Part shown: one piece after another, positions 1-64,000 of the stretch
How the letters are laid out: the number at the start of each line of letters is the position of its first letter
Position numbering within the stretch: position 1 is the stretch's first letter
IMG/VR virus record: IMGVR_UViG_3300033120_000337
Coordinates: 8,448 to 72,447 of that record
DNA length: 64,000 nt
Source of the DNA: a virus
Taxonomy: Duplodnaviria; Caudoviricetes
Reading direction: 5' to 3' (one strand)
Notes under the pieces: model-generated
The model's database searches: none
The model's input: the letters and a program-made list of their open reading frames with translations, nothing else
What the model was told of the DNA's origin: nothing
Position numbers and translations under genes: made by a program

Positions 1-885
1 AAGGGGTTTCTGATCTCACCGAGAGAGATCGTGAATGGGTTTGCTTTCCAGTTCGAACAGAAGGAAATCAATCCGAAGAACGCTCCAGAGGGAACCAAAC
101 CTGAGGATGTGATTGACAGAGTTGTCTACGACATTCGGAAGTTCTGCTTACTGGCCGCTCAGTGCAACCCCAACATCATTGAGATCCTCTTTGTGGATGA
201 CAGTGATGTCCTCTCCATGACAGAGGCTGGGAAGCTGATTCGGGATAATCGAGAACTCTTCTTGTCGAAGAAGATCCAAGCAACCTTCGCGGGTTATGCC
301 TTCGCGCAACTCAAGAGGATTCAGAGTCACCGAAAGTGGCTCTTGGACCCTCCAAAGGAATGCCCAAAGAGAGAAGATTTTGGTCTAGGGGCCGTGAAGG
401 TCACCCCTGACATGTTGGGAGCCATGGACAAGATCTCTTCTCTGAAAGAGGGGGAAAACCAGTCCTTTGAGATCGACCCAAATGTCATGCAACTCGTACA
501 GAGGGAGAAGGAGTACCGATCTGCACGCCAACACTGGGACCAGTACCACTCCTGGAAAGAGACTCGAAACATCAAACGGGCAGGCTTGGAAGCCAAGTTT
601 GGGTACGACTCAAAGCACGCTATGCATCTGGTTCGGTTGCTTCGCATGTGCCGGGAGATTGTTGAGGGTAAGGGCGTGATTGTGAAACGCCCGGATGCCA
701 AGGAACTCCTTGCGGTCCGAGCTGGAGAATGGACCTACGATCAGTTGGTGGGGTGGGCCAAGAAGGCTGAGGAAGAGACACGAGTTTTGTCAAAGATGTC
801 CCCTCTTCCGGATGCTCCAGACATGAGAAAACTGAACGACCTCTGCATTCAGGCTCAAGAGTTGTTCTGGGCCAACGGAAGGTAG
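1..885 (+). CDS. RlaP-like predicted nucleotidyltransferase (Pol-beta superfamily), 5'-truncated by the window edge
   Basis: Frame is open from base 1. Motifs YDIRKF..LAAQCNPNIIEILF, FAGYAFAQLKR and YDSKHAMHLVRLL match the RlaP/Nuc-transf family from memory. Confidence 0.75.
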   Translation, partial: KGFLISPREIVNGFAFQFEQKEINPKNAPEGTKPEDVIDRVVYDIRKFCLLAAQCNPNIIEILFVDDSDVLSMTEAGKLIRDNRELFLSKKIQATFAGYAFAQLKRIQSHRKWLLDPPKECPKREDFGLGAVKVTPDMLGAMDKISSLKEGENQSFEIDPNVMQLVQREKEYRSARQHWDQYHSWKETRNIKRAGLEAKFGYDSKHAMHLVRLLRMCREIVEGKGVIVKRPDAKELLAVRAGEWTYDQLVGWAKKAEEETRVLSKMSPLPDAPDMRKLNDLCIQAQELFWANGR

Positions 886-887
886 AC

Positions 888-1211
888 ATGAAAGCACACC
901 TCTACAGCCAGTCCTTCAGCCATGGTGATGCGTACATTGTGGCGGATGCAGAAGGATTGAATGCACTCAAGGATGCTTGTGACAAAGCTCTAGCGAGAGG
1001 GTCCGCAGCTTTTGAATCTTCATCAAGAGATGGTGAGGGGTTTGCTTTGTTCGTCTTGCATGTAGAATCCAAAGACCCAAAGTGGGATCAGCTCCTCCTC
1101 CCCTACATTGATGGAGAACCTGTGTTCCCAAATGGGACACCACCATTTTCAGTTCTTGGAGCCCAAAGGTACCGTGAACTGCATGCCAAAATCAAAGAGG
1201 TGAACCCTTGA
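888..1211 (+). CDS. hypothetical protein
   Basis: 107 aa ORF tightly packed after the upstream stop. Confidence 0.6.
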   Translation: MKAHLYSQSFSHGDAYIVADAEGLNALKDACDKALARGSAAFESSSRDGEGFALFVLHVESKDPKWDQLLLPYIDGEPVFPNGTPPFSVLGAQRYRELHAKIKEVNP

Positions 1212-1567
1212 ACATCTCAGACCTTGAGAAAAGGATTCGGTACATCCGGGAGTCCTACAGACTTTCCGGAGCGCCAATGTTCTTGGGCATCCCCCGCTCA
1301 TGGATAGACGGGGGTCTATTCCGATGTTCCCAAGGGCATGTCTCAAACAGAACGAACAGAGTAATTGAGGCTGGTGACTACTGCGTCACTTGCCACGGTA
1401 AGGTGATGAGAACATTTCCTGAGGATGTATCAGGACCTCTCATTGTCTGGAAAGAACACCCACCAGAAGCTGGTGGGCGATCTCACGAGTACCTACTACC
1501 TCAACAAGGTGGATCCTGTGTTGTGTGTGGCAATGGCCCTGAACATGGCTCCCACTTTGATTTGTGA
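1208..1567 (+). CDS. hypothetical protein with CxxC/CxxH zinc-binding motifs
   Basis: CSQGH, CVTCH and CVVCGNGPEHGSH; 4-nt overlap with the upstream ORF. Confidence 0.5.
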   Translation: MNISDLEKRIRYIRESYRLSGAPMFLGIPRSWIDGGLFRCSQGHVSNRTNRVIEAGDYCVTCHGKVMRTFPEDVSGPLIVWKEHPPEAGGRSHEYLLPQQGGSCVVCGNGPEHGSHFDL

Positions 1568-1854
1568 CTCTGGTGAACATGGACCTACCCAAGATTTACC
1601 TCCGCCAAAACCCACTGGACATAAATCAAATACAGATTTGTTGGGACGAGGGTGACTGGGTTGAAGAGTCTTCTGTCAACAGGCTCTACCCACACCTAGC
1701 TCCTGTTCTCGAAACATACCTGCACCAGCAAGCCACAACTCAACTCTTGGTTGCAGTGGAGACGAGCATTCGTGATGTCTTGGCCAAACTCACCGAACAA
1801 CAGATCCTTTTCTGTAACACATCCCACCAGTGGGATGTCGTAACAATCCACTGA
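1564..1854 (+). CDS. hypothetical protein
   Basis: 96 aa ORF overlapping the previous stop (GTGA). Confidence 0.5.
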   Translation: MTLVNMDLPKIYLRQNPLDINQIQICWDEGDWVEESSVNRLYPHLAPVLETYLHQQATTQLLVAVETSIRDVLAKLTEQQILFCNTSHQWDVVTIH

Positions 1855-1870
1855 CCCACAGGAGAATAGC

Positions 1871-2215
1871 ATGGAAGATCTCAAGACGGAAGACCTCAAG
1901 ACAGCCTCAACCATCACTGAGAGGATTTATGGTTGGGGCTTTGGTGAAGCTTTGAAGGCTCTGAAGGCCGGAAAGAGAGTGGCAAGAGAAGGCTGGCATG
2001 GCAAGAACATGTGGCTCGTGCTGATCCATCCTGGAAACGCCACACACACGTGCAAGGAAACACGAATCTCATTTGACATGCAGCCATGTATTGGACTCGC
2101 GAAGTGGCCTAACATCCAACCAGGATGGACGTGCTCACAGGCTGACATGCTTGCAGAAGATTGGTACCTGGTGACCAAGAGCCTGGTGACCAAGAGTGAA
2201 AGCGAGGCTGGTTGA
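1871..2215 (+). CDS. DUF2829 / Tad2-like (Thoeris anti-defence 2-like) protein
   Basis: FGEALKALKAGKRVAREGWHGKNMWL...W..SQADMLAEDW closely follows the SPO1 Tad2 pattern; SD GGAG upstream. Confidence 0.75.
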   Translation: MEDLKTEDLKTASTITERIYGWGFGEALKALKAGKRVAREGWHGKNMWLVLIHPGNATHTCKETRISFDMQPCIGLAKWPNIQPGWTCSQADMLAEDWYLVTKSLVTKSESEAG

Positions 2216-2570
2216 TATGAGCAATGGAAACTACTACACACGTAGAAAAGCTGAGGAAGACCTTGCATATGCCATCCGAGGCCAGACCTCTGGTGAGTTC
2301 AAGGCTTGGTTGGATGAAAGACCAAAGTCGGTCAGGGACCTCTGCAAGAAGTACCCTGGATATCAGTTCTACAGAATCAAGAAAGATGCTCCCTACAGTG
2401 TCACAGTTCCAGGATGTGTGGTGTCAATCCAGTCCTACACGGAAGACAACACTGTTCGTATTCGAGTCTTGAAAGGACTAGATGGAAAGATGGGTCCCGC
2501 AGATGCTTTTGTGGATCCACAATGGCTAGAACCCATCACACTCGATGTGGCTTTCCCAGAACCCAACTGA
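2196..2570 (+). CDS. hypothetical protein
   Basis: ORF in the same + strand run; true start probably at the downstream ATG. Confidence 0.55.
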   Translation: MKARLVDMSNGNYYTRRKAEEDLAYAIRGQTSGEFKAWLDERPKSVRDLCKKYPGYQFYRIKKDAPYSVTVPGCVVSIQSYTEDNTVRIRVLKGLDGKMGPADAFVDPQWLEPITLDVAFPEPN

Positions 2571-2573
2571 GCA

Positions 2574-2837
2574 GTGATGACACTCGAAGAACTTGAAGCT
2601 GCAATGCTCAAGCATCGCATGGTGATTGAGGTAGACGGCTACATGGATAAGCCTGACATGTATTTTCGGGCGAAGTCATGTGGTGATGGGGTGTACAAAA
2701 ACACCTGGTCTGAAACGGGACGCTTCGCAGAAGATCCAACACTGATTGGTGCTGTTAGTAACTTGCTCGTGCAAGAACAGAGTGCAGAGGAAGACTTGCT
2801 CACGAAGGGTTTGAAGGAAGAGGTGGAGGTTCAATGA
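2574..2837 (+). CDS. hypothetical protein
   Basis: 87 aa ORF, operon-like packing. Confidence 0.55.
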   Translation: MMTLEELEAAMLKHRMVIEVDGYMDKPDMYFRAKSCGDGVYKNTWSETGRFAEDPTLIGAVSNLLVQEQSAEEDLLTKGLKEEVEVQ

Positions 2838-2884
2838 AAGTTCAGCCACATTTTCTCTATACAGAGAGATGTTAAGGAGAACCA

Positions 2885-3517
2885 ATGGCAAACCTTCGAT
2901 CGTCACTCATCCGTCTAGCTCATACCAACCCTGAAATCCGACCAGAGATCCTGTCTCTCTTGAAGGAAGCTTCGGATGATTCTGCTGGCGCTGCCAAGAA
3001 GTTCGTCCAAGGTCTTCAAAAGAGCCTGGCTAAGAGCATGAAAACCCCAGAGTCCAAGCTCAAGGTTGTGGATAAGAAGGGTGTCTCGGTTCTCTCAGGG
3101 TCATTCGAGGGGAAGAAGTTCTCAGTCCTTGTAGACCCAGAAGGTAGCTCACTCAACTTTGCAGGCACCGTTGACGGTATGCTTGTGCTGAGCGGACATG
3201 CTCCCTTCGATTCCTTTGAGAAGAACATTGCGGAAGTCGTCAGCGAGGTAATCAAGTCGATTGGGAAGGATAGGTCTTCCGAAATCGGGAAGGCCGGTGC
3301 AAAAGCTCCCGCAAAGTTGACGGGGAAGAAGCTGGATGCTGCTATCTCCAAGGCCTACTACAAGCACTTCAATGGTGTTCAGATCAACATCATGGACACT
3401 GTCAAGATTTCCAGGTTGGGTCGTGCGGCGTACGAGGGTGGGGCTACTCCAGAAGAGGCAGAGAAAGCCCTTGACGAAGCTATGAAGGATGCGGTTCCGA
3501 AGTTCCGCCAAAACTGA
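2885..3517 (+). CDS. hypothetical protein carrying the shared LRSxLIRLAHTxP leader (candidate virion-internal protein)
   Basis: SD AAGGAG. N-terminus MANLRSSLIRLAHTNPEIRPEILSLLKEA is shared with ORFs at 13876 and 21809. Confidence 0.75.
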   Translation: MANLRSSLIRLAHTNPEIRPEILSLLKEASDDSAGAAKKFVQGLQKSLAKSMKTPESKLKVVDKKGVSVLSGSFEGKKFSVLVDPEGSSLNFAGTVDGMLVLSGHAPFDSFEKNIAEVVSEVIKSIGKDRSSEIGKAGAKAPAKLTGKKLDAAISKAYYKHFNGVQINIMDTVKISRLGRAAYEGGATPEEAEKALDEAMKDAVPKFRQN

Positions 3518-3538
3518 TACTGGTGGGTAGAGTCTGGG

Positions 3539-4027
3539 GTGAGAGTATGCCCAGACTGTGGTGTCAGCTACCCCGAGCCTAAAATCTTGGAGAAGAATTC
3601 GCCTTTTGTATGCACTCTGTGCCTGCGAAAGGCGATTCCGCGTCCCTCTAATGGTTGGCCCATTGAGGCACGTTGGCTGAGCAACGCCAAGGGTCGGGGA
3701 GTATTCGCCTCGCGGGAAATCACTAAGGGAGAGACAATCGAACGATGCTGGGTCATGCCATTGTCGATCGAAGAGTCCAAAGCCACACTCACACTCCCAA
3801 CAATCAACAGGTACCTTTTCCCTTGGATCGATGGCACTCGTGCCATCATCTCTGGTGAGGGTCTGCTCTACAATCTGGACTCAATGGAAGCCACTCGGAA
3901 ACAACCTAATGTCGAGTGTGTTCTCAGAATTGGTTTGGCAGCAGTTGAGTTCCGTGCTTTGAGAATTATCCGAGAGGGTGAGGAACTGACCTGGGACTAC
4001 AAGAATGCAAGGGCACGTCGTTCTTGA
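3539..4027 (+). CDS. SET-domain protein (putative lysine methyltransferase) with N-terminal CxxC-CxxC
   Basis: GRGVFASREITKGETIE and FRALRIIREGEELTWDY SET motifs; the usual NH motif reads NL here. Confidence 0.8.
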   Translation: MRVCPDCGVSYPEPKILEKNSPFVCTLCLRKAIPRPSNGWPIEARWLSNAKGRGVFASREITKGETIERCWVMPLSIEESKATLTLPTINRYLFPWIDGTRAIISGEGLLYNLDSMEATRKQPNVECVLRIGLAAVEFRALRIIREGEELTWDYKNARARRS

Positions 4028-4042
4028 GTCTATTGAGGGGGA

Positions 4043-4516
4043 ATGGTGATGTCTCCTACTTCCCAATCTAGCCGAGCTTTGCTCACACAGTTGTTGTCTC
4101 TACTCCGGGCTGTGCACTGGTCTCACTGGACAACTCACTGGCAGGTTCGAGGCCAAACAGCGTATGGGGACCACCTCCTGTTTGAGCGTCTCTACACAGG
4201 CATCACAGTAGAGATTGACTCTCTTGCGGAGAAGCTTGTCTCTTACTTTGGTGCTGATGCTGTTGCCAATCCACCTAGCATTGCCTTTGTGCAGGAATTC
4301 CTTGACACCTACGAGAGTGTCTCGGACCCCTACAAAAAGGCTCTCATGATTGAGCACCATCTCCAGAACGCTCTCCGAAAAGTCTACCAGACCATCAAGG
4401 ATTCGGATGAGATGAGTCTGGGCCTTGACGATTTCCTGATGGCAACGGCCAATGCCCATGAGACCAACATCTACTTGCTCCAGCAAAACCTGAGAAGTGT
4501 GTCGAAGACTCTCTAG
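4043..4516 (+). CDS. ferritin/Dps-like protein (DUF5856-like)
   Basis: HWSHWTTHWQVRG..YGDHLLFERLY....EIDSLAEK four-helix ferroxidase-type pattern. Confidence 0.75.
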   Translation: MVMSPTSQSSRALLTQLLSLLRAVHWSHWTTHWQVRGQTAYGDHLLFERLYTGITVEIDSLAEKLVSYFGADAVANPPSIAFVQEFLDTYESVSDPYKKALMIEHHLQNALRKVYQTIKDSDEMSLGLDDFLMATANAHETNIYLLQQNLRSVSKTL

Positions 4517-4519
4517 GCT

Positions 4520-5140
4520 TCAGCCCACTCCAGACAACTTCGCCACAGTGGCAGCTACAATTTCAGGTAGGACTTCCCCATAGGCTTCAGGAAGTTGGAA
4601 GCTTCCCATCTGAGTCTTCTTCTGCTCGTCCAGGTGAGTTGAGAACTTCCCCATGACTTCGTGGAGGAAGTTCCAGACATCTGGCTGACCTTCGGTCATG
4701 GGGTTCTTCTTCTGATCAGAAGCCAACCTACGTGCTCTCAACACAAGAGCATGCATCTCGGGTGGCTTCAAAGAAGCCCACAGAATCGCCTTTGTACCTA
4801 GGGGGGACAAGAGATTCGTGGTTGTGTCCAGATGGTTCTTCAGAAGACGCTTGAAAACGTCTGTGCGAGGCACAGTCTTTCCCTGGTAGATCTCTGGAAA
4901 CATAGGAGTCCAGAGACCTTCATCGTACGATGAGACCAGGAAATTCATTCCATGCAGGAGCCAGAACTCGTATCCTGTCCCAGTCCCTATTTCGGGTGAC
5001 GCAGCGAACTTTGAGAACGCTGTGACCCTCTTCACCTTGAACTTGACAGCTTCCTGGGCACGTACAAGTTGTCTGTCCTTTGCTTTCTCTTTCGACTTTT
5101 TTGCTCTTGTGTTCCCCTTCTTCTCTCGATTTTTGGTCAT
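4520..5140 (-). CDS. hypothetical protein with basic N-terminus
   Basis: 206 aa ORF divergent from the chaperonin gene. Confidence 0.6.
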   Translation of the reverse strand: MTKNREKKGNTRAKKSKEKAKDRQLVRAQEAVKFKVKRVTAFSKFAASPEIGTGTGYEFWLLHGMNFLVSSYDEGLWTPMFPEIYQGKTVPRTDVFKRLLKNHLDTTTNLLSPLGTKAILWASLKPPEMHALVLRARRLASDQKKNPMTEGQPDVWNFLHEVMGKFSTHLDEQKKTQMGSFQLPEAYGEVLPEIVAATVAKLSGVG

Positions 5141-5174
5141 GGTGTATCTTACCCTAGTGTAGAGTCAGCAGGTT

Positions 5175-6740
5175 GTGCTCACAATAGATCGAAGAGAAGT
5201 CTGGACTCAACTCGCAAGCGGGGTGCACGAAGTTGCACGGGTCGTGGAGAAAACCTATGGCCCTCAGGGAGGGAAGGTTGCGGTTTGGAAGAACGATGCT
5301 GTTCTGATCACAACAGACGGTGCAGCTCTGACAAGGGAGGCTCAGCTAGGTGGGCAGAAAAGAATCGGGGCGAAGCTGGTGAGGGCAGCTGCAATCCAGA
5401 CTGAAAAGGAAGTTGGAGATGGGACCTCAACAACGGTACTTCTGACGAGTGCTCTTGTTCGTGAGGTTGGGAAACTGTCGGTTGTTCCAGATTGGAACCC
5501 TGTTCAGGTTGTTCGTGAATTACAAGAGTCCTTTCTCGTTGCTGAAAAGTGGATTCGCAGCAAGTCGATACCCACGGACAATGAGAGCCTGCACAGGATC
5601 GCATCCATGGCAAGTCATGAAGACCCTCTCATAGCGACAAAGGTTGTTGAGGCTGTCTTGTCTGTGGGTGATGAAGGCTCTGTTGTGATCTCTCCCTATG
5701 AGGGGGTTGATATCGTACTGGAGCAAAAAGAAGGACTTCTCTTGAATCAGGGTTGGTCCTCTTTTGCTATGGCTCCATCTGAAGGCACTGAGCGCGAGAT
5801 GGATGGGCCCCTCGTGGCGGTGTTCCGAAAGGGAGTTCGAAAAATCTCTGAGATATCCCCTGCAATGGAGCAAGCTAGTCAATGGCCTGGACGTGGTCTT
5901 GTGGTGTTTGCCCCGTCAGTATCTGGGGAAGCACTACGGACTCTCATCCTCAATGACAAAAAGGGAGTCTTGTCCAGTGTTGCTGTTGAGTACGCGGGGT
6001 ATCCAGCGGACCTTCAAGACTGGTTGGAGGACATTGTTGCAGTCACGAATGCAACACTTGTAGATCGTGAAGCGGGCTTGGCCCCAGAAGACTTTGAGTC
6101 TTCCTGGCTTGGTTACGCTCGGAAGATCTCAGTGTCTCGCAGCAAAACACTTCTCATCTCCTACATGGACGAGGACATCCTAACCAACATTGATAGGAGA
6201 GTTCACATCCTCAAAGACCGTGCTGAGAAGTGTCCGTACCCCTATGACCAAGACCGACTCTTAGAACGGGCAGCATCCTTGGATGGAGGCCTGGCTACTT
6301 TGAGGGTGGGCGGAAACACAAAACAAGAGGGTCAGGACAGAAGGTCTCGAACTGAGGATGCACTTCGTGCAGTTCAGACTGCACTTCGAGGTGGGGTTGT
6401 TCCAGGAGCTGGACGTACGTATTTTGGAGCCTCGCAAGAACTCCCCCCCACGGTAGGTGGAGGTATTTTGAAGTCTGCTCTCCAGTCTATTCTTGGAGTT
6501 CTAGTCACCAGATCTGGACTTGAGTCCTCTGTGGTTCTTGCACAGGGGTCTGAATACCATCGGATGGATCTCGAAGGTTGGTGGGGTTATGACCCTGTAT
6601 CTAGGTCTTGGAGAGACTTTAGAGAAGGTTCTCGGATTGTGGACCCTACTGAAGTAGCTGTAAGTGCCCTTCGAAATGCAGTGTCAGTAGCTTGTCAGAT
6701 TGCTTTGTGTGGTGGTGTTGTTGAGTCTAAAAAACGGTAG
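5175..6740 (+). CDS. groEL: GroEL-like chaperonin (phage-encoded)
   Basis: TYGPQG, TTDGAAL, GDGTSTTVLL, GGVVPGAG and IVDPTEVAVSALRNAVSVA motifs. Confidence 0.9.
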   Translation: MLTIDRREVWTQLASGVHEVARVVEKTYGPQGGKVAVWKNDAVLITTDGAALTREAQLGGQKRIGAKLVRAAAIQTEKEVGDGTSTTVLLTSALVREVGKLSVVPDWNPVQVVRELQESFLVAEKWIRSKSIPTDNESLHRIASMASHEDPLIATKVVEAVLSVGDEGSVVISPYEGVDIVLEQKEGLLLNQGWSSFAMAPSEGTEREMDGPLVAVFRKGVRKISEISPAMEQASQWPGRGLVVFAPSVSGEALRTLILNDKKGVLSSVAVEYAGYPADLQDWLEDIVAVTNATLVDREAGLAPEDFESSWLGYARKISVSRSKTLLISYMDEDILTNIDRRVHILKDRAEKCPYPYDQDRLLERAASLDGGLATLRVGGNTKQEGQDRRSRTEDALRAVQTALRGGVVPGAGRTYFGASQELPPTVGGGILKSALQSILGVLVTRSGLESSVVLAQGSEYHRMDLEGWWGYDPVSRSWRDFREGSRIVDPTEVAVSALRNAVSVACQIALCGGVVESKKR

Positions 6741-6765
6741 GTTTGCTATCGTCCACCAGGTTTGA

Positions 6766-9700
6766 ATGCCAGGTAAACCTGCTAGACCCATCTTCTCTGC
6801 CATTGGTGCAACCCAAGCTAGTGCACGAGAACAGATTCTTGCCCTAGGTCCAAATGTCTACCCAGGACTTTCCCCTAGCATTGGGGATGTTCTTGTATGG
6901 AATGGGACTGCTTGGGTTCCTACTTCAGGGATAGCACCTAGTCAGGGTTTGAGTGGTGGCATCATCTTCCGCCCTGGTGGTACTCCTTCAAATGGAGTTG
7001 TGACAACAGAGACTGCTCTTCAAAATGCAGTCTCTGCTTTCGCGGGCCCCACAACTGTGTTGTTTGATGATTCGGTTTCAAGCCCCATTCATCTCACCCA
7101 ACCATGGTCTGTGTCATATGGGATGCGCTGGGTCGGGAAACACGTTGGCTCCACTACCAACCTGATTCTCGATGATGGTTTCGTGCTGACAGGTCCTGGA
7201 GGCCTACTTGGAATCTCCTACATAGGAGACGGTCTTAGTGTAAGGGCTCAGGGGGTTTCAGGTCCAGCACCTCTTTCCTTGAACTCAGCTGTAGATGTGC
7301 TGGAAGTAGATTGGCAGTCACGCATCTTCTCAGCGGGGGTATCTCCACTCATCCAGATTGAGAGTGGGAACAGACTGGTCCTCCTCCTACGTGGAAGAGT
7401 GGGAGATGGTACAAATCCAGTTGTCTCGTTCGAATCTGCTTCTCAGATGACTTGTTTTGTAGATCAGTTCGGACAAGTCGAGTCCTCATCTCTGTTGGGA
7501 GGATTCGTAAATGCTTCTGTGGATTTTGGGATCATCACCACTGTTTTGGGTGGGGTGTCAACTTCAAATCCTGATTTTTCAGGAACCACAACAACCACGC
7601 TCTTAGCTGATTCGACATATCAAGCGTACAACGATCTCCTCGTAAACCCTCCCCTGAGCGCCTCAAATGTTCAGACTGCTATTGATGCAATCAAAGGGTT
7701 CCTAATCACAGGTGGTGGCAGCAATGCTATTTGGAGAGGTGCTGGCGCGCCCATTGCTCCTGGAGTTTACAACACGTGGGCAAGCCTGTATGCCTGGATT
7801 CAAGCTGCTCCAGGATCCAAGAGAGTCTACTTGGACTCAACCTTTGGTCCTTTGGAAGTTGACTCCGGACTGTGGGTATTCACAGGACCTGTTGAATTTG
7901 TGGGTTCTCCTACAGGTCTAAGGACAGAGATTGTTCTCAACGAGTCCAGCTTTCGGAACGCTTTTAGGTGGAGCCGAATCAAGTTCATCCAGTTGAACAC
8001 TGTTGGAGTTCCTTTCGGAACTTCTAGCGACACGATTGAGTTTGATGACTGTGAAGTCGATTTGAGTGGCGGAGGCCAACCTTTCATTCGAACTCTCACA
8101 GCTACGATGGATGTGACCTTCAACCACATGGCGGTCTACCCAACAACCCAACTGATGTTCGACATGCAGCCCTCGGCTCCTGCATGTACGATTCGCCTGC
8201 TCAATGGCTCTTCAGTAGATCTGAATAGCTTCTCTTCAGCTATTGGGACGACACTCACGGTTGTCCAGGATACGACAAGCACCTATCTGACCCAGTTCTT
8301 TGTGTTTGGGACTCTCATCCGACAACTAGCAAATCCCCCTTACATCGCTGGAGATCCATCTGATTGGACTGGGTCAGCACCAGATTCAGTGTTCGAGGCT
8401 CTTGACAGACTAGCTGTAGAGGGTGGTGGTTCGGCTAGTGCTTTCTACAATGACGGAGACGTTGAACCAAGCTTTGAGATCTTGTCCAGGTCTTCAGTCC
8501 CTGTAGATACAAACCAGCTCGCTCTGGATGCTGTCAAAACGATCTTGCTTCCTCAGGGTCCTTCTGAGATCTACGTGAGTGCTATCAATGGTTCAGACTC
8601 GAATGATGGACTCACCCCGAGCACGCCTCTCGCTACTTTGATTGAAGCCGAAGGGCGTCTCCCTGACACGATTACACGAACAACAACCATCCATGTTGGG
8701 CGTGCGGACCTTGTAAACTCGGCGACCTACACCCCACCCACATTCAGACCTAGAAGGCTTCTGGCATCTCTAGTTATCTCTGGTGATGGAGCTTCACAAC
8801 CAGGATCTGCTGGAGACAGGTTCGTAACTATCATCCCATCGTCTGTTGCGGGAGTGGGGACAAATGAATTCCAGGTTGTCACATCTGGACTCACACCCAA
8901 CTCCTTGAAGGGTCGTACGATTCGCATACTAACTGGGGCTGGGCAGCATACGCACCGTACCATCTCTTCAAACACGGCAACGACGATCGTTCCTTTGAGG
9001 AAGTTTGAAGGAACTCCTGTTCCAGGAGATTCCTTTGAGGTTGTTGGCTCTGCAATTAGGCTTGGTATCCCTGATGTGGCCAACTCAGGAGAATTCACTC
9101 TTGTGAGTGGAAATGGATCCCCTGAAACAACACCATCTACCAGAGGAGAAACACCTCGTTTCGTCATGGTGAACTTCCGACCTGTTCCTCTTAGCCCTGT
9201 TGGTGCTGTCGGGTTCTCTGTGCGAAACAGCAATGTAGTTCTACTTGGTTGGGATCAGGAGAGTACAACAACCATCCAGATCCGAAATGAGGGGTCCTCT
9301 ATTCTCTTTGGGCTGAATGGTGTGGATGCCACAAGACCTATTGGTTACTACATCCCAACTCCCACCTTTTGGTCAGGTGGATACACAGCTCTTCTTGGTT
9401 GGGGAGCTGCTTTTTGTGGTGCTGATGCTTCCTCGGCTCTTCAGACTTTCAATGGTGGTGTTGTAGATGGATACTTGATTTCAGATCGAGGTATCAGTTT
9501 CCGTGAAAACGTCACGTACAACATTCGAGGTGGTCGGTTCATAACTCAGAATGCCGCTGTTCCTTGTACGATCTCTAATCTGGCTCGTGGTTTCATAATC
9601 TCAGAGGCCTCGTTGCCAACCTCATTTGAGAGTGCAACTACAGCTCTCTGTGGACTACGTGTCCTTGACAATGCCAAAGCTGGAGTTGCTTTTGTGAGCT

Positions 9701-9969
9701 TCAACATTCCCACAAGTGGCGCTTCTGCTATTCGAGCAGAAATGAATGGAGTGGTTGAATGGGCTGGTGGTTTCACCAACATTGCTGTTGGTGGTTATGG
9801 AATGCTTGCTGCTTGGGGTGGAAGCATTTATGGATCGTCTGTGTTCAGCGGTATTTCGGGGTCTCTAGGTGAGGGGTCTGTTGACAATCATTCTGGAATA
9901 CCACTCTCAACAGGACTTTTGTTGAGTGGTGACATGGCAATAGGTTCAGGCAGGATCATGAGGTACTAA
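6766..9969 (+). CDS. large Gly/Ser/Thr-rich virion structural protein (fibre/spike-like, beta-helix region)
   Basis: 1067 aa; IYVSAINGSDSNDGLTPSTPLATL is the motif typical of right-handed beta-helix proteins. Function is inferred. Confidence 0.6.
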   Translation: MPGKPARPIFSAIGATQASAREQILALGPNVYPGLSPSIGDVLVWNGTAWVPTSGIAPSQGLSGGIIFRPGGTPSNGVVTTETALQNAVSAFAGPTTVLFDDSVSSPIHLTQPWSVSYGMRWVGKHVGSTTNLILDDGFVLTGPGGLLGISYIGDGLSVRAQGVSGPAPLSLNSAVDVLEVDWQSRIFSAGVSPLIQIESGNRLVLLLRGRVGDGTNPVVSFESASQMTCFVDQFGQVESSSLLGGFVNASVDFGIITTVLGGVSTSNPDFSGTTTTTLLADSTYQAYNDLLVNPPLSASNVQTAIDAIKGFLITGGGSNAIWRGAGAPIAPGVYNTWASLYAWIQAAPGSKRVYLDSTFGPLEVDSGLWVFTGPVEFVGSPTGLRTEIVLNESSFRNAFRWSRIKFIQLNTVGVPFGTSSDTIEFDDCEVDLSGGGQPFIRTLTATMDVTFNHMAVYPTTQLMFDMQPSAPACTIRLLNGSSVDLNSFSSAIGTTLTVVQDTTSTYLTQFFVFGTLIRQLANPPYIAGDPSDWTGSAPDSVFEALDRLAVEGGGSASAFYNDGDVEPSFEILSRSSVPVDTNQLALDAVKTILLPQGPSEIYVSAINGSDSNDGLTPSTPLATLIEAEGRLPDTITRTTTIHVGRADLVNSATYTPPTFRPRRLLASLVISGDGASQPGSAGDRFVTIIPSSVAGVGTNEFQVVTSGLTPNSLKGRTIRILTGAGQHTHRTISSNTATTIVPLRKFEGTPVPGDSFEVVGSAIRLGIPDVANSGEFTLVSGNGSPETTPSTRGETPRFVMVNFRPVPLSPVGAVGFSVRNSNVVLLGWDQESTTTIQIRNEGSSILFGLNGVDATRPIGYYIPTPTFWSGGYTALLGWGAAFCGADASSALQTFNGGVVDGYLISDRGISFRENVTYNIRGGRFITQNAAVPCTISNLARGFIISEASLPTSFESATTALCGLRVLDNAKAGVAFVSFNIPTSGASAIRAEMNGVVEWAGGFTNIAVGGYGMLAAWGGSIYGSSVFSGISGSLGEGSVDNHSGIPLSTGLLLSGDMAIGSGRIMRY

Positions 9970-9970
9970 C

Positions 9971-10390
9971 ATGGGTCAACGTGAACTCTTTGTTCGTCGT
10001 TTCGACATGTGCCATTTCAGCATTGAAGGTCTGCTTTCAGCACATGCTGTTGATACCTCAGCCCCAGCTGCGGATGGTGGACCGGGTCAATTTGGGAGCC
10101 TGGTTTACATCCCTGTGAACCTATGTGTCGGAGACTTTCGTCTTGTACGGGCAGCTCCAGGCACTTCTGGCACGACCACAGTAGAGATGTACAGACTCCG
10201 CACTGGAGTGTGGAGTCTACTAGCAACTTTGAGTGTGTCTGGTACCTCCGCAATGGCCACCTCCAATATTTCTATGGGGGGTCAAGACCCTCTTTCAACT
10301 CTCGTTGGAGGGGACATTCTCATGGCTAGACTACGAGCTATTGAGTCTGGTTCCCCTAGAGGACTCACAGCCAGTGTTGAGTTTCGTTGA
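9971..10390 (+). CDS. putative virion structural protein
   Basis: 139 aa beta-rich ORF coupled to the previous gene. Confidence 0.55.
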   Translation: MGQRELFVRRFDMCHFSIEGLLSAHAVDTSAPAADGGPGQFGSLVYIPVNLCVGDFRLVRAAPGTSGTTTVEMYRLRTGVWSLLATLSVSGTSAMATSNISMGGQDPLSTLVGGDILMARLRAIESGSPRGLTASVEFR

Positions 10391-10403
10391 ATAGATATCC
10401 TAG

Positions 10404-11557
10404 GTGATGAGCAACCGTAGAGTCTACCAAGCCATTGGCGCTACTCCAGAATCAGCCAGAAAAGTCATTGAGGCCATTGGCCCCTTTTCCCTGCCCATTG
10501 CAAATGGAGTCACCCTAAGATTTGGGGATGCTGTTTCAATTGTAGCTGGGAGAGCATCCCTCTCGGATGCCAGGTCTGTGTCTCCAGTTGGAGGCTACAT
10601 TGGGCAGTGTATTTCTGGGGGCACTGGGGATGTAGCAGGATCCGTTTACGCCAAGATCGCTGTTGAGGGAATTGCACCAGCTGCTGGTTTGACACCAGGG
10701 CAATCTGTGTACCTTTCTACTTCAAACATTGGGGCAGTGAGCACTGTTGACCCGAATATGATCAACGAAGGGATTGGTCTTGGAGCAATCTACCAACGTG
10801 TTGGTGTAGCTATCTCTGCTTCTGAATTTTTGATTCAGGTTGGGAAGCCCGAGTCCGTGGATTGGTGCAGCCCTCTGGACATCCCAACGAATGGTATTTT
10901 CTATGGTAAAGCAGACTCCTCGAATGTGCTGCAAAGCTCTCGGTTGTTCACGGTTGCAGATCTGTTTGGTACAGGTCGCACTCTAATCCGAGATGGAATT
11001 CTTTCTACAGCCCCTCTTTATGAGGCAGGCAAAGGCCCTGGAGGAGCCTCAGCTTGTTGGTATTTCCAAAGAAGTCAAAGTCAACGCATGCAAATACTGC
11101 ATGACGCAGGAATGACTGGTTTGGTGTGGAGTGGTGTGGTGTGGCCATAAGTCTGTTGTTGGGAACTGCTGTTGGCGAACAGATGATTGTTTCAAAATCA
11201 TTTTCATCTACCGCAGATCCTTTCTCCTTCTCCTACTCTAACGTAAATGGTCTTAGATTTGAAAATGAGACAGTCAGCAGCTGGATCCGTACCCAATGGA
11301 AAATGGACGGGTTCACACGTCAAGGGGAGAATCTCCCGTACCAGTTGTTCTCTCGTGGTCAGTCTATTGGGTCCGTTCCTGGAATAGCTCAATTTACCTC
11401 AAACGGACCAATCTACGTGGGCAATGACGCAAATTACACCACTTCTCTGGATGGGCGGATTGCAGCTGTAGCTGTTTGGAACAGAGCACTATCCCCTGAG
11501 GAACACCTAGGTCTCAACAACTGGGCTGAGCGTGTGTGGGGGTTGTCGGTTAGCTAG
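10404..11557 (+). CDS. virion protein with C-terminal LamG/concanavalin-like domain, split by a -1 frameshift at ~11145
   Basis: ORF 10404-11150 ends WSGVVWP and the -1 frame continues ISLLLG..EQMIVSK..DGRIAAVAVWNRALSPEE. Adding one C (TGG CC[C] ATA) fuses them into ~384 aa. Confidence 0.6.
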
Positions 11558-11579
11558 TCTATCTTCGGGCTTTAGGGAA

Positions 11580-13181
11580 ATGTTACCAAAGTCTGCAAAA
11601 GCTGACATAACCCCCATTCGTCAACGTACCCAGTACACCTGTATGGGTGCCTCTCTCAGTATGTGTCTTGGTGCTCAAGGCATGAAGACCACTGAGGATG
11701 TGGTCAACAAAGTGATGGGCTGTAAGCCGATGCAGGGGGCTTCCTGGGAACAAGCCCTAGCTGCGGCACAGCACTTTGGGATGCGAGCTACTCTTGTGAC
11801 CCCATGCTCGATGACACAACTTCGAGAATGGACCGACCGAGGCGTAGCTGTAATGATCGCCTGGAACCCTGAGGGTCGTGATTGGTCACATGCCTCAGTC
11901 GTGTTTGATGTGACGGATGATGCTGTTCACATTGCAGACCCAAACATCCCCGATCCAGAACAAACTGTGAGAGTGATCTCCAGAACAGAGTTCTTGGGGA
12001 AGTGGGGGGAGAAATGGCCCGACTACATCGTGAGACGCCCTGCTCTAGCTATTGAACGGGAGATCACAGAAGACGGCCGACAAGTTCAAGCTTCAATGTC
12101 GGAACCTATCAATGAGGTTTTCGACTGGGGCTTCGTTTCTGTTTCGAAAGAACCTCTCAAGACCCGTCCAGATTATGGGTCTCTTTTGGAGAACAACATG
12201 TTGATTACGGCTGAAGATTTCCGGGCTGCTCTACTCTCTGACCTCCCAGCACAAAAGAGTTCAAAGTTCGAGAAGGGTAAGCCTGCGGACCCAACGAAGA
12301 ACATGTCTCCGGAGGACGCTGATGAGTGGGAACGCCAGAACAAGGAGAACAAGGACAACTTCAAGTCTGCTGAAGACTTGGACTCCGCCTACTTTCGCAA
12401 GTCTGCGTCTTCAGAGAATCGATTCCTCATCTCATGTGGGGAATACGAGGCAGAACTCAAGGAGTCTAAGTTCGAGAAGGGGAAATCTGTACCTCTCTCA
12501 GAACTCCCAGATGAGCTTCAGGAGAATGTTGAGAACCCTCCCGAGTCAGTGAAGAAATTGACTGAGAAGCTGAAAGACAAGGCTGCTTCGAAAACTGCTG
12601 AGTCTGACAAGACCGCTGCCTTGGGGCTCTATGGTTTCACGAAGGAAGCTGAACGTGTCTGTGGTTCAGCAACAAATCGACTCTCCAAGTTCACAACAAA
12701 ACTTGCGAAGGAGATCTACACCAAGGATGCTGAGACCTCTTCGTTCTTGGAAGAGCACGAGAAACGTACAGGGTCCAGAGCTGCCCGTATGCTCCGAGCT
12801 TGTATGGGGGACATTGGTCCTGGGCCCAAGAAGACCGCCGCGAAAAGAGAGAGTGGTAGATATGGTTACAGCACCAGGACAGCTAAGCTAGCCCTCCAAG
12901 CGTGTTCGGATGTGGAGCAAGAGGCAGGGATTATCGCCTCAGACCTTCATGAGCGTATGGGCTCAAAGCACTCTTCCATCACAGGATATCTGGGAAAGCA
13001 TGCCAAGAGCGCGAAGTGTGGCTGGAGTGAGATGATACAAGAGGCATATCCTCCTGCCCCTGCTCCGATCACAGCATCCGTCAATGAGATCATCAGTTGG
13101 CAGGGTGGGAAGAACACATCCAGATCAGCAGGTTCGTTCTTGGCCGCAGAAGATGATGAGGATGAGTCCGAGGAGGACTAG
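11580..13181 (+). CDS. C39-like cysteine peptidase fused to acidic internal repeats
   Basis: IRQRTQYTC (catalytic Cys), WSHASVV (His) and IADP (Asp), then SKFEKGK x2 and KTAA..YG(F/Y) x2. Confidence 0.7.
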   Translation: MLPKSAKADITPIRQRTQYTCMGASLSMCLGAQGMKTTEDVVNKVMGCKPMQGASWEQALAAAQHFGMRATLVTPCSMTQLREWTDRGVAVMIAWNPEGRDWSHASVVFDVTDDAVHIADPNIPDPEQTVRVISRTEFLGKWGEKWPDYIVRRPALAIEREITEDGRQVQASMSEPINEVFDWGFVSVSKEPLKTRPDYGSLLENNMLITAEDFRAALLSDLPAQKSSKFEKGKPADPTKNMSPEDADEWERQNKENKDNFKSAEDLDSAYFRKSASSENRFLISCGEYEAELKESKFEKGKSVPLSELPDELQENVENPPESVKKLTEKLKDKAASKTAESDKTAALGLYGFTKEAERVCGSATNRLSKFTTKLAKEIYTKDAETSSFLEEHEKRTGSRAARMLRACMGDIGPGPKKTAAKRESGRYGYSTRTAKLALQACSDVEQEAGIIASDLHERMGSKHSSITGYLGKHAKSAKCGWSEMIQEAYPPAPAPITASVNEIISWQGGKNTSRSAGSFLAAEDDEDESEED

Positions 13182-13481
13182 GCTCTACACAATCCATTCT
13201 GGTGCATCCACCAGTGGAAGGGAATTGCCTGATGCAAGGGGAGTGTGAACTCCAAAACCTCGCGAGCAATTGAACCAGGCTTGCCATAAGCAAGACGAAT
13301 TTTCTCTAGCCTGTCTGGTTTGAAGCTCACTTGTGCAGGAGAGTAGCCCGTGTGGGAGTCAATTACAAAACTCAATTTTCCTCCGATGGTTGTGAACACC
13401 TAAAATGTCCTACCCCTACTTACACCCTAGGTTGTCGTTTTGGGGTCTATAAACCATCTAAAGCAACCATTCAAAAAATCC

Positions 13482-13871
13482 ATGACTCAGTCTGAATCCA
13501 CCCTCCAAAGATTGTTTCGTCGTGTAGCCAACATCCATATGGCTGCTGTGGAGACCAATTCAGTTCTCTCCAGCTCTGCACGTCAAAAGATCAACGCGGA
13601 GCTGATTCGAGCTGGCATGGATGGAAACAAGATGTTCCGCAGAACTGGAGAGGCACTCCAAAAGATCTCTGAGGTGCTCGATGACAACGGCATCGAATGG
13701 GACGAGATCTTGAGTGGAGGTCAATTCAACAAGCCTAAGGGTCGTGCTTCGATTGACCTAGCTTCTCAGGGTGACGATCCATTCTCCCCTGTCTCTATTC
13801 AGAACACCTCACTCGCCTTCCATTGGGACACTCTTGATTTGGGTGTCGAAGTCGTTGCCTACATCGGATGA
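13482..13871 (+). CDS. hypothetical protein with RRVANIHMAA motif
   Basis: ORF with ATG at 13482; motif class shared with other probable head proteins. Confidence 0.6.
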   Translation: MTQSESTLQRLFRRVANIHMAAVETNSVLSSSARQKINAELIRAGMDGNKMFRRTGEALQKISEVLDDNGIEWDEILSGGQFNKPKGRASIDLASQGDDPFSPVSIQNTSLAFHWDTLDLGVEVVAYIG

Positions 13872-13875
13872 ACCC

Positions 13876-14556
13876 ATGACAAACCTTCGTTCCAAACTGA
13901 TTCGTCTTGCTCACACAAAGCCTGAGTTCCGCCCCGTACTTCTACCTCTCTTGAGGGAAGCAGCAGCTCCTGAAGAAGTGGAGTACATTCGCGGTAGGTA
14001 CCTCCCACAAGACAACCCAACACTACTCAAGAGGAAGAACACTCCTCAGGGCCTTGATATTTGGACCTGGGAAGATGGGTCGACCTACAGGGGTGTAGCT
14101 TTCAAGGGCAAACAATCCAAACCGATCTGGAACTACCGTTTCAGGAGCATCGCGGAACAAGAGAAAACAATCCAGAGTGCAGTTGACTCTGCTACAGCAA
14201 GAATTCAGAGCCAGCAAAGCCTTCGAGATGAACGGAAGAACAACGTTCATGGTCTCGTTGAGGGCGACATCCTCTGGAGTTCATGGGGCTATGAACAGAC
14301 CAACATCAACTTCTACCAAGTCCTAGCTGCTGTTGGTAAGAGCATTGTAGTCCGAGAAATCTCTCTGAATGTCATCCGGTCGGATGGCTCTGGGTCTGAC
14401 TATGTCATGCCAGATGTGAATGCCTTCAAAGGACCTCCCATGAAGAAGCTCCCCCAAGGATCTGGCAAGGATGCCCGCGTCAAAATCCAACACTCATACG
14501 CCTACAAATGGGATGGGCAGCCAAAGAGACGTACTTCTCCAGGATGGGGGTACTGA
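13876..14556 (+). CDS. hypothetical protein with the shared LRSxLIRLAHTxP leader and a GDILWSSWGYEQTNINFYQV domain
   Basis: ATG at 13876 starts MTNLRSKLIRLAHTKPEFRPVLLPLLREAA. The C-terminal motif is one I recall from mobile-element hypothetical proteins. Confidence 0.75.
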   Translation: MTNLRSKLIRLAHTKPEFRPVLLPLLREAAAPEEVEYIRGRYLPQDNPTLLKRKNTPQGLDIWTWEDGSTYRGVAFKGKQSKPIWNYRFRSIAEQEKTIQSAVDSATARIQSQQSLRDERKNNVHGLVEGDILWSSWGYEQTNINFYQVLAAVGKSIVVREISLNVIRSDGSGSDYVMPDVNAFKGPPMKKLPQGSGKDARVKIQHSYAYKWDGQPKRRTSPGWGY

Positions 14557-14559
14557 GCC

Positions 14560-15114
14560 ATGAGAACTTCAGCGGACCCATCCAGAGTTGCCGTCAAGGC
14601 TTGGATGAAGCAGAACGTAAAGGACTTCGTTGACCCCAAGACAGGTGAGGTTAACACCACAGACCTAGCAGAGAGTGCTGCTCAGGAATTCAACGAGAAG
14701 GATTTGGGCGGTTGGTTGGATGACGAGACCCACTGGGTGTGGGATATCTCTGTTGAAGTTGCTGAGTCCTTCGAGAAGGGCAACAAGAAGAAAGCTTCCT
14801 CGGAGAACTGGGAGAGTGCTGAGAAGCTCATCCTTGAGGGCACCAACGGGAACGTCAACAGGATCTTGGACTTCCAACTTGAAAAGTTGGCAGCTCAAAC
14901 AAAAGAGATTCAGGCCTCGTTTTTGGAGGCTGCAAAGACTCTTGAGACCCACAAGAGACTTGGTGTTGGGCGAACCGAAAGTCCCAGTCTATTGCTGGAG
15001 CCTCTTCGAGAAATGACCAACTTCTCAAAATCCCTACTTGCGTTTTCCACTCGTGTGGAAACCATAGTAGAAGGCGCCCTCAAGAAGACTGGAGGACGCC
15101 TTTCTGATCTCTGA
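14560..15114 (+). CDS. hypothetical protein (PSRVA motif at N-terminus)
   Basis: 184 aa ORF following the previous gene. Confidence 0.6.
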   Translation: MRTSADPSRVAVKAWMKQNVKDFVDPKTGEVNTTDLAESAAQEFNEKDLGGWLDDETHWVWDISVEVAESFEKGNKKKASSENWESAEKLILEGTNGNVNRILDFQLEKLAAQTKEIQASFLEAAKTLETHKRLGVGRTESPSLLLEPLREMTNFSKSLLAFSTRVETIVEGALKKTGGRLSDL

Positions 15115-15116
15115 GT

Positions 15117-15989
15117 TCAGTCTCTCAACTCATGGTTTCGATTGTTGGTTCGATTGTTGGTTCGTCTCATCACTCTGAGGATATGAGCCAACATCCCATC
15201 TAGTTGGTCGGGGGTGACTCCAACTTCCTTGGCAAGTTCTGCCTTGTTAGACCCCTGTACGAGACCTTCCAAAATGGCTCTGTAGTGAGGTCCACTCTCT
15301 GAGTCTGTCTTAGAAATTCTGCGAGTCAGAGTGCGGATGGTCTCCTCATAGGTTTCCCTTTGAATCAGTGTCTCCTCAACATTTTTGTCGTTGGGGTCGA
15401 ACGTGTCCCAAACCCTATTTGGGTCACTTGAATCAAGGATGTTGTACGTGACCACAAATGGTTCAGCGTGGTGGTGCTTGAACTTAGCAACCTGTTGACC
15501 TGACTCAACCCTCCGGTCTTGCAGTGTCTTTGCATTGAGGAACATCCTCATACCAGCATCCACACCCCAGCCACGCATCTCTGAGTAAACACTCTGGAAA
15601 GCCCAGAATCGAATCACACTTGCTCGGATAGGTTTCCCTTGCTCCAAGAATGGAGCAAGGGAGTCTCGCTCAACAAGACGACAGAAGAAGGCTTGGATGT
15701 GGTCTTCAATGAGGGAGACCTTCCTGGAGTTGTGCATCTTCTTGCTCAAATACTTGGTGAGCATAGCTGTCATGTTCACTGCATTCTCTGCAAGCCATTG
15801 AGAAGTCAGATTCCCTTGAGGGGTCTTTTTCTTTGGTGCAGATGCTTTGAGGACCTCTTGGTGGATCCTTGCCCAGTGTCTTCCCAGCACACTTGTTGAG
15901 TGACTTCCCCCTAGAATGTCACTTGTAAGAGAAACGGCTTCCAAAAACGAGATCTTCTCGTCGTCTGTATTGATCATCTTCGACTCCAT
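15117..15989 (-). CDS. sigma-70-like factor
   Basis: Region-2-like IEDHIQAFFCRL..RFWAFQSVYSEMR and C-terminal HTH KAELAKEVGVTPDQLDGMLAHILRVMR; start set at ATG 15989. Confidence 0.55.
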   Translation of the reverse strand: MESKMINTDDEKISFLEAVSLTSDILGGSHSTSVLGRHWARIHQEVLKASAPKKKTPQGNLTSQWLAENAVNMTAMLTKYLSKKMHNSRKVSLIEDHIQAFFCRLVERDSLAPFLEQGKPIRASVIRFWAFQSVYSEMRGWGVDAGMRMFLNAKTLQDRRVESGQQVAKFKHHHAEPFVVTYNILDSSDPNRVWDTFDPNDKNVEETLIQRETYEETIRTLTRRISKTDSESGPHYRAILEGLVQGSNKAELAKEVGVTPDQLDGMLAHILRVMRRTNNRTNNRNHELRD

Positions 15990-16205
15990 GAAGGGCCCTG
16001 AAGTCAAGGACTTTCGGGCTAGTGTAATCCCAACGGGACATCTAGTCGTGTTAGGTCCTATATCTCTATCCGAGTCTCCGATTTCAGTAAAGAGGCAAAA
16101 CGAAACAACTCGTCTTTTTCTGGCGGTAACCTGGAGGGTTCTCGGTAACGATATGATGAAGACCACTGAAAGAAAGCTCTAGCCCACATTTTTGGAGAAT
16201 CCTAC

Positions 16206-17390
16206 ATGTCCCTGCTCACCCACATTCTCAAGGTCGCCGGAGTCTTTGACGAAATGGACGTCCTAGCTCGTGCCCAATTCATGGAAGGGTACTTGGGGCT
16301 TCGACCCTTTCAGAAGATTCGAGGCGCCAACGGGAAGCCTGCTCTGCTGAAGGCCATCGCGAGCATGATGAACGAGGTGGGTGCCACTTCGGAGGAGTGG
16401 GTTTCTCGTGGGGACACAGGTCTCTACCGGGCGAACTACATGGCGATCAACAGCATGCTTCGGTCTCAGACTGGTGAGAGAACGATGGAAGCTGGAGACG
16501 TACTCCAGTCTATGATGGGGCTGTCAGGCTGGGAAGATGAAGAAGGTGAGACCATTGAACTTGGGGGCAAGAGCCCGTTCTGGCTTGCTGGGAAGTACGC
16601 AGCTGGGAAAGACAAGGATTGGCTTGCCAACGGGATGGTACCAAGTCAGGCCGTGGGGAACACAATCGTGTTTTCAAAGCGCCGTACTGTGGACGTACTT
16701 CGTCAAGAGAGAGATCGGATGCGTAAGCGCCGAGAGAACGAAGACCAGATCTACGACGAGACAATGAGCGGAGAAGAGTCTGGTGGCGGAGATTGGGGGA
16801 CCATCATCGATGCTGTGTTCTCAAACCCAGAGCACGCTCTGTCCAAGAAGTTCTTCGCTTGGCTCGCAAAGAGAATCCCCATGATCCTCTCGGCGAACAC
16901 AGCAGAGATCATGACTCAGTACCTTGAAATCCTGAAGTCTGGGCAAGTGTCCTTCAAGGGCACAGGCGCTGCGGGTGCAGGAGGCGGAGATTCTGGAATC
17001 GCAAAGATTTTGAATCTGACACCCCAAGCACTGTTCAAGGCTAAAGCGCAATTCGTGGACAAGATGTCGGAATACATCGAATCCCATCCAGGAGAGCAAC
17101 AAGGCCTACGTGACATCTTCGAGGATGCATCCTTCCTGAGAGACTTGTTCAGAGGACGGGTCCGATCTGCGGCACACCGCAAAGCTATTGCGAAGGCTCT
17201 AAAGGAATCGCAGAGAGACTGCGTCAACTGTGCTTCTCAAGGTCGAGTCAAGGTCAGAAATGGCAGCACCCATGACAGCCATTGCCAGTTCCACAAGCAA
17301 TGGGTTGCTCAAGGTGGATTTGGGAATCAGGCAGAGAAGCTTGCTCGGAAAGTGGCTCACCGGCACATTGCCTCTCTTCAGAGACGCTGA
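16206..17390 (+). CDS. sigma-70-like factor with RKVAHRH motif at C-terminus
   Basis: SKRRTVDVLR (region-2-like) and GIAKILNLTPQALFKAKAQF (region-4-like HTH); SD GGAG. Confidence 0.5.
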   Translation: MSLLTHILKVAGVFDEMDVLARAQFMEGYLGLRPFQKIRGANGKPALLKAIASMMNEVGATSEEWVSRGDTGLYRANYMAINSMLRSQTGERTMEAGDVLQSMMGLSGWEDEEGETIELGGKSPFWLAGKYAAGKDKDWLANGMVPSQAVGNTIVFSKRRTVDVLRQERDRMRKRRENEDQIYDETMSGEESGGGDWGTIIDAVFSNPEHALSKKFFAWLAKRIPMILSANTAEIMTQYLEILKSGQVSFKGTGAAGAGGGDSGIAKILNLTPQALFKAKAQFVDKMSEYIESHPGEQQGLRDIFEDASFLRDLFRGRVRSAAHRKAIAKALKESQRDCVNCASQGRVKVRNGSTHDSHCQFHKQWVAQGGFGNQAEKLARKVAHRHIASLQRR

Positions 17391-17411
17391 CCATCAAGAG
17401 AAAATGAAAAG

Positions 17412-17439
17412 AGCCCAGGTGATTTCACCTGGGCTTCTT
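17412..17439. terminator. bidirectional intrinsic terminator
   Basis: Perfect 10-bp hairpin AGCCCAGGTG-ATTT-CACCTGGGCT flanked by A-rich and T-rich tracts, between convergent genes. Confidence 0.75.
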
Positions 17440-17460
17440 GCTTTCAAGATGGTTTGGAGA

Positions 17461-17976
17461 TCATGTCTTCTTCTTCTCAGTGAGAGCTTTCTTCGTGAAG
17501 GTCTTTCGGGCGAAGTCCAAAACCATGTTCGGGTTGTCTGCCATCATCGAGACTAGAGCTTCCTTGTCTCTCTGTAGACCCACCATAGCACCCACAAACT
17601 TCTCCGTGATTCCCCCGCTCAGGTAACTGAGGAAGCCATTCTTCTCGATGTTTGGGAACTGTAGTGAAACAGACTTGTAGGAGCCACCAGATTCAGATTC
17701 AGGCACTCGAACCACGCCAAGAGACTCATTGAGAACCTCCTCGATTCGGAATCGGATATCTGTAGACCGATCCGTCTGTTCCTGAATTTGGTACAAGGCA
17801 CTCAGAAGGTAGACGGACTCAGCATGAAAGTGCTTGAGTGCCCAGTAGAGGGTCCGAGGATCTTTGTCCTTCTCGTACTTGTTGAGCGCATTTTCCAGCT
17901 GCTCATCAAGGTGTTGTCGCTTTTTATGTTGCACGTCTACGTTGAGATTCTTTTGGTTCTTCCGTTTACCCAACAT
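17461..17976 (-). CDS. hypothetical protein
   Basis: SD AGGAGG upstream of ATG 17976. Confidence 0.6.
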   Translation of the reverse strand: MLGKRKNQKNLNVDVQHKKRQHLDEQLENALNKYEKDKDPRTLYWALKHFHAESVYLLSALYQIQEQTDRSTDIRFRIEEVLNESLGVVRVPESESGGSYKSVSLQFPNIEKNGFLSYLSGGITEKFVGAMVGLQRDKEALVSMMADNPNMVLDFARKTFTKKALTEKKKT

Positions 17977-18352
17977 CGTCAATCCTCCTAGTTGCAGACA
18001 GTCGCCTTCGTGCGGGCAAAACGAATGACGTCTTTGCATGACGCTTGTGAGACCGTCCTCGTCGCTCGTGCTGCAACTCCATCGCATTGGTGCGTGGTGC
18101 AGAACGCAGAACAAAGATTCTCCAACCCCGAAAGCAGACGTCAGTGTCCCAGTTGTCGTCATTTGCGTGGAGAAATCCGCTCTTCTTGAGCATCGTCACG
18201 ACCTTTGAAGCGGATGATCTCTTGATGCTGAGCATCCCCATCAGTTGCTCAAGCCTGAACTGTGTAAGACCACGTGAAAGAATGGTCGATTCAGCAAGCG
18301 TTGCGAGCTTTCGGATCTTTCGGTCGACCAGAGTCATCTGAAATCCTATCAT
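17966..18352 (-). CDS. hypothetical protein
   Basis: 128 aa ORF in the minus-strand run. Confidence 0.45.
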   Translation of the reverse strand: MIGFQMTLVDRKIRKLATLAESTILSRGLTQFRLEQLMGMLSIKRSSASKVVTMLKKSGFLHANDDNWDTDVCFRGWRIFVLRSAPRTNAMELQHERRGRSHKRHAKTSFVLPARRRLSATRRIDDVG

Positions 18353-18627
18353 CGGTAAGGGGTCTCAACCTTTGTGATGGAGACCAATCGGGCCGCAGTG
18401 TCCACCCTCTCGTCCAACATGTATTGGACGACCCTCTTTAGGGTTCTGAAGTCGTCTGAGATGGCGTCGTACCGGAAGAGTTCTGAATTCTCGTAGGACA
18501 CCACAGCAACACAGTGGCTGCCATAGTGCTCATCCTGAAGGTCGATGAGCTTGATCTTCAGGTTTCGGTACGTGAAGGGCACTCTCAGAGAGTCAGCGAC
18601 TTCTTGGTATGGGATGTCTTTTTCCAC
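18349..18627 (-). CDS. hypothetical protein
   Basis: 92 aa ORF overlapping the next start. Confidence 0.55.
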   Translation of the reverse strand: MEKDIPYQEVADSLRVPFTYRNLKIKLIDLQDEHYGSHCVAVVSYENSELFRYDAISDDFRTLKRVVQYMLDERVDTAARLVSITKVETPYR

Positions 18628-18744
18628 GAACTAGCTCAAGCCCAGAATCAAGGCTGCGAAGAGGATGTCGAAAACTGCGATACACGCGATGGTTTGAAAC
18701 ACGTTGGTCATGCAGCTTTAACGAACGACCAAACCTCTTTTCCC

Positions 18745-19353
18745 CTACTTGCCCAACTTTTCCAAGTTTGAATTCTCCAACATGTCAATGGAGACAATGA
18801 CTCCGGTGCTCCAACCAATTATTCTGTTGGTATGCGCAGTGGACTTGACTGGAGTCAGAGAGAAAGGAGACAATGGGGCAAGATTCTGAGACTCAGCAAA
18901 CTTCTGAGCATCCTCAGGACTACGATGCATGCTGAGAGAACCGTCCTTGTACTCTTGGATCCAAACCTCATCAGTTTGGTTGAGACGGTAGTTCAGACTG
19001 TCACTCACCGTAAGGATTGCGGCCTGGACAACTGCGATGTCTTCCCCTCTGGAGTGCTCTAAACTTAGAGCGCCCAAAGCTTCAAAATGGATGTGCATCA
19101 GGTGTTTACGTTGGGAGACACTCACATACCCGAAGGTGCCTTCCATACGTGTCCGCATCTGTGCGATGACCAATGGGGTAGCACTCTTCACCATCAGTTT
19201 GAACCACTTTGTGAGTGGTATCTTACGACCCTCAAGTTCAAGAACTAGGGTCGCAGCCTCCAGAACAGATTCCTTGGAATTTTCTGCAAGCAAGGTTCCA
19301 ATGCGATCCAGCTTATGGATGATCCAATCAACAGTTGGCACATTCGTTGTCAT
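18745..19353 (-). CDS. hypothetical protein
   Basis: 202 aa ORF; SD AGGA upstream. Confidence 0.6.
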   Translation of the reverse strand: MTTNVPTVDWIIHKLDRIGTLLAENSKESVLEAATLVLELEGRKIPLTKWFKLMVKSATPLVIAQMRTRMEGTFGYVSVSQRKHLMHIHFEALGALSLEHSRGEDIAVVQAAILTVSDSLNYRLNQTDEVWIQEYKDGSLSMHRSPEDAQKFAESQNLAPLSPFSLTPVKSTAHTNRIIGWSTGVIVSIDMLENSNLEKLGK

Positions 19354-19378
19354 GACTCATCCTTACTCGCAGAGAGGT

Positions 19379-20556
19379 TCATCGAGAACTCAAACCAACT
19401 CGAATGAAGTTCTCAACCTCATTCGGACGGTAGAAGAGACTGGGGTCTTGTAGAAGAGCCTCCCGAGCTAGTCGAACAGGTTCCTGCCTGTCTCTACCTG
19501 AGAGATTGAACTCTGAAATGAGACCCTCGTTGTCGACCTGAGGTCTGCGTAGGAGGGCCGTAAAGGATGTTCTCTCCGCTAGGGTCATTGAAGACGCTAC
19601 TCGACGCAGAGAGGCTTGCTGAGAGGCCGTGAGGAACCCCAAAGACTGTGAACCCAACCCTAGGTCTGCCATGTCGAGTAGAAGCAAGACATCGTGGGAG
19701 GTGGTTTGAAACTGACCTGCCATGTAGGAGGCGAAGGGTCTCTGGGTGGCGATCATCTTGGCCAGCACCTCAATGAGCCCAAAGGGCTTCATTGTGACGA
19801 GAGCCTCTCGGGCCCCAGTACCCGAGAGGATGTTCTGAACCAAGATGGTGGAGACTGCTTCCCAGGGCATGTTCTGAAGCTTCTCGGCATTCTTTCGCAT
19901 TGAGGTCTCAACCTCAGGTGAGATTTGAAGCCCGTACTTCACGAGGAACTTGATTGCCCGCAACATCCTTGTGGGTCATCGGAGAAAGTCCTGTCAGGAT
20001 CTAGGGGGGTCTGGATGACCTTTTCCGATAGGTGGCGTAGCCCAAGACCTGTGAGGTCAAGGACTTCAACCCCGTCAGGCCCATTCGTTAGGTCTCCCAA
20101 TCTCCACAACAGGGTGTTGACCGTGAACTCTCGACGGTAGACGTCTTCCTCTATCGTGGCGGGCTGAACATCTGTTGGCTTGTAGCCCTTCCCTTTTCCA
20201 GATCCTCCATAGGACTCCTTCCGTGCGTTGGCGATTTCAATCACCTCTCCGGACATCTGAGCCCCATCCAGAGTCCAGTCTCCACAGACAGTGATGATGG
20301 CCACCCCGTACTGGTTGGTTGTGACGTTGGAGGTCACGGGAATCGCGTTTGCGACCTTCTTGGCAAACCAGTCAGAGTCCCTCCCACCCAAAGCAACAGA
20401 ATCGACCACTACATCGATATCCTTCACCGGAACTCCAAGTAGGTGGTTTCTCACTGCGCCTCCAACGACATAGATGTGGTTGCCCACTCCATTGTGGTTG
20501 GCGACATCCGAAAGGATTCTCATGAGTCCGGTTGTCTTTTGGTTTGTCTTAGTCAT
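19379..20556 (-). CDS. cca: class II tRNA nucleotidyltransferase (CCA-adding enzyme / poly(A) polymerase family), interrupted by a -1 frameshift at ~19974
   Basis: YVVGGAVRNHLLG, KDIDVV (DxD), EIANARKESY and RREFTVN motifs. TFSDDP continues as [T]RMLRAIKF in the -1 frame; GAC CC[C] ACA AGG restores ~392 aa. Confidence 0.8.
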
Positions 20557-21177
20557 TTGGTTCCTGGGAAAACACTCCCACAAGGTCTGAGGGGCTACAA
20601 GGACCCTCAAGTCGATTCCTGGGAGATGTCGTACATCCACAGACCTCTGAAGGCATCCGAGTAGGCTCTGTCAGGTTCTACCTAGACACCAAGAAAGTCT
20701 TCCTGTATACCAGCCCCTCGTTTCGTTTCCTGTTGTGTTGTTTCAGCAGGACGTGGAATTCCCTCTCGTCTACGATCTCCTGACCTCTTCCCAAAGAGAC
20801 TGGATAAGTACCCGAGGACAAGTAGGCCTTCTCCATCATGAGGTCTTACGGGGTTCCGGACTCGAAAGAGTCGTAGAGCGTCACGGTCGCTATCTACGAA
20901 ACGGTCTCCCCAACGCGAGAGTTTTGGGATCAAGACAAAGGACTCGTCTTGTGTAGTCGCCTACAAACCTGAGGCACTCAGAGGTCTGTTACGTAAGAAC
21001 ATACCTTGTCATCTATCTGCCCTCCCGTTCCAGTGGTTAGACTTCCTCTCATGCGAGAGTAGAGAGGATCAAAGTCTAAGAAGGAATAAGGATCACTCTG
21101 AGAGGAGGATCCAAAGAGAAGTAAGGGAAATAAGGGGATAGATGTTCCTTGAGAACACTTTCAAAATTCAGAATACA

Positions 21178-21256
21178 AGTTCAAGTCTTCTTCATCCTTC
21201 AAGTTCAAGTCTTCTTCATCCTTCAAGTTCAAGTCTTCTTCATCCTCCAACAAGTC
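21178..21256. repeat. tandem repeat, 3 x 24 nt (AAGTTCAAGTCTTCTTCATCCTTC) plus a decayed fourth unit
   Basis: Read directly; the minus strand would encode KDEEDLNL repeats. Confidence 0.85.
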
Positions 21257-21453
21257 TTCATCTACCTACTCATCATCGTTCTTGTACTACTGGTAGTCGT
21301 CATCGTCGTAAGGGTAGAAATACACTTCGAAAGTTTGGACAGAGGTTCAGGTTGGTGGGAGGGAGTTTTTTGAACGGTCAGTAAGACCGTAAGGGATAGC
21401 TACGTCTGTCAGATGGAAACCCTATTAGATTTCATCTATCAGAGGAGGCTTTC

Positions 21454-21786
21454 TTGTCAGCCACATACCGAGTGGAGATCCAGTATAGTCGGCTGTTGAG
21501 TGACCTATGGGGAATTCTCCAAGGTAAACGCTATCCAGTCTTCCCTAGGGGAAGTCGGGCTGCGCCATCTCCAGTTGTCTACGTGTTCCCAGATTTCAAT
21601 GTTCAGTCTGGATATCGGTGGAACTTCTGGGAGGAGATTTCAGCTCCGGTCCTCATCAACATGAACAAGATAGTCCCTCCATATTTGGGAGGCTGGGGTA
21701 ACCCTGAATCCATACCTATCTTGGATGCCTACTTGAGGTCTGCTCTGTTGGCCTCTTCATGGTCGGTCAAAGTGGACTACACGTAG
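21454..21786 (+). CDS. hypothetical protein
   Basis: SD GGAGG upstream of the TTG start. Confidence 0.5.
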   Translation: MSATYRVEIQYSRLLSDLWGILQGKRYPVFPRGSRAAPSPVVYVFPDFNVQSGYRWNFWEEISAPVLINMNKIVPPYLGGWGNPESIPILDAYLRSALLASSWSVKVDYT

Positions 21787-21808
21787 TTCTCTATTGAGTC
21801 TGAGAGAG

Positions 21809-22648
21809 ATGACTCTCAGATCGAGACTTATTCGTCTAGCTCACACCAAGCCTCAGCTACGTCCGCACCTACTTCCTCTTCTCAAGGAAGCCGCAACCTT
21901 CGACCCATCTCACTATGGTCTTGAAGGTTTGCTAGAGGGGAAGCCTACAACTCTCTATCACGGGACAACTGCGAAGTTCTCGTCCTTTGACATGAGTCTC
22001 AGTCGGGATGAGTTGGTGAACAAGTTCTATGGGAAGGGGATTTTCCTGGTTCCCTCCAAGAAGATCGCAATGAAGTACGCCGATGCGAATCGAAACATCG
22101 GATTCCCGCCATCCATCATTGACGACCTCAAAAGCAGGAATCGAAATGCTGGGGACTTCCTACAAGCTCTCTACAAGGATGGGCCTGATGCATTCGATTC
22201 TTTCACTAGGGAGAAGGGTTTCTTCACTGACAACCCTTCTCCTGGAGAACCACCTCTTGATTGGGCGGGCTTCGAGAAGTTCTTGGGAGTTTCTGGAAAC
22301 ACATTGAGCGACCTTGCGGGATACATCTTGGGAAGTGTGACTTCACCTATCCCTACCTCTAATACGCTCGAATTGTTTGGTTCTCAAACTGGAGCACCAT
22401 CTTGGATCTATGATGCTCTGGATGAGATTGGTTTGGATTCCTCTGTGTACCGACCAAAGGTCTACACAGTCACTGTGCAGGTAGAGAAGACACTGGTCAC
22501 CAAGAGCAAGTCTCTGGCAAAGAAGGCTCGTAGTCAGGGGTACGACTCAGTGTTGTTCTACGGTGCAGACCTTGTGGGCGGAGTTCCTGAGGTGGCTGTC
22601 TACGACCCAAGAAAAGTACGAATTGTGAAAGTAGATGTTCTGGATTGA
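21809..22648 (+). CDS. ADP-ribosyltransferase-fold protein (ART-PolyVal-like) carrying the shared LRSxLIRLAHTxP leader
   Basis: LYHGT..KFSSFD, GKGIFL..SKKIAMKYA and GYDSVLF..EVAVYDP match the H-Y-E-type ART pattern of phage polyvalent proteins. Confidence 0.65.
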   Translation: MTLRSRLIRLAHTKPQLRPHLLPLLKEAATFDPSHYGLEGLLEGKPTTLYHGTTAKFSSFDMSLSRDELVNKFYGKGIFLVPSKKIAMKYADANRNIGFPPSIIDDLKSRNRNAGDFLQALYKDGPDAFDSFTREKGFFTDNPSPGEPPLDWAGFEKFLGVSGNTLSDLAGYILGSVTSPIPTSNTLELFGSQTGAPSWIYDALDEIGLDSSVYRPKVYTVTVQVEKTLVTKSKSLAKKARSQGYDSVLFYGADLVGGVPEVAVYDPRKVRIVKVDVLD

Positions 22649-22966
22649 CCAACTGAGCGTAAGTTAGAGCACGAGGTTTACGGGAGTTGGAAACGACCAC
22701 CCGAACGGTCAAGAAAAAAAAAGAACCACCTCATGTCGATTTCACTGGACGCCTCAAACAACATCAGATACAAATCCTTCACTCAATCATGTTCGTCTCT
22801 CTAACCACCTTCAAGTCTAGCAAAATGCAATCAGGCATCTCGCCTGTAGTGTATTTGAGCCAGCTTGAATCGGGACGCTCAGATTGTGGCTTTGCAGCAC
22901 GCGAGATCTCCCTCCCAGGAAATATCTTGGTGACTTGACTCTTCTAACCTCTCCAGGAGAAGATCA

Positions 22967-22993
22967 GGCCACCTAGGGAAACCAGGTGGCCTG
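22967..22993. terminator. strong hairpin (terminator or processing signal) before the RNA island
   Basis: AGGCCACCT-AGGGAAACC-AGGTGGCCT, perfect 9-bp stem, no clear U-tract. Confidence 0.45.
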
Positions 22994-23113
22994 AGTCATT
23001 TCAGGGAGAAAAGATGAAATCAGGTTCGTTAGGTTTCAAGACGGGGGAAAGAAAGTTTGGTTCCTGGGGGGAAAAGAGAAACGTAGGTTCGTTAGGTTTC
23101 GAGAAGATTTCAT

Positions 23114-23198
23114 GGAGCGGACGTGGGCACTGGTAGCCCCACCTGTTTGTAACACAGGCGCCCGAAAAGCATTGTGGGTTCGAATCCCTCTCGCTCCA
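23114..23198 (+). tRNA. tRNA-Tyr(GTA)
   Basis: Cloverleaf; CCTGT-TTGTAAC-ACAGG; long variable arm. Confidence 0.85.
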
Positions 23199-23236
23199 TA
23201 TGCAGAACAAGCAGAAACGAGGCTCAGTCTCCATCC

Positions 23237-23309
23237 GGGACTGTAGCTCAACAGGTAGAGCAGCAAGCTTTTAACTTGCGGTATGAGGGTTCAAGTCCCT
23301 TCGGTCCCA
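23237..23309 (+). tRNA. tRNA-Lys(TTT)
   Basis: Canonical cloverleaf; loop CTTTTAA. Confidence 0.95.
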
Positions 23310-23319
23310 TGGCTTCTTT

Positions 23320-23392
23320 CGGACACAAGCATTAGCGGTGATGCACTAGACTCTTAATCTGGGGAATTCGGGTTCAACTCCCAGGTGTCCGA
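23320..23392 (+). tRNA. tRNA-Lys(CTT)
   Basis: Acceptor CGGACAC/GTGTCCG; loop CTCTTAA; imperfect T-stem. Confidence 0.8.
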
Positions 23393-23435
23393 CTCTTCAA
23401 GCTTCAACTCTCAAAGTTCAAAACTCAAAGTTCAT

Positions 23436-23506
23436 TCTCGGATCGTCTAGCGGTAGGACAGTTGACTCTGACTCAACGAACTGAGGTTCGAATCCTCGTC
23501 CGAGAA
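23436..23506 (+). tRNA. tRNA-Gln(CTG)
   Basis: GTTGA-CTCTGAC-TCAAC; T1-A72 pair. Confidence 0.9.
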
Positions 23507-23760
23507 TCCTGAGGTGATAAAGCCACCTTCCTTCAACCGGAAAAAGTGGCTCACCTCAAACTGAAAACTGAATATGGAATTCCTTCAGCGTGACTCCACG
23601 GGAGCACGCAGAGTTAGGATTCTGAGTTGGGGCCACTTGAGTAGTGGGTATCTCAACTCAGAGGGCCTTCTCAAGATTGTTCGCGCTTTCCAGTTCTTGC
23701 GACCTAGACAACCTAGATAAAATTGAACTGGATATACAGGGAGGAAAGACTCCCGACTAT

Positions 23761-23832
23761 TCCTGGGTAGCTCAGAGGTAGAGCGACGAGCTGTTAACTC
23801 GTTGGTCGTAGGTTCGATTCCTTCCCCAGGAG
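23761..23832 (+). tRNA. tRNA-Asn(GTT)
   Basis: Canonical cloverleaf; loop CTGTTAA. Confidence 0.95.
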
Positions 23833-23836
23833 CTTT

Positions 23837-23908
23837 AGGCCACGGTCAGGGTAACCGGATTGGACTCCAAATCCGATCGTCTGCAAGGTTCGATTCCTTG
23901 GTGGCCTG
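23837..23908 (+). tRNA. tRNA-Trp(CCA)
   Basis: Acceptor AGGCCAC/GTGGCCT; loop CTCCAAA; atypical D-arm. Confidence 0.8.
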
Positions 23909-23923
23909 TCTTGCTTAGTTCTC

Positions 23924-23995
23924 GCAGCGGTAGCTCAGTGGTAGAGCACTTGATTGAAAATCGAGGTGTCGTCGGTTCAATCCCGACTCGTTGCA
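23924..23995 (+). tRNA. tRNA-Phe(GAA)
   Basis: Canonical; loop TTGAAAA. Confidence 0.9.
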
Positions 23996-24010
23996 TGTGT
24001 CTGTTTCTCT

Positions 24011-24082
24011 CGGGGTGTGGCTCAGTGGTAGAGCGCTCGGTTTGGGATCGAGAAGTCGCAGGTTCGACCCCTGTCTCCCCGA
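24011..24082 (+). tRNA. tRNA-Pro(TGG)
   Basis: Canonical; loop TTTGGGA. Confidence 0.95.
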
Positions 24083-24166
24083 CTCGCATGAATACTTGAA
24101 GGGTGTACATCTTTTTGGTAGATCGGCCCTCACGGGCCACTCACTCTTTATCCCTTGTCATGCGAG
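24083..24166 (+). ncRNA. Y-RNA-like RNA 1 (minimal, no tRNA domain)
   Basis: CTCGCATGA/TCATGCGAG terminal stem, ATAC, AAGGGTG/CACTCTT stem, TACA, and CCTTG bulge on the 3' strand. Confidence 0.65.
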
Positions 24167-24189
24167 TTTCTACTGTGTTCCTGAAAAAA

Positions 24190-24216
24190 TGGATGTGTTG
24201 ATCCAACCATTCAGCA
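24190..24216 (+). promoter_or_regulatory. repeated H-type pseudoknot motif, copy 1
   Basis: TGGAT-G-TGTTG-ATCCA-ACCATT-CAGCA. Confidence 0.7.
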
Positions 24217-24261
24217 ACTCATGCGGCTAATCTCAGGTACCTGGCACCTTGAAGCCATTAC

Positions 24262-24334
24262 GGGCTTGTAGCTCATTTGGGAGAGCGCTTCGATGGCATC
24301 GAAGAGGTAAGCGGTTCGATCCCGCTCTGGTCCA
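24262..24334 (+). tRNA. tRNA-Ala(GGC)
   Basis: Cloverleaf with G3-U70; loop ATGGCAT. Confidence 0.9.
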
Positions 24335-24335
24335 T

Positions 24336-24461
24336 TCGTGTGAATACTCGATCGGGATTACATTGTCCTAACCACAATCGATCTGGGTTCGAATCCCAGG
24401 CATCTTCGCAAGAGGGTGAGCAGGGTTGCTAGAAAACATCTCGGTCATTCTTGTCGCACGA
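24336..24461 (+). ncRNA. Y-RNA-like RNA 2 (YrlA-type, permuted tRNA-like domain with degenerate D-arm)
   Basis: TCGTGTGA/TCGCACGA stem, ATAC, ATCGGGAT/ATCTCGGT stem, TACA; T-arm CTGGG-TTCGAAT-CCCAG followed by a closed acceptor hairpin CATCTTC-GCAA-GAGGGTG. Confidence 0.7.
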
Positions 24462-24471
24462 TCTATTTTCT

Positions 24472-24544
24472 GTCTCTGTCGTCTAAAAGGCTAGGACCTT
24501 GGCCTCTCAAGTCAAGAACAGGAGTTCGAATCTCCTCAGAGACA
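24472..24544 (+). tRNA. tRNA-Glu(CTC)
   Basis: Canonical; loop CTCTCAA. Confidence 0.9.
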
Positions 24545-24680
24545 TCAAGCGAATTGGAAGTCAGACTACAACCAAGCAGATGGTCGCGGGTTCGAATCCC
24601 GTCCTTCGGGTAAAACCGGAGGTAGCTCAGCGGTAGAGCATCCGCCATATACACGTCTCCTTCCGTTCTTTGTCGCTTGA
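24545..24680 (+). ncRNA. Y-RNA-like RNA 3 (YrlA-type, circularly permuted tRNA mimic)
   Basis: TCAAGCGA/TCGCTTGA terminal stem; order is T-arm (GCGGG-TTCGAAT-CCCGT), closed acceptor (CCTTCGG-GTAAAA-CCGGAGG), D-arm (GCTC-AGCGGTA-GAGC); no anticodon loop. Confidence 0.85.
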
Positions 24681-24686
24681 ACTATT

Positions 24687-24838
24687 CCAGAGGTGGAATA
24701 CCTGTGAGGACTACATCTAAACCTCAGTGTCGCTGGTTCAAGTCCAGCCTGCCCCGCTTCTATGGGGGAGTAGCTCAGTTGGTAGAGCATGAGAATGTCC
24801 ACGCTAAAACTTGTCCGCCTCACTAACTTCCTTCCTGG
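24687..24838 (+). ncRNA. Y-RNA-like RNA 4 (YrlA-type, circularly permuted tRNA mimic)
   Basis: GAATAC, GTGAGG/CCTCAC stem, TACA; T-arm GCTGG-TTCAAGT-CCAGC, closed acceptor CTGCCCC-GCTTCTAT-GGGGGAG, D-arm GCTC-AGTTGGTA-GAGC. Confidence 0.8.
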
Positions 24839-24909
24839 TGTTTGTAGCTCAACGGTAGAGCGCTCGATTGTGGATCGAGATACGAGGGGTTCAACTCCCC
24901 CCTTACACC
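24837..24909 (+). tRNA. tRNA-His(GTG)
   Basis: G-1/C73 pair; loop TTGTGGA. Confidence 0.85.
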
Positions 24910-24914
24910 CTCAA

Positions 24915-24988
24915 CGGGTATGACGGTCTGGTTGATCTGCTTTCCCTGATAAGGAGGGCGTGCATGAGTTCGATTCTCTGATACCCGA
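24915..24988 (+). tRNA. tRNA-Ile(GAT)
   Basis: Acceptor CGGGTAT/ATACCCG; loop CTGATAA; weak anticodon and T stems. Confidence 0.65.
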
Positions 24989-25162
24989 TGCCGTGTCCAG
25001 GGTCTGTTTGACCTGGCCTCAAGGAACTGGCTCAACAAAAGTTGGGTTGGGCGCGAACGGATTAGCGTGTGACTCGAATGGGGGAGGTCGTTCTCCCCAC
25101 TCGCCAGAATGTAGGCCTAGCCGTACCTATGTTCCTGAAAAAAAACTACGGCTGTTTCTTGA

Positions 25163-25236
25163 TGCGGAGTAGAGCAGTCTGGTAGCTCGCTAGGCTCATA
25201 ACCTAGAGGTCGGTGGTTCGAATCCATCCTCCGTTA
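25163..25236 (+). tRNA. tRNA-Met(CAT), initiator-like
   Basis: Mismatched 1:72 pair; fMet-type D-arm GAGC-AGTCTGGTA-GCTC; loop CTCATAA. Confidence 0.85.
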
Positions 25237-25305
25237 TTATGCCGGAATCTCACCACCATGTTCCCAGGGATGGGACTCCACATGGTGGTCCGGCTCCAAC
25301 TAAAC

Positions 25306-25378
25306 GGGCATGTAGCTCAGCTGGGAGAGCGGTGGCTTTGCAAGCCATAGGTCAGGGGTTCGATCCCCCTCTTGTCCA
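25306..25378 (+). tRNA. tRNA-Ala(TGC)
   Basis: Canonical, G3-U70; loop TTTGCAA. Confidence 0.95.
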
Positions 25379-25379
25379 T

Positions 25380-25520
25380 GGGAAGATAGCTCAGGAGACG
25401 TCTAAGACGTTCGACTTGTCTGAGGAGTACGGGAGACCAAGGGCCCAGAAACAAAGACAGTTCAGAGCGGCGAGCCAGTAAGCTCGGTGCGCGTCGGTGA
25501 AAATCCGATTCTTCCCACCA
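25380..25520 (+). ncRNA. tRNA-like RNA with 72-nt D-loop, 6-nt anticodon loop and encoded CCA
   Basis: GGGAAGA/TCTTCCC-A-CCA acceptor; GCTC...GAGC D-stem; CGAGC-CAGTAA-GCTCG arm; GTCGG-TGAAAAT-CCGAT T-arm. Confidence 0.65.
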
Positions 25521-25716
25521 TTTTCCGATAGGTAGTGAATGCCAAATGCGCCTCGAACCATGAGGAATGAGCGGGGCTAACCACTATCCTTCGGAATCCA
25601 TTTACTCCTGAAGATGTTGCAAGTAGGTGTCCTGGAAGGTCTTGGGCCAGGATAGGAGTTCTCCCCAAGAGAAGGGTTCAAGTCCCACTACTTGCAATGT
25701 CTTCAGGTGTAGTTTC

Positions 25717-25788
25717 TCCGCCAAAGCATAAAGGGTGATGCCCCGTCTTGGTATGACGGTTAACTGGTTTCAAGCACCAGTGGTGGCT
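25717..25788 (+). tRNA. tRNA-Thr(GGT)
   Basis: CCGTC-TTGGTAT-GACGG; 6-bp acceptor; T-arm CTGGT-TTCAAGC-ACCAG. Confidence 0.6.
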
Positions 25789-25798
25789 TGTTTCTTTA

Positions 25799-26207
25799 GG
25801 GTCTGTACTGGTTTCGACAGGGTGTGCGAATAGAGAGAGTGCGTGTCGGGCTTCGTCAGGTCAGCTCGTTAAAAAGATGTGTCAAATAAGCTGCCAACTC
25901 AAACAGCTACGTTCCCGCCGCAATGGCTGCGTGAACCGTGGGTACGTGTAGCCGCCTAGGGCGACATGTACTTGCGTAATCAAATCTAGGTAAAAACCCC
26001 GGCTTTTCTTCAGCGGGGGGTCGCAAGACTACTCTGAGGGAATGGTGGAGGGTACTACGCGAACCGTGGAACCCCTAAAGGTGGCCCGTTGGGGCTGGGC
26101 ATCTTAGGTCAAGAGGCTTGCTTCTTGACCACCCGAATTCCAACTACACACGTAGGACTCGATCTAACTAGCCATTTTGGACGTGGGTTCGATTCCCACC
26201 AGATCCA
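25799..26207 (+). ncRNA. ssrA: tmRNA; tag peptide (A)ANSNSYVPAAMAA*
   Basis: 5' GGGTCTGTACTGGTTTCGAC; acceptor GGGTCTG/CAGATCC with G3-U70; T-arm GTGGG-TTCGATT-CCCAC; resume codon at 25893 after AAATAAGCT; stop at 25932-25934. Confidence 0.92.
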
Positions 26208-26216
26208 TCAGTGAAT

Positions 26217-26289
26217 GCGGGCGTAGCTCAGTTGGTAGAGCCTCAGTTTTCCAAACTGAATGTCGTCGGTTCGAATCCGATCGCCCGCT
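26217..26289 (+). tRNA. tRNA-Gly(TCC)
   Basis: Canonical; loop TTTCCAA. Confidence 0.95.
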
Positions 26290-26444
26290 ACTCGTCCCCG
26301 TGCTGCCAGGGGGAGATCGAGAGATAGGGACCCCTGGACTTGTCCAGGCTAGGAACCCTACTGGCACAATAGATTTTCGGGTCGGCACGGTTGCGGTGGG
26401 TCGCTCCCACCTCGGGTTCAACTCCCATACGGTCCACTCATTTT

Positions 26445-26516
26445 GCGGGTGTAGGTCAGTGGTAGACCATCAGCTTCCCATGCTGAATGTCGTGGGTTCG
26501 ACTCCCATCACCCGCT
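26445..26516 (+). tRNA. tRNA-Gly(CCC)
   Basis: Canonical; loop TTCCCAT. Confidence 0.92.
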
Positions 26517-26518
26517 CT

Positions 26519-26585
26519 GGGCTGAATACTCGCCGGGAGTACATCCTTGCACGGTGAAACCTCTCTCGGTATTTCTTGTCAGTCC
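26519..26585 (+). ncRNA. Y-RNA-like RNA 5 (minimal)
   Basis: GGGCTGA/TCAGTCC stem, ATAC, CCGGGAG/CTCTCGG stem, TACA, TATT-TCTTG on the 3' strand. Confidence 0.7.
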
Positions 26586-26591
26586 TCTAAT

Positions 26592-26662
26592 GACGCTGTC
26601 CTTCTGGTGAAGGCATCTGACTGCAAATCAGGTTGAGGGACGTTCAACTCGTCTCGGCGTCT
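26592..26662 (+). tRNA. tRNA-Cys(GCA)
   Basis: GACGCTG/CGGCGTC acceptor; loop CTGCAAA; U73. Confidence 0.8.
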
Positions 26663-26678
26663 TGACGGTAAGGTGACA

Positions 26679-26705
26679 TGGATGCGCTGATCCAAACCCT
26701 CAGCG
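26679..26705 (+). promoter_or_regulatory. repeated pseudoknot motif, copy 2
   Basis: TGGAT-G-CGCTG-ATCCA-AACCCT-CAGCG, enclosed by TGACGGTA (26663) / TACCGTCA (26738). Confidence 0.7.
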
Positions 26706-26744
26706 ACCCACAGGGGATTGGATGTAAGTCTACCGTCAGTTTTT

Positions 26745-26816
26745 GTCCTTGTAGCTCAGTGGAAGAGCAGGAGCCTTCTAAGCTCTTGGTCAGGGGTTCA
26801 ACTCCCTTCAGGGACG
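26745..26816 (+). tRNA. tRNA-Arg(TCT)
   Basis: Canonical; loop CTTCTAA. Confidence 0.95.
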
Positions 26817-26826
26817 TGTTTCTTTA

Positions 26827-26899
26827 GTCCGCATAGTGAAACTGGATATCACGCATCTCTACGAAAGATGTATTCGGGGTTCGAATCCCTGTGTGGACG
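26827..26899 (+). tRNA. tRNA-Arg(ACG)
   Basis: Canonical; loop CTACGAA. Confidence 0.92.
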
Positions 26900-26982
26900 C
26901 TAGTACCTATCATGAATCCTCACCCCTACTTTCGGAAGTCTGAATAAGGGGTCAGGAAGGAAAGCTCGTCTCAAGATAAACT

Positions 26983-27054
26983 GTCCTTGTGTTGAAGTGG
27001 ATATCAAGGAAGCCTCCGAAGCTTTCATCCCAAGTTCGAATCTTGGCAAGGACG
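26983..27054 (+). tRNA. tRNA-Arg(CCG)
   Basis: Canonical; loop CTCCGAA. Confidence 0.92.
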
Positions 27055-27225
27055 TTCCACTGTGTCTCATTCGACGCTCTCGCAGGTGTAGATGAGGAGT
27101 CACACAGAAAGGCGTGGGTCTCTCAGCGGTCCACGGGAAGAAAGCATACAGGGGAAGGCAACTTGCTCTTACTGAGCCCTATCTCAGGAGGGTAATAGCT
27201 AGAACTGGAAGCAAGCTGGGGTTTC

Positions 27226-27294
27226 GCCTCTGTCTTCTTGGAGAAGGTCAACTCTCATAAGGTTGGTGTGACGGTTCGATTCCGTACTGAGGCA
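27226..27294 (+). tRNA. tRNA-Met/Ile2(CAT), short D-arm
   Basis: CAACT-CTCATAA-GGTTG; T-arm with TTCGATT; acceptor GCCTCTG/CTGAGGC. Confidence 0.65.
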
Positions 27295-27492
27295 TTGGAT
27301 GGTCTAAAGGGAAGGAGGCACTTAGCCTGTGTTTCCGGAATCACATGGCTTGTGATTCCCGAACTTAGACCCTCTGAGTCGTACAAAGCCGTTGGAGACA
27401 AACCAACAATGGAGCGGTAGAAGTCCGCGTAAACGGATGTGGAATCCGAACTGGACAGAATGAGGGTGAGAGACCTTCTGAGTACGATTTTT

Positions 27493-27564
27493 GCGCTTGG
27501 ATGCCGTTGGATGGCAGCCGCACTGTCTATGCGGTGAAGCTCGGTTCGATTCCGGTCAGGCGCG
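27493..27564 (+). tRNA. tRNA-Asp(GTC)
   Basis: CCGCA-CTGTCTA-TGCGG; G73. Confidence 0.85.
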
Positions 27565-27722
27565 TTTCCGCTGTGTTCCTGGTAGGTTGCACGTAACAGG
27601 GGTTAACACAGAAAGGCGTGGGTGGATGTGCACCCATAGGGAAAAAGTCCAAGTTCGTGTCGGATGGTGTCTGCGAGTCCTTACGTAGACAGCCAAACAG
27701 CGAGTCTTGGGCACATATCTAA

Positions 27723-27794
27723 CGGAGTGTGGCGAAGTGGTATCGCGCTTGGTTCGGGACCGAGAGATCGCAGGTTCAATCCCTGTCACTCCGA
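27723..27794 (+). tRNA. tRNA-Pro(CGG)
   Basis: Canonical; loop TTCGGGA. Confidence 0.95.
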
Positions 27795-27849
27795 AATCCT
27801 CATGAGATGGGGAAAAGACCATAGGGTCTTCGTTAATGAGATAGGAAAA

Positions 27850-27876
27850 CGGATGCGCTGTTCCAACCCATCAGCG
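27850..27876 (+). promoter_or_regulatory. repeated pseudoknot motif, copy 3 (stem 1 degenerate)
   Basis: CGGAT-G-CGCTG-TTCCA-ACCCAT-CAGCG. Confidence 0.55.
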
Positions 27877-27900
27877 ACCTGAGATGAAGAAGAGAAGAAT

Positions 27901-27972
27901 GCACGGGTAGCTCAGCGGTAGAGCGGTTGTCCTACACACAACGGGTCAGGGGTTCGACTCCCTTTTCGTGCA
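27901..27972 (+). tRNA. tRNA-Val(TAC)
   Basis: GTTGT-CCTACAC-ACAAC (C33). Confidence 0.88.
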
Positions 27973-28130
27973 AAACAAAAACCCACCTAGGTAGCAAGGA
28001 TTCAGTTCCTTGCATAACGTTCAGGGAGGTGGGGAGAGCGGATAGAGTGAACGTACTCCGCTTACAAATACCGGACAAGGAAGAGCATAGAGAGGTTTCC
28101 TCAATACACCTCTTCCTTGATCTTGGACAA

Positions 28131-28210
28131 GCCCGAGTGGTGAAATTGGCATACACACCGTCCTCAGAAGGCGGCGCGAAAGCGTGTGGGTTCGACTCCC
28201 GCCTCGGGCA
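28131..28210 (+). tRNA. tRNA-Leu(CAG)
   Basis: Class II cloverleaf; loop CTCAGAA. Confidence 0.92.
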
Positions 28211-28227
28211 CTGTTTCTGTTTGTAAT

Positions 28228-28311
28228 GAGGATGTGGCGGAATTGGTATACGCGCCAGACTAAGAATCTGGTGGTCTTAGAATCGTGTGGGTTCGACTCC
28301 CACCATCCTCA
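28228..28311 (+). tRNA. tRNA-Leu(AAG)
   Basis: CCAGA-CTAAGAA-TCTGG; Leu-type D-arm and variable arm; A34. Confidence 0.88.
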
Positions 28312-28396
28312 TGGGTTAGGCAACTTCGTGCAGACAAAATGTCACTGATCATGACGTCGTTGTCGGTCGTTGCCCAACTCAGTTTCTCAGTTCTAT

Positions 28397-28471
28397 GAGG
28401 GGATAGCCCAACGGCAGAGGCAGGGTCTTTAAGATTCCCCAAGGTGGTGGGTTCGAATCCCCCTCTCCTTA
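28397..28471 (+). tRNA. tRNA-Leu(TAA)
   Basis: Positional count gives loop TTTAAGA; weak anticodon stem; short variable arm. Confidence 0.7.
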
Positions 28472-28476
28472 GTTTT

Positions 28477-28557
28477 GCGAAGGTGGCGGAATGGCATACG
28501 CGCTGGGTTTAGGTTCCAGTATCTTCGGGTGTGAGGGTTCGAGTCCCTCTCTTCGCA
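28477..28557 (+). tRNA. tRNA-Leu(TAG)
   Basis: Class II; loop TTTAGGT. Confidence 0.92.
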
Positions 28558-28577
28558 TTGGTTTTTGAGTCTCAAAC

Positions 28578-28657
28578 GCGGGAATGGCGGAATTGGCATA
28601 CGCATCGGCTTCAAAACCCGACGAGAAATCTTGAGGGTTCGACTCCCTCTTCCCGCA
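28578..28657 (+). tRNA. tRNA-Leu(CAA)
   Basis: Class II; loop TTCAAAA. Confidence 0.88.
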
Positions 28658-28685
28658 CAACAACAAACAGAAAGGTAGGTAGACC

Positions 28686-29213
28686 GTGCAAATGACTCTT
28701 GTATTGGATCAAGGCTACCAGCCTCATCGGGTAGTCACATGGCAGCGAGCTGTGATGCTGTGGTGGGAGGGTAAGTGTGAGGTCGTTGAAGAGTACGACA
28801 ACGACATTCGAAGTGTGTCCATCACAATCAAGATGCCTGCTGTTGTTCGACTCTTGCACAGAGTGCGGGGGAAGAAGCAGGCTGTGAAGTTCTCTCGGAT
28901 CAACGTTGCGACTCGTGACAACTTCACCTGTCAATACTGCGTCAAGAAGCTCCCTCTCTCGAAGCTTACGTACGACCACGTTGTACCTAAGTCCAAGGGT
29001 GGAAAGACTTGCTGGGAGAACATCGTGATGGCTTGTCACCCCTGTAACGAGGGGAAGAGAGATCGCTCACCCGAGCAAGCAGGTCTGAAGCTGCGTAAGC
29101 AGCCAGTCAAACCAGCTTACTTGCCAGTAGTGACCATGAGATTTGAGATGACCAACATCCCTGATGCTTGGGTATCCTACGTCTACTGGAACTCTCCTCT
29201 CGAAGAGGGCTAG
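28686..29213 (+). CDS. HNH endonuclease (McrA-like family)
   Basis: TLVLDQGYQP, PAVVRL, RDNFTCQYC, TYDHVVPKSKGG and WENIVMACHPCNEGK; SD AAAGG. Confidence 0.9.
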   Translation: MQMTLVLDQGYQPHRVVTWQRAVMLWWEGKCEVVEEYDNDIRSVSITIKMPAVVRLLHRVRGKKQAVKFSRINVATRDNFTCQYCVKKLPLSKLTYDHVVPKSKGGKTCWENIVMACHPCNEGKRDRSPEQAGLKLRKQPVKPAYLPVVTMRFEMTNIPDAWVSYVYWNSPLEEG

Positions 29214-29699
29214 TTTTGATTTCGATGTGGTTTCTCTGAATCCGGTCTCTAACGAATGGCTGAAGACACTCTCTGGTCACGGGGGGTAAGGCAGCAATCT
29301 GGAGAACGGTTGTATCGTCGCTGTGAAGGAAAGTACGGGGCAGGAGATTTCGAGCTACTAGGCCTGGCATTAGGTTCTCCAGGTTCGAGATCTCTCTGGC
29401 AGGCGCTAAGAATACAATCCAGTGCTGCTCGCCTTGAGGGTAAAAGCCCTTCGAGTTGTTGAAGCCGACCGGCCAGTCGGTTGAGACTCGTGTCCGAATA
29501 ACTAACTTTCACGGTTACGTCCTGGGGTGGAATCTCAGGTCGATAGAGGACGGGTTCAGGGAAACCACAAAGATTTCCGGACGACTTTTCGGAGTCGGCA
29601 AATGCATGGGCGGGACGGCGTCCATGGGAATACAACGATTGTCAGGTGACTGGCAGTCAGACCCGTCCTCTTTTCTTTACAGTGTCTCAACTGTGAAAA

Positions 29700-29727
29700 T
29701 GGCTGTGCTGAGCCAACCCAATCAGTG
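29700..29727 (+). promoter_or_regulatory. repeated pseudoknot motif, copy 4 (compensatory TGGCT/AGCCA)
   Basis: TGGCT-G-TGCTG-AGCCA-ACCCAAT-CAGTG. Confidence 0.7.
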
Positions 29728-29746
29728 ACTACCTGTCCGTTGATCT

Positions 29747-29833
29747 GGAAGTTGAATCTGTCAGGGACAGAGCCTGTTTCGAACACAGTGCGCTCTTCGT
29801 AAGAAGAGTGGGGATCAAGACCTCCGATTTCCG
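29747..29833 (+). tRNA. tRNA-Ser(CGA)
   Basis: Loop TTCGAAC; long variable arm; T-loop ATCAAGA. Confidence 0.8.
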
Positions 29834-29842
29834 TGTCTGATT

Positions 29843-29927
29843 GGAAGCTGAAATGGCCAGGGGTCATTACTGCTTGGAAAGCAGCTAGCACCTGAAAGGG
29901 TGTGGAGTTCGAGTCTTCCGGCTTCCG
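29843..29927 (+). tRNA. tRNA-Ser(GGA)
   Basis: Loop TTGGAAA; long variable arm. Confidence 0.85.
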
Positions 29928-29932
29928 TGAAA

Positions 29933-29959
29933 TGGATGCGTTGATCCAACCCATCAGCG
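29933..29959 (+). promoter_or_regulatory. repeated pseudoknot motif, copy 5
   Basis: TGGAT-G-CGTTG-ATCCA-ACCCAT-CAGCG. Confidence 0.7.
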
Positions 29960-29998
29960 ACAAGTCGCGGTTCTAGGCCTGATCAGCAATGTGATAAT

Positions 29999-30085
29999 GG
30001 AGGGTAATCTCGGCCGGGCCGAGCACTGCCTTGAAAACAGAGGGCTCCTTGAAAGAGGGGTGGAGTTCGACTCTTCTGCTCTCCA
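29999..30085 (+). tRNA. tRNA-Ser(TGA)
   Basis: Loop CTTGAAA; long variable arm. Confidence 0.82.
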
Positions 30086-30088
30086 TTT

Positions 30089-30173
30089 GGAAGGTGAACT
30101 GGCCAGGGGTCAGTCCGGTTTGCTAAACCGAGAGTGCTCGCAAGGGCATGGGGATCAGGACCTCCTCCTTCCG
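30089..30173 (+). tRNA. tRNA-Ser(GCT)
   Basis: Loop TTGCTAA; long variable arm; T-loop ATCAGGA. Confidence 0.82.
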
Positions 30174-30184
30174 TTTCCGTTTCT

Positions 30185-30256
30185 GCGGGTGTAGCTCAGT
30201 GGTAGAGCGTTTCGTTGCCAACGAAAATGTCGCGGGTTCAATCCCCGCTACCCGCT
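30185..30256 (+). tRNA. tRNA-Gly(GCC)
   Basis: Canonical; loop TTGCCAA. Confidence 0.95.
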
Positions 30257-30363
30257 TGTGTGAACTCAACACAACCTCCTAGAGGGTGACGTGTTCTCAC
30301 AATTTGTCCTCCAGAAAACTGGAGGAAGGAATTCCTGTTCAGGAAAACATCGGGGTAGATACT

Positions 30364-31995
30364 GTGGCAAACAAGAATCTCTTTCAATCCGCTCCAGCGG
30401 GTCGCGTCGCGCCGATTGCCGACACAGTCAACGCAGCTGGTGGTTTGGCGTACAAGGCTTCTCAGAAGGAAGCTCTTGCTCAGTACGTGGCTACTGGTTG
30501 TCTGGGTTCAACGTTCTACTCGACAGATGAGGAACAGTTGGACACGATCTTGAAGCTCGCTGCTTCAGTGGATCCTGAGTTCGTTGCGAAGGCAGCGATC
30601 TACGGACACAAGTCAGCCTTCATGAAGGACGCTCCGGCCCTCCTTCTGGCTCACCTCATGACACGTGGAGAGCCTGGTATCGCAGCCATGAAGTCTGCTT
30701 TCTTCCAGGTCATCGACAACCCAAAGATGATGCGGACTTTCGCTCAGATTGTCCGGTCTGGTCGGGTTGGTCGAAAGTCTTTTGGTACGGCACCAAAGAA
30801 GCTGATTGAGACTTGGTTCCTGAACCGTACAGATGCTCAGTTGATCCGTGCAACAGGTGACAAGCCTTCGATTGCAGACGTGGTCAAGATGGTTCACCCA
30901 AAGCCAGCCACACCTGAGCGGAAGGAAACTTACGCTTGGCTCGTGGACAAGAAGGTCGACCTCGAAAAGGCAGATCCTCTTCTTCAGGAGTACGAGGCTT
31001 GGAAGAAGGACACCACTCGTCCGATTCCTGATGTTCCGTTCCTCATGCTCTCGAATGCGAAACTCACGAAGTCTCAGTGGGTGGAAATCGCACTCTCTGC
31101 TTCTTGGCAGACTTTGCGTATGAACATCAACACGTTCCAACGTCACGGTGTTTTCGAGGACGCAGCCACGGTCAAAAAGCTTGCAGACAAGCTTCGTGAT
31201 GAGGACTCGATTCTTCGGGCTCGGGTATTCCCATACCAACTCCTTGTTGCGTACAAGCACACTGAGGCTGCTCCCATGGAGATCCAGAACGCTCTTCAGG
31301 ATGCGATGGAAATTGCGACCAAGAACGTTCCTTCCTTTGATGGTCTGAAGGTTGCGGTTTTCCCAGACGTGTCTGGGTCTATGGCTTCCCCAGTCACAGG
31401 CACTCGAAAGGGTGCTACTTCGAAGGCTCAGTGCAGAGAGGTCGCTGCCCTCATTGCAGCTACGATCCTTCGTAGGAACCCAGATGCCATTGTTCTTCCC
31501 TTCAAGGAAGACATTGTGAAGCTGAGGTTCAACCCACGCGATTCGATCATGACGATCGCCAAGCAGATTGCGGAATGCGGCTCAGGTGGTACAGACTGCT
31601 CAGCTCCTCTGAGGGCTCTGAACGCAACCAAGGAGAAGGTGGACATCTGCATCTTCGCCTCGGACAATGAGTCTTGGATGGACAGCAAGGTCGTTCAAAA
31701 CTCTTGGTCCTCTGGTTACACATCATCGGCTACCAAGTCGATGATCGAGTGGGAGGCAATCCGTGCTCGGAACCCAAAGGCGAAGTTGGTTTGCATTGAC
31801 CTCGCTCCCAACGGCTCACGTCAGGCTCCTACACGTGAGGACATCCTCAATGTAGGCGGATTCTCGGATGAAGTGTTCACCCTCATGTCTGAGTTCGTAA
31901 AGGGCTCAGGTAGAGATCACTGGGTGAAGAAGATCGAGGCGATCGGTTCAAAGCCTACAGAAACGAAAAACGTTCCTGTAGAGGCTTCACCTTAG
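30364..31995 (+). CDS. rsr: Ro60/Rsr ortholog (TROVE domain + vWA domain)
   Basis: Probable GTG start (ANKNLF..ADTVNAAGG.AY..ALAQYVATGC); FPYQLLVAY; vWA MIDAS DVSGSM; GGTDCSAPL; SDNESW; ILNVGGFSDEVF. Confidence 0.92.
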   Translation: MANKNLFQSAPAGRVAPIADTVNAAGGLAYKASQKEALAQYVATGCLGSTFYSTDEEQLDTILKLAASVDPEFVAKAAIYGHKSAFMKDAPALLLAHLMTRGEPGIAAMKSAFFQVIDNPKMMRTFAQIVRSGRVGRKSFGTAPKKLIETWFLNRTDAQLIRATGDKPSIADVVKMVHPKPATPERKETYAWLVDKKVDLEKADPLLQEYEAWKKDTTRPIPDVPFLMLSNAKLTKSQWVEIALSASWQTLRMNINTFQRHGVFEDAATVKKLADKLRDEDSILRARVFPYQLLVAYKHTEAAPMEIQNALQDAMEIATKNVPSFDGLKVAVFPDVSGSMASPVTGTRKGATSKAQCREVAALIAATILRRNPDAIVLPFKEDIVKLRFNPRDSIMTIAKQIAECGSGGTDCSAPLRALNATKEKVDICIFASDNESWMDSKVVQNSWSSGYTSSATKSMIEWEAIRARNPKAKLVCIDLAPNGSRQAPTREDILNVGGFSDEVFTLMSEFVKGSGRDHWVKKIEAIGSKPTETKNVPVEASP

Positions 31996-32032
31996 ACCTC
32001 TTACCGCCTCGGTAGCATCTCTATGCTCCGCC

Positions 32033-32455
32033 ATGAAGAAGAAAGGATTCTTCATGGCGGAGAGCAAGAGAAAAGGAGACGTAGGAGAGGCTATGGTGTT
32101 GGCCGATGTTTTGAGGCAAGGACACAAGGTCGCTCTCCCTGTGGGTGAGGATTGGAGATACGACTTAATTGTTCTGAGGCATGGGAAGTTGGAAAGAGTT
32201 CAATGTAAGTACGTTGAATCCGATGGCTTGGTGATTGAAGTTCCAGGTCGGAGTTCAAATTCTCATTCAACTCGTCTATACACCTCAGATGAGATTGACT
32301 GCCTCGCAGTTTATGACAAGACAACTGAGTCTTGTTACTACATCCCATCCTCTGAGATAGGGTCTGGTAAGTCCTTGTTTTCCCTTAGGTTAGTTCCTTC
32401 TTCAAATGGTCAGGTTAAGAGAGTACGTTGGGCAAAAGACTACAAGTCTTGGTGA
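32033..32455 (+). CDS. free-standing PD-(D/E)xK endonuclease (PDDEXK_5 / I-Ssp6803I-like)
   Basis: KGDVGEAMV, P.GEDWRYDLIV, RVQCKY, Y..DEIDCLAVYD and CYYIP motifs. Confidence 0.85.
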   Translation: MKKKGFFMAESKRKGDVGEAMVLADVLRQGHKVALPVGEDWRYDLIVLRHGKLERVQCKYVESDGLVIEVPGRSSNSHSTRLYTSDEIDCLAVYDKTTESCYYIPSSEIGSGKSLFSLRLVPSSNGQVKRVRWAKDYKSW

Positions 32456-32460
32456 TTTCT

Positions 32461-32533
32461 GCCTCTATAGCTCAGTTGGAAGAGCACCCTCCTTGTAAGT
32501 GGGATGTCGTCGGTTCGATTCCGACTGGAGGCT
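32461..32533 (+). tRNA. tRNA-Thr(TGT)
   Basis: Canonical; loop CTTGTAA. Confidence 0.92.
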
Positions 32534-32548
32534 TGGTTTCTGTTTCTT

Positions 32549-32621
32549 GGCCCCATCGTCTATTGGTTAGGATTGTGGATTTTCACTCCACAAAACGTGG
32601 GTTCGATTCCCCGTGGGGTCA
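32549..32621 (+). tRNA. tRNA-Glu(TTC)
   Basis: Canonical; loop TTTTCAC. Confidence 0.92.
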
Positions 32622-32635
32622 TTTCATTTCAGCAC

Positions 32636-32706
32636 TCTGGGTTCGTCTAAAGGCAGGACGTCGGACTTTGAATCCGTGAATGGAGGTTCGATTCCTCCAC
32701 CCAGAA
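32636..32706 (+). tRNA. tRNA-Gln(TTG)
   Basis: Canonical; loop CTTTGAA; T1-A72 pair. Confidence 0.9.
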
Positions 32707-32875
32707 TTTTAGGGGGAATTCCATTTCAATTGACTTCCGCATTGCTCTGAGCTAGTAGAGATGTGCGGCATTCATTTTGTTGGATGGGTGTTGTTCTGTA
32801 CCGGCGCATGTAAGTGGATCCAACACCACTACATGCGCCTTTTTTTATTTGGGGTTTCTGGCGCCTCAAAGAGTA

Positions 32876-33520
32876 ATGAACTCCATGATTTCTGGGTCTG
32901 TTGTGCTCTACCATGGGCCTGGTTCTGAGGGTGAAGCTCGAAAGCAGTCACATCTACATGGTCTTGTAGTTCCGTTTGGAACTGGGGAGGCCTTGAAGAA
33001 AGATGATGTCAGAGATTTGGTGTCTCTACTGAACCAAACTCCAGTTGGCTCAAAGCCTTGGGGGGTTGTAGTTGGGCCTCTCGATGAGATCTCTCCTTCT
33101 GTAGCGGATGTCTTGCTGAAGACTGTGGAGGAGTTCAACCCCACGTGCATCCGACCTTTCCTATGGGCTAGAGACCTCGGAGGCGTTCTACCTACGCTTC
33201 GCTCCAGATGTCTTCACGAGTTTGTGTCTGGCGAAGACTCTCGTGTGTCTGTAAGCCGACCACAAGCTGACAAGCTTCTCAAAGCCTACACTCAGAAGAA
33301 CTGGACTGACATTGTCTCTGAGTTGAAGGAATCCAAAGGCGATGAAGAATTTGTGCTGCTAGCTTTGGTGGAGGCTGTGCAGGAGCGTCTTTTGGCGGGT
33401 AGGGACACAAGTGAAATGCTTGTCTTGTGGCGTTCCTTGCGTAGTTTCTTTGAGACTCGTGAAGCACCTTCTACTCCAGCTCGTGTGCTCAACATCTTCT
33501 TGGAGGGCTCGTTCCCATGA
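32876..33520 (+). CDS. clamp-loader delta-prime-like subunit (HolB-like)
   Basis: DVLLKTVEEF and VLPTLRSRC (SRC motif); Walker A degenerate. Confidence 0.65.
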   Translation: MNSMISGSVVLYHGPGSEGEARKQSHLHGLVVPFGTGEALKKDDVRDLVSLLNQTPVGSKPWGVVVGPLDEISPSVADVLLKTVEEFNPTCIRPFLWARDLGGVLPTLRSRCLHEFVSGEDSRVSVSRPQADKLLKAYTQKNWTDIVSELKESKGDEEFVLLALVEAVQERLLAGRDTSEMLVLWRSLRSFFETREAPSTPARVLNIFLEGSFP

Positions 33521-34485
33521 GTAAGAAAGAGCCTCCAGCCTCAGTTCTCTTGGTAGGTGGGTCGGATGAGTTCAATCGCCGAAGATTGATCTCCAAGATT
33601 GTCGCTACTCGCGTATCTGAGGGTTGGGGTGTCACCCCTGTCGACGGGAGTTCACCCAGTCCTTTGGATTCTGTGTTTTCGATGACGATGATGTTTGGGA
33701 CACCAACACTTTGTGTCATCTCAAACCCAGAGAAGCTGCTCCCAGAATTGATCTCTGAGCAACTGAGTTCTCCTGACCCTAACATCAGCTTCCTTCTGGT
33801 TACGGACAAGGACAAACTTTCTGGTCCTGTGTTTGACCTGGTTCCCAAGAAGAACCTCAAGGTTTTCACCCTCCCTCCATTTTACAAGTTGGATGAGCAC
33901 GCCTCAGACTTTGTTGTTTCGGAGGTTCAAAGCAAAGGGAATTCCATAGCCTCAAGTTTGGCATTTTCTCTGGTTCGCAAGGTTGGCGCGGACAAAGGTG
34001 TTCTTTCCTTTGAAGTTCAGAAGGCCTGCATGTTGGCAGGTCCTGGTGCTGAGATTACTGCGAACCATCTCCGAGAGACTCTAGCTGCTCTTGCAGAGTC
34101 CGATGGGTCCGTGCTTCTGGAGGCTCTGGGTACCCGAAACGCAAAGAAGTTGGCTTTGGAGTTCATCAAGTACAAAGCATCAAGGGGTGGAGATCCAACC
34201 ATCGAGTTGTGTGGGCGTGTTCTCACACCAGCGTTGACACGATGGATTCAGGCTGCTCACCTCTCGGGTATTGGGATGTCTTCAGCAGCTGCTGCTGGAG
34301 CTGTTGGCGCGAACCCATGGTATTGGGAAAACAAGATCCTCCCCTTTGCTCTACAGTGGGGAGTTGCAGGATGCGCTCGTATGATCCGTATAGTGGCTCA
34401 GTCTCAGACCCTTGTTTTCAGAGGTTCTGTGTCACCGTTTTCATACTTGGAAGCGTCACTTTTGGATCTCCTGAAAGATACTTGA
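33517..34485 (+). CDS. clamp-loader delta-like subunit (HolA-like)
   Basis: VLLVGGSDEF and LVRKVGADKGVLSFEVQKACML..EIT pattern. Confidence 0.7.
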   Translation: MSKKEPPASVLLVGGSDEFNRRRLISKIVATRVSEGWGVTPVDGSSPSPLDSVFSMTMMFGTPTLCVISNPEKLLPELISEQLSSPDPNISFLLVTDKDKLSGPVFDLVPKKNLKVFTLPPFYKLDEHASDFVVSEVQSKGNSIASSLAFSLVRKVGADKGVLSFEVQKACMLAGPGAEITANHLRETLAALAESDGSVLLEALGTRNAKKLALEFIKYKASRGGDPTIELCGRVLTPALTRWIQAAHLSGIGMSSAAAAGAVGANPWYWENKILPFALQWGVAGCARMIRIVAQSQTLVFRGSVSPFSYLEASLLDLLKDT

Positions 34486-34627
34486 TGGGCGCTCTTTCCC
34501 TTGGCTATAAGCTTTCAGACCTGTTGAACATGTGGGCGGGCACCCATTGATTTTTGTGTGGGCCAGATTCCAAACACGAATCTGTGCTGTGAACTAGTCT
34601 CATCAACTGAACAAAAGCGAGTCTCGT

Positions 34628-37114
34628 ATGCTAGAAGAGTTTTCCCCATCAATTGGTACAGAGGCCCAAAAGGGCATGCAAGTGACGAAACGGGATGGCA
34701 GCCATGAGGCTGTGGACTTGAACAAGATTGTTCGAGCCATCCAACGTTCTGGGTCTGGGGAGGGTTTGACACGAGTGGATACAATGCGTGTGGCCACACG
34801 TACTGTGAGCGGGCTCTACGACGGGGCGTCCACACTTGAGTTGGACCAACTGTCCATCCAGACTTCCGCTTCTCTCGTCACTGAGGAGCCAGAGTACGGA
34901 CGTCTTGCAGCCCGGTTGCTCAGCACATTCATCGACAAGGAAGTCCGAAATCAGGACATCCAGTCTTTCTCCCAGTCAATCAAGACAGGTGTTGCAGAAG
35001 GACTCGTTGGGGAACGTCTTGCCAAGTTTGTTGGGAAGAACATCCGCAAGCTGAACGCGGTCATTGATCAAGACCGAAACCAACTCTTCGAGTATTTCGG
35101 GCTCAAGACTCTGTACGATCGATACCTACTGAGGCATCCCAAAACACGTCAGGTGATTGAGACCCCTCAACAGTTCTTCCTACGCATTGCCTGTGCTTTG
35201 TCTGAGGACAAGGTTGCCAACGCAGTCGAGTTGTACAACCTCTTCTCGAACCTGGACTACATCCCAAGTTCACCCACCCTGTTCAATGCTGGGACGGCTC
35301 ACGAGCAACTCTCAAGCTGTTTCTTGCTCGACTCACCACAAGATGACCTCAAGGACATCTACAAGCGCTATTCGGACATCGCTCTTTTGAGCAAGTTCTC
35401 TGGTGGAATTGGCGTTGCGTACCATCGAGTTCGCTCACGAGGTTCGTTGATCAAGGGCACAAATGGCCAGTCCTCGGGCATCGTGCCCTGGTTGAAGACC
35501 CTTGATTCGTCAGTTCTCTCTGTGAACCAGGGTGGTAAGCGCAAGGGTGCAGCCTGTGTCTACTTGGAGACTTGGCACGCAGACATTGAGGAGTTCCTTG
35601 AACTTAGGGACAACACAGGCGATGAGGCACGCCGTACACACAACCTCAATCTTGCAAACTGGGTCTCTGACCTCTTCATGAAGCGAGTTGAGGCGAAGGG
35701 GGATTGGTCTCTTTTTGACCCAAAGGTTGTCCCTCATCTCACGGACCTCTATGGGGATGAGTTCGAGGCAGCATACATCAAGGCAGAGCAAGACGGACTT
35801 GCTGTCCGTGTCGTCAAGGCTCAGGACCTGTATGGGAAGATGATTCGCACGCTTTCCCAGACCGGCAACGGTTGGATGACCTTCAAGGACAAGAGCAACC
35901 GCGCTTGTAACCAGACTGGTAAGGCAGGCAATGTCGTGCATCTCTCGAATCTGTGCACAGAGATTCTGGAGGTCACTTCAGTTGATGAGGTCGCAATCTG
36001 CAATCTTGGCTCGATCAACTTGAGCCGACATGTTCTTCCCTTGGGTCCAACCCCTGAGGGAGATGATGTTCTGCGTTGCTTTGACTGGGCTCGTCTTAGG
36101 ACAACAGTCCAGGCAGCGATTCGTCAATTGGACCGAGTCATCGACATCAACTTGTACCAGATTCCAGAGGCCTCAAGATCCAACTCTCGTTGGCGTCCTG
36201 TAGGTCTTGGTCTGATGGGACTTCAAGATGTGTTCTTCCAGTTGCGTCTTCCATTTGACAGTGCAGAGGCACGAGTTCTCTCCCAGAGGATTTCTGAGGA
36301 GATTTACTACCATGCCTTGACCACTTCTACGTATCTGGCTGAGGAGAAGGGCGCACACCCGGCATTCTCGGAGACTCGTGCAGCCAAGGGAGAGCTTCAG
36401 TTTGATGCTTGGGGAGTCACCCCTAATGCATCAGGTCCTGGGGAGGTCAGTGATACGAATCGTTGGGATGAGCTTCGGGCTCGTATCCAGAAGACTGGAC
36501 TTCGGAACTCACTCATGGTGGCTATCGCTCCAACAGCTACCATTGCTTCCATTGTTGGATGCTATGAGTGCATTGAGCCTCAGGTCTCAAACCTTTTCAA
36601 GCGCGAGACCATGTCTGGAGATTTCCTTCAGATCAACAAATACCTCGTTGATGAGCTTCAGTCCCGAGGGTTGTGGACGGATTCCGTACGTGCTCAGATC
36701 AAGAGTGCCGAGGGTTCTGTGCAGGATGTCGTCGGTCTCCCAGATGACCTGAAGGTTGTGTTCCGAACGGCATGGGAAGTACCAATGAAGTCTCTCATCG
36801 ACATGGCAGCGGATCGAGGGGCTTTCATTGATCAGAGTCAGTCTCTGAACCTTTTCATGGCATCTCCATCTATTGGTCCTGTGTCTTCAATGTACTTCTA
36901 TGCATGGAAGAAGGGCCTGAAGACGACGTACTACCTTCGTTCTAGGCCTGCTACACGCATCGCTAAGACGGCATTTGAGGCTCATACTGAGAAGTCCGCT
37001 GTCTCTCCAATCCGAGTTGCTTCGTCAATGTTGAAGGCTGAAACTTCAGAGGATATTGCTTCCGCAGTGAGTTGTTCTCTGGAGAATCCTGAATCTTGCG
37101 AAGCCTGCCAGTAA
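34628..37114 (+). CDS. nrdA: ribonucleotide reductase class Ia alpha subunit with ATP cone
   Basis: VTKRDG ATP cone, PTLFNAG, SSCF, SNLCTEI, CNLGSIN, AIAPTAT, KTTYYLR and C-terminal CEACQ. Confidence 0.97.
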   Translation: MLEEFSPSIGTEAQKGMQVTKRDGSHEAVDLNKIVRAIQRSGSGEGLTRVDTMRVATRTVSGLYDGASTLELDQLSIQTSASLVTEEPEYGRLAARLLSTFIDKEVRNQDIQSFSQSIKTGVAEGLVGERLAKFVGKNIRKLNAVIDQDRNQLFEYFGLKTLYDRYLLRHPKTRQVIETPQQFFLRIACALSEDKVANAVELYNLFSNLDYIPSSPTLFNAGTAHEQLSSCFLLDSPQDDLKDIYKRYSDIALLSKFSGGIGVAYHRVRSRGSLIKGTNGQSSGIVPWLKTLDSSVLSVNQGGKRKGAACVYLETWHADIEEFLELRDNTGDEARRTHNLNLANWVSDLFMKRVEAKGDWSLFDPKVVPHLTDLYGDEFEAAYIKAEQDGLAVRVVKAQDLYGKMIRTLSQTGNGWMTFKDKSNRACNQTGKAGNVVHLSNLCTEILEVTSVDEVAICNLGSINLSRHVLPLGPTPEGDDVLRCFDWARLRTTVQAAIRQLDRVIDINLYQIPEASRSNSRWRPVGLGLMGLQDVFFQLRLPFDSAEARVLSQRISEEIYYHALTTSTYLAEEKGAHPAFSETRAAKGELQFDAWGVTPNASGPGEVSDTNRWDELRARIQKTGLRNSLMVAIAPTATIASIVGCYECIEPQVSNLFKRETMSGDFLQINKYLVDELQSRGLWTDSVRAQIKSAEGSVQDVVGLPDDLKVVFRTAWEVPMKSLIDMAADRGAFIDQSQSLNLFMASPSIGPVSSMYFYAWKKGLKTTYYLRSRPATRIAKTAFEAHTEKSAVSPIRVASSMLKAETSEDIASAVSCSLENPESCEACQ

Positions 37115-37186
37115 CCTCACGCAAAGCTCTGCGAGTCCTTCACCAAGGACTCGCATCTTTGTTTCCTCTTCTCTAAGGTGATACAC

Positions 37187-38185
37187 ATGCTGCTAGATCC
37201 TGGTCTTGATCTCACACTTCGTCCGATGCGTTACCCACAGTTCTATGAGATGTATCGCGATGCAATTCGCAATACGTGGACGGTGGAGGAAGTGGATTTC
37301 TCTACAGACACAAGCGATCTTCGTGAGAAGATGTCCGAGGCGGATACACACTTGATTCAGCGCTTGGTGGCGTTCTTTGCAACTGGCGATTCGATCGTCT
37401 CGAACAACCTCGTGCTCAATCTATACGAGCACATCAATGCGCCAGAAGCGCGCATGTATCTCTCGCGTCAGCTCTATGAGGAGGCACTTCATGTTCAGTT
37501 CTATCTGACGCTCCTCGATACCTACGTGCCTGACCCAGAAGAACGTGCGAAGGCATTTGCAGCCATCGACAACATCCCTTCCATCCGAAACAAGGCACGC
37601 TTCTGTATGAAGTGGCTTGACTCAGCACGTGAACTTGGTCCGCTTACGACAGTGGAGAAGCGCCGCAAGTTCTTGCTCAACCTCATCTGCTTTGCGGCAT
37701 GCATTGAGGGGCTCTTCTTCTTTGGCGCGTTTGCCTACGTTTACTTCCTTCGCTCACGTGGCCTTCTTCATGGTCTAGCAGGCGGGACGAACTGGGTCTT
37801 CCGCGATGAGAGCGCGCATATGTCGTTCGCGTTCGAGGTGGTGAACATCGTACGAAAAGAGGAGCCAGATCTCTTTGACGATGAGATGAAGCGTGATGTC
37901 ATTGCGATGCTTGAAGACGCTGTGCAGTGCGAAGTTCAGTTTGCTGAGGACCTTCTTCAGGGTGGGGTGGCCGGGATGTCTGTGCGTGATATGCGTACCT
38001 ACCTTGAGTTCATTGCCGACCAGCGTTTGCAGATGCTAGGCATCCCTGTTCGCTTTGGTTCGAAGAACCCATTTGCTTTCATGGAGCAGCAGGATGTACA
38101 AGAGCTTGCGAACTTCTTTGAGCGTCGTGTCTCCGCCTACCAGATCGGTGTGACGGGCGAAGTGAGCCTGGACTCTTCTTTCTAG
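37187..38185 (+). CDS. nrdB: ribonucleotide reductase class I beta subunit
   Basis: WTVEEVDF, FFATGD, EEALHVQFY, EGLFFF, RDESAH and NFFE motifs. Confidence 0.97.
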   Translation: MLLDPGLDLTLRPMRYPQFYEMYRDAIRNTWTVEEVDFSTDTSDLREKMSEADTHLIQRLVAFFATGDSIVSNNLVLNLYEHINAPEARMYLSRQLYEEALHVQFYLTLLDTYVPDPEERAKAFAAIDNIPSIRNKARFCMKWLDSARELGPLTTVEKRRKFLLNLICFAACIEGLFFFGAFAYVYFLRSRGLLHGLAGGTNWVFRDESAHMSFAFEVVNIVRKEEPDLFDDEMKRDVIAMLEDAVQCEVQFAEDLLQGGVAGMSVRDMRTYLEFIADQRLQMLGIPVRFGSKNPFAFMEQQDVQELANFFERRVSAYQIGVTGEVSLDSSF

Positions 38186-38192
38186 GTTAGGG

Positions 38193-38669
38193 TTGAGCCA
38201 AAAGGGCGTAAGAGTCTGGGTGCCTACGTCTCAAATCCTCGATGCAGAAGGCCTAGTCTTTCAAGATGGGGCCTTCTTTTTTTTCGAAAAGGATGGCCAA
38301 GCCCAACCACTTGATTTTTCGATTTTCGAGGGTCAAGAAGTTCAGGCTTTGATTGCTCATGTTCCTTCTCAACAACAGAAGGACAGATGGGGCTTCGGTT
38401 CCTGTGCTTTTCAGACGGTAGGTTTCTGCCCCTTTGGTCATCACCTCAACCCGCATAAATTGTTCTCCATGTCCGGTTCAGGGACTCTCCAGAAGATTGG
38501 TGACTGGTGGGGGGTGTCGGGTCTGGATTTCCCTCCACGTGACACTCTTGTTGGACATCGATGTCGGGTCCTAATCGTTCCGCATGTGTTTCACGTGGAG
38601 GACAGTCAGGTATCTGATCAACTCTCCGAGTTGATCCTCACCCTCTCAAAACTGAAGAACTCCAGATGA
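38193..38669 (+). CDS. hypothetical protein
   Basis: 158 aa ORF between nrdB and the helicase gene. Confidence 0.55.
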   Translation: MSQKGVRVWVPTSQILDAEGLVFQDGAFFFFEKDGQAQPLDFSIFEGQEVQALIAHVPSQQQKDRWGFGSCAFQTVGFCPFGHHLNPHKLFSMSGSGTLQKIGDWWGVSGLDFPPRDTLVGHRCRVLIVPHVFHVEDSQVSDQLSELILTLSKLKNSR

Positions 38670-41047
38670 CGTATTTTTCGGGTCGTGTACACAGCATCCA
38701 TTTTGAAGACCCAAACAGAGCCTTCTACATTCTGCGTTTGGTTCTGGACACGGACCCAACTCCTATGGGTGTGGTCTCTGAAAGCACTGATGACTTCTTC
38801 AATAACGTAGGTGACTCAGGCTCTCCTGTTGCTGTTCAGGGGAACATTTCTGGGCTCACAATTTCCATTGGGACTTGGTTTGGTTTCGAGGGGGAGTGGA
38901 CCAACCATCCAAAGTACGGGATGCAGATTCGAATTCTACGTGCTCCAGTCATTCAAAAGGACTGGGATGCGGACACCTGTGAGAAAGTCCTACTCTCGAA
39001 GGGCGTTGGTCCTACCATCGTAACCAAACTTCGGACTGCATTTGGGGATGACCTGCCTACACACCTCTCGGATGTGAACAAGATCGCAGAGGTTCCAGGC
39101 ATGACCCAATTCACGGCACTCCATGTCGTGAGTTCCTGGAACTCTGCCCGTGCTCAGTTCCTCACTCTTGGGTACCTTTCAGATCTTGGTCTGCCCCAAG
39201 GCAAAATCCGTCAGGTGTACAAGACTTTTGGAGACACATCTCAAGAAGTGCTTTCCGTGAATCCTTGGGCTCTGATTCAGATTGAGGGGATCACGTTCCA
39301 TGAGGCTGATGCTGTCGCTCATCGTCTTCACCTGGACACTTCTGGGACGAACATGGCACGCCTTCGGGGTGCAGTCCTCCATGCTTGTAGATCGGGGCGA
39401 GGCTTTGGCCATATGTTCTCGTTTTCCCGCGACATACTGGGTGTGGTTCAAGCCATAGACCACACATTCCAGGAAGCCGATGTGGGACGCGCGATCAAGG
39501 AACTCTTCCAGGAGAAACTACTCGTTGTAGATCGGTCTGTTCAGGATGGTTCTATCGCCATCTACGACCCTTGGTCCCACAAAATCGAGCAAGAGTCTGC
39601 TGTGTTGCTGGCGAAAAGGACTCTGACAGCTCGGATGACTCCTGAGGTAGAGCGTGGTTTTGCACGTTCCTTGATTGGGGAGGGGGAGACAGCTTCGAGT
39701 CTTTCAGAAGCTGTAGATATCTCTCTTGATCGACTTAGGAATTCTGGCTCTATCTCCTTGTCCAAAGACCAAGCTCAAGGTGTCCGAAACGCACTCTGTG
39801 AGCCTGTGTCAGTGATTTCTGGTCTTCCGGGAACAGGCAAAACCACCTCTCTGCGAGTAGCAGTGAATCTTCTTCAAGAGGCTGGGATCCAGTTCCTCCT
39901 GGTTGCTCCAACAGGCATTGCTGCGAAACGGGTCACCAGTTTGACAGGTGCTCCGGCATCTACGATCCATCGAGCGTTCGGGTCCAAAGGCTCCACAGAG
40001 ACTCGTAGGGATTCCAACTACGTTGGGGTCGTGGGGGAAAGTGGAGATAGCCTAGGTGTGGATGGGTCTCAAGAGATTTGGGGGTTTTCTCCAGAGTCCC
40101 CCCATCCAGCTGAGGTCATCATTGTGGACGAATCCTCGATGGTGGATCAACACCTGACGTACAGAATCCTTTTGAGCACAAGGCAGGATGCGCGTCTTGT
40201 CTTTGTGGGTGACGCTGCACAGTTGCCTTCCGTAGGTCCTGGGAATGTTCTTCGAGATCTGATTGCTTCAGGCCTCTTCCCCACAGTGTCCTTGACAGAG
40301 ATCTTCAGGCAAAGTGACACCTCACCCATCGTGCATGCTGCACATGCAATCCATAGGGGGGATGTGCCTCTGGCTCCTGTGGGCTCAGACTTCTCTCTGT
40401 TGGAGGTGTCTGATGATGATGTTGTGGCTGACATCATCGTTTCTGCGGCAAAGAAACTGTTCCTTTCTCGGAAGAACTTCCAGGTACTGAGTCCACGTCA
40501 TGCTGGACCTATAGGGGTGACCACTCTGAACGCTAGACTCCGTGAGTTGATCAATCCAAAACAGGATTCACTCCGAGAGATGAAGGTAGGTTCTGAGATC
40601 ATCCGAGAGGAAGACCGAATCATGGTAGTCCGGAATGACTACAAACTTGACATCTTCAATGGCGACGTAGGTAAGGTCGTCACCATTGATAGGAAGCGTA
40701 AAGAGGTGGAGATCAAGGTCCACGGCCCACCCGCTATGCACGTCACCATTCCTTTGGACAAGGTTTCTGAACTGCTTCGCTTGGCCTACGCAGTTACGGT
40801 CCACAAGAGTCAAGGTCAGGAATACGACATCATCGTTTTGCCTGTGTCTCTTTCCTTCTCACATCAACTTCAGAGAAACCTGTTCTACACAGCTGTTACT
40901 CGTGCACGTAAGAAGGTTCTCCTTGTTGGAACTCGATCAGCCATGGTCAGAGCAGTAGCTAATGAGCGCGAGAGTGCTCGCAACACTCTCTTCAGGGAAC
41001 GTCTACTGCGTTCGTTTGAGGAACTAGAAAAACCCGCAGCAGCGTGA
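38666..41047 (+). CDS. recD2: RecD2-like SF1B helicase
   Basis: N-terminal OB/HhH region, GLPGTGKTT, APTGIAAKR, TIHR, IVDESSM, VGDAAQLPSVG, IFRQ and YAVTVHKSQGQE. Confidence 0.95.
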   Translation: MTYFSGRVHSIHFEDPNRAFYILRLVLDTDPTPMGVVSESTDDFFNNVGDSGSPVAVQGNISGLTISIGTWFGFEGEWTNHPKYGMQIRILRAPVIQKDWDADTCEKVLLSKGVGPTIVTKLRTAFGDDLPTHLSDVNKIAEVPGMTQFTALHVVSSWNSARAQFLTLGYLSDLGLPQGKIRQVYKTFGDTSQEVLSVNPWALIQIEGITFHEADAVAHRLHLDTSGTNMARLRGAVLHACRSGRGFGHMFSFSRDILGVVQAIDHTFQEADVGRAIKELFQEKLLVVDRSVQDGSIAIYDPWSHKIEQESAVLLAKRTLTARMTPEVERGFARSLIGEGETASSLSEAVDISLDRLRNSGSISLSKDQAQGVRNALCEPVSVISGLPGTGKTTSLRVAVNLLQEAGIQFLLVAPTGIAAKRVTSLTGAPASTIHRAFGSKGSTETRRDSNYVGVVGESGDSLGVDGSQEIWGFSPESPHPAEVIIVDESSMVDQHLTYRILLSTRQDARLVFVGDAAQLPSVGPGNVLRDLIASGLFPTVSLTEIFRQSDTSPIVHAAHAIHRGDVPLAPVGSDFSLLEVSDDDVVADIIVSAAKKLFLSRKNFQVLSPRHAGPIGVTTLNARLRELINPKQDSLREMKVGSEIIREEDRIMVVRNDYKLDIFNGDVGKVVTIDRKRKEVEIKVHGPPAMHVTIPLDKVSELLRLAYAVTVHKSQGQEYDIIVLPVSLSFSHQLQRNLFYTAVTRARKKVLLVGTRSAMVRAVANERESARNTLFRERLLRSFEELEKPAAA

Positions 41048-41053
41048 GGTTCT

Positions 41054-41404
41054 ATGAACAACGAAGAAATTCGAGAGTTGGTGAATCGAGTTCGTACAGG
41101 TTTACGTGTCACTCGTGTAGTTGCGACACGTACCGTTCGTGGGAAATTGGGGGACACACAAGCTGGATTCTCAGCGGAATCTTCTCTGCTTGACTCAGAA
41201 GGGTCTACAACCCCTATGACTCTTCAGGAGGCTATCGTGGCAAATTGCTTGTTGAGTCGAGAGGCTGACATCGCAGCGTTCAGGAATGCAGTCGCTGGCG
41301 GCAACATCTCTCCTGAGTATGGAAAAGACTCGATTGACGCCATCCGAGCAAACTACTCCAAGTTGCTCGTTCAGTCTCTACTTGAACTGGAGTCAACAAC
41401 ATGA
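41054..41404 (+). CDS. hypothetical protein
   Basis: SD GAGG; 116 aa. Confidence 0.65.
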   Translation: MNNEEIRELVNRVRTGLRVTRVVATRTVRGKLGDTQAGFSAESSLLDSEGSTTPMTLQEAIVANCLLSREADIAAFRNAVAGGNISPEYGKDSIDAIRANYSKLLVQSLLELESTT

Positions 41405-42216
41405 CTGAGGCACCTTCAGTAGATCCTATTCGCATTGAGGCGTTTTACCAAGCCTTGGGTGACATGCATGTTGACCTAGATGCTGACCCCCTGGCTCTGG
41501 GTCCCAAGAGGATCAACAACAAGACGGCGGAGTGTCGTACGTTCCTATCCAAGACAGAGCGTATGTTCCTGGAGGTTTCTCAAGACCTCTACTGGTACCG
41601 AAGAGAGCACCGAAAGGCTCTAGCTGACTTTGAGCTAGCCGTGCAGGACTTGATGTCCAATGACCCTGAGGTCCGTTCTGGTAGGTCTATTCAGGATCGT
41701 GAGGCTATTGCACACACAAAGCTTCGGTCTGATAGAGAGCGGATCAGTGTACTTCAATTCGCTTCGGAGGACTTGGAGGCTGTGCTCATTGTTGTGAAGA
41801 CCAAGAGGAACGACCTGAAGGACATCGCTTCCCGACTTCGAGATCAACTCAAGATCTGCCAAGAAGAGATTTCTTTGGGTGCTCGGTGGGGGGCGAACTC
41901 AAGGGCTAAGACCCCTAACCGAGGTCTAGCGGCTGAAGATTTTGTGGCCGATGGGGTGGAGGCAATGCTTGACCTGGCTTTGGTGGCCTTGCCTGAGCCA
42001 GATCCTGAGGGAACTTTGGAAGAGTCTGTGATCTCAACTTTCGAGGAGATAGAGAGCCTTCCCACAGAGCAAACTCTTGCTCCAAGTACAATCTCAGACT
42101 CAGATGCGGATAAGGCTTTGGAGTCTTTTTCAGGCCATTTGCCTCAGGAGGAGGAGGTTGTGCTTCCAACCCCCAAGGTTGATCAGAACTTAGACGAAAT
42201 TCTTGATCTGTTTTGA
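41401..42216 (+). CDS. coiled-coil protein with acidic tail (possible UvsY-like recombination mediator)
   Basis: Helical N-terminal half, acidic C-terminus ending LDEILDLF, context next to SSB and RecA. Function is weak inference. Confidence 0.45.
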   Translation: MTEAPSVDPIRIEAFYQALGDMHVDLDADPLALGPKRINNKTAECRTFLSKTERMFLEVSQDLYWYRREHRKALADFELAVQDLMSNDPEVRSGRSIQDREAIAHTKLRSDRERISVLQFASEDLEAVLIVVKTKRNDLKDIASRLRDQLKICQEEISLGARWGANSRAKTPNRGLAAEDFVADGVEAMLDLALVALPEPDPEGTLEESVISTFEEIESLPTEQTLAPSTISDSDADKALESFSGHLPQEEEVVLPTPKVDQNLDEILDLF

Positions 42217-42279
42217 GCTTTTGGGGTGTAAGAGATAGTACGAAGAGTCCTTACATCTCATGTAACGACCAATCTAAAA

Positions 42280-42306
42280 TGGATTTGCTGATCCAAACCC
42301 TCAGCC
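42280..42306 (+). promoter_or_regulatory. repeated pseudoknot motif, copy 6, 2 nt upstream of the SSB Shine-Dalgarno
   Basis: TGGAT-T-TGCTG-ATCCA-AACCCT-CAGCC, then GT-AGGAG (42309) and ATG 42321. Confidence 0.7.
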
Positions 42307-42320
42307 GTAGGAGATAGAAC

Positions 42321-43073
42321 ATGAGTGGCATGACAGAATTCACAATTGGCGAAGGCGATGATGGCATTGCCAATAAGAACAAGCGCTTCAAGTGTAAGGA
42401 GGGAGAGAAGTATCGAATCTCCTTTGCTTACTGGCCTGGCATGGCTGAAGGCACACCCACCCTGAGTGAGGAGTCTCAGGCTCCAAAGTTCGTAGCTTGC
42501 AAGCGTTTGTTCCTCCAGGGCGTTGGGTACTTCATGGACAAGGGTCCAGAGTTCGTGAAGATTGCTGGGGGAGCTGCTTCAAAGATGCAGATTGCCACAA
42601 TCATCATCAAGTGGCCTCTTGATCGTGATGGTCAGGTTGATGTTGGTGCGATCAAGGACAAGAAGTTCCAGGTTTTGCCATGGATTTTCTCAGCTGACAA
42701 GTACAAGGTGATTGAACAGAATCACCGTGAGTTCCCGCTCAACAAGCACGATTTGAATCTGGCTTGTACAGACACTCAGTACCAGAAGTTGACAATCTCT
42801 CCTTGTCGTGAGTCTCTCTTCAAGAAGCTCTACGATGCCAGAGATAAGGATCCGAGCATCACCAATGCTTTGATTGCTGCAACCCAAGAGGCAATCCGTG
42901 ATCTCCAAGGAGAGTTGGCACAGGATCTCACGATCGAACAGATTCGTGAGAAGCTCTCCAGAGCAAATGGCGGAGTTGGTGGCAACACTGGCGGTGGTGG
43001 TGGTGGTGGTTATGGCAACTCTGCTCACACCCCGAAAGAACTTGATTCTATCCTTGATGACATCCTCGGATGA
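42321..43073 (+). CDS. single-stranded DNA-binding protein (gp32-like)
   Basis: Aromatic-rich core, Gly linker and acidic tail ELDSILDDILG resembling the T4 gp32 tail; context among recombination genes. Confidence 0.6.
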   Translation: MSGMTEFTIGEGDDGIANKNKRFKCKEGEKYRISFAYWPGMAEGTPTLSEESQAPKFVACKRLFLQGVGYFMDKGPEFVKIAGGAASKMQIATIIIKWPLDRDGQVDVGAIKDKKFQVLPWIFSADKYKVIEQNHREFPLNKHDLNLACTDTQYQKLTISPCRESLFKKLYDARDKDPSITNALIAATQEAIRDLQGELAQDLTIEQIREKLSRANGGVGGNTGGGGGGGYGNSAHTPKELDSILDDILG

Positions 43074-43187
43074 AATCTTGAGTTCTCAGGTTCCATGATC
43101 CAACAGGTCGCGGGTGGCGTCCTACGAACCAACTCCACATGGGTTGGTTCGTAAAGTCTTCAACCACCCATTTTTTCTGGAGGTCTT

Positions 43188-43862
43188 GTGAGAGTTCTGG
43201 GTCTGGATCCGTCTCTCACTGCCTTTGGTTGGGCTCTTCATGACTCTTCTGAGTCTGGGTCAAAAGCATGCCCTAGACGTGGCCGTTTTGCGACAAAGTC
43301 GAGTATGACTTTCGTAGATCGCTACATCTTCATGCGAGAATCTCTTCGTAGTCTGATTCAGGATTTGAATCCGGACAAGGTTGGGATTGAGTCACCCATC
43401 TTCCACAACCTCTTCTCTGAGGGTATGTACGGTCTGTTCCTCTACTCGAATGAGGCTCTCCGTCTGGAGCAGAAGGATGTAGTGTACTTCGCACCTGAGC
43501 AAGGTAAGGCCCATGCTCGGGAGTTTCTCCGTCGTCCTAAGGGTTGGAAAATGCTCAAGGGGGATATGGTGGAAGCTGCTAAGTCTGCTACGGGTGGCAG
43601 GGGTTCCTGGAATCACAATGAGGCAGATGCATACTTGATTGGGCGTCTAGCCTATCGGTTCTGGGCATTCAAGTCTGGGGACATTTTAGAGAGCGATTTG
43701 ACTCCTGTAGAACGCACTCAGTTTCTTGCAGTGCATACGTTCCAGAGGGGCTCAAGAGCAGGTCAAGTAGTTCAAAAAGGGCTCATGTACCGTGAGGAAG
43801 ATCGTTTCTTTCTTTGGTCTCAGGTTGAGCCTCTTTCTTTTTCACACTCCGATGAAAGCTAG
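43188..43862 (+). CDS. RuvC-like Holliday junction resolvase
   Basis: VLGLDPSLTAFG, VGIESP and HNEADAY catalytic pattern. Confidence 0.85.
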   Translation: MRVLGLDPSLTAFGWALHDSSESGSKACPRRGRFATKSSMTFVDRYIFMRESLRSLIQDLNPDKVGIESPIFHNLFSEGMYGLFLYSNEALRLEQKDVVYFAPEQGKAHAREFLRRPKGWKMLKGDMVEAAKSATGGRGSWNHNEADAYLIGRLAYRFWAFKSGDILESDLTPVERTQFLAVHTFQRGSRAGQVVQKGLMYREEDRFFLWSQVEPLSFSHSDES

Positions 43863-43865
43863 ACA

Positions 43866-45191
43866 ATGACGACAACAGAAGCGCCTAAGACTGAATCTCT
43901 GCTGAAGACAACCAAGAAGAACAAGGCTGCTGCCAAGACTGCCACAAAGGATTCTGTGGTGGTGAGTCCTTTGGCTCGGGCTCGTGCAGCTTTGAAGGTG
44001 ATTCTCAAAGAAGACCATGTCACCCCTCTCACAGAGAATCAGCTCAACTCTTCAATGCCACACATCCCAACGGGATCCATTATCATCGACTGGCAGATTG
44101 GTGGCAAGAAGAACAACCGAGGTGTTTCCCCATGCCCAGGTCTCCCAAGAGGGAAGATCATCAACGTCTACGGCAGTGCTGGAGCTGGGAAGACAACGCT
44201 TGCTCTTACTGCGGCCGCGACTGTGTGCGCTGCTGGCGGGACCTGCGTTTACATTGACTGGGAAAATGAGGTAGAGCCTCGTTACGCCGAGTCCATTGGA
44301 GTTCCTGTCAAGGATGATTCCAGATTCCTTTTGTTCCAGCCCAACACGCTGGAAGAAGGCATGAAGATCATGGTGCAGATGGCGAGTGAGGGCGTGGACC
44401 TCATCGTCGTTGACTCAGTAGGCGCGGGTGTCCCCCACGACTTCTACCATCGCAAGATTGAAGAAGAGGGAGACCAGGGTCGCATTGGTCTAGTGGCTAG
44501 CAAGTGGAGCCAATTCCTACCCAAGTTCAAGAGCTTGATTGCCAGGAGTGGATCCGTAGTTCTTGGTATTTCTCAGCTGAGAAAGACCATTGCTGCTGGT
44601 GGTCATGGTCCGGACTCTGCTGCTCAGGGTGGCGAGGCCTGGAAGTTCTACTCTGCGGTCCGCATGATGCTTCGAGTATTCTCGAAGGAGAAGACAAAGC
44701 AGTTCAATCACTTGACTGCAAAGGTCGAAGAGGTTGTGACGGGCACTATCGTCCTCTGCAAGTTGGAGAAATGCAAAGTCTCCGATTCAGTTTGGAGCGA
44801 GCAGAAATTCTACCTCCGGTCTGGTTCTGGCATCGACAACAATAGGTCTGTGATTGACCTTGCCATAACCTACAAGATCATCGTCAAGTCTGGTGCTTGG
44901 TACGAGTGGTTGGGTGCTCCTGGGGGCGCCATCAAGAGTCAGGGAGTGGAAGCTCTCATAAAAATGATCTCTGAACGTCCGAATGGTCTTCATGCTCTCT
45001 TCCAACAGGTTATCCCGAAGTTGTCAGCTCAACCAAAGGTGGAACCATCCACAGTTGAGGATGATGATGGAGTTCCCGAAGACTTGTTCGCAGACTTTGT
45101 CCCTTTGACAGATGACGAGAAGAAGAAGGCTCAGGAAGAGGCTGAGAGCGTCATTGAGTTGGAGTCTGAGTCTGAGTCTGAAAGCCCCTAG
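43866..45191 (+). CDS. recA: RecA/UvsX-like recombinase
   Basis: IPTGS, YGSAGAGKTT, YIDWEN, VVDSVGA, ISQLR, GGEAWKFYSAVR and GAWY motifs. Confidence 0.92.
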   Translation: MTTTEAPKTESLLKTTKKNKAAAKTATKDSVVVSPLARARAALKVILKEDHVTPLTENQLNSSMPHIPTGSIIIDWQIGGKKNNRGVSPCPGLPRGKIINVYGSAGAGKTTLALTAAATVCAAGGTCVYIDWENEVEPRYAESIGVPVKDDSRFLLFQPNTLEEGMKIMVQMASEGVDLIVVDSVGAGVPHDFYHRKIEEEGDQGRIGLVASKWSQFLPKFKSLIARSGSVVLGISQLRKTIAAGGHGPDSAAQGGEAWKFYSAVRMMLRVFSKEKTKQFNHLTAKVEEVVTGTIVLCKLEKCKVSDSVWSEQKFYLRSGSGIDNNRSVIDLAITYKIIVKSGAWYEWLGAPGGAIKSQGVEALIKMISERPNGLHALFQQVIPKLSAQPKVEPSTVEDDDGVPEDLFADFVPLTDDEKKKAQEEAESVIELESESESESP

Positions 45192-45193
45192 TC

Positions 45194-46417
45194 ATGCCCT
45201 TCAAGGTTCACGTACAAAACTTCCAGTCGATCGGGGATGTCATTGTTGAGGTTTCGGGTCTCACTGTCATTACAGGACCCAACAACTCAGGCAAGACAGC
45301 CCTGATCAGATCTATTCACGGTGCGTTTACGAACGCTCGTGGAACCTCATTTGTTCGTCAAGGTGAGAGTAGTGCACAAGTGGAGGTTTTGTTCTCGGAC
45401 GGCAGGAGTCTTGTTTGGGAGAAGGGTCCGAAGGTAAACCGATACGAGATTGATGGGGCCCCCTTGAACAGAGTAGGGGCGGGGGTTCCATCTGAGGTTG
45501 GTACGCTAGGTGTCACTTCCATTGAGGCTGCTGGAAGGGAACTGTGGCCTCAGTTTGCTCAACAGTTTGTTGGACAGATCTTCCTTCTCAATGAGCCAGG
45601 TTCTGTTTTGGCTGAAGCCATTGCGAACGTGGATAAAGTAGGGGTGTTGAACGAGGCTCTTCGTTTCTCTCAAACAGATCGTAGGTCCGCTCAGGCGGAA
45701 TTGAAATTGCGTCAAGAGGATGTCTCTACCCAGGAGGCAAATCTTGCTTTTTTCAACGGCTTGGATGACATCGTCTCAAAAATAGAAATGTTGAAGACCA
45801 TGGAGGCTGAGAACTCTAAGGCCAAGGCCCATCTTGAGGTTCTTTCGAATCTTGCTCTCAAGTGGCGTCAGGTATCGGGTGAGGTATCCCATCTAGCTCT
45901 CGTGAGAGAGACCTTCAAAGTAGAAACCCACTTTGAAACCACTCTGCGAGACTACCAAGCCTCGTTGAGTTCCCTAGTCAAACTGAAAGCACAACTTGCT
46001 TCAGGTGAGGCTGCTGTTTCTTCTTTGTCTTCTGTTCGGTCTCTACCTGTACTGGATAGTTCTCTCCACACTCGTGTGGAGAGAACTAATGCTGCTTTGG
46101 TGTGGGCGAGAGACCTTGAACAGAGGTTGGTCAAGGCTAGACATGAGAGAGATCAGGCTTCTAAGGCCTTAGATGTGGCTCAAAAATCCAACCTTCCAGA
46201 GCTTACCAACATCCAGTCTTCATACAGACAACTTCAGGAGTTGTCTGCCTTATCCAAGAAGTGGAGAGATGCTGTCAAGTCTGTGGAAGACCTCAAGGTC
46301 AGCAATGCAGAGTCACTTCGAGATTACTTGAAGTCAGAAGCTGAACTGAAGTCTTTGTTCCAAGAGTCTGGTCAATGTCCCTTTTGCGGAGTTCCCCATG
46401 AAAATCATTCTTGCTAG
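45194..46417 (+). CDS. SbcC/Rad50-like ATPase, N-terminal half (Walker A, coiled coil, zinc hook)
   Basis: VQNFQSI, GPNNSGKTAL, coiled coil, ends at CPFCG; no Walker B. Confidence 0.85.
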   Translation: MPFKVHVQNFQSIGDVIVEVSGLTVITGPNNSGKTALIRSIHGAFTNARGTSFVRQGESSAQVEVLFSDGRSLVWEKGPKVNRYEIDGAPLNRVGAGVPSEVGTLGVTSIEAAGRELWPQFAQQFVGQIFLLNEPGSVLAEAIANVDKVGVLNEALRFSQTDRRSAQAELKLRQEDVSTQEANLAFFNGLDDIVSKIEMLKTMEAENSKAKAHLEVLSNLALKWRQVSGEVSHLALVRETFKVETHFETTLRDYQASLSSLVKLKAQLASGEAAVSSLSSVRSLPVLDSSLHTRVERTNAALVWARDLEQRLVKARHERDQASKALDVAQKSNLPELTNIQSSYRQLQELSALSKKWRDAVKSVEDLKVSNAESLRDYLKSEAELKSLFQESGQCPFCGVPHENHSC

Positions 46418-46637
46418 TCTGGTAGCTTTCCTAGTTGGCTGCCCCTCACTTCCAGCACCAAGTGGGTGTGCTCCTCGCACCTCAATGTGTCAGGACAACA
46501 GACCCTTTGTGTGCTCGGGGACTCAACGATGGACTCAGGTGGGGGATGCTCCATGTGATGAAGTGGGTGGAGTCTGTTGCATGACCTCTGAAGGGGTACA
46601 TGCATGCGTTCAACCGTCATCCTGTACCGGAGAGTGA
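46398..46637 (+). CDS. small Cys-rich putative lipoprotein
   Basis: Signal peptide with LVGC lipobox-like site plus eight further Cys. Confidence 0.6.
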   Translation: MKIILASLVAFLVGCPSLPAPSGCAPRTSMCQDNRPFVCSGTQRWTQVGDAPCDEVGGVCCMTSEGVHACVQPSSCTGE

Positions 46638-46638
46638 C

Positions 46639-47241
46639 ATGGTCCTTCATGAAATGGTCAAAGGGTTTTCGAACCATATGCTCTCTAAGTTTGGGGCTAC
46701 TCTTGTCCCAAAAGAGGACTCTCTTGAGATGAAGGCAATTGCCATAGGCATGGACCTGGGCAACTTCATCGGAATGGGCGGTCTCGCATCTAGTGAGTCC
46801 TTCATGACTCGATACACGACAACTCTGGGCACCAACATCTACATGCCCAAGGCTCATCGAGAGGATCTACTCTTGTTCCTTGAAATTCTGACTCATGAGT
46901 GTCAGCACGTGATTCAGTTCAAGGAGTCAGGAGTAGAGTTTGCGTGGCTCTATCTCTCTGAGCCTGAAGCCCGCGTGAAGTATGAGGCTGACGCTTATGC
47001 TGCTGGGATTGCAGTCACTCAGTGGTTGACTGGGAGCGTGCCCCTAGAGATGGCTGAGTGGGTTGTGAAGTCTCTTGTGGAGGGGTACCACCTTCGGCGC
47101 GAGGATGCTGAATTGGCTGCGGATTTGATCAAATCTCACATGGTTTCATTGACCAATGGGATGGTGATGTCTCGATCCGCACGCGAGGCCATCGCCTATT
47201 TGGAATCCAACTACGGTGATCTAAAGGGCGCCTTCCGATGA
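46639..47241 (+). CDS. HExxH zinc metallopeptidase-like protein
   Basis: ILTHECQHVIQF...YEADAY. Confidence 0.7.
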   Translation: MVLHEMVKGFSNHMLSKFGATLVPKEDSLEMKAIAIGMDLGNFIGMGGLASSESFMTRYTTTLGTNIYMPKAHREDLLLFLEILTHECQHVIQFKESGVEFAWLYLSEPEARVKYEADAYAAGIAVTQWLTGSVPLEMAEWVVKSLVEGYHLRREDAELAADLIKSHMVSLTNGMVMSRSAREAIAYLESNYGDLKGAFR

Positions 47242-47804
47242 ATGAAATCTACGTAAGCGTGGACATCGAGTGTGATGGTCCTTGCCCAGGGCTGAACTCG
47301 ATGCTTTCAATTGGGGCCGTGGCTTTTGACCCAAAGAGAGGTGAGGGGCTGGAAGCCATTGTAGGCCAGTTCACCGTGAACTTGGAGACTCTCACAGGGG
47401 CTTCCCCAGACCAAGACACATCCAACTGGTGGGCTCAGAATCCAGAAGCCTTTTCTCGCTGTCGAGAGGATCTTGAGAGTGTTTGGGTAGCACTCCCAAG
47501 ATTTGCAGATTGGTTGGAAAGCCTGCCTGGAAAACCAATCTTTGTTGGATACCCAGCAGGATTCGACTTCACTTTCATTTACTGGTACTTGCACAACTTC
47601 GCTGGACGTAATCCATTCGTCCGCAATGCGATTGATCTGGAGACCTATGTGATGGCTCTCCAGAACTGCGGGTACTTGGAATCGGGTCCAGAAAACTGGC
47701 CTAGTCATTGGGCGGATACCTCTGCAAAGACCTCACACGTAGCTCTTGAGGATGCTTTGCAGAATGGTCTTTTGTTCCTCCGTATCCTTTCCCATTCAAG
47801 GTGA
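47238..47804 (+). CDS. DEDDh 3'-5' exonuclease/exoribonuclease
   Basis: VSVDIECDG, AGFDFTF and HVALEDA motifs. Confidence 0.88.
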   Translation: MNEIYVSVDIECDGPCPGLNSMLSIGAVAFDPKRGEGLEAIVGQFTVNLETLTGASPDQDTSNWWAQNPEAFSRCREDLESVWVALPRFADWLESLPGKPIFVGYPAGFDFTFIYWYLHNFAGRNPFVRNAIDLETYVMALQNCGYLESGPENWPSHWADTSAKTSHVALEDALQNGLLFLRILSHSR

Positions 47805-47810
47805 TGTTCC

Positions 47811-48791
47811 ATGACAGTCACTCTGATTTGGCGCACAGACGTGCACCTATCTGATCACACACCTAGGTCCAGAAAGGATGTTTGGACTGACACAGTCCTA
47901 TCCAAGCTGGAGCAGGTAGGCGAGATTGCAAAAGAGAAGGGCGCGTTGGCTGTCATTGATGGCGGAGACTTCTTCGATATCAAGTCACCCACTCGAAACT
48001 CTCACTCTCTTGTTCGCCGTGTGATGGAGCTTCATCGAAGCTACCCTTGTCCCATCTATGCCAACGTGGGCAACCATGATTGCGTCTATGGCGACTACTC
48101 TTACTTGCCGCAACAGCCTCTCGGGGTGTTGTTCGGTTCAGGTGTGTTCCAACGTTGCTATGACGAACATGAGGTGGTTTTCACAGACCCTCAGTCACCG
48201 ATGACAGTTCGAGTGGTTGGTGTCCCATACCATGGGACCACCTACGACATGTCCAGGTTCGCACGCATTCGTAAGGGCTCTGAAGACTACCTCGTTGTCA
48301 TTGCTCACGTCCTGGCTTCTCCTTCAGGAGGTGCTCTGTTCGATTCCGAGGATGTGATCAAGTACAACGACTTGGACCAATTCGAGGGGGATGTCTTCTG
48401 CTTTGGGCATTGGCACAAAGATCAGGGGATCACACGGACTCCAAAAGGTAAGACTGTGATCAACACAGGCTCCATGACACGTGGAAGCCTGGCTCAAGAT
48501 GACTTGAGTCGGGTGCCCGCAGTGGTGAGTTTGCAGTTTGACTTGGTCTCTGGCTTCTCTTGTCAGAAGGTACCTCTTCGGCATGCTCCCTCAAGCGAGG
48601 TGTTCGATCTTGAAGCTCGGGATCTGAAGGATCTCAGAGAAGGCATGATTGAGGAGTTCGTGGACAACCTCAAAACTATCCTGTCGAAGGGCTCCGAGCG
48701 TTCTGTGCGTGATGCTATTCGAGACCTTCCGGGAGTCCCTGTCCAGGTCCGAGAGCAAGCTCTTTTGTACGTAGAGAAAGCTGGTGGGTAG
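47811..48791 (+). CDS. SbcD/Mre11-like metallophosphoesterase nuclease
   Basis: TDVH, GGDFFD, VGNHD and FGHWH motifs. Confidence 0.9.
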   Translation: MTVTLIWRTDVHLSDHTPRSRKDVWTDTVLSKLEQVGEIAKEKGALAVIDGGDFFDIKSPTRNSHSLVRRVMELHRSYPCPIYANVGNHDCVYGDYSYLPQQPLGVLFGSGVFQRCYDEHEVVFTDPQSPMTVRVVGVPYHGTTYDMSRFARIRKGSEDYLVVIAHVLASPSGGALFDSEDVIKYNDLDQFEGDVFCFGHWHKDQGITRTPKGKTVINTGSMTRGSLAQDDLSRVPAVVSLQFDLVSGFSCQKVPLRHAPSSEVFDLEARDLKDLREGMIEEFVDNLKTILSKGSERSVRDAIRDLPGVPVQVREQALLYVEKAGG

Positions 48792-48793
48792 TC

Positions 48794-49777
48794 ATGGCCA
48801 TGGATCCATTGTGGTGGAGCAACTTGGAGGCCTACGAGGAGTGTCCTCAGAAATTTCTCTGGAAGAGAGGCTGGGGGGTTATCGACTTGGGGCGGGGTCC
48901 AGGAAGAGGCAAGCCACTGCCTGATGAAAAGACCTCCCAACACAACTCCTTGATGGGCCATGTCTTGTCTGAGGCAATTGAACGTCTCTACAATGACGAG
49001 CTGTGGAGGGACCCTTCAACTCTTGTAGCAAAGCTCTCAGAGATTGTCGCAAAGGACTTCGCTATTCGGATCGCGAAGGGTGCGTACATCAAGTACGATG
49101 AGAACTGGATTGAGGGTGGGAAGGAGAGGTGGGATTTAGCCCCACCAAAACACATTCTCCTGAAGACATGTACAGACGGGATTCTGAACTACCTGAAGAC
49201 GATGAAACGTAACCGTCTTCTTGGTCCATACGCAAAATCCGAGGTGGATATCAAAGCCTCCATTGACAAGGACAATCCTATAGCAGGACGTCCTGACATC
49301 TTGATCACTCGGGATGACACTGGGACATCCATCCTTGATGGAAAGAACTCAAGGAACCCTGGTCGACACACCAACCCAGATCAGCTCAGGTGGTACGCAC
49401 TGTGTTACTACCTTGCTTTCCACAAGCTTCCAGACCGTCTGGCTTTTGTCTACTTTCGGTACCCTGAAGGAAACCCACCTCCAGAAGGTCATGAAGGCTC
49501 AAAAGAGTCTTGGACTGGACTAGTTGATGTCCCAGTTGTGAAAGAGGATCTCAAGGTCCTTGCTCAACGAGCTGTCAACACACGCAGGATGATGTTGAAG
49601 GAGTATTTCGAAGCTACTCCGTCGACGAAAGCTTGTGGATTCTGTGATTTCAAGCCTGTTTGTACCGAACACGCAGCTTGGAAGCAAGCAAATGCCCGCA
49701 AGCCAAAAGAGCCTGTGGGTGAAGTCGAGAAGAAAATAGCCAACTCCGTTGGTTTTGTGTTCTTTGGTGGCGACTAA
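48794..49777 (+). CDS. PD-(D/E)xK exonuclease (RecB/Cas4-like)
   Basis: ECPQKF, GRPDIL, ILDGKNS, QLRWYAL and CGFCDFKPVC motifs. Confidence 0.85.
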   Translation: MAMDPLWWSNLEAYEECPQKFLWKRGWGVIDLGRGPGRGKPLPDEKTSQHNSLMGHVLSEAIERLYNDELWRDPSTLVAKLSEIVAKDFAIRIAKGAYIKYDENWIEGGKERWDLAPPKHILLKTCTDGILNYLKTMKRNRLLGPYAKSEVDIKASIDKDNPIAGRPDILITRDDTGTSILDGKNSRNPGRHTNPDQLRWYALCYYLAFHKLPDRLAFVYFRYPEGNPPPEGHEGSKESWTGLVDVPVVKEDLKVLAQRAVNTRRMMLKEYFEATPSTKACGFCDFKPVCTEHAAWKQANARKPKEPVGEVEKKIANSVGFVFFGGD

Positions 49778-49809
49778 TTCCACTCCAGACAGTAAGAAGA
49801 AGAGGTAGT

Positions 49810-50073
49810 GTGACAGACCTGAAAGTAAGAATCGAGTCCTGCATCAAGCGTAGAGATGCTTCCCAATCGCAGAAGGAAAGAGCCCTTGGACGCTTAGAGG
49901 AGGCAGAGAAAAACCTTGAGAGCATCCGTAAGGAGCTTCTTGAGAAGAAGATCGAGCCTGAGCGGTTAGACGAGACAATCCAAAAGCTAGAGGCTTCCTT
50001 GCAAGCTTCAGTTACAGATTTTGAAACTCAGGTTACTGAGTTAGAGAGATCAATCAAACCCTTCGTTCAGTAA
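49810..50073 (+). CDS. coiled-coil protein (possibly part of the split SbcC)
   Basis: 87 aa continuous heptad pattern. Confidence 0.55.
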   Translation: MTDLKVRIESCIKRRDASQSQKERALGRLEEAEKNLESIRKELLEKKIEPERLDETIQKLEASLQASVTDFETQVTELERSIKPFVQ

Positions 50074-50109
50074 TGATCCCCGCAGCACTCAGCAACAGTA
50101 GGAGTTTCT

Positions 50110-51276
50110 ATGAAGTTTGACGTAGCCAAACGTGACCTTGAGTCGGCTCTCCGAGTCGTTTCCCACACTGTCTCTATGGGTGGATCTGACATTTCCTCCC
50201 ACTACCTATTTCGTCGATCAGGTGAGAAGTTGGAGGTTCTCTCCTACAACGGACGTGTCTTCTCCTCCTGTCCTGTCGTTGCGACATTCGAAGGTGATGA
50301 CACCTCTTTCACGATTGAGGCAAAGAGAGTTCATCTCCTATTGGATGCTGTGTCAGATGACTCAGTCTTGACCGTGGACGGAACTGGCGAGGTCTCTGCC
50401 AACACCCGAAAGGGGAAAAACGTTTTCTCCAGCCTGGACCCAGAACTTTTCCCTTACTGGGATCAGTTGTTGGAGGGCGCCACCAACTCAGCAACAGTCC
50501 CCGCAGAGCGAATTTCCGCTGCACTATCTCATGCGAAGTCTTTCGTCTACTCGGATGAGGCCAAAAGCCCGCATTTGTGTGTGGCAGAATTCCGAAAGGG
50601 TTGTGTGTTCAGCACAGATCAGATGGGTGCCAGCGTCGTGAAGGTTGCTGGTATGGAGTCATCTGAGGCTCGAATTTTTGGAAAGGACATTGGTGCCATC
50701 CTGTCTTTCCTTTCTACATTCAAAACGAAACCTGTGAAGTCTGCTGATGGTGCTGCGAAGGCAGACCCTGTTGAGGTTCAGATTTTTGAGTGCGAGAAGG
50801 CTCTGTTCTTCCGTAGAGGTGATGGGGCTATCTTTGGTGAATCCAAGTTCTCACACCGTTTTCCGGAAGTCACTGTGGATTGGGATGACCTCTCAGACGA
50901 ACATTGGTTTGAACTCAACAAAGTAGAGGTTGCGGACACAATCAAGTTCCTTGCTGCTGGAGCCAAATGGGATGACATCAAGGTCTTTATTGATCTGAGG
51001 CCAGGTTCTGTAGTCTTCTCAATGAAAGCCGCAAATGGGAAGGCAATCTCTTCGGAGGTCTCAACAAAGGCTCAAGGGTCTTCCTCCACAGAAACGTTGC
51101 CTGAGAATGGGTTCCCAGTAGCCAACACCTACATCATGCACCTTTTGTCAAGTGTGAGCGGAGACACTGTTAGGTTTGGTGTCACGAAGAAGGGCAAGGG
51201 TGGGTGGATTCGGGTACTGGATATTCGTGGTGAAGACTCATACCTGACGACTGTGGCATGGCTCAAAGTCGCTTGA
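50110..51276 (+). CDS. dnaN: DNA polymerase III beta sliding clamp-like protein
   Basis: 388 aa three-domain size; MKFDVAKRDL..AL start, ELFPY, STDQ; clamp-loader genes nearby. Confidence 0.75.
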   Translation: MKFDVAKRDLESALRVVSHTVSMGGSDISSHYLFRRSGEKLEVLSYNGRVFSSCPVVATFEGDDTSFTIEAKRVHLLLDAVSDDSVLTVDGTGEVSANTRKGKNVFSSLDPELFPYWDQLLEGATNSATVPAERISAALSHAKSFVYSDEAKSPHLCVAEFRKGCVFSTDQMGASVVKVAGMESSEARIFGKDIGAILSFLSTFKTKPVKSADGAAKADPVEVQIFECEKALFFRRGDGAIFGESKFSHRFPEVTVDWDDLSDEHWFELNKVEVADTIKFLAAGAKWDDIKVFIDLRPGSVVFSMKAANGKAISSEVSTKAQGSSSTETLPENGFPVANTYIMHLLSSVSGDTVRFGVTKKGKGGWIRVLDIRGEDSYLTTVAWLKVA

Positions 51277-51887
51277 CATCTTTGTCTGAGGATCTCTCGA
51301 AGATCCTTGGGCGTCGTGACGCGGTTCGGGAATCTCTTCAGGCTTCCCGAGCTTCGGTTCGAGTTCTAGCGGAAAAAGTGGATCTTCTGGATCTAGTCTC
51401 GGCTCTCCTGCGTTCTCTGATCGACGCCGAGATCACTGAGGGTGTAAAGGCAATCGAAACCCTACAGACTGAGGGTGTTCGAGCTGTCTTTGATGACCAG
51501 GACCTCTCCGTACGTGCTGATGTTGAGGTTCTCCGAGGCAAGGTGAACGTTTCTCTTCTCACTTCTCAAAAGAAGGGTGGGGAGACCATCGAGAGCGCGA
51601 GCTTGGATGGTTTTGGCGGAGCCGTTTCGACAGTACAGTCTGTGCTTCTTCGGCTGGCTCTGATCTTTCGTAGAGGTCTACGTCCCGTCTTGTTCTTGGA
51701 TGAGAGTCTCCCTGCGTTTGATGAGAAGTATGTCTTGAACATGGCTTCATTCCTGAAAACTCTGTGCGCTCGGACTGGTGTAGACATCCTACTTGTCACA
51801 CACAACCCTCTCTTGGTGGAGGCTGCTGACCGTGCGTATCGAATTCGTAGGGATAAGGACCAAGCTTCTTTCCATAGGATTCGATAG
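51258..51887 (+). CDS. SbcC/Rad50-like ATPase, C-terminal half
   Basis: Signature-like DGFGG, Walker B LFLDE, D-loop PAFD and H-loop LLVTH. Confidence 0.85.
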   Translation: MAQSRLTSLSEDLSKILGRRDAVRESLQASRASVRVLAEKVDLLDLVSALLRSLIDAEITEGVKAIETLQTEGVRAVFDDQDLSVRADVEVLRGKVNVSLLTSQKKGGETIESASLDGFGGAVSTVQSVLLRLALIFRRGLRPVLFLDESLPAFDEKYVLNMASFLKTLCARTGVDILLVTHNPLLVEAADRAYRIRRDKDQASFHRIR

Positions 51888-51919
51888 GGGAGATTTATGA
51901 CTGAATTCGTTCTAGGAAA

Positions 51920-51946
51920 TGGATGTGCTGATCCAACCACTCAGCA
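51920..51946 (+). promoter_or_regulatory. repeated pseudoknot motif, copy 7
   Basis: TGGAT-G-TGCTG-ATCCA-ACCACT-CAGCA, 17 nt upstream of ATG 51964. Confidence 0.7.
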
Positions 51947-51963
51947 ACCGAAAGAGTAACCAG

Positions 51964-52620
51964 ATGCAAAATGACCCCAACAATCCGTTGAGTCTTATCT
52001 CCTCGGAGGCGGAGTCTCCCAAAGAAGTCTTGGATGCATCTCCCAAAGAAGTCCTCTTGGATGCATCTTCGCTACTGAAGACTCGGATGAAGTCTGAGGC
52101 TCAGATCAAACACAAACTCTCTCAGGTTCGGTTCAGACATCTGAAGAGGGAGGTGCGAAATGGTCTCTCTCGAAAGAGTTCAAACTGCATCCACAATGGA
52201 GTTCTGGAAGGTCCTGGTCGTCCCGTTGGTGTCTGTCTCCTTGGTTCAGAGGATCCAAAGTCCTGGGATGGAGGAGTATGCGATGATTCTGGAGACCGGG
52301 CAGGGTCTTGTCCCAGCTTTTCTTGTCGCAACTCAAAAGAGAAATTGAAGCAGGACTTCAATGATTTTCTGAGGGATTCAGACATAGCTCATGTGGCTGC
52401 GGAGTACCCAGATATCGCAGCCCTCCTTTGGGTTCTGGCTCCTGAGTCTGTTTCGGAACTGGAATCCGAGATGGATCTGGAGTCAGATTTTGAATCTGAG
52501 TCTAGTCCAGAGCCCAAGCCTGACCCAGAGCCTAAGCCTGAAATGGGTCTAGCTTTGGTGTCCAAAAAACCCCCACCATCTGATTTTTGGTCTTGGTTGA
52601 CCTACTGGTTTGGTATTTGA
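51964..52620 (+). CDS. hypothetical protein with Cys cluster and acidic/Pro-rich tail
   Basis: ORF with five Cys in the core and an EPKPDPEPKPE tract. Confidence 0.6.
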   Translation: MQNDPNNPLSLISSEAESPKEVLDASPKEVLLDASSLLKTRMKSEAQIKHKLSQVRFRHLKREVRNGLSRKSSNCIHNGVLEGPGRPVGVCLLGSEDPKSWDGGVCDDSGDRAGSCPSFSCRNSKEKLKQDFNDFLRDSDIAHVAAEYPDIAALLWVLAPESVSELESEMDLESDFESESSPEPKPDPEPKPEMGLALVSKKPPPSDFWSWLTYWFGI

Positions 52621-52623
52621 ATC

Positions 52624-53151
52624 ATGGTTGAGCTTCTCCCCAGAGTTCCTGTAGCCGAGATGCAGCCAAAGAAGATACCCTTTATGGTGGAGGTTGAAGT
52701 CCACCCAGAGGGTCAACCATTTTTGGTGAGTGGGACCAAAACTCTGCTGTGGGTTGGTAGCTCAAAGACAGGAGTTCTCAGGGCTGCTGTACGCTCCGAC
52801 GAACAGCCAGATCCACTTACAATCATCAGTGAAGTGGCTCATAGGGGTGCTGAAGATCAGTGGGAGAACTCTTTCCCTTACACAGCTGTTGGTGTGGGCA
52901 AGGCCATTTCATACGTGCGTTCCTATGGTATCTCAGAGTTGGATTTGCTTGTCCCGAGTGACTACGCCTTTCCTCCCCCCAAAAAGAAGAGCGTGAATCT
53001 CGTACCAACTTCATGGATGCCATCAGGGCGAGTTGTCGTAGTCCCCTCAGATCGTTCCTACTTGGGGACAATCCGTACTCTTGGAGAGAAGCATTGGATT
53101 CTGCTAGTTCACAATCCCAGTCGGGGTATGGCGGTGTCGGGAAGCTGGTAA
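52624..53151 (+). CDS. hypothetical protein
   Basis: 175 aa ORF in the operon. Confidence 0.6.
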   Translation: MVELLPRVPVAEMQPKKIPFMVEVEVHPEGQPFLVSGTKTLLWVGSSKTGVLRAAVRSDEQPDPLTIISEVAHRGAEDQWENSFPYTAVGVGKAISYVRSYGISELDLLVPSDYAFPPPKKKSVNLVPTSWMPSGRVVVVPSDRSYLGTIRTLGEKHWILLVHNPSRGMAVSGSW

Positions 53152-53876
53152 TCTCACCAGTCACGCACTGGCTCGCGGACCACTTACGTACCTGCTCTCT
53201 TTCTGAGGAAGCCGAGGGCTACTTGTTTGGGCGAGGTGCGACTCAAGAGGCGATCGACAGATTGCAGTTTGTTGAGTGGGTTCCATCTCTCAATGAGTCT
53301 CCAAGTATTGCTTTCAGGTCCAGATATGGGCCCAGAGGCGAGAAGCTGACAGGGATGCTCACTTACCCTCTTAGATCTCCCTCTGGGGGTCTTTTAGGGA
53401 TTGAGGCAAGGTCGATGCGTGAAAAGAAGATTTCTGAATTCCGTACGCCAGAGGCTGCTTGGAATCCAGTTCTTGTGAATGCGCCTCATGCAGCCCAACA
53501 GATGTGGAAGGGTGGTTCCGTGTGGGTTACCGAGGGTGTGTTTGATCTCCTTCCCTTGGAGATGGTCTGCCCTCCTGGTGATGTTGTTATCTCAACCCTT
53601 CGTGCTCGATTGTCCAAGACCCATGCAAACTTCCTCAGTAGGTTTTGCCAGAACCGTGTCTACATGGTCTACGACAACGATGAGACCGGACGTAAGGCAA
53701 CTCTTGGGTGGGTAGATGATACAGGAAAATTTCAGCCGGGTGCACTCGATTCTTTGCGCCGTTTGGGCGTAAGAGTTGTGGACTTCCGTTATCGCGGAAA
53801 AGATCCTGGAGAGGTTTGGTCCTCTGGTGGGATTCAAAATCTGAGACGTGTTTTTTTTGGAGGTTCCTATGAGTGA
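53013..53876 (+). CDS. DnaG-like primase, catalytic/TOPRIM part (start uncertain)
   Basis: YLFGRG, YPLRS, VTEGVFD and YDNDETG (DxD); no zinc-binding domain visible. Confidence 0.8.
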   Translation: MDAIRASCRSPLRSFLLGDNPYSWREALDSASSQSQSGYGGVGKLVISPVTHWLADHLRTCSLSEEAEGYLFGRGATQEAIDRLQFVEWVPSLNESPSIAFRSRYGPRGEKLTGMLTYPLRSPSGGLLGIEARSMREKKISEFRTPEAAWNPVLVNAPHAAQQMWKGGSVWVTEGVFDLLPLEMVCPPGDVVISTLRARLSKTHANFLSRFCQNRVYMVYDNDETGRKATLGWVDDTGKFQPGALDSLRRLGVRVVDFRYRGKDPGEVWSSGGIQNLRRVFFGGSYE

Positions 53877-54405
53877 TTCCTGGGTTGCTGGTGAAGAAGT
53901 GTACAGCCTTATGCGTCATTTTGTTGCAAACTATCATCCGAACTTGGCTTCGGTTGACTCCGACATTGCAATCATCTTTCGTGGGAAGGCTGCAAAGAGA
54001 GGGGGTCAGGTAATTCTTGGCGTCTCCAGGAAGGCTCCAGCGATTCTGGACATCTTGGGCAAGGAGACCTACAAGTTCATCTTGGAAATTGCAGCTGATG
54101 AGTGGAAGACGTTGTCGAACTCTCAGCAGGGCGCACTGATGGATCATCTCCTGTGTGCTTGTCGAGTTGAAGAGGACGAGGAGTCCGGTGAGCTGAAGTG
54201 CAGCATTGCTTCCCCAGATGTTCAGTTCTTCTGGGACGAATTGAATCGTCAGGGAGACTGGCGCCCACGCCCCCAGCAAGAGTCTGGGGCGAGTATGGAT
54301 GTGGAGGAAGTGATTGGGGGGAAGTCCGCAGCCAAGAGGAGGGCTCCTGATTCTGATCCAGATTCAGATTCAGATTCAGATTCAGAGAACCTAGACGAGG
54401 CCTGA
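53869..54405 (+). CDS. putative phage metallopeptidase-like protein with SD-repeat tail
   Basis: FILEIAADEW..L...QQGALMDHLLCAC; the usual HExxH is altered. Confidence 0.6.
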   Translation: MSDSWVAGEEVYSLMRHFVANYHPNLASVDSDIAIIFRGKAAKRGGQVILGVSRKAPAILDILGKETYKFILEIAADEWKTLSNSQQGALMDHLLCACRVEEDEESGELKCSIASPDVQFFWDELNRQGDWRPRPQQESGASMDVEEVIGGKSAAKRRAPDSDPDSDSDSDSENLDEA

Positions 54406-54406
54406 T

Positions 54407-55783
54407 ATGGCTCTTGACACAAAGTACAGGCCAAACACTTACGATGGAGTCCTAGGGCAGTCCAGCACTGTTCAGATTCTTCGTCAGTATGTGAAGAGCG
54501 GGTCTGGATTCCACCAAAGCTATCTTTTCGCAGGACCTTGGGGCAGCGGAAAGACAACTCTGGGAAGAATCCTAGCCCGTAGTCTTCTGTGCGAAGCTCC
54601 TGTGGATGGGGCAGCGTGTGATGCCTGTACTTCGTGTCGGTCTATCTTGATTGGTGGCACCTCGGAGAACTTTGTTGAGATTGACGCTGCTACGAATTCT
54701 GGAAAGGATTCGATCCGAAAGATTGTTGAGGAGATCTCGTACTCGACTTTCTCCGGGAAGCAGCGCATCTACCTCTTCGACGAGAGCCACAGGTTGAGTA
54801 CAGATGCACTGGATGCTCTACTCAAGCCCCTAGAGGACTGTGTTCCTGGTTCTGAGGACAAGTCCCTAGTCTGTATCTTCTGTACTACTGAGCCCGAGAG
54901 AATGCGATCCACGCTACTCTCTAGGTGTGCTCCAGCGTTCATAATCAAGCCTGTGACCCCTATCCAGATTGGGGAACGACTCTCTGTTGTATGTGACTCG
55001 GAGAGTATCTCTTACGATAGGGAAGCCCTAAACTTGATTGGGGAACTGACTGAGTGTCACATTCGTGATGCTCTCAAAGCAGTTGAAGGTGTGTCAATGT
55101 TGGGTTCCGTGACGAGAGAGAACGTCGCGAAGTACCTTCATTTGGATTCTCACATTCTTGTTCTGGACATTCTGTCTTCCATCTTGGGAGATCTCCCCAA
55201 AGCTTTGTCAGTTGCTTCCGGTCTTCTTCAGACCACCAGCCCGACTACACTTTACGAGAAGCTCTCTGAGATGGCTATGTTGGCGTATCGGGTGAAACTG
55301 GGTGTGGCAAAGGCCCCCAGTTACTTGGATCCCTCAAGACTTCAGAGTGTTGGTGAGACTGTAGGAGACAAACTTCTTACGTACGCTACACGGTTTGCTT
55401 CCAGGCCAAGTAGACCAAGTTCATCTATGGTTTTGTGTGACATTGCACAACTTCACCAAGATGCAGTGGCCCCTCCGATTCAAACAGTCGTATCTGTAAT
55501 TCAGAGTCCGGTTTCTTTTCCAGAAAAGCCTCCTGAGTTGGGTACCGTGAAGGAAGAAGCTCCCAAGATGGTAGACAATGTCTATGTCCATCCAAGGGCT
55601 GTCAGAAGTGTGGTGGCTAGTTCACCACGTGAATCTTCCTCTCCTACCTCTCATGAACTCCAACCTTTGCAATTTTGTTCGTTGGTAAAGTTGCGAGTGA
55701 GTGAGCTGCTGGAATCCGAAAGACTGGATGGACGTAAGGGACAAAACGACATGGATAGCTCTGGAGTTGTCCAAAGCGGGTGA
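54407..55783 (+). CDS. dnaX: DNA polymerase III gamma/tau clamp-loader subunit
   Basis: KYRP..Y..VLGQ, GPWGSGKTT, CxxCxxC zinc motif, EIDAA, FDESH, LLKPLE and SRC motifs. Confidence 0.92.
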   Translation: MALDTKYRPNTYDGVLGQSSTVQILRQYVKSGSGFHQSYLFAGPWGSGKTTLGRILARSLLCEAPVDGAACDACTSCRSILIGGTSENFVEIDAATNSGKDSIRKIVEEISYSTFSGKQRIYLFDESHRLSTDALDALLKPLEDCVPGSEDKSLVCIFCTTEPERMRSTLLSRCAPAFIIKPVTPIQIGERLSVVCDSESISYDREALNLIGELTECHIRDALKAVEGVSMLGSVTRENVAKYLHLDSHILVLDILSSILGDLPKALSVASGLLQTTSPTTLYEKLSEMAMLAYRVKLGVAKAPSYLDPSRLQSVGETVGDKLLTYATRFASRPSRPSSSMVLCDIAQLHQDAVAPPIQTVVSVIQSPVSFPEKPPELGTVKEEAPKMVDNVYVHPRAVRSVVASSPRESSSPTSHELQPLQFCSLVKLRVSELLESERLDGRKGQNDMDSSGVVQSG

Positions 55784-56333
55784 GGCAAAAGCAGTCCAAG
55801 GGACTCTTGCTGAATCCCTACGTTCTGCATTGTCTATTCCAGACACTCATCCCATCTTTGTTCCCTATGCAAACTACTCAAAAGGAGGTCGGACAGTGTC
55901 TGTCCGACTCATTGAGGGTTATGCTTTCATAGCTTCTGGGTTGACGGAAACAAGGTATTTCGCCCTAGAAAGAGGTCCTCTTGTTGAGAACGTGATGTCC
56001 TCACGTGGGGCGCACAACCTAAGGACTCTTCAGACTGTTCCTGACGAGAAAATCCGTGGGATGATGGACCAACTTAGGTCTCAAGTCTCTCAGGATCTCG
56101 AAGTGGGGGAGCATGTCCGAATCATTGGCGGTAACTACCTCCACTTAGACGGTGAAGTGGTAGAACTGTACGAGGACAAGGCGGCGGTGAGGATCACTCT
56201 TCGCTCTATTGACGTCTTGGCTTGGTTGCCAAAGATATTCTTAGACGTGTCTACGAATCCTGTGGATGACTCTAAGTCTGGATTTGACCCCTTGGATCTT
56301 GCTATAGGGTCTGAGTTCATCCCTGAGGAATGA
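55728..56333 (+). CDS. NusG/RfaH-family transcription elongation factor
   Basis: IFVPY, LIEGYAFI (NGN domain) and VGEHVRIIGGNY..LDGEV (KOW domain). Confidence 0.82.
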   Translation: MDVRDKTTWIALELSKAGEAKAVQGTLAESLRSALSIPDTHPIFVPYANYSKGGRTVSVRLIEGYAFIASGLTETRYFALERGPLVENVMSSRGAHNLRTLQTVPDEKIRGMMDQLRSQVSQDLEVGEHVRIIGGNYLHLDGEVVELYEDKAAVRITLRSIDVLAWLPKIFLDVSTNPVDDSKSGFDPLDLAIGSEFIPEE

Positions 56334-56346
56334 CTAAGAGGGATCA

Positions 56347-56943
56347 ATGAAATCTCAGACAAACTCAGGTTCAATGGACTTGGACTCAATCTTTTCCACA
56401 GAAGATTCAATCTCGTTTTTCGGTTCTGTGTTCACTGAGCCAGACGAGGATGACATCAAGATGATGGACAAGGTCCGTGTCATGTTGGACATGTTGCCTC
56501 CAGTTGAGGCTGATTTTGTCGACATGTATTTCTTCCGCCACATCAAACAAACAGACATCGCCTCGATTTTTGGTGTCAGTCAACCCACTGTCTGTTACCG
56601 GCTCTACCGAGCCATTGCAAGAATCAAGTTTCTCTTGATTCTACCTAAGGTTGATCTTGCTCAGATGCGCGAGGACCTGTCTCGTTTCATGACAGATCCA
56701 ATGGACATTCAGATCATGCTCTACATGTACGAGACGACCTGTCAGAGTGAGAGTGCCAAGCGTCTCAATGTCTCCCAAGGTTTGGTGCGTCATCGGTTTA
56801 TCCGGTCCATCAAGAAGATGAAACAGTACGAGTCCATGAGCTTCTACTCAGATATCTTCTCTATGATCTCGGCCAACTTAAACATCATGAGGGAAGTCAG
56901 ACGTAAACAGTGTGCCTCAAGAATCGATTTTGTCATCGATTGA
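56347..56943 (+). CDS. sigma-70 region-4-like tandem HTH protein
   Basis: LPPVEADF..Y.F..IKQTDIASIFGVSQPTV and a second HTH QSESAKRLNVSQGLVR. Confidence 0.75.
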   Translation: MKSQTNSGSMDLDSIFSTEDSISFFGSVFTEPDEDDIKMMDKVRVMLDMLPPVEADFVDMYFFRHIKQTDIASIFGVSQPTVCYRLYRAIARIKFLLILPKVDLAQMREDLSRFMTDPMDIQIMLYMYETTCQSESAKRLNVSQGLVRHRFIRSIKKMKQYESMSFYSDIFSMISANLNIMREVRRKQCASRIDFVID

Positions 56944-56992
56944 GTCTCCCTTACGTTTTACGCCCTATCCAATCACAATGGAGAGGCTCTAG

Positions 56993-57319
56993 GTGAGACT
57001 AAGTTCTGAGGTCAAGATTGCAATGGCTCGGCAAGTGGCGAGTCGTTGGATTTCTGAAAATGCTCGTGAGGAGTACCGTTTCACAGTCATGCCTGGGTCT
57101 AGTAAGACAGACATGGACTTGCGGCTTCTTGTGGGTACTCTGCGTTCTTGGAGGGATGGAAGGTCTCGGATAGGTTCACTGTCCGTAATACAAGACTTGG
57201 GTGTTCGGGAGATGTCTGGGGACAACACGATAGAAATCTGGGCTTCTGATTGTGATGGGCTTCGAAAGCTCTCCAATTGGATGGAGTCTCGTGGTTTCGA
57301 GACCACTTTCATTTGGTGA
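56993..57319 (+). CDS. hypothetical protein (ARQVASRW motif)
   Basis: SD GGAG; motif class shared with probable head proteins. Confidence 0.55.
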   Translation: MRLSSEVKIAMARQVASRWISENAREEYRFTVMPGSSKTDMDLRLLVGTLRSWRDGRSRIGSLSVIQDLGVREMSGDNTIEIWASDCDGLRKLSNWMESRGFETTFIW

Positions 57320-57325
57320 ACCTCC

Positions 57326-57754
57326 ATGGCACTCACACAATCCAATTTCGATTTTGGGTATCGGTCTGGTTCTGCTGGGACGTACTACTATTTCACGATC
57401 TCTCAGGATCAGGCAGGCCGAATTACCCTGAAGAACATACAGACCCCAACAGGTCGGATTATCGATACTCAGACTGGTTTGCCTCAGTCAGTTGTTGCAG
57501 ACATCGCAACAGCAATTCAACAAGTGGAGAACTTCGTGGCTCAGACAAGTGCCGTAAACGGGAGTCTGTCTTTCGCCGCTCAGACTACCCAAAGTGTGAC
57601 CTTCGCCACTCCTTTTTCAGGAACAGGATATCGAGTTCATCTATCTCTTGCGGACTTTGTACCTGCACGAGTTGTGAATAAGACGACCACAGGTTTTTCT
57701 GTCGAGATCGGTGTCCTCTACACTGGTGTTGTTGGCTACGACGTTTTTGTCTGA
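57326..57754 (+). CDS. putative virion structural protein
   Basis: C-terminal SVTFATPF...KTTTGFSV module, also present at the end of the next ORF. Confidence 0.6.
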   Translation: MALTQSNFDFGYRSGSAGTYYYFTISQDQAGRITLKNIQTPTGRIIDTQTGLPQSVVADIATAIQQVENFVAQTSAVNGSLSFAAQTTQSVTFATPFSGTGYRVHLSLADFVPARVVNKTTTGFSVEIGVLYTGVVGYDVFV

Positions 57755-57766
57755 TCGGAGATCAAG

Positions 57767-58954
57767 ATGCCCCCACAAGCATTCCAAGCTGACGCTCTAC
57801 AAGTTGAGCCAGGATCAGGTCAAACTCTCAAGATCACTAGAGACATTCCAACAGGATCAATGCGTTTTCAGGACGCAGTCATCCCAGCTGGAGTCAACCT
57901 TTCCGACTTGGCGAGTCTCAACTCCATCGTGGGTCTTCTTGTCGTAGGAAGGGCTGGTTCTGGAGCCAAGTATCTGACGATTCAGTCTGCCCTGAATGCA
58001 ATTCCGTCCACTGCAAGTGCGAACAACCCCTATACGATTTTGTGTTTCCCAGGTATTTACCTAGAGAACATCATCATCGATAAGGATGGGGTATCTATCG
58101 TAGCAATTGGGCAGGTATCAATCGTTGCTGTCTCCAACACCCCCACAGTTTCCATTCAAGCTGCGGTTCTGACAACCCCTCTGACAACTGTCCTTCAGGG
58201 ATTGAAGATACAGACTTCCTTCACTGGTCGGGAGTGTGTTCTTGTTCAGGGTGGTCCTGGTTTGAGTGTTGGGCTTAGTGGTGTTGTCCTGAAAGGGTGC
58301 AACCTTGCTGCAAAGGGTGTCGGAAGCTACACGGTGAGGGCGAACATCGTGAACTCAGTCTCTCTTCTTGATTGTGTATCTGACGAGAGTGACGCCACTG
58401 CGATCTTGGGTGTTTCTCAATGCGCCTCTGTTGTTGTGTCTGGAGGCACACATCCTGCTGCTCAACTCGACTATGACACAGGCGGAGCAACGCCAATCAC
58501 AGCAGGATCTACGTACACCTTCAATTCCTGTAGGTCAGTAGGTCCGATTCTCTCAACGCTTGTGGGTGCTGGCACGTTGAAGATCCAAGGAAGCCCCTCT
58601 GTAGGGAATGTGACTCTGAATGGCAATCGAACAGGGTTGATCCAAGGGTCCTCTGTTGGAAACCTTTCCATTGGAGGCACTTCGGTGATGACAATGGTCA
58701 ACTCGACCCGAGGCTCTCTTGTAGGCACAGGCCAGTTTGATGAACCAAACACATCAGGCACTGTGGTGTTTGCGGCTTCAGCGTCTGAGGCTGTTCTCTT
58801 CTCTGTTCCCAGAACCAATGCCAATTACAACGTCTTCTTGGACACCGGGACAGTAGACCCGTTTTTGATCGCATCAAAGACCATCAATGGGTTCACTATC
58901 ACTTTTGGTGGTGTACAGACACGAACAGTGAGCTGGACTATCTTGGCGAGGTGA
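57767..58954 (+). CDS. putative virion protein with beta-helix region
   Basis: KYLTIQSALNAI and ILCFPGIYLENI (pectin-lyase-like start); C-terminal KTINGFTI module. Confidence 0.65.
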   Translation: MPPQAFQADALQVEPGSGQTLKITRDIPTGSMRFQDAVIPAGVNLSDLASLNSIVGLLVVGRAGSGAKYLTIQSALNAIPSTASANNPYTILCFPGIYLENIIIDKDGVSIVAIGQVSIVAVSNTPTVSIQAAVLTTPLTTVLQGLKIQTSFTGRECVLVQGGPGLSVGLSGVVLKGCNLAAKGVGSYTVRANIVNSVSLLDCVSDESDATAILGVSQCASVVVSGGTHPAAQLDYDTGGATPITAGSTYTFNSCRSVGPILSTLVGAGTLKIQGSPSVGNVTLNGNRTGLIQGSSVGNLSIGGTSVMTMVNSTRGSLVGTGQFDEPNTSGTVVFAASASEAVLFSVPRTNANYNVFLDTGTVDPFLIASKTINGFTITFGGVQTRTVSWTILAR

Positions 58955-58957
58955 TTT

Positions 58958-59494
58958 GTGAAGGATTTTTGGTCAGAGCTAACTCAAGGAATGCATCGAG
59001 AGGCATCCCCACTCGATGAGCATCTGGGTAGTCGTATCCCTTCGGAGTCTGTCCGTAAGTTGACAGATAGGGTCCGTGAGGCAAGGGCTCTTGGTCTCCC
59101 TGTGGATGCTGGAACCCGTGTTCGGTTTGCGAACAATCTTGGTGCAGTCATGTCCTACACAGACCCACCAGATGGGAACTCTGAGGGGACTGTAGTCACA
59201 GTACGTACAGCCTCAGGTGACGTCACAGCTCAAGATAGTCTTGTGTTTGTGAAGTGGGATTCAGGATCCTTCCTGCCTGTCCACCGAGAGCACCTTCGCC
59301 TAGCAACAACAAGAGTCGCAACCCTCTTCAGGATGAGAGTCTCTTCAGTAGGAGATCTTTCTGACTTCATCAAGACATCCAGTGATGACTTGATTCACAA
59401 GTCCACAAAAGAGCTTTGGTCCTTGCAGAAGGACGGGGACGAGTACGTCATTTCTCGTTTGTTTGATGATGTTGGTTCCCCATTGAAGGTATGA
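58958..59494 (+). CDS. hypothetical protein (probable head-associated)
   Basis: SH3-like core followed by an RVATLF motif. Confidence 0.55.
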   Translation: MKDFWSELTQGMHREASPLDEHLGSRIPSESVRKLTDRVREARALGLPVDAGTRVRFANNLGAVMSYTDPPDGNSEGTVVTVRTASGDVTAQDSLVFVKWDSGSFLPVHREHLRLATTRVATLFRMRVSSVGDLSDFIKTSSDDLIHKSTKELWSLQKDGDEYVISRLFDDVGSPLKV

Positions 59495-59495
59495 C

Positions 59496-60110
59496 ATGAG
59501 CACACAGCCAAATCCAAGTCGGGTAGCGCATCGAGCGATGCAGCAGATGCAGCAGCAGATGCAGCGTACGGCTGGTGAGGTGCGGTTCATCAAGGACAAG
59601 AGCAACGATGCCACTCAATGGGCCTGGAATGATTCAGGTCCCCAAGAGAGGAAGATCACACCTGACTTTGCTTTCAACCCGAAGAACACCAAGCCCCTCG
59701 CAAAAGTCATGCGTTCCACCAATGCATCACTCGGCCATGCGATGGCTGCTTATGCTGTGTTTACTCGTCTGAAGTCCGCAGACATTTCCCCAGATGGTTC
59801 GCTTGGCGGCAAGGGCTACATACAAAAAATTGGGGAGATGCGTAGAGCATACATGAACCTGATCGAGGCTCTGTCCGCTCTGTCTGACACTCTCTACGAC
59901 GAGATTCGTGCACCTCACTGGGCAGCCGTATCACGTCAGGAAGATCCTGAAGAGCGAGAGGAAGTCGAACAGATTGTTGGAGACGCTCTTGAAATCAAGG
60001 AAGATCCTGAAGCTTGGGCTGAAGAGCAAGAGGATCAAATGGATGATGAGAATGCCGTTGTCTCCAAGAGGGCTTCTTCTGTCCTTCGTCGCATGCAAAG
60101 AGGTCTCTGA
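59496..60110 (+). CDS. hypothetical protein (probable head-associated; PSRVAHR motif)
   Basis: 204 aa ORF with acidic tail. Confidence 0.6.
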   Translation: MSTQPNPSRVAHRAMQQMQQQMQRTAGEVRFIKDKSNDATQWAWNDSGPQERKITPDFAFNPKNTKPLAKVMRSTNASLGHAMAAYAVFTRLKSADISPDGSLGGKGYIQKIGEMRRAYMNLIEALSALSDTLYDEIRAPHWAAVSRQEDPEEREEVEQIVGDALEIKEDPEAWAEEQEDQMDDENAVVSKRASSVLRRMQRGL

Positions 60111-62008
60111 TGTCTAAGAATTCCGAAATGCCAGATGGTGGATACAACCCCCAGCTCGGCTCGAACTACATGATGGATGGCTTCGATTTTGATTCGGAAT
60201 ATGGCGAAGGTGTGGATTCTGCTCGTAAAGATCCAGACCCCAATCTTCCGCGTTCAAACCAAGGTCTTGCAACTATGCCTGATGGTTTTCTTGGGGTTGA
60301 CCCAACAGAGACATTTGACTTCCGTATGCTTCAAGCAATGGATGGCGATGCTGGTATGGGGGACCTATCTGGCATGATTCACGAGGCAACTCCTCTAAAC
60401 AACCTCAGCTGGTTGGAGGGAGCAGAGCAAGATCCTAACAGACTCCCAGAAAACGTGAACCTGGTTGAGTACACCCAGAACATGATGGGTCAAACTGTAT
60501 TCTCGGACGATCCTGATTCAGGCACACGTTCTGAACTTGAGTCTGCTTGGGGTGTACATCGGAGAACAGATGGACAAAACATTGTCCCAAACATCCAGTA
60601 TCCACGTCCTGTAACAGGACCTACATCTTCCATTCCAGGAGATCAGTTCCGAGACATTGTTGCTCATGCAATGCGTCGCTCGGCTTTCGGAGTGGAGTTC
60701 GACACAATCTCTCAAGAGGTCTTGCAGCTTCTTGGAAATTCTACATTGAGCCAAGACTCCCCAGTCTTCAAGAAGCTGGCTTCAGCCCTACGTGCTGTGA
60801 AGGCAGAACATGGACTTGCAGGGAATGTCTATGTGAGGGATTCCGCGTTCCCTTCGATTCTTTCGGGGAAGTGGGACAAGGCCATCAGAAGTCGATGCGC
60901 TTCGGCTCGGTACTTCTTGACTTCTCCTGGATCAAAACTGTCTTCCCATGAACGGTACTTGGGCAAGCAGGTTGTGACCGAGATCCCATGGGCTGAGGCT
61001 GGGGAACACTATAGACCCCTCTTGGCAGCTCAGGGTAAGCGCTTAGCTTCTGGAGATGTGAAGAAGGCCTTGGCTGCGGCATTCTTGAACGTGGAAGCAC
61101 GTCAACACACTGCAACCAACTTCCCAACAGTGCCAGCAAACACGGTATCTTCGAAACAGGCCAGAAAAGCCTTTTCGGAGATGGAGAAGGTGGCTGCGCC
61201 TGTTGTGAAGTTGGCAAGTCAAAAGCAGGCCTTCCAAAAGAAGGCGGATGCTCGGATTGAGCGTTGGGTGGCTGCGGGTCTTCTTTCGGTGGAGGCTGCT
61301 ACTCAGATGAGGTCTCGAATCTCTGACCCCTACAAGTTGTATCGGGTAGCTGCGAAGATGGTAGCTAAAGCTACATCTGAAGTCTACAAGGGTCCGGTCT
61401 TTACGACTCACCAGCCCCAGAAGACGTCTTCAGAGAGTACGACCTTGGAGGTTCGTGGTCTCTTGCGTTGGGCTTCAAAGCAGATGTCTGAGGGTGCTGC
61501 GGGTAAGGATCTCAATTACCTGCTCAAGGCTCGGTTCAGTTCAGACTTGCTGAAGCAAGCTCAAGATCAACTGGTTCCTCTACGAAAGAAGCATGAAGGT
61601 CTTGCAGGGCACCTCTATGTGGAGGCTTCTGCATACGCCTCAGTGAATGGTGCATCTGGTTGCGAGAAGGGGGCACTGGTACATCGGGCTAACCAGATCA
61701 AAGCTGTAATGGGAATGGATAGATGCACTTCTTGTGCTTCGAATTCTGAGGGTGTGTGCAAGACATACAACAAGGTCCTTGTTGACTCGCCTCCCACCCA
61801 AAACCCAGAGAAATACGCTTCTGAGATGATTCGTCTGGCGAACTCTGATGATGAACGGACAGCCTCGCTGTTTGCTCCATCCTTTGACACGTCTGAGTAT
61901 AATCTCCAGAACGACAACCTGGACACCTTGGATTTCAACAACGCCGCTTCACATGAAGAGGTTGGAAATATCTTCTTTGAGGGGATGCTTTTGGGAGATG
62001 AATTCTGA
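60110..62008 (+). CDS. hypothetical protein with internal duplication (EHGLAGNVYV / KHEGLAGHLYV)
   Basis: 632 aa ORF; the duplicated motif is read directly from the translation. Confidence 0.65.
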   Translation: MSKNSEMPDGGYNPQLGSNYMMDGFDFDSEYGEGVDSARKDPDPNLPRSNQGLATMPDGFLGVDPTETFDFRMLQAMDGDAGMGDLSGMIHEATPLNNLSWLEGAEQDPNRLPENVNLVEYTQNMMGQTVFSDDPDSGTRSELESAWGVHRRTDGQNIVPNIQYPRPVTGPTSSIPGDQFRDIVAHAMRRSAFGVEFDTISQEVLQLLGNSTLSQDSPVFKKLASALRAVKAEHGLAGNVYVRDSAFPSILSGKWDKAIRSRCASARYFLTSPGSKLSSHERYLGKQVVTEIPWAEAGEHYRPLLAAQGKRLASGDVKKALAAAFLNVEARQHTATNFPTVPANTVSSKQARKAFSEMEKVAAPVVKLASQKQAFQKKADARIERWVAAGLLSVEAATQMRSRISDPYKLYRVAAKMVAKATSEVYKGPVFTTHQPQKTSSESTTLEVRGLLRWASKQMSEGAAGKDLNYLLKARFSSDLLKQAQDQLVPLRKKHEGLAGHLYVEASAYASVNGASGCEKGALVHRANQIKAVMGMDRCTSCASNSEGVCKTYNKVLVDSPPTQNPEKYASEMIRLANSDDERTASLFAPSFDTSEYNLQNDNLDTLDFNNAASHEEVGNIFFEGMLLGDEF

Positions 62009-62649
62009 TGCAACCTGCGTATCCAAGGAAATTCAACATCCTAGTTGCGGCCATCACGTCCCCCTCTGACCCTAGTAGAGGTCCTGAAGGAAACCCAAAG
62101 GTTGCTCGTGGAGGATTCACTCTTCAGCAAATCCTTACTCCAGATGGAAAGTCCAGGATTGGTGGCCCCATTGTTGCGCCCCCACCTCCGAGTGCTTTGA
62201 ATCACACGTTTGCAATCGAGGTGTCTACATCTGACTTCTGGGACCCTGAAGTGACGGCACCAGCTCCTCTGTACCTTACTGAAGAAGTTGGTCTTTTTGA
62301 CCGCTACATTGTTGCTGGGGAAGAGTTTGGTTCGACACACGGAAGTGGGGCGGGACCTCTTAACACAATTGCAACCCAGCTTGCCATTGCTCTCAACTCT
62401 TACTCAGAGGTTCAGGCAGTTGCTGTTGGCCCCATTGTCTACGTCACTTCTCTTAGGCCAGATGGAAAAGTTCCAGTACAAGCCACGGACAACATGTCCG
62501 TATTGCTTGGGGGCACTCCCTTCCTTGTCTATGGGCCTGGTGGTGTTCCTTTGTTTGATGCGGGTCTGAACAGGCAGAAGACATATTTTGTGGTGAAGCC
62601 TTTCAAGACTCAGTCAACTCCAATCTCTCTTCTTCCAACCTCCACATAA
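62008..62649 (+). CDS. hypothetical protein
   Basis: 213 aa ORF coupled to the previous stop. Confidence 0.6.
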   Translation: MQPAYPRKFNILVAAITSPSDPSRGPEGNPKVARGGFTLQQILTPDGKSRIGGPIVAPPPPSALNHTFAIEVSTSDFWDPEVTAPAPLYLTEEVGLFDRYIVAGEEFGSTHGSGAGPLNTIATQLAIALNSYSEVQAVAVGPIVYVTSLRPDGKVPVQATDNMSVLLGGTPFLVYGPGGVPLFDAGLNRQKTYFVVKPFKTQSTPISLLPTST

Positions 62650-62679
62650 TTCCAAGTTCTGGGTTGGGTATGGTGAGAC

Positions 62680-63417
62680 ATGGACCCTATCACGGACGAT
62701 ATTACCCAAGCTCTTGACGTTTCATCTGAGATGGATGCCTCAGTTGCTACTGTCACCTACGTCAAGGGGTATGTAGTTCCCGAGGGTGCTCTTCGTATTC
62801 GTATTCTCAATGAAAAGGGTAAAAGTCAGTGGCGCAAAGTTACTGAGGTTTTGCCTTCGGATACTGTTGAGTTGGGTGCTAGCGGTCAACCTCAATGGAT
62901 GAGACACCAGATCGGAAGACCCTCAAAGACCAAGAGTTTACATGAGGAACTTCCACCAATAAACCCATTGGTAGGGGATTTGATTAGGGTCAAGGAAGCA
63001 GGGATGCGTTCTGACCCGATCATTCTGGTTGCTGAAGCCAACCCTCAATCTTCTGAGGTTCTTGATCAAATCGTGTTGGGGATCGCAGAGGAGGCAGCCT
63101 CTTTGCGGTTTGAACGTCAAGAAGCTGAGCGGCAAGGTCTGGAGACTTCTGTCTTCTCCATGAGACGTGTTGCTTCCCTAAAGTCTCTTGCAGACACTTG
63201 GATCAAACGCAAAGAACAGATTCAGAATCAGACCATCGATTTGGACAGCCCAGCTTTCCAAGCTGTCTTCCAGTTCATCTCCGAGACCTACGCAAGAGCT
63301 ATGGCAGCGGCTTCTGTTCGACCTGAGCTTGCAGACAGTGTCGTAGCGCAGTTTGCTAAGCTCCTTGATGATGAGTGGAAGAATGAGGCCAAGTCTCGAA
63401 TGTCTGGAGACGAATGA
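62680..63417 (+). CDS. hypothetical protein, candidate terminase small subunit
   Basis: Stop overlaps the terminase large subunit start; helical C-terminal half. Positional inference only. Confidence 0.5.
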   Translation: MDPITDDITQALDVSSEMDASVATVTYVKGYVVPEGALRIRILNEKGKSQWRKVTEVLPSDTVELGASGQPQWMRHQIGRPSKTKSLHEELPPINPLVGDLIRVKEAGMRSDPIILVAEANPQSSEVLDQIVLGIAEEAASLRFERQEAERQGLETSVFSMRRVASLKSLADTWIKRKEQIQNQTIDLDSPAFQAVFQFISETYARAMAAASVRPELADSVVAQFAKLLDDEWKNEAKSRMSGDE

Positions 63418-64000
63418 GTCTCGCGAACCTAGCTCTTTCTGGAGCCCGTGCAGCTGCTTCAGGTGGGCAGAAGCAACTAGCAGACGTAATTGAGTTCATT
63501 GAGGAGCCATGGGGTTTGGGCATGAAGCTCTTCCCTGTTCAGAAAGTGATCCTCAAAGCTCATTACGGAATAGAGCTGGATGACACCAAGCTCTTCACTA
63601 TTTCGGATTGGAGAAGGCAGAAGTTCACTCAGTTTACTGAGAAGGGCTACTTGAAGTACCTTTTTGAAGAAGGTCGCTCTTCAATCTCAGAAGTGGTTCC
63701 AGGAGAAGACCGTAGAGAGATGATTCTCTCAATTGGACGACGCTCGGGAAAGACTACGATTTCAGCTGCAATCGCCAGCTATGAGACCTACAAGCTGATT
63801 TCAAAGGGGAACCCACAGGAGTATTACGGACTACCTGCTGCCAACCCGATTCAGCTGATCTCAGTGGCAACAGACAAAGATCAGGCTGGTCTTCTGTACC
63901 AGGAAGTTTCTGGACACTATAGAAACTGCGCGTTCTTTGCTCCATACACAGCAAACAACACCATGTCCTACGCGCGCTTCCAGACGCCTAAGGACATCGA
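63414..64000 (+). CDS. terL: terminase large subunit, N-terminal part (runs off the window)
   Basis: Hand translation from ATG 63414 gives DVIEFIEEPWGLG.KLFPVQKVILK, Walker A IGRRSGKTT and ISVATDKDQA; open to the window end. Confidence 0.85.
   Translation, partial: MSLANLALSGARAAASGGQKQLADVIEFIEEPWGLGMKLFPVQKVILKAHYGIELDDTKLFTISDWRRQKFTQFTEKGYLKYLFEEGRSSISEVVPGEDRREMILSIGRRSGKTTISAAIASYETYKLISKGNPQEYYGLPAANPIQLISVATDKDQAGLLYQEVSGHYRNCAFFAPYTANNTMSYARFQTPKDI

What the first reader, a model, noticed from the sequence alone, without database searches (positions are those of the whole stretch)
24083..31995. Phage Ro60 with a family of five Y-RNA-like genes sharing one conserved module
Seen: five loci (24083-24166, 24336-24461, 24545-24680, 24687-24838, 26519-26585) share a layout of terminal stem ending in GA, then ATAC (ATT in one), a second stem and TACA. 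The 3' strand carries (T/C)AT(T/C) or GTT, then a CTTG/CTTTG bulge, then TC (copy 4 is the most divergent). Stem sequences differ completely between copies yet pairing is kept. A full rsr gene lies in the same island. Known: bacterial Ro60 binds Y RNAs through a bulged terminal helix and tethers partners such as PNPase; typically one or two Y RNAs lie beside rsr. Inference: one Ro60 with five interchangeable RNA adaptors (three tRNA mimics, two minimal) for tRNA quality control, nuclease tethering or decoying. The GAATAC/TACA/CTTG signature differs from the GNCGAA motif I recall for YrlA.
Basis: partly seen in the sequence, partly recalled or inferred. Interest (0 to 1): 0.9.

Follow-up and report, generated by a model that had tools for sequence, protein, structure and literature searches.

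The report
Phage Ro60 with five Y RNAs
A fragment of a very large uncultured phage carries the ring-shaped RNA-binding protein Ro60 and, tucked between its tRNA genes, five small RNA genes that all end in the helix known to dock onto Ro60; this is a larger, tRNA-linked version of a known phage and bacterial system, not a new kind of thing.

Summary
A covariance model (CM) built from the family finds exactly these five in the island.

They are Y RNAs. The 'GAATAC / TACA / CTTG' signature is the terminal helix of the known YrlA family, not a different one. The Rfam consensus reads cgaAUGC...CUAc...AcUuGuc, and copy 4 aligns to it end to end (53 bits, below the 69-bit cut-off). Copies 2-4 carry tRNA-like domains. 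Copies 1 and 5 are minimal.

The 569-aa ORF is an intact Ro60 (TROVE plus vWA; best solved relative is D. radiodurans Rsr).

Three additions:
- Four of the five RNAs start 0-2 nt after a CCA-less tRNA, as do 25 of 45 relatives. This suggests release by tRNA end-processing.
- Each paralog has a closer counterpart in related phages than in its own genome.
- The module lies beside Ro60 in every related phage examined (2-8 per record), with up to 13 per locus in other phage contigs. It gave 302 hits in 80 bacterial Ro60 loci, all on the Ro60 strand.

Ro60 binding, expression and function are untested. Earlier notes of this scan report similar arrays on other DNA.

The parts
24083..24166 (+). Y RNA 1, minimal type (84 nt): terminal helix, then two small hairpins in place of a tRNA-like domain. 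It starts at or 1 nt after the end of tRNA-Pro(UGG).
   Evidence: Fold -32.6 kcal/mol, z -5.09. CM R2 61.9 bits, R3 52.9 bits. Adjacency.
24336..24461 (+). Y RNA 2 (126 nt): terminal helix, V-like hairpin, T arm (CUGGGUUCGAAUCCCAG), GCAA-capped acceptor-like hairpin and a degenerate D-like hairpin. It starts 1 nt after tRNA-Ala(GGC) and ends 9 nt before tRNA-Glu(CUC).
   Evidence: Fold. R2 46.7 bits, R3 54.5 bits. No Rfam YrlA hit at E<=10. 79-80% identical to counterparts L001:2574-2699 and L004:1771-1897.
24545..24680 (+). Y RNA 3 (136 nt), YrlA type: T arm, closed acceptor-like hairpin and near-perfect D arm. The helix variant reads GAAUUGG / CUUUGUC. It starts directly after the discriminator of tRNA-Glu(CUC).
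   Evidence: Rfam YrlA 36.3 bits over model positions 24-84. R2 only 14.6 bits. Descriptor stem 1 pairs 8 of 8. 73% identical to L001:3717-3850.
24690..24822 (+). Y RNA 4 (about 133 nt), YrlA type: full terminal helix, T arm, acceptor-like hairpin and D arm. It starts 9 nt after Y RNA 3 and ends 16 nt before tRNA-His(GUG).
   Evidence: Rfam YrlA 53.4 bits, E 5e-10, model positions 1-114 of 114, below the gathering score of 69. R2 30.7 bits.
26518..26586 (+). Y RNA 5, minimal type (69 nt): terminal helix closing a loop of about 20 nt (UACAUCCUUGCACGGUGAAACC) that is conserved in counterparts. It lies between tRNA-Gly(CCC) and tRNA-Cys(GCA), 0 and 5 nt away.
   Evidence: R2 68.1 bits, R3 57.3 bits. 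The same position between tRNA-Gly(CCC) and tRNA-Cys is occupied in L001, L003 and L004. 80% identical to L001:5724-5791.
30286..31995 (+). Ro60 / Rsr gene (569-aa ORF from the first GTG; the true start may lie a little downstream): TROVE ring plus vWA domain with a DVSGS MIDAS motif.
   Evidence: Pfam vWA_Ro60 70.4 bits, TROVE 25.7 bits. PDB: 2NVO Rsr 2e-20, Thermus phage phiLo Ro60 (9KOP/9L5Y) 3e-16, Xenopus Ro60 1YVP 2e-7.
24011..24083 (+). tRNA-Pro(UGG), no encoded CCA. Its 3' end abuts Y RNA 1.
   Evidence: ARAGORN and Rfam. 3' ends listed.
24262..24334 (+). tRNA-Ala(GGC), no encoded CCA tail. Its 3' end abuts Y RNA 2.
24471..24546 (+). tRNA-Glu(CUC) (Rfam limits 24472-24544), no encoded CCA. 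Its 3' end abuts Y RNA 3.
26445..26517 (+). tRNA-Gly(CCC), no encoded CCA. Its 3' end abuts Y RNA 5.
19939..20640 (-). Context gene: nucleotidyltransferase with a PolyA_pol head domain, the family that includes CCA-adding enzymes. This fits a tRNA set that lacks encoded CCA.
   Evidence: Pfam PF01743 1.3e-15.

Best explanation
The five loci are Y RNA genes, the small RNAs that partner with Ro60, and they belong to the phage's own Ro60 gene 3.7-6.2 kb downstream on the same strand.

Shown by sequence analysis:
- All five end in one covarying two-helix stem whose conserved letters are those of the known YrlA terminal helix.
- Three carry a tRNA-like domain in the YrlA order (T arm, closed acceptor-like hairpin, D arm). 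Two carry only short hairpins or a loop.
- The same module sits on the Ro60 strand in the Ro60 loci of related phages and of many bacteria.

Inferred steps:
1. The RNAs are transcribed as part of the tRNA array. They are released by the enzymes that mature the flanking CCA-less tRNAs. A cut after the discriminator of the upstream tRNA (RNase Z type) makes the Y RNA 5' end. RNase P at the next tRNA leaves a 3' tail of 2-16 nt.
2. The phage Ro60 binds the shared helix.
3. The differing distal domains bring different partners to the ring, or gate it. By analogy, the loop-bearing minimal RNAs would bring an exonuclease such as host PNPase, and the tRNA mimics would bring tRNA-recognising enzymes. 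This would serve RNA surveillance or repair during infection of a host that attacks tRNAs.
For: Structure and motif:
- Common fold.
- Motif enrichment: 4 against 0.41 expected; 6 against 0.34.

Identity with YrlA:
- Copy 4 aligns end to end with RF02553 (53.4 bits, E 5e-10).
- The Rfam consensus itself reads cgaAUGC / CUAc / AcUuGuc.

Covariation:
- 49 hits in Ro60 phage loci are 94.6% paired against 66.8% shuffled, with 15 of 15 pairs showing double changes. Slid controls give 37-58%.
- An independent set of 76 hits is 96.8% paired, with slid controls at 36-54%.

Linkage to Ro60:
- Hits occur in every related Ro60 phage record scanned over its whole length: 2-8 each, all on the Ro60 strand.
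- 302 hits in 80 bacterial Ro60 loci, all on the Ro60 strand.
- My descriptor gives 159 hits on that strand against 4 on the other.

Intact Ro60.

Processing:
- 25 of 45 model hits start -2 to +3 nt from an upstream tRNA end, and 28 of 45 end within 15 nt of the next gene.
- None of the 33 tRNA genes encodes CCA.
- There is a CCA-adding-type transferase gene.
- No sigma-70 promoters or terminators lie inside the array.

Paralogs kept apart: each window copy is 66-80% identical to a counterpart in another phage against at most 65% to its own paralogs.

Precedent: Thermus phage phiLo Ro60 binds two phage-encoded Y-like RNAs and host PNPase in vitro (PMC12135203).
Against: - No direct evidence of expression, RNA ends or Ro60 binding. 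Public runs gave only contigs.
- No copy reaches the Rfam YrlA gathering score. Copy 2 gets no YrlA hit, and copy 3 scores only 14.6 bits with the module model.
- Four of the five copies do not fit the published GNCGAAN0-1G motif letter for letter.
- The module also occurs in phage records where no Ro60 was found, three of them rated complete. An own Ro60 is therefore not obligatory.
- The covariation counts were made on alignments fitted to the model.
- The division of labour among paralogs is analogy only.
Confidence: 0.8

Rival explanations
1. The RNAs are real and of the Y type, but they work mainly with a host protein rather than with the phage Ro60. That could be the host's own Rsr or a tRNA-binding or tRNA-cleaving enzyme. 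One version has them act as decoys that soak up anticodon nucleases or other tRNA-directed defences.
For: - Single minimal copies with the same helix occur in 40-72 kb phage records rated 98-100% complete that have no TROVE gene.
- Bacterial Ro60 proteins about 50% identical to the phage's are common.
- Three copies mimic tRNA.
- The window holds a large tRNA set, a tmRNA, an RlaP RNA-repair transferase and a CCA-adding-type enzyme.
Against: - This phage and all its close relatives keep an intact Ro60 on the same strand as the RNAs.
- The conserved part of the RNAs is the Ro60-docking helix, not the tRNA-like part.
- The two minimal copies have nothing tRNA-like to offer a decoy role.
Confidence: 0.12
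2. They are structured spacers of the tRNA operon. On this view they are processing, insulating or stabilising hairpins, or elements that insert next to tRNA 3' ends. They have no role of their own, and their likeness to Y RNAs is superficial.
For: - They sit flush against tRNA ends.
- Two of them exchanged positions relative to related phages.
- No promoter or terminator of their own was detected.
Against: - The same module occurs in tandem arrays without any tRNA next to Ro60 in other phages (L005, L006, L031) and in bacteria.
- The internal-loop letters are conserved across phyla while the stems covary.
- Copy 4 matches YrlA over its full length.
Confidence: 0.05
3. Copies 2-4 are decayed or circularly permuted tRNA genes, or remnants of tRNA dimers, and copies 1 and 5 are unrelated hairpins.
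For: - The T arm precedes the D arm, as in permuted tRNA genes.
- Low-scoring YrlA hits in related loci were in fact tandem tRNAs.
Against: - There is no anticodon loop.
- The acceptor-like stem is closed by a loop.
- All five share the same terminal helix.
- Counterparts are conserved in position and sequence across phages.
Confidence: 0.03

Closest known systems
Bacterial Rsr (Ro60) with YrlA / YrlB Y RNAs (Salmonella Typhimurium, Mycobacterium smegmatis; Rfam RF02553; Chen et al. 2014, PMC4201824; Wang et al. 2018, 10.1101/312249)
   Same: - Ro60 gene with Y RNA genes nearby on the same strand.
- Terminal helix made by the 5' and 3' ends, carrying GAAU(G/A)C ... CUAC ... CUUGUC.
- tRNA-like domain in the order T arm, closed acceptor-like hairpin, D arm.
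- A second, smaller Y RNA sharing the 5' motif.
   Different: - Five RNAs rather than the one or two characterised there.
- Scores fall below the Rfam cut-off.
- The published GNCGAAN0-1G motif is only partly kept in this window.
- The genes lie inside a phage tRNA array and start flush with tRNA 3' ends, instead of lying directly beside rsr.
- No RtcB was seen in the window.
Thermus phage phiLo Ro60 with Yrl1 and Yrl2 (NAR 2025, PMC12135203; PDB 9KOP, 9L5Y)
   Same: - A phage-encoded Ro60 with more than one phage-encoded Y-like RNA.
- That paper shows Ro60 binding and a ternary complex with host PNPase in vitro.
- The window's Ro60 matches this protein at E 3e-16.
   Different: - Two RNAs directly upstream of the gene there; five spread through a tRNA array here.
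- The phiLo RNAs were identified by a CGAA motif.
- No tRNA-flush arrangement is reported there.
Mycobacteriophage (Bxz1 type) and Streptomyces phage Ro proteins with YrlA (Chen et al. 2014: 22 phages)
   Same: Large phages with many tRNAs, a Ro60 gene and a YrlA-like RNA near it.
   Different: - In ScottMcG, Samisti12 and Vibrio phage Va1 I found one YrlA-model hit each and no hit of the module model R3.
- Their Ro60 proteins are only 22-27% identical to this one.
Deinococcus radiodurans Rsr-Yrn1-PNPase machine (RYPER)
   Same: Model for how a Y RNA works: one end docks on Ro60 and the other tethers an exonuclease.
   Different: Yrn1 belongs to a different Y RNA lineage. No PNPase gene or interaction is shown here.
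Small RNAs released from tRNA-linked precursors by tRNA-processing enzymes (murine gammaherpesvirus 68 tRNA-miRNA units, plant tRNA-snoRNA units; from memory, not checked here)
   Same: A non-tRNA small RNA lies directly after a tRNA, so cutting at the tRNA 3' end would create its 5' end.
   Different: Those are eukaryotic or viral RNA polymerase III units. Processing here is inferred from gene spacing only.

Membership tests
Y RNA (Ro60-associated small RNA class) | Long stem formed by pairing of the 5' and 3' ends, interrupted by an internal loop or bulge | tested here: met
   All five fold this way. Both helices covary in 49 and in 76 related sequences.
Y RNA (Ro60-associated small RNA class) | Encoded near a Ro60 gene on the same strand (bacterial and phage Y RNAs) | tested here: met
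   The RNAs lie 3.7-6.2 kb upstream of Ro60 on the same strand. Module hits are on the Ro60 strand in all related phage loci and in 302 of 302 bacterial hits.
Y RNA (Ro60-associated small RNA class) | Physically bound by Ro60 | not testable with these tools
   Needs EMSA or RIP. The only precedent is phage phiLo (PMC12135203).
Y RNA (Ro60-associated small RNA class) | Expressed as a discrete RNA of about 80-130 nt | tested here: inconclusive
   Predicted sizes are 69-136 nt. Public runs were available only as contigs, which cannot show transcripts or ends.
YrlA (Rfam RF02553) | Score at or above the curated gathering score (69 bits) | tested here: not met
   Copy 4 scores 53.4 bits over the full model, copy 3 scores 36.3 bits over the tRNA-like part only, and copies 1, 2 and 5 get no hit.
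YrlA (Rfam RF02553) | tRNA-like domain: T arm, closed acceptor-like stem-loop, D arm, in that order | tested here: met
   Met for copies 3 and 4 (alignments). Copy 2 has a T arm and acceptor-like hairpin but a degenerate D-like hairpin. Copies 1 and 5 lack the domain.
YrlA / YrlB | GNCGAAN0-1G motif near the 5' end (Chen et al. 2014) | tested here: inconclusive
   The window copies read AUGAAUAC, GUGAAUAC, GCGAAUUG, UGGAAUAC and CUGAAUAC. GAA is kept, but the preceding C is kept in only one copy and the final G is usually A. Relatives read CGAAUGC and fit the motif. The CM treats both forms as one family.
Ro60 / Rsr (TROVE protein) | TROVE (HEAT-repeat ring) domain followed by a vWA domain with a MIDAS motif, aligning with solved Ro60 over its full length | tested here: met
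   PF25045 70.4 bits and PF05731 25.7 bits, both above their cut-offs. 2NVO aligns residues 48-540 to 28-532, with DVSGS matching DVSGS.

The most novel reading that the evidence does not exclude
In a clade of very large phages, which includes the cultured Myxococcus phage Mx1, Y RNAs are made as passengers of the tRNA operon. Each starts at the nucleotide after a CCA-less tRNA, so the tRNA 3'-end nuclease defines its 5' end.

The phage keeps five or more anciently diverged paralogs. This lets one Ro60 ring be pointed at different partners during infection.

Some small phages without Ro60 carry a lone minimal Y RNA, which may capture the host's Ro60.
Probability: 0.3. Interest if true: 0.7.

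Novelty: new variant of a known kind. Interest (0 to 1): 0.5.

Why it matters
Ro60 and its Y RNAs are conserved from bacteria to humans, where Ro60 is a lupus and Sjogren autoantigen. What the variable halves of Y RNAs do is still largely open.

- **Scale of the system.** These loci show that one Ro60 commonly comes with a panel of many Y RNAs, not the one or two studied so far. I found 5 here, up to 13 per locus in other phage contigs, and up to about 10 beside bacterial rsr.
- **Division of function.** The paralogs are old and kept apart by selection, which points to different jobs for each.
- **A testable route of biogenesis.** The tRNA-flush layout gives a concrete prediction for how these RNAs are released.
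- **A bench model.** The cultured phage Mx1 has the same layout and could be used to test it. One of its Y RNAs is currently annotated as a 40-aa protein.
- **Annotation.** These RNAs are missed by Rfam at its curated threshold.

Tried and rejected
- **First covariance model.** A single-sequence model of copy 1 (R1) found only copy 5, because long inserts are too costly. I replaced it with models built from 13 and then 46 sequences.
- **MAFFT of the five copies.** It misaligned the second stem and was not used.
- **Low-scoring Rfam YrlA hits.** In related records, those at L001:2277-2389 and 5921-6040 turned out to be tandem tRNAs and were discarded.
- **Twister-sister hit on copy 4.** It scored 25 bits against a cut-off of 34. 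I take it as a chance match to the T arm.
- **Expression.** One public metatranscriptome and three runs labelled 'RNA?' hold parts of the island, but only as assembled contigs. Depth there is inflated by tRNA-like contigs from other organisms. No listed RNA contig spans a Y locus. Nothing can be said about transcription, ends or strand.
- **Close relatives among cultured phages.** A nucleotide search found none; it returned only tRNA matches.
- **Sigma-70 promoter and terminator scan of the array.** It found fewer sites than in shuffles, so it is uninformative beyond being compatible with one long transcript.
- **Pattern scan of IMG/VR.** 7 of 37 loci had no model hit and are probably chance matches.
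- **Papers and supplements not held.** I could not read the 2020 Annual Review on bacterial Ro60. The supplementary tables of Chen et al. 2014 are also not held. I therefore cannot rule out that large arrays are mentioned there.

Full report
**What the window is.** The window is part of a 72,447-base IMG/VR virus record rated about 16% complete, that is, a fragment of a very large phage. From 23113 to 32706 it holds 33 tRNA genes and a tmRNA, all on the + strand. Inside this island the ORF 30286-31995 encodes a full-length Ro60:
- Pfam vWA_Ro60 at 2e-19 and TROVE at 8e-6, both above their curated cut-offs.
- Best solved relatives are D. radiodurans Rsr (2NVO, 2e-20, aligned over residues 48-540 with the MIDAS DVSGS conserved), the Ro60 of Thermus phage phiLo (9KOP/9L5Y, 3e-16) and Xenopus Ro60.

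Other genes in the window:
- an RlaP RNA-repair nucleotidyltransferase at 31-885;
- a PolyA_pol-head (CCA-adding type) transferase at 19939-20640 on the minus strand;
- an ART-PolyVal ADP-ribosyltransferase at 21794-22648;
- HNH and PD-(D/E)XK endonucleases;
- replication and recombination genes.

**The observation.** All five loci are real.
- Each folds on its own into a terminal stem of 7-9 bp ending in G-A/U-C. An asymmetric internal loop follows (5' AAUAC, or AAUU in copy 3; 3' three or four letters plus CUUG or CUUUG), then a second stem of 8-9 bp, then UACA.
- GAATAC-N(5-15)-TACA occurs four times in 64 kb against 0.41 expected, and only at these loci.
- A descriptor of my own (GAAT, CTT(T)GTC, two stems) gave six hits against 0.34 in shuffles. 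These are the five loci and one weak 50-nt hit at 40158 that no later model supports.
- The interiors differ. Copies 2-4 hold a T arm, a loop-closed acceptor-like hairpin and a D or D-like arm. Copy 1 holds two small hairpins. Copy 5 holds a loop of about 20 nt.

**What it is.**
- With relaxed thresholds, Rfam's YrlA model (RF02553) aligns copy 4 over all 114 model positions (53.4 bits, E 5e-10; gathering score 69). It aligns the tRNA-like core of copy 3 at 36.3 bits.
- The printed consensus of that family reads acggCgaAUGCuuggG.gaaCUAc on the 5' side and guAuGuuc.CccaaAaAcUuGucGccg on the 3' side.
- The published GNCGAAN0-1G motif (PMC4201824) is the same stretch. The window copies keep GAA but mostly not the flanking C and G. 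Relatives read CGAAUGC and fit it.

**A family model and covariation.** Using the Ro60 protein as query I fetched ten related phage loci from IMG/VR, with Ro60 43-76% identical.
- A covariance model from 13 short members (R2) found 49 matches in these loci and the window. All are on the Ro60 strand.
- With filters off it scored the five window copies at 68.1, 61.9, 46.7, 30.7 and 14.6 bits. Nothing else in 22500-33500 scored above 9 bits.
- On the 49 sequences, 94.6% of cells pair (66.8% after shuffling; 37-58% when partners are slid). All 15 pairs show changes on both sides.
- A second model (R3, from 46 sequences) recovered 76 further sequences not used to build it. These are 96.8% paired, with slid controls at 36-54%.
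- These alignments are fitted to the model, which favours pairing. The slid controls and the many pair types still argue for a real structure.
- A G-U pair followed by G-C and A-U in the second helix is nearly invariant (70, 73 and 70 of 76).

**Linkage to Ro60.**
- Whole-record scans found 4 hits plus copy 3 in this record and 5, 7, 4, 8, 8, 4, 2 and 6 in related Ro60 phage records. They found 2 in the cultured Myxococcus phage Mx1.
- Most hits lie within about 15 kb of Ro60. In one 252-kb record six lie 43-52 kb away.
- A pattern scan of all IMG/VR gave 37 loci, 30 of which hold model hits, 93 in all. One locus has 13, and one has 7 in a row with spacers of 4-18 nt beside Ro60.
- Of the 32 new records, 9 hold a Ro60.
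- 16 records with real modules have neither a Ro60 homolog nor a TROVE domain. Most are fragments, but three are rated 98-100% complete (40, 48 and 72 kb). Each of these holds one clear minimal copy.
- In 80 bacterial Ro60 loci (Ro60 46-54% identical; Acidobacteriota, Myxococcota, Planctomycetota, Verrucomicrobiota, Burkholderiales and others), R3 found 302 hits. All are on the Ro60 strand, with a mean of 3.8 and up to about 10 per locus.
- My descriptor gave 159 hits on the Ro60 strand against 4 on the other.
- The module is therefore tightly linked to Ro60 genes. Arrays of many copies are a general trait of this Ro60 subfamily, not something special to this phage.
- By contrast, the cultured phages ScottMcG, Samisti12 and Va1 gave one YrlA hit each and no R3 hit.

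**New features seen here.**

*1. The RNAs start flush with tRNA 3' ends.*
- Four of the five window RNAs start 0-2 nt after the 3' end of a tRNA (Pro, Ala, Glu, Gly-CCC). The fifth follows copy 3 by 9 nt.
- Across model hits, which were found without reference to tRNAs, 25 of 45 start -2 to +3 nt from an upstream tRNA end. 28 of 45 end within 15 nt of the next gene. A further 18 of 61 in the independent set are flush.
- With 33 tRNAs in 9.6 kb, a random position falls in such a 6-nt slot about 2% of the time (my arithmetic).
- None of the 33 tRNA genes encodes CCA.
- Mx1 shows the same layout. One hit starts 1 nt after tRNA-Ile and is annotated as a 40-aa CDS.

*2. The paralogs are old.*
- Each window copy is 66-80% identical to a counterpart in another phage and at most 65% identical to its own paralogs.
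- Positions such as tRNA-Gly(CCC)-Y-tRNA-Cys and tRNA-Arg(CCU)-Y-tRNA-His are conserved.

**How it most likely works.**

Shown by sequence analysis:
- an intact Ro60;
- five RNAs sharing the YrlA-type docking helix;
- linkage of that helix to Ro60 genes.

Inferred:
- The RNAs are co-transcribed with the tRNAs. No promoter or terminator signals lie inside the array.
- They are freed by tRNA maturation: an RNase Z-type cut after the discriminator, then RNase P at the next tRNA.
- They are bound by the phage Ro60 through the helix. Established knowledge of Xenopus, Deinococcus and Salmonella Ro60-Y RNA complexes places the docking site there, and phage phiLo Ro60 binds its two Y-like RNAs and host PNPase in vitro (PMC12135203).
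- They use their different distal parts to gate the ring or to bring different partners.
- Which partner goes with which paralog is unknown. That the loop-bearing minimal RNAs tether an exonuclease and the tRNA mimics engage tRNA enzymes is analogy only.

**Rivals.**
- *The RNAs mainly serve a host protein or act as decoys.* This rival gains some weight from the Ro60-less phages that carry a lone module. It is weakened by the strict retention of Ro60 in this clade.
- *They are passive spacers of the tRNA operon.* This is contradicted by tRNA-free arrays beside Ro60 in other phages and in bacteria.
- *They are decayed or permuted tRNAs.* This is contradicted by the shared helix, the closed acceptor-like stem and the absent anticodon loop.

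**Novelty.**
- Phage Ro60 with Y RNAs is known. Chen et al. 2014 reported 22 phages and 355 YrlA candidates in 276 genomes. Phage phiLo was shown in 2025 to have two bound RNAs.
- What differs here is the number of paralogs, the two minimal forms that share the full helix, the tRNA-flush layout and the ancient separation of the paralogs.
- I could not read the 2020 Annual Review or the 2014 supplementary tables. Large arrays may be mentioned there.
- Earlier notes of this scan describe similar phage Ro60 loci with 4-10 such RNAs on other DNA. I treat them as leads, not as support.
- I file this as a new variant of a known kind, of moderate interest.

Noticed in passing
L064-L143 (bacterial Ro60 loci): Model R3 finds 302 Y-type modules in 80 bacterial Ro60 loci. 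All are on the Ro60 strand and most lie directly up- or downstream of the gene, with up to about 10 per locus (for example L073 Pyrinomonadaceae; L109 and L131 with 8 each). The papers I could read describe one or two Y RNAs per species.
   Followed up: partly
L052:3480-3545 (-), L055:9359-9416 (-), L036:2968-3025 (+): Single minimal Y-type RNAs (58-66 nt, CCGAAUGC ... GGGA(C/G)UACA ... CCUUGUCGG) occur in phage records of 40, 48 and 72 kb. These are rated 98-100% complete and have no TROVE gene. They may be Y RNAs that use the host's Ro60.
   Followed up: partly
L144:2021-2126 (OR576727.2 45520-45625): In the cultured Myxococcus phage Mx1, one module hit starts 1 nt after tRNA-Ile and is annotated as a 40-aa hypothetical protein (WNM70101.1). 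A second hit (45169-45294) lies in an unannotated gap. Neither is annotated as RNA.
   Followed up: partly
window 24083-24461: Copy 1 (after tRNA-Pro) is most like the Y RNA that follows tRNA-Ala in related phages. Copy 2 (after tRNA-Ala) is most like the one that follows tRNA-Pro there. The two seem to have exchanged places.
   Followed up: no
window 28396-28472: ARAGORN calls a tRNA with anticodon UUA, which would read the stop codon UAA. The Rfam tRNA score is 28.7, just under the cut-off of 29. ORFs in the window look normal under the standard code.
   Followed up: no
window 29998-30085: A match to the tRNA-Sec model scores 46.9 bits (cut-off 47) and was not called by ARAGORN. Related phages have a tRNA-Ser at this position upstream of tRNA-Gly(GCC), so it is probably a long-arm tRNA-Ser.
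   Followed up: no
window 24177-24189, 25131-25145, 27575-27584: The motif GTTCCTGAAAAAA (GTTCCTGGTA at the third site) recurs in spacers of the tRNA array. The first copy lies 11 nt after Y RNA 1. Other first-stage notes call it part of a dispersed pseudoknot motif.
   Followed up: no
L003:4748-4851, L010:2241-2346: The Y RNA that follows tRNA-Phe in two related phages carries a T arm only, with no D arm. This is an intermediate form between the minimal and YrlA types.
   Followed up: no
window 25379-25798 and 26290-26444: These are long unassigned spacers in the tRNA array. The second contains a T-arm-like GGGTTCAACTCCC. They may hold further small RNAs or unusual tRNAs.
   Followed up: no
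window 31-885, 5175-6740, 21794-22648: Three genes were noted: an RlaP RNA-repair-associated nucleotidyltransferase, a GroEL-type chaperonin and an ART-PolyVal ADP-ribosyltransferase. The first fits an RNA-repair theme around the tRNA island.
   Followed up: no

What the first reader, a model, noticed from the sequence alone, without database searches (positions are those of the whole stretch)
24190..51946. Seven copies of a compact H-type pseudoknot with compensatory base changes
Seen: consensus TGGAT-G-YGCTG-ATCCA-(6-7 nt, A/C-rich)-CAGCR at 24190, 26679, 27850, 29700, 29933, 42280 and 51920, all on the + strand, outside annotated genes and preceded by A (mostly an A-run). Stem 1 covaries (TGGAT/ATCCA vs TGGCT/AGCCA). 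Stem 2 covaries (CGCTG/CAGCG vs TGCTG/CAGCA) and tolerates G-U pairs. Loop 1 is 1 nt with no inter-stem spacer, the geometry of the T-even gene 32 mRNA pseudoknot. I do not recognise it as a known riboswitch. Inference: a genome-wide RNA element, such as a protein-binding operator, 5' exonuclease block or processing mark, linking the tRNA island to replication genes.
Basis: partly seen in the sequence, partly recalled or inferred. Interest (0 to 1): 0.85.

Follow-up and report, generated by a model that had tools for sequence, protein, structure and literature searches.

The report
Portable RNA pseudoknot module in phage
A roughly 36-base cassette that folds into a small RNA pseudoknot sits just upstream of tRNA, small-RNA and protein genes in a giant-phage genome fragment. 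It comes and goes as a unit between near-identical strains, matches no described RNA family, and its job is still unknown.

Summary
All seven copies are at the stated coordinates on the + strand, where 0.08 are expected by chance. A profile scan finds no other full copy in the window.

A covariance-model search adds one copy in the same contig outside the window, six in a second contig (G001) and one in a related phage (G007). That copy outside the window lies on the minus strand, 2 nt before a minus-strand tRNA-Met.

In 16 copies, stem 2 is paired in 98.8% of cells and four of its five pairs show compensatory double changes. Stem 1 is paired in 86%. Its pair 4-13 switches A-U, G-C and C-G and is never unpaired. 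The G-U pairs work only on the gene-sense strand, which points to RNA.

New here: six of the seven window copies are absent or replaced in a ~96% identical strain. Two are clean insertions flanked by 6-7 bp direct repeats. In every case the right edge falls exactly after CAGCRAC.

The only copy shared by all strains ends 2 nt before the ribosome-binding site of a gp32-like SSB gene (fold Z 9).

The unit resembles type III antitoxin (ToxI) units: 36 nt, a 27-nt H-type core and A-rich tails. No Rfam family matches. Function is unproven. A processing and 5'-protection module is my best guess.

The parts
24186..24218 (+). Copy 1: A-run, pseudoknot TGGAT-G-TGTTG-ATCCA-ACCATT-CAGCA, then AC. It lies 43 nt upstream of tRNA-Ala(ggc).
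   Evidence: The whole segment 24158-24218 is absent from strain L184.
24158..24164 (+). Left copy of the 7-bp direct repeat TCATGCG. The right copy is at 24219-24225. Together they flank the 61-nt insertion that carries copy 1.
   Evidence: read laying joint 24157>24219 with 7 shared letters. Pairwise alignment with L184.
26675..26707 (+). Copy 2, 17 nt after tRNA-Cys and 36 nt before tRNA-Arg(tct).
   Evidence: In L184 and in run X6 the motif is replaced by unrelated sequence, and homology resumes exactly after CAGCGAC.
27846..27878 (+). Copy 3 (CGGAT/TTCCA, stem 1 weakened), 21 nt before tRNA-Val.
   Evidence: The segment 27837-27879 is absent from L184.
27837..27842 (+). Left copy of the 6-bp direct repeat TGAGAT. 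The right copy is at 27880-27885. Together they flank the 43-nt insertion that carries copy 3.
29696..29729 (+). Copy 4 (TGGCT/AGCCA, loop 3 of 7 nt), in front of a ~200-nt stretch of tRNA-like or Y-RNA-like sequence.
   Evidence: The region 29677-30174 is replaced by 619 other bases in L184.
29929..29961 (+). Copy 5, in front of a tRNA-Sec-like element, a second tRNA-like unit, tRNA-Gly and the Ro60 gene.
42276..42308 (+). Copy 6, the only copy shared by all strains examined. It ends 2 nt before the AGGAG of the gp32-like SSB gene (42321-43073).
   Evidence: present in L181, L182 and L183. SSB fold.
50075..50096 (+). 3' half-copy (GATCCCCGCAGCACTCAGCAAC). In strain L183 a further copy that lacks stem 1 sits directly upstream of it.
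51916..51948 (+). Copy 7, 15 nt before the ATG at 51964.
   Evidence: In L181 and L183 the motif and its left flank are replaced, and homology resumes exactly after CAGCAAC.

Best explanation
The motif is a portable module of about 36 nt that acts as RNA. It consists of:
- a 5' A-rich tail, usually (G)AAAA;
- a 27-nt H-type pseudoknot: stem 1 of 4-5 bp, a 1-nt loop 1, stem 2 of 5 bp (6 if A12-U22 is counted), no spacer between the stems, and an A/C-rich loop 3 of 6-7 nt (5 nt in one copy in another strain);
- a 3' AC, often ACAAG.

It is transcribed as part of the leader of whatever gene lies downstream, whether tRNA, tRNA-like RNA or protein gene. It has been inserted, replaced and lost as a unit during very recent strain divergence.

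Proposed mechanism (inferred, not shown): an endoribonuclease cuts long precursor transcripts in the single-stranded A-tract next to the folded pseudoknot. The compact knot then stays at the new 5' end of the downstream RNA. There it shields that RNA from 5'-end-dependent decay and marks the start of a separately stable unit, so the module works as a processing and protection punctuation mark.

Shown: the repeat, its strand, its position, covariation in both stems, and the insertion polymorphism. Inferred: that both stems form together, that cleavage occurs, and which enzyme does it.
For: The repeat is real and is confined to one strand.

Sixteen copies from four records all point the same way as the gene downstream. 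This includes the minus-strand copy 2 nt before a minus-strand tRNA-Met.

Covariation:
- Stem 2 is paired in 98.8% of cells, and four of its five pairs show double changes.
- Stem 1 pair 4-13 is A-U in 10 copies, G-C in 5 and C-G in 1, and is never unpaired.
- The covariation score is reached by 0 of 500 shuffles and falls sharply when the partners are slid.
- Five of the six G-U pairs, all in stem 2, would be A/C mismatches on the other strand.

Copies with an uncompensated break would still have scored well above the noise in the covariance-model search. None appeared between 13 and 28 bits.

Copy 42280 lies between a leader element that covaries across roughly 50 distinct orthologous leaders and the ribosome-binding site, so at that locus it is inside the mRNA.

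The clean insert at 27850 carries only 7 nt upstream of the knot, too little for a separate promoter.

The tRNA island has no excess of sigma-70-type promoters, with 1 found against 5.3 expected.

Each stem alone is worth about -2 to -7 kcal/mol.
Against: There are no RNA end data. The RNA runs that could be laid on the window are kept only as contigs, and none of the listed pieces ends at a copy.

Three copies (L183v, G001d, G001b_up) keep stem 2 but have lost most of stem 1, and copy 27850 weakens it. The pseudoknot may therefore not be obligatory.

As I recall from NMR work on T2 gene 32 mutants (Du and Hoffman 1997, from memory, not read here), a 1-nt loop 1 over a 5-bp stem 2 is at the edge of what could be confirmed.

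The distance to the downstream gene varies from 2 to about 100 nt.

Gaining six processing sites within roughly 4% sequence divergence is odd for a purely cis-regulatory element.
Confidence: 0.35

Rival explanations
1. Decoy that mimics a type III antitoxin. Each unit imitates a ToxI-like antitoxin RNA. A host abortive-infection endoribonuclease of the ToxN, AbiQ, CptN or TenpN kind would cut in the A-rich tails and then be held inactive by the pseudoknot. Extra copies raise the dose, which would explain rapid gain of copies under pressure from host defence.
For: The architecture matches what is published for ToxI (PMC8860590): 36-nt units, an H-type core of 25 nt with two coaxial stems of 4 bp, A-minor contacts from the second loop, single-stranded tails, and cleavage at GAA^AU.

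Here the core is 27 nt. Loop 3 starts with an invariant A. AAAU sits at the 5' edge in 11 of 16 copies. In G001 two units stand in tandem exactly 36 nt apart, joined by ACAAGAA-AA.

Phage PhiTE carries 1.5 pseudo-ToxI repeats in an intergenic locus, and these expand under selection (PMC3475682).

Copy number differs sharply between near-identical strains.
Against: Nearly all copies are single and dispersed, not tandem, so most lack a 3' cleavage site.

Strict GAAAU is present in only 3 of 16 copies.

No Rfam family, ToxI included, matches at E up to 10.

No ToxN domain is present in G000, G001 or G007.

No tandem array of the motif turned up in bacterial genomes, metagenomes or viral contigs. 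The host is unknown.
Confidence: 0.2
2. Phage-specific promoter cassette read as double-stranded DNA. The A-run plus the 29-nt conserved block would be recognised by a phage-encoded or phage-modified RNA polymerase, for example through the sigma region 4 protein at 56347-56943. Transcription would start near CAGCRAC, and inserting the cassette would create a new transcription unit.
For: The size (about 37 nt), the strict orientation and the position 2-45 nt upstream of genes are what a promoter would show.

Homology with other strains resumes exactly at the 3' end of the motif.

The tRNA island has no sigma-70-type promoters.

A protein with sigma-70 region 4 is encoded in the window.

The SSB gene is bracketed by the motif upstream and a strong hairpin downstream.

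Repeated promoter cassettes at indel boundaries are known in T4-like phages as PeSLs (PMC4122927).
Against: Double-stranded recognition predicts no compensatory changes, yet five base pairs show them, and the wobble pairs fit only one strand.

No -35/-10, sigma-54 or MotA-box match is visible on direct reading of the sequence.

The loop 3 length varies from 5 to 7 nt.

Copy 42280 sits downstream of a leader element that itself behaves as RNA.

The hairpin promoters of phage N4 form on the template strand (from memory), which is the wrong strand here.
Confidence: 0.12
3. Operator for an RNA-binding protein. The candidates are the gp32-like SSB, by analogy with T4 gene 32 autoregulation, and the NusG-like factor at 55725-56333, by analogy with leader elements that recruit specialised NusG paralogues. 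The protein would bind the knot and set translation or read-through of the downstream unit.
For: The one copy shared by all strains ends 2 nt before the ribosome-binding site of a gene whose product matches the gp32 core at Z 9.0 and 8.8 over 165 residues, with the next match at 3.2. That product also has a glycine-rich linker and an acidic tail.

Orthologous SSB genes in about 50 relatives carry a different, covarying leader stem at the same place.

A weak NusG-like protein (NGN plus KOW domains) is encoded in the window.
Against: Copies in front of tRNA and tRNA-like genes cannot control translation.

Five copies within 6 kb are more than antitermination would need.

Most copies are dispensable between strains.

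No binding was tested or could be tested with these tools.
Confidence: 0.15
4. Selfish miniature mobile DNA element. The paired arms would be needed in single-stranded DNA by the machinery that copies or inserts the element, as with REP elements and the ends of IS200/IS605. The element would have no role for the phage.
For: Presence or absence differs between near-identical strains. Direct repeats of 6-7 bp flank two inserts. The right end is fixed and the left end varies.

Template switching at quasi-palindromes could also make arms complementary without any selection on RNA (own knowledge).
Against: There are no terminal inverted repeats, and no transposase was found beside the copies examined.

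HUH-type elements leave no target duplication (own knowledge).

Orientation follows the neighbouring gene, including one copy on the opposite strand.

The 3' AC and the composition of loop 3 are conserved, which points to more than a hairpin.
Confidence: 0.08

Closest known systems
ToxI and other type III toxin-antitoxin antitoxin RNAs, including the pseudo-ToxI repeats of phage PhiTE
   Same: The unit is about 36 nt. It has an H-type pseudoknot core of 25-27 nt with two short coaxial stems, an A-led second loop placed to lie in the stem 1 minor groove, and A-rich single-stranded tails (ToxN cuts at GAA^AU). There is a phage-borne precedent in an intergenic locus whose copy number changes quickly.
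   Different: ToxI units stand in tandem arrays next to a toxin gene. Here the units are dispersed singly in front of genes, with one tandem pair. Loop 1 is 1 nt. No Rfam family, ToxI included, matches. No toxin and no cognate host array were found.
Autoregulatory pseudoknot in the gene 32 mRNA leader of T-even phages
   Same: It is a phage H-type pseudoknot with a 1-nt loop 1, no spacer between the stems and a second loop of about 7 nt. One copy lies in the 5' leader of a gp32-fold SSB gene.
   Different: The following gene 32 details are from memory. The gene 32 knot has 7 bp in stem 2 (6-7 bp in its structural family), lies about 40 nt upstream of the start codon in front of an unstructured stretch, and is single-copy. 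This motif has 5-6 bp in stem 2, abuts the ribosome-binding site, is multi-copy and also precedes tRNA genes.
PeSL (promoter-early stem-loop) cassettes of T4-like phages
   Same: Both are short conserved intergenic cassettes, repeated in one orientation upstream of genes and concentrated at indels and replacements between closely related phages.
   Different: PeSLs are sigma-70-type promoters joined to a terminator stem-loop, and they act as sites of homologous exchange that swap the flanking genes. Here there is no promoter consensus, the pairing covaries as in RNA, and the cassette itself is the indel.
RNase III processing sites of phage T7 and small pseudoknot substrates of RNase P
   Same: These are repeated structured RNA marks between cistrons that direct endonucleolytic processing. 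RNase P cuts small H-type pseudoknots when they are followed by RCCA (PMC12710915). Here stem 2 is followed by AC in 15 of 16 copies.
   Different: The coaxial helix of about 10 bp is too short for RNase III. Only 4 of 16 copies have ACC after stem 2. No cleavage has been shown.
REP elements and other dispersed extragenic palindromes of bacteria
   Same: Both are structured intergenic repeats of about 35 nt whose presence or absence varies between strains.
   Different: REPs occur in both orientations, often as inverted pairs, are simple hairpins and are linked to RAYT transposases (own knowledge). This motif has one orientation and two crossing stems, and no such enzyme was seen nearby.

Membership tests
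Type III antitoxin RNA (ToxI-like) | Tandem direct repeats of one 34-45 nt unit (1.5 or more units) | tested here: not met
   There is no tandem array in the window. Thirteen of 16 copies are single. One tandem pair at a 36-nt period occurs in G001, and one copy in L183 sits directly upstream of a half-copy.
Type III antitoxin RNA (ToxI-like) | Each unit folds into a pseudoknot with single-stranded tails | tested here: met
   Covariation supports both stems in 16 copies. The flanks are conserved and A-rich. The fold itself was not probed.
Type III antitoxin RNA (ToxI-like) | Toxin cleavage sequence at the unit boundaries (GAA^AU for ToxN) | tested here: inconclusive
   AAAU is at the 5' edge in 11 of 16 copies and strict GAAAU in 3 of 16. 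A 3' site exists only in the tandem pair.
Type III antitoxin RNA (ToxI-like) | Cognate endoribonuclease toxin gene, adjacent or in the host | tested here: not met
   PF13958 has no match in G000, G001 or G007. No array next to a toxin was found in genome or metagenome scans. The records are fragments and the host is unknown.
Type III antitoxin RNA (ToxI-like) | Match to a curated RNA family model | tested here: not met
   Rfam 15 at the gathering threshold finds only tRNAs and the tmRNA. At E up to 10 around two copies nothing relevant appears.
Gene 32-type autoregulatory pseudoknot | H-type knot with a 1-nt loop 1, coaxial stems and 6-7 bp in stem 2 | tested here: inconclusive
   Loop 1 is 1 nt and there is no spacer. 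Stem 2 has 5 covarying bp. A sixth pair, A12-U22, is possible in 13 of 16 copies but competes with U5-A12 of stem 1.
Gene 32-type autoregulatory pseudoknot | Lies in the 5' leader of the phage SSB gene | tested here: met
   This holds for copy 42280 only. The product of 42321-43073 matches the T4 and RB69 gp32 core at Z 8.8-9.0. The other copies precede unrelated genes.
Gene 32-type autoregulatory pseudoknot | Bound by the SSB, with repression of its own translation | not testable with these tools
   This needs binding and reporter assays.
PeSL promoter-terminator cassette | Sigma-70-type -35 and -10 hexamers with a 17-bp spacer | tested here: not met
   No consensus promoter overlaps any copy. 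None is visible on direct reading of the motif.
PeSL promoter-terminator cassette | Association with indels and replacements between close relatives | tested here: met
N4-type hairpin promoter | Hairpin of 5-7 bp with a 3-nt loop on the template strand | tested here: not met
   The stem 1 loop is 6 nt. The better conserved pairing is the long-range stem 2. The wobble pairs fit the non-template strand. The N4 definition is from my own knowledge.

The most novel reading that the evidence does not exclude
The module is a dispersed phage-borne mimic of a type III antitoxin. Single ToxI-like pseudoknot units would be scattered through highly transcribed leaders to soak up a host abortive-infection ribonuclease. 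They would spread by copying of a processed RNA or DNA fragment with a fixed 3' end, which would explain the fixed right edge, the variable left edge and the short target duplications. This would be an RNA anti-defence element that behaves like a miniature mobile element.
Probability: 0.15. Interest if true: 0.85.

Novelty: new variant of a known kind. Interest (0 to 1): 0.66.

Why it matters
Small structured RNA modules that move within a phage genome have hardly been described. This one offers a compact, covariation-supported pseudoknot with natural filled and empty sites in near-identical strains. That is a ready-made experiment for asking what one 36-nt RNA fold does to the RNA next to it.

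If it is a processing and protection mark, it shows how giant phages punctuate long tRNA and mRNA precursors. If it is an antitoxin mimic, it would be a new route of escape from abortive infection. In either case it is a candidate portable part for RNA engineering.

The work also turned up a widespread, covarying leader element in front of gp32-like SSB genes of this phage group. That would make gene 32-style autoregulation testable outside the T-even phages.

Tried and rejected
**Known RNA families.** Rfam at the gathering threshold and at the permissive threshold around two copies and around the Ro60 upstream region gave nothing for the motif.

**Searches of collections for more copies.**
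- Two motif patterns run against IMG/VR returned only G001 beyond chance.
- One pattern run against metagenome contigs returned 84 hits, all with the look of chance: no A-run, no AC, and a different loop composition.
- The same pattern run against 185,579 species genomes returned 70 chance-like hits. Four hits in one gammaproteobacterial MAG are copies of a repeated stretch with identical flanks, not the motif.

**Bare fold descriptor.** A 5+5 bp descriptor with no sequence requirement is common by chance, at 18-30 matches per strand of the 64-kb window. Geometry alone is therefore uninformative.

**Related phages.** Phages with 43-76% Ro60 identity or 57-61% SSB identity were scanned with covariance models R1 and R2. 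Only G007 has a copy, and only one.

**SSB leaders of relatives.** R2 does not detect these as homologues. A 14 of 18 match between copy 7 and the L224 leader loop is not significant once the number of comparisons is counted.

**A different motif upstream of distant SSB orthologues.** It is not repeated within their contigs.

**RNA evidence.** The runs that hold the phage are kept only as contigs, so no ends, strand or expression level could be read. The listed RNA contigs neither cover nor stop at a copy. No conclusion is drawn from that.

**Other negative searches.** The phage collection has no near relative. PF13958 (ToxN) and PF04542 (sigma region 2) have no match in G000 or G001. Logan contigs could not be opened as whole records.

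**Readings considered and set aside.**
- preQ1-I riboswitch: there is no second-loop pocket, and the motif lies upstream of tRNAs.
- HDV-like or theta ribozyme: there is no room for P3 and P1.1.
- Pistol ribozyme: there is no conserved downstream P2 or P3.
- Sigma-54, ECF or MotA promoters: the spacing and bases do not fit.
- Intrinsic terminator for antisense transcripts: stem 1 plus a T-run on the minus strand is flagged once by the scan, but it is only 5 bp and stem 2 is specific to the plus strand.

Full report
**Setting.** The window is bases 8448-72447 of a 72.4-kb IMG/VR viral contig that CheckV rates 16% complete, so it is a fragment of a very large phage genome. GC content is about 50%. 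The window carries:
- 33 tRNA genes and a tmRNA;
- a Ro60 homologue, ribonucleotide reductase, a RecD2-like helicase, RecA, SbcCD-like proteins, a clamp loader and a primase-like protein;
- a weak NusG-like protein at 55725-56333 and a protein with sigma-70 region 4 at 56347-56943.

**The observation.** All seven copies are at the stated places on the + strand, where 0.08 matches are expected by chance. A weight-matrix scan of both strands finds no further full copy. A 3' half-copy lies at 50075-50096.

Each copy is intergenic and lies 12-43 nt upstream of a tRNA gene or a start codon. Copies 29700 and 29933 instead precede roughly 200-nt stretches of tRNA-like sequence in front of Ro60.

**More copies.** Pattern scans of IMG/VR found one other contig with the motif, G001 (73 kb). 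A covariance model that encodes only stem 2 was then run over whole records. It added:
- two more copies in G001;
- a copy in the own contig outside the window (G000:6536);
- one copy in a related phage, G007, whose Ro60 is 71% identical.

A further G001 copy, standing in tandem just upstream of copy G001b, was found by reading the flank and by a stem 2 pattern scan.

The G000:6536 copy is on the minus strand and ends 2 nt before a minus-strand tRNA-Met. Orientation therefore follows the neighbouring gene rather than the chromosome strand.

Between the true copies (28 bits or more) and the noise (13 bits or less) there were no hits. Copies with uncompensated stem breaks therefore do not seem to exist in these records.

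**Structure.** One search counted pairs in 16 distinct copies.
- Stem 2 is paired in 98.8% of cells. Four of its five pairs show changes on both sides: U-A/C-G, G-C/A-U, C-G/U-A and U-A/C-G.
- Stem 1 is paired in 86%. Its pair 4-13 is A-U in 10 copies, G-C in 5 and C-G in 1, and is never unpaired. Its outermost pair is broken in six copies.
- The covariation score and the paired fraction exceed all 500 shuffles, and both collapse when the partners are slid by 1-3 columns.
- Stem 1 was not part of the search model, so its covariation is independent of how the copies were found. The first 11 copies, found without any model, already showed the stem 2 signal.
- Five G-U pairs lie in stem 2, and one more in stem 1. 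On the opposite strand these would be A/C mismatches, and the reverse case never occurs. The pairing therefore belongs to the gene-sense strand, and the simplest reading is RNA.

Three copies keep stem 2 but have lost most of stem 1, so stem 2 is the more secure helix. That both stems form at once is inferred from topology. Each hairpin alone is worth -2 to -7 kcal/mol.

The geometry resembles the T-even gene 32 knot in its 1-nt loop 1 and the absence of a spacer, but stem 2 has 5 bp. As I recall from Du and Hoffman 1997, which I could not read here, knots with a 1-nt loop 1 were confirmed only with 6-7 bp in stem 2. A sixth pair, A12-U22, is possible here in 13 of 16 copies.

**A cassette that comes and goes.** Contigs of public runs were laid on the window, and near-identical strains were fetched through identical proteins. 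These show that a ~96% identical strain (L181/L184) lacks six of the seven copies.
- Segments 24158-24218 and 27837-27879 are simply absent there. In the window they are flanked by direct repeats of 7 bp (TCATGCG) and 6 bp (TGAGAT).
- At 26679 and 51920 the motif and its left flank are replaced by unrelated sequence. Homology resumes exactly after CAGCRAC.
- The region holding copies 29700 and 29933 is replaced by 619 other bases that carry other tRNA-like units.
- Only copy 42280 is shared by all strains. One strain has a loop 3 of 5 nt there.
- A third strain (L183) has a private copy, lacking stem 1, at the 50.08-kb site.

The right edge of the cassette is therefore fixed and the left edge varies. 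The smallest clean insert is 37 nt. In G001 two units stand in tandem exactly 36 nt apart. I cannot tell whether the short flanking repeats are target duplications or the substrate of slippage deletions. Repeats placed exactly at the motif boundary, however, argue that the cassette arrived by insertion at some point.

**The shared copy and the SSB gene.** The product of 42321-43073 has no Pfam, PHROG or PDB sequence match. Its predicted structure (mean pLDDT 81.6) matches the RB69 and T4 gp32 cores at Z 9.0 and 8.8 over about 165 residues, with the next hit at 3.2. It also has a glycine-rich linker and an acidic tail.

Copy 42280 ends 2 nt before this gene's AGGAG. Upstream of about 50 distinct orthologues in related large phages there is a different conserved leader:
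- a GNGTAR box;
- then a stem of 5-11 bp that covaries freely, enclosing TGTCC...GACC;
- with its 3' strand a few bases before the ribosome-binding site.

The window keeps remnants of that leader at 42229-42272, upstream of the motif. At this locus the motif is therefore inside the mRNA leader.

**What it is not.**
- No Rfam family matches.
- There is no sigma-70-type promoter in or next to any copy, and the tRNA island is poor in such sites.
- Double-stranded recognition would not produce the compensatory changes seen here.
- The hairpin of an N4-type promoter would lie on the other strand.

**What it resembles.** Published ToxI antitoxin units are 36 nt long. They have a 25-nt H-type core of two coaxial 4-bp stems, A-minor contacts from the second loop, a 4-nt 5' tail and a 7-nt 3' tail, and the toxin cuts them at GAA^AU. 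A phage is known to carry and expand such mimics.

Here the core is 27 nt and loop 3 begins with an invariant A. The 5' edge reads AAAU in 11 of 16 copies. The tandem pair is joined by ACAAGAA-AA, which gives a 36-nt period.

Against membership: the copies are dispersed, strict GAAAU is rare, no toxin or cognate array was found, and no family model matches.

RNase P can cut small H-type knots that are followed by RCCA. Here AC follows stem 2 in 15 of 16 copies, but ACC follows it in only 4.

**Verdict.** The element is a real module with RNA-type structure that is gained and lost as a unit, and it belongs to no described family.

How it works is open. I rank the explanations as follows:
- processing and 5'-protection mark, 0.35;
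- antitoxin-like decoy, 0.20;
- protein operator, 0.15;
- promoter cassette, 0.12;
- selfish DNA element, 0.08.

RNA end mapping would separate most of these in one experiment.

Noticed in passing
L206-L285 (about 90 nt upstream of position 601 in each); window 42223-42272: About 50 distinct orthologues of the gp32-like SSB gene in large IMG/VR phage contigs share a 5' leader. It has a GNGTAR box, then a freely covarying stem of 5-11 bp enclosing TGTCC...GACC, and ends 2-25 nt before the ribosome-binding site. This is a candidate gene 32-style translational operator family. The window keeps only remnants of it, GTGTAAG...GAGTCC...CGACC.
   Followed up: partly
window 29730-30184: Repeated tRNA-like units lie upstream of Ro60: roughly 29840-29925 and 30090-30175, each with a GGAGTTCGA-type T-arm, plus 29998-30085, which scores 46.9 bits against Rfam tRNA-Sec (cut-off 47). 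They look like Y-RNA/YrlA-type partners of Ro60. The whole block is replaced by a different set of tRNA-like units in strain L184.
   Followed up: partly
window 55725-56943: Two adjacent genes: a NusG-like protein (NGN plus KOW domains; PF02357 at 15.3 bits; phrog_6386 'transcription antiterminator') and a 198-aa protein with sigma-70 region 4 in its N-terminal half and a second HTH-like stretch. They may form a phage transcription-control pair.
   Followed up: partly
window 19379-20640 (minus strand) against L184:894-2072: Strain L184 has one 392-aa PolyA_pol/CCA-adding enzyme gene where the window has two overlapping ORFs of 195 and 233 aa. This may be a frameshift, a sequencing error or a split gene.
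   Followed up: no
window 28396-28472: ARAGORN calls a tRNA with anticodon UUA, which reads the UAA stop codon, inside the tRNA island. This is a possible suppressor tRNA.
   Followed up: no
L184 around 8090-8150 (window 26673-26731) and L181:19585-19629 (window 51888-51950): At both sites where the other strain has a replacement, the alternative sequence ends in CCTTC immediately before the junction. One of the two (AAGAGTCCTTC) shares AGAGTCCTT with the SSB leader at window 42243. This may be a second kind of leader module that is allelic to the pseudoknot.
   Followed up: no
window 26715-26731 against L184: Next to copy 2, strain L184 carries an extra GC-rich hairpin (CCAGGGC-CGAAAGT-GCCCTGG) that the window lacks. 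Small structured indels appear to be common in the spacers of the tRNA island.
   Followed up: no
window 43120-43180: A 10-bp hairpin (ACGAACCAAC...GTTGGTTCGT) followed by a T-run lies directly after the SSB gene. The SSB gene is therefore bracketed by the motif upstream and a terminator-like structure downstream.
   Followed up: no
window 22800-32800: The 10-kb tRNA island holds 1 sigma-70-type promoter match against 5.3 expected from shuffles. Its transcription probably depends on read-through or on phage-specific signals.
   Followed up: no

Follow-up and report, generated by a model that had tools for sequence, protein, structure and literature searches.

A candidate tRNA-like gene with a structured 72-nt D-domain and an encoded CCA in the tRNA island of a huge phage

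What is a gene in a phage tRNA array that has the stems of a tRNA, a 72-nt domain where the D-loop should be and a CCA end written into the DNA? Such arrays are usually taken as codon supplements or as substitutes for cleaved host tRNAs. The candidate considered here, 141 nt long, lies at 25380–25520 on the array strand of the window, by which we mean the whole 64,000-nt stretch of DNA analysed (bases 8448–72447 of a 72.4-kb IMG/VR virus contig).

The tRNA island and its neighbours

CheckV puts the contig at 16% completeness, so the window is a piece of a huge phage. Its tRNA island occupies 23.1–32.7 kb and holds 33 ARAGORN tRNAs and a tmRNA, every one on the plus strand. No sigma-70-like promoter was found in the island, nor any terminator-like site close to the candidate. 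The upstream neighbour is tRNA-Ala(UGC) (25306–25378, plus strand; called by ARAGORN and Rfam), and a lone U (25379) separates its discriminator from the first nucleotide of the candidate. The tmRNA (25799–26210, plus strand) follows 279 nt downstream.

The spacer between candidate and tmRNA (25521–25798, 278 nt) is itself strongly structured, with an MFE of −103 kcal/mol and z = −3.55. Within it lie a hairpin bearing a GAAUGC word (25523–25596), a 20-bp helix with a T-arm-like GGG-UUCAAGU-CCC (at about 25602–25712) and a three-hairpin domain (25718–25787). Another spacer, the one past tRNA-Met, is occupied by a long hairpin both in the window (25237–25305) and in locus L002 (4269–4340), with conserved ends (GCCGGA ... 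UCCGGCUCCAA). Two further places in the island deserve mention. Positions 29998–30085 scored 46.9 bits against the tRNA-Sec model, whose gathering score is 47, with no ARAGORN call; since tRNA-Ser is missing from the ARAGORN calls of the island, the site may encode a tRNA for Ser or another one with a long arm. The ARAGORN call at 28396–28472 is a tRNA of suppressor type whose anticodon, UUA, reads UAA; with Rfam's tRNA model it scores 28.7, barely under the cut-off.

Pfam annotation of 28 neighbouring proteins revealed replication and repair genes, a phage Ro60 and a CCA-adding enzyme, and no aminoacyl-tRNA transferase among the 28. No gene for a Fem-type transferase (FemAB family) as a partner was seen on the 72-kb fragment, which is about 16% of the genome. 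The Ro60 gene (TROVE and vWA_Ro60 domains; 30286–31995, plus strand), given here as context only, starts 4.8 kb downstream of the candidate. Two YrlA-type Y RNAs sit inside the tRNA array, 5.5 kb upstream of Ro60: one at 24691–24823 (53 bits), about 0.6 kb upstream of the candidate, and one at 24579–24642 (36 bits), both under the Rfam gathering score of 69. The CCA-adding-type nucleotidyltransferase lies on the minus strand at 19.4–20.6 kb (19379–20640), as two overlapping ORFs, with the head domain in 19939–20640 and a weak RNA-binding-domain match in 19379–19966. Relatives carry this enzyme as a single ORF of 403–547 aa; the division may reflect a frameshift, a sequencing error or a real split.

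Fold of the candidate and readings of its loops

An earlier note, made from the letters of the window, had drawn the candidate as a tRNA-like RNA, and the elements that it named are all present. The acceptor stem is perfect over 7 bp, GGGAAGA (25380–25386) pairing with TCTTCCC (25510–25516), and is followed by the discriminator A73 and a genome-encoded CCA (25517–25520), so that the 3′ block spans 25510–25520. U8 and A9 come next to the 5′ acceptor strand and, together with the 5′ strand of the D-stem, take up 25387–25392; in this stem GCTC (25389–25392) pairs with GAGC (25465–25468). In place of a D-loop there is a 72-nt D-domain (25393–25464), which starts with A14 G15 and ends with A21; G18 G19 are missing from their usual place. 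The anticodon-like arm (25470–25487) can form the 5-bp stem CGAGC/GCTCG with the 6-nt loop CAGTAA, as in the note and in ARAGORN's drawing of the insert-free sequence; in an alternative reading it has four pairs, a G·G mismatch and the 8-nt loop CCAGTAAG. The variable region UGCGC (25488–25492, 5 nt) supplies a C48 able to form the Levitt pair with G15. The T-arm GUCGG-UGAAAAU-CCGAU (25493–25509) has a 5-bp stem with one G·U and a variant loop, U54 G55 A56 A57 A58, and G53–C61 is kept. Altogether the stems comprise 20 pairs, one of them G·U, plus one G·G topping the anticodon-like stem. The four cloverleaf stems are thus kept together with the core (U8, A14, A21, G15–C48, G53–C61, U54/A58), and the parts of the elbow, G18 G19 and U55 C56, are swapped for a folded domain and a UGAAA-type T-loop.

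Both pairings that the note had seen within the D-domain are present. The GACGT/ACGTT hairpin is GACGTC-TAA-GACGTT at 25397–25411, 6 bp with loop UAA, beginning 4 nt past the D-stem and recovered in the MFE and constrained folds. The TGTCT/AGACA complementarity is a TTGTCT/AGACAG helix (25416–25421 with 25455–25460), which in the constrained fold closes a second sub-domain (25416–25460). This contains GGAGUACGGGAGACCA, similar in pairwise alignment to a stretch of the insert of a comparable gene in locus L005 (see below). An unconstrained MFE fold keeps the acceptor, anticodon-like and T arms and replaces the D-stem by other pairing. With an MFE z-score of only −1.63, thermodynamics alone would not have picked out this site.

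The architecture is rare by chance. We scanned with a strict cloverleaf descriptor that allowed a D-loop of 15–160 nt, using both strands of dinucleotide-shuffled windows as the control. The candidate was the sole site in the real window; shuffled windows gave 0.075 sites each, none followed by CCA.

Measured against the tRNA definition behind RF00005 and ARAGORN, the candidate has the cloverleaf of 7-bp acceptor, 3–4-bp D, 5-bp anticodon and 5-bp T stems with a 7-nt T-loop. It departs from the definition in its anticodon loop, CCAGUAAG (8 nt) or CAGUAA (6 nt) with C33 rather than 7 nt with U33 and purine 37, and in its elbow, a 72-nt D-loop and T-loop UGAAAAU rather than a D-loop of about 7–11 nt and the G18 G19/U55 C56 contacts. 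ARAGORN makes no call at the locus. RF00005 gave no match at E ≤ 10 in either the 9.9-kb or the 161-nt Rfam search, and the latter yielded no accepted family; a weak pemK-RNA match (E = 1.6) was dismissed. That neither program reports the candidate exposes a blind spot. When the insert was deleted in silico, 26 of 36 variants were called by ARAGORN, as a tRNA whose anticodon loop has 6 nt. Conversely, genuine tRNAs align to a covariance model of the candidate at 30–42 bits by skipping the insert; used as a search model, this single-sequence model (R1) matched only ordinary tRNAs and missed the L005 gene.

The deletion result raises the second of two proposals in the note, that this is a tRNA gene with an intron at a non-canonical site, the D-loop, removed after transcription. 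D-loop introns occur in archaeal tRNAs, and the D-loop that would remain here, AG..UUCA, resembles short GG-less D-loops (e.g. AAUUCUAC) of G55 tRNAs in related phages. However, neither junction shows a bulge-helix-bulge in constrained or free folds, and splicing would leave a non-canonical product, in which the 6-nt loop and the G55 A56 T-loop persist. A group I intron is a poor fit too: 72 nt is far too short (these have at least 200 nt), the insertion is not in the anticodon loop, and Rfam gave no intron match. Finally, neither tRNA_int_endo (PF01974) nor RtcB (PF01139) is found on the contig of the window or in five related records; one of the five is the complete 169-kb phage genome to which L099 belongs, and that genome carries a gene of the same design. 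That a complete carrier genome has no splicing endonuclease or RtcB counts against an intron, and we regard this reading as highly improbable.

The anticodon-like loop bears on another suggestion. The note had speculated that, were one C lost in assembly, the loop would read CC-AGT-AA, as for a tRNA-Thr(AGT). Put in full, the candidate would be a decoding tRNA-Thr(AGU, read as IGU), tolerant of C33 and of an enlarged D-arm, that replaces a missing Thr(GGU). Position offers a circumstantial point in its favour: the syntenic slot of relatives holds tRNA-Thr(GGU), which the window is missing. G35 U36 A37 A38 suit Thr, and other tRNAs with A34 (Leu AAG, Arg ACG) exist in the island. Nor is C33 by itself an argument against decoding, since it is fairly frequent in phage tRNAs, occurring in 61 of 958 parsed tRNAs of the fetched loci outside the G55 group (about 6%); it is also seen in a canonical-looking tRNA-Thr(GGU) at L004:6169–6242, with C33 in place of U33 in the loop CCGGUAC. 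There is, however, no overall similarity to Thr tRNAs. The loop has 6 or 8 nt instead of 7, and without G18 G19 and U55 C56 the flat elbow surface, which is used by the ribosome and by the CCA-adding enzyme, is missing. The "anticodons" of the comparable genes in other phages (AAU, UAG in a class I body, and an 8-nt loop) share no identity, and we know of no decoding tRNA with a 72-nt D-loop. A decoding function is, we believe, quite unlikely.

Sequence within the D-domain suggests a different connection, to the Ro60 gene 4.8 kb downstream and the YrlA-type RNAs 0.6 kb upstream. The candidate contains ACUUGUC, the conserved 3′-strand word of the YrlA consensus (AcUuGuc), flanked by CUCAGG and UCUGAG, which could form the terminal helix of a module. 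Nucleotides 11–45 would then be a Ro60-binding module set on a tRNA body, a hybrid Y RNA tethering Ro60 to whatever binds the acceptor end. But the CUCAGG/UCUGAG pairing competes with the D-stem, the 5′-side GAAUAC/GAAUGC word is absent, and the YrlA family (RF02553) gave no match even in the 161-nt search at E ≤ 10. The motif is also absent from the comparable genes of L005, L098 and L103. A 7-mer match in 141 nt has a chance probability of about 1%, and many features were inspected. We consider this hybrid very doubtful.

Genes of similar design in other large phages

For comparison we used 160 loci from viral and metagenome collections, recovered via the Ro60 protein. The outcome of the homologue search depended on what was compared. 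At the level of sequence it was negative: blastn against INPHARED phages, and blastn and nhmmer against the 160 loci, matched no more than the adjacent tRNA-Ala; scanning IMG/VR with exact and degenerate patterns gave new matches that were all coding, and every match in GTDB genome scans was coding as well. At the level of architecture, similar genes were found in four other lineages of large phages.

These emerged from a relaxed cloverleaf descriptor with a large D-loop, which gave 80 matches in 2.43 Mb. We scored each for six core tertiary features that the descriptor did not require (U8, A14, A21, G53–C61, A58 and Y54). Seventy-two matches had four or fewer, and eight had all six: the candidate, L005, L098, L099, L103, L111 and two artefacts. 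The member in L005 (2269–2412) has an 81-nt D-loop; L098 and L099 (both 5321–5416, one phage in two samples) have 32 nt; L103 (8517–8605) has 25 nt; and L111 (16400–16534) has 72 nt, with a 6-nt loop and an ordinary T-loop. D-loop size across the four other lineages is therefore 25–81 nt. Rejected as members were L014:7121–7277, which is two tandem Arg tRNAs, and L040:7422–7515, a tRNA with a long variable arm; L005:1512 (an HNH coding match) and L006:5870 (coding) were also discarded. Taken to 7519, the L040 tRNA has its ACCA encoded; its loop reads CUUAUAA, an arm of roughly 28 nt separates the anticodon arm from the T arm, and ARAGORN labels it "tRNA-???" with a 4-base anticodon.

The candidate and the members in L005, L098 and L103 share more than the features that were scored. 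All four have G55 in the T-loop (UGA, CGG, UGG and UGC, respectively), which the descriptor scans did not demand; the pattern YGNAAAY is expected in about 1 of 1000 chance matches. C32 C33 is found in three of the four, as is a satisfied R15–Y48 Levitt pair. A 6-bp hairpin begins 4 nt past the D-stem in the candidate, L005 and L103, and the corresponding helix of L098 begins two nucleotides earlier. The candidate and the L005 and L098 members each start 0–1 nt past a tRNA-Ala. In a structure-based alignment the stems vary between lineages while pairing stays, in 82 of 84 cells, with two-sided changes in 18 of 21 pairs; since the search itself had demanded pairing, the covariation is partly circular. 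For the acceptor and T stems, RNAalifold agrees when given a MAFFT alignment; in the D-stem 3′ strand and the anticodon stem the MAFFT alignment was wrong, hence the structure-based one. Evidence for a class that does not depend on the search comes from the core nucleotides, the type of T-loop and the place in the genome. Sequence similarity from member to member is near nil, so homology rests on architecture and position.

A cultured phage, Myxococcus phage Mx1 (OR576727, our L166), has Ro60 and a tRNA island of the type seen in the window. Directly past its tRNA-Ala is an unannotated 140-nt stretch (13110–13250) with tRNA-like words (GGGACUG UA GCUU; a canonical T-arm) and no resolvable cloverleaf.

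Altered elbows also occur in phage tRNAs of ordinary size. G55 (TGC or TGT in the T-loop) is present in about 3% of the tRNAs called in the fetched loci, most of which are without the D-loop GG. Normal-length tRNA-like genes with T-loops UGCAAAU or UGUAAAU and GG-less D-loops were noted at L100:8298–8368, L103:9037–9110, L152:17077–17149, L154:16298–16368, L111:16096–16169 and 17448–17518, and L149:4511–4583. The anticodon loops of these genes are unusual in having G33 or A33, or a length of 8–10 nt, and several of the genes have no ARAGORN call.

The encoded CCA was described in the note as the only one in the island, and the count agrees: none of the 32 parsed ARAGORN tRNAs has CCA past the discriminator, and the tmRNA ends in A-UCA. 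L098/L099 repeat this arrangement, the gene with the expanded D-loop encoding ACCA and the ordinary tRNAs none (0 of 32). The L005 member is without CCA (it reads GACA), in a locus where 30 of 38 tRNAs encode it, and at L103 all four parsed tRNAs do so. From these last two tallies, encoded CCA is distinctive in two lineages only and is not universal for the class. It is a significant peculiarity of those two independent lineages, in which CCA is written into the odd gene and is absent from its neighbours. The phages of these loci encode CCA-adding-type enzymes.

Recurrence and CCA both bear on whether the candidate is a decaying tRNA gene, perhaps the slot's former tRNA-Thr, that took a 72-nt insertion into its D-loop and is drifting without function. 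Five close relatives have tRNA-Thr(GGU) downstream of tRNA-Ala(UGC), three of them within 1–5 nt, and the CC-AGU-AA loop would fit such an origin. In L002 there is, at 4915–4985, a slightly degenerate, uncalled Thr(CGU)-like gene between tRNA-Ala(UGC) and tRNA-Thr(GGU), in which the 53–61 pair is A·G. Loss of CCA from the L005 member would also suit decay. In the candidate, however, four stems and all six core nucleotide features are intact, and there is no resemblance to Thr tRNAs. CCA is present in it and in no ordinary tRNA of its island, and four other lineages, whose sequences are quite different, have the same unusual design. We therefore think decay unlikely.

Proposed role and relation to known RNAs

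Because four other large phages have similar genes, the candidate is probably a working tRNA mimic rather than a normal or intron-bearing tRNA or junk. The first proposal of the note, a tRNA-shaped scaffold with an extra domain, has fared well, since expanded, hairpin-bearing D-loops are found in those lineages with like core nucleotides and location. Our reading, which on balance we favour, is that the candidate is a maintained, functional, non-decoding tRNA mimic of the phage array, freed by the tRNA-processing machinery.

By established tRNA biology, RNase P would cut the polycistronic tRNA transcript at G25380, freeing tRNA-Ala as well, and the 3′ end would be trimmed to the encoded CCA. 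The same biology suggests why CCA might be hard-wired: the rebuilt elbow would be a poor substrate of the CCA-adding enzyme. The resulting RNA would display a genuine acceptor/T minihelix whose 3′ end is mature; its odd loop and bulky elbow would exclude it from EF-Tu and the ribosome. Most likely it would serve during infection as a decoy or sink, occupying factors directed at the 3′ ends or elbows of tRNAs. As a second choice, it could carry an amino acid outside translation, like staphylococcal non-proteogenic tRNA-Gly; the pointers to this putative aminoacylation are two features of the sequence, the intact acceptor/T minihelix and the encoded ACCA. In either role the D-domain may serve as a variable binding platform.

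More broadly, and only tentatively, we suggest that huge phages have evolved tRNA mimics of a modular kind: the core and a hard-wired CCA are kept, and an exchangeable RNA domain (25–81 nt) takes the place of the elbow-forming part of the D-loop. Enzymes directed at tRNA, or toxins of host defence, might charge such an adaptor or bind its 3′ end, and a second partner, perhaps the Ro60 particle of the phage, might be recruited or blocked through the D-domain. The RNA would then be a Y-RNA-like tether of opposite topology. Phage arrays, on this evidence, carry in addition to adaptors some maintained tRNA-derived RNAs that are unfit as ordinary adaptors, with the core fold kept and the elbow rebuilt. 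Lying near Y RNAs, tmRNA and a phage CCA-adding enzyme, the candidate is a concrete handle on the use of elbow and CCA end in phage–host conflicts over tRNA.

To our knowledge no bacterial or phage tRNA-like RNA has been described with both a structured D-loop domain and an open, CCA-ended acceptor. Our literature search returned only analogies, namely YrlA, non-proteogenic tRNA-Gly, T4 RNA C and RNA D, and archaeal D-loop introns. Compared with canonical tRNA (RF00005), the candidate shares the 7/4/5/5-bp cloverleaf, U8, A14, A21, R15–Y48, G53–C61, U54/A58, the setting in an array, and discriminator plus CCA; it differs in having a 72-nt structured D-domain where tRNAs have a 7–11-nt D-loop, in lacking G18 G19 and U55 C56, and in C33 and a 6- or 8-nt anticodon loop. 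Archaeal tRNAs with D-loop introns likewise have an intervening sequence within the D-loop of a tRNA-shaped gene, whereas the candidate has no bulge-helix-bulge, belongs to a bacterial virus and would give a non-canonical product upon removal. RNA C and RNA D of phage T4 are small RNAs, not tRNAs, made from that phage's tRNA cluster, and their roles are still unknown (PMC3014915); the analogy with them is of context only.

The tRNA-like domain of tmRNA is similar in combining an acceptor and T-arm with a large foreign insertion, and in its need for a CCA end. There, however, the insertion replaces the anticodon arm, and tmRNA has the G3·U70 alanine identity and a tag reading frame; the candidate has G3–C70, no reading frame, a retained anticodon-like arm and no RF00023 match.

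The D-loop of the staphylococcal non-proteogenic tRNA-Gly (NP1-3) is also without GG. These tRNAs have T-loop TGC or TGT in place of TTC, are charged, and bind EF-Tu and the ribosome poorly (PMC7826273). Their UG(C/U) in place of UUC, which removes the pseudouridine-55 site, is matched by UGA in the candidate, whose UGN T-loop and GG-less D-loop make up the same altered elbow (the T-loop part of this definition being taken from PMC7826273). The tRNA-like genes of related phages resemble them as well, with UGC or UGU and GG-less D-loops. The staphylococcal RNAs differ in their normal size, U33, true UCC anticodon and known partner (FmhB/FemA/FemB).

YrlA (RF02553) is comparable as a tRNA-mimicking non-coding RNA encoded close to Ro60, with copies in the very same island. 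Its ends form the Ro-binding helix, which replaces the anticodon arm, and its acceptor is closed by a loop. The ends of the candidate, by contrast, form an open acceptor with CCA, a plain 7-bp helix without the GAAUGC/ACUUGUC internal loop of Y RNAs (ACUUGUC occurs only internally), and its insertion is in the D-loop. If expressed, it would be a tRNA mimic of new architecture, combining a domain inserted into the D-loop with an open, CCA-ended acceptor. Mimics of tRNA in phage tRNA clusters are known, and the candidate is a variation on them.
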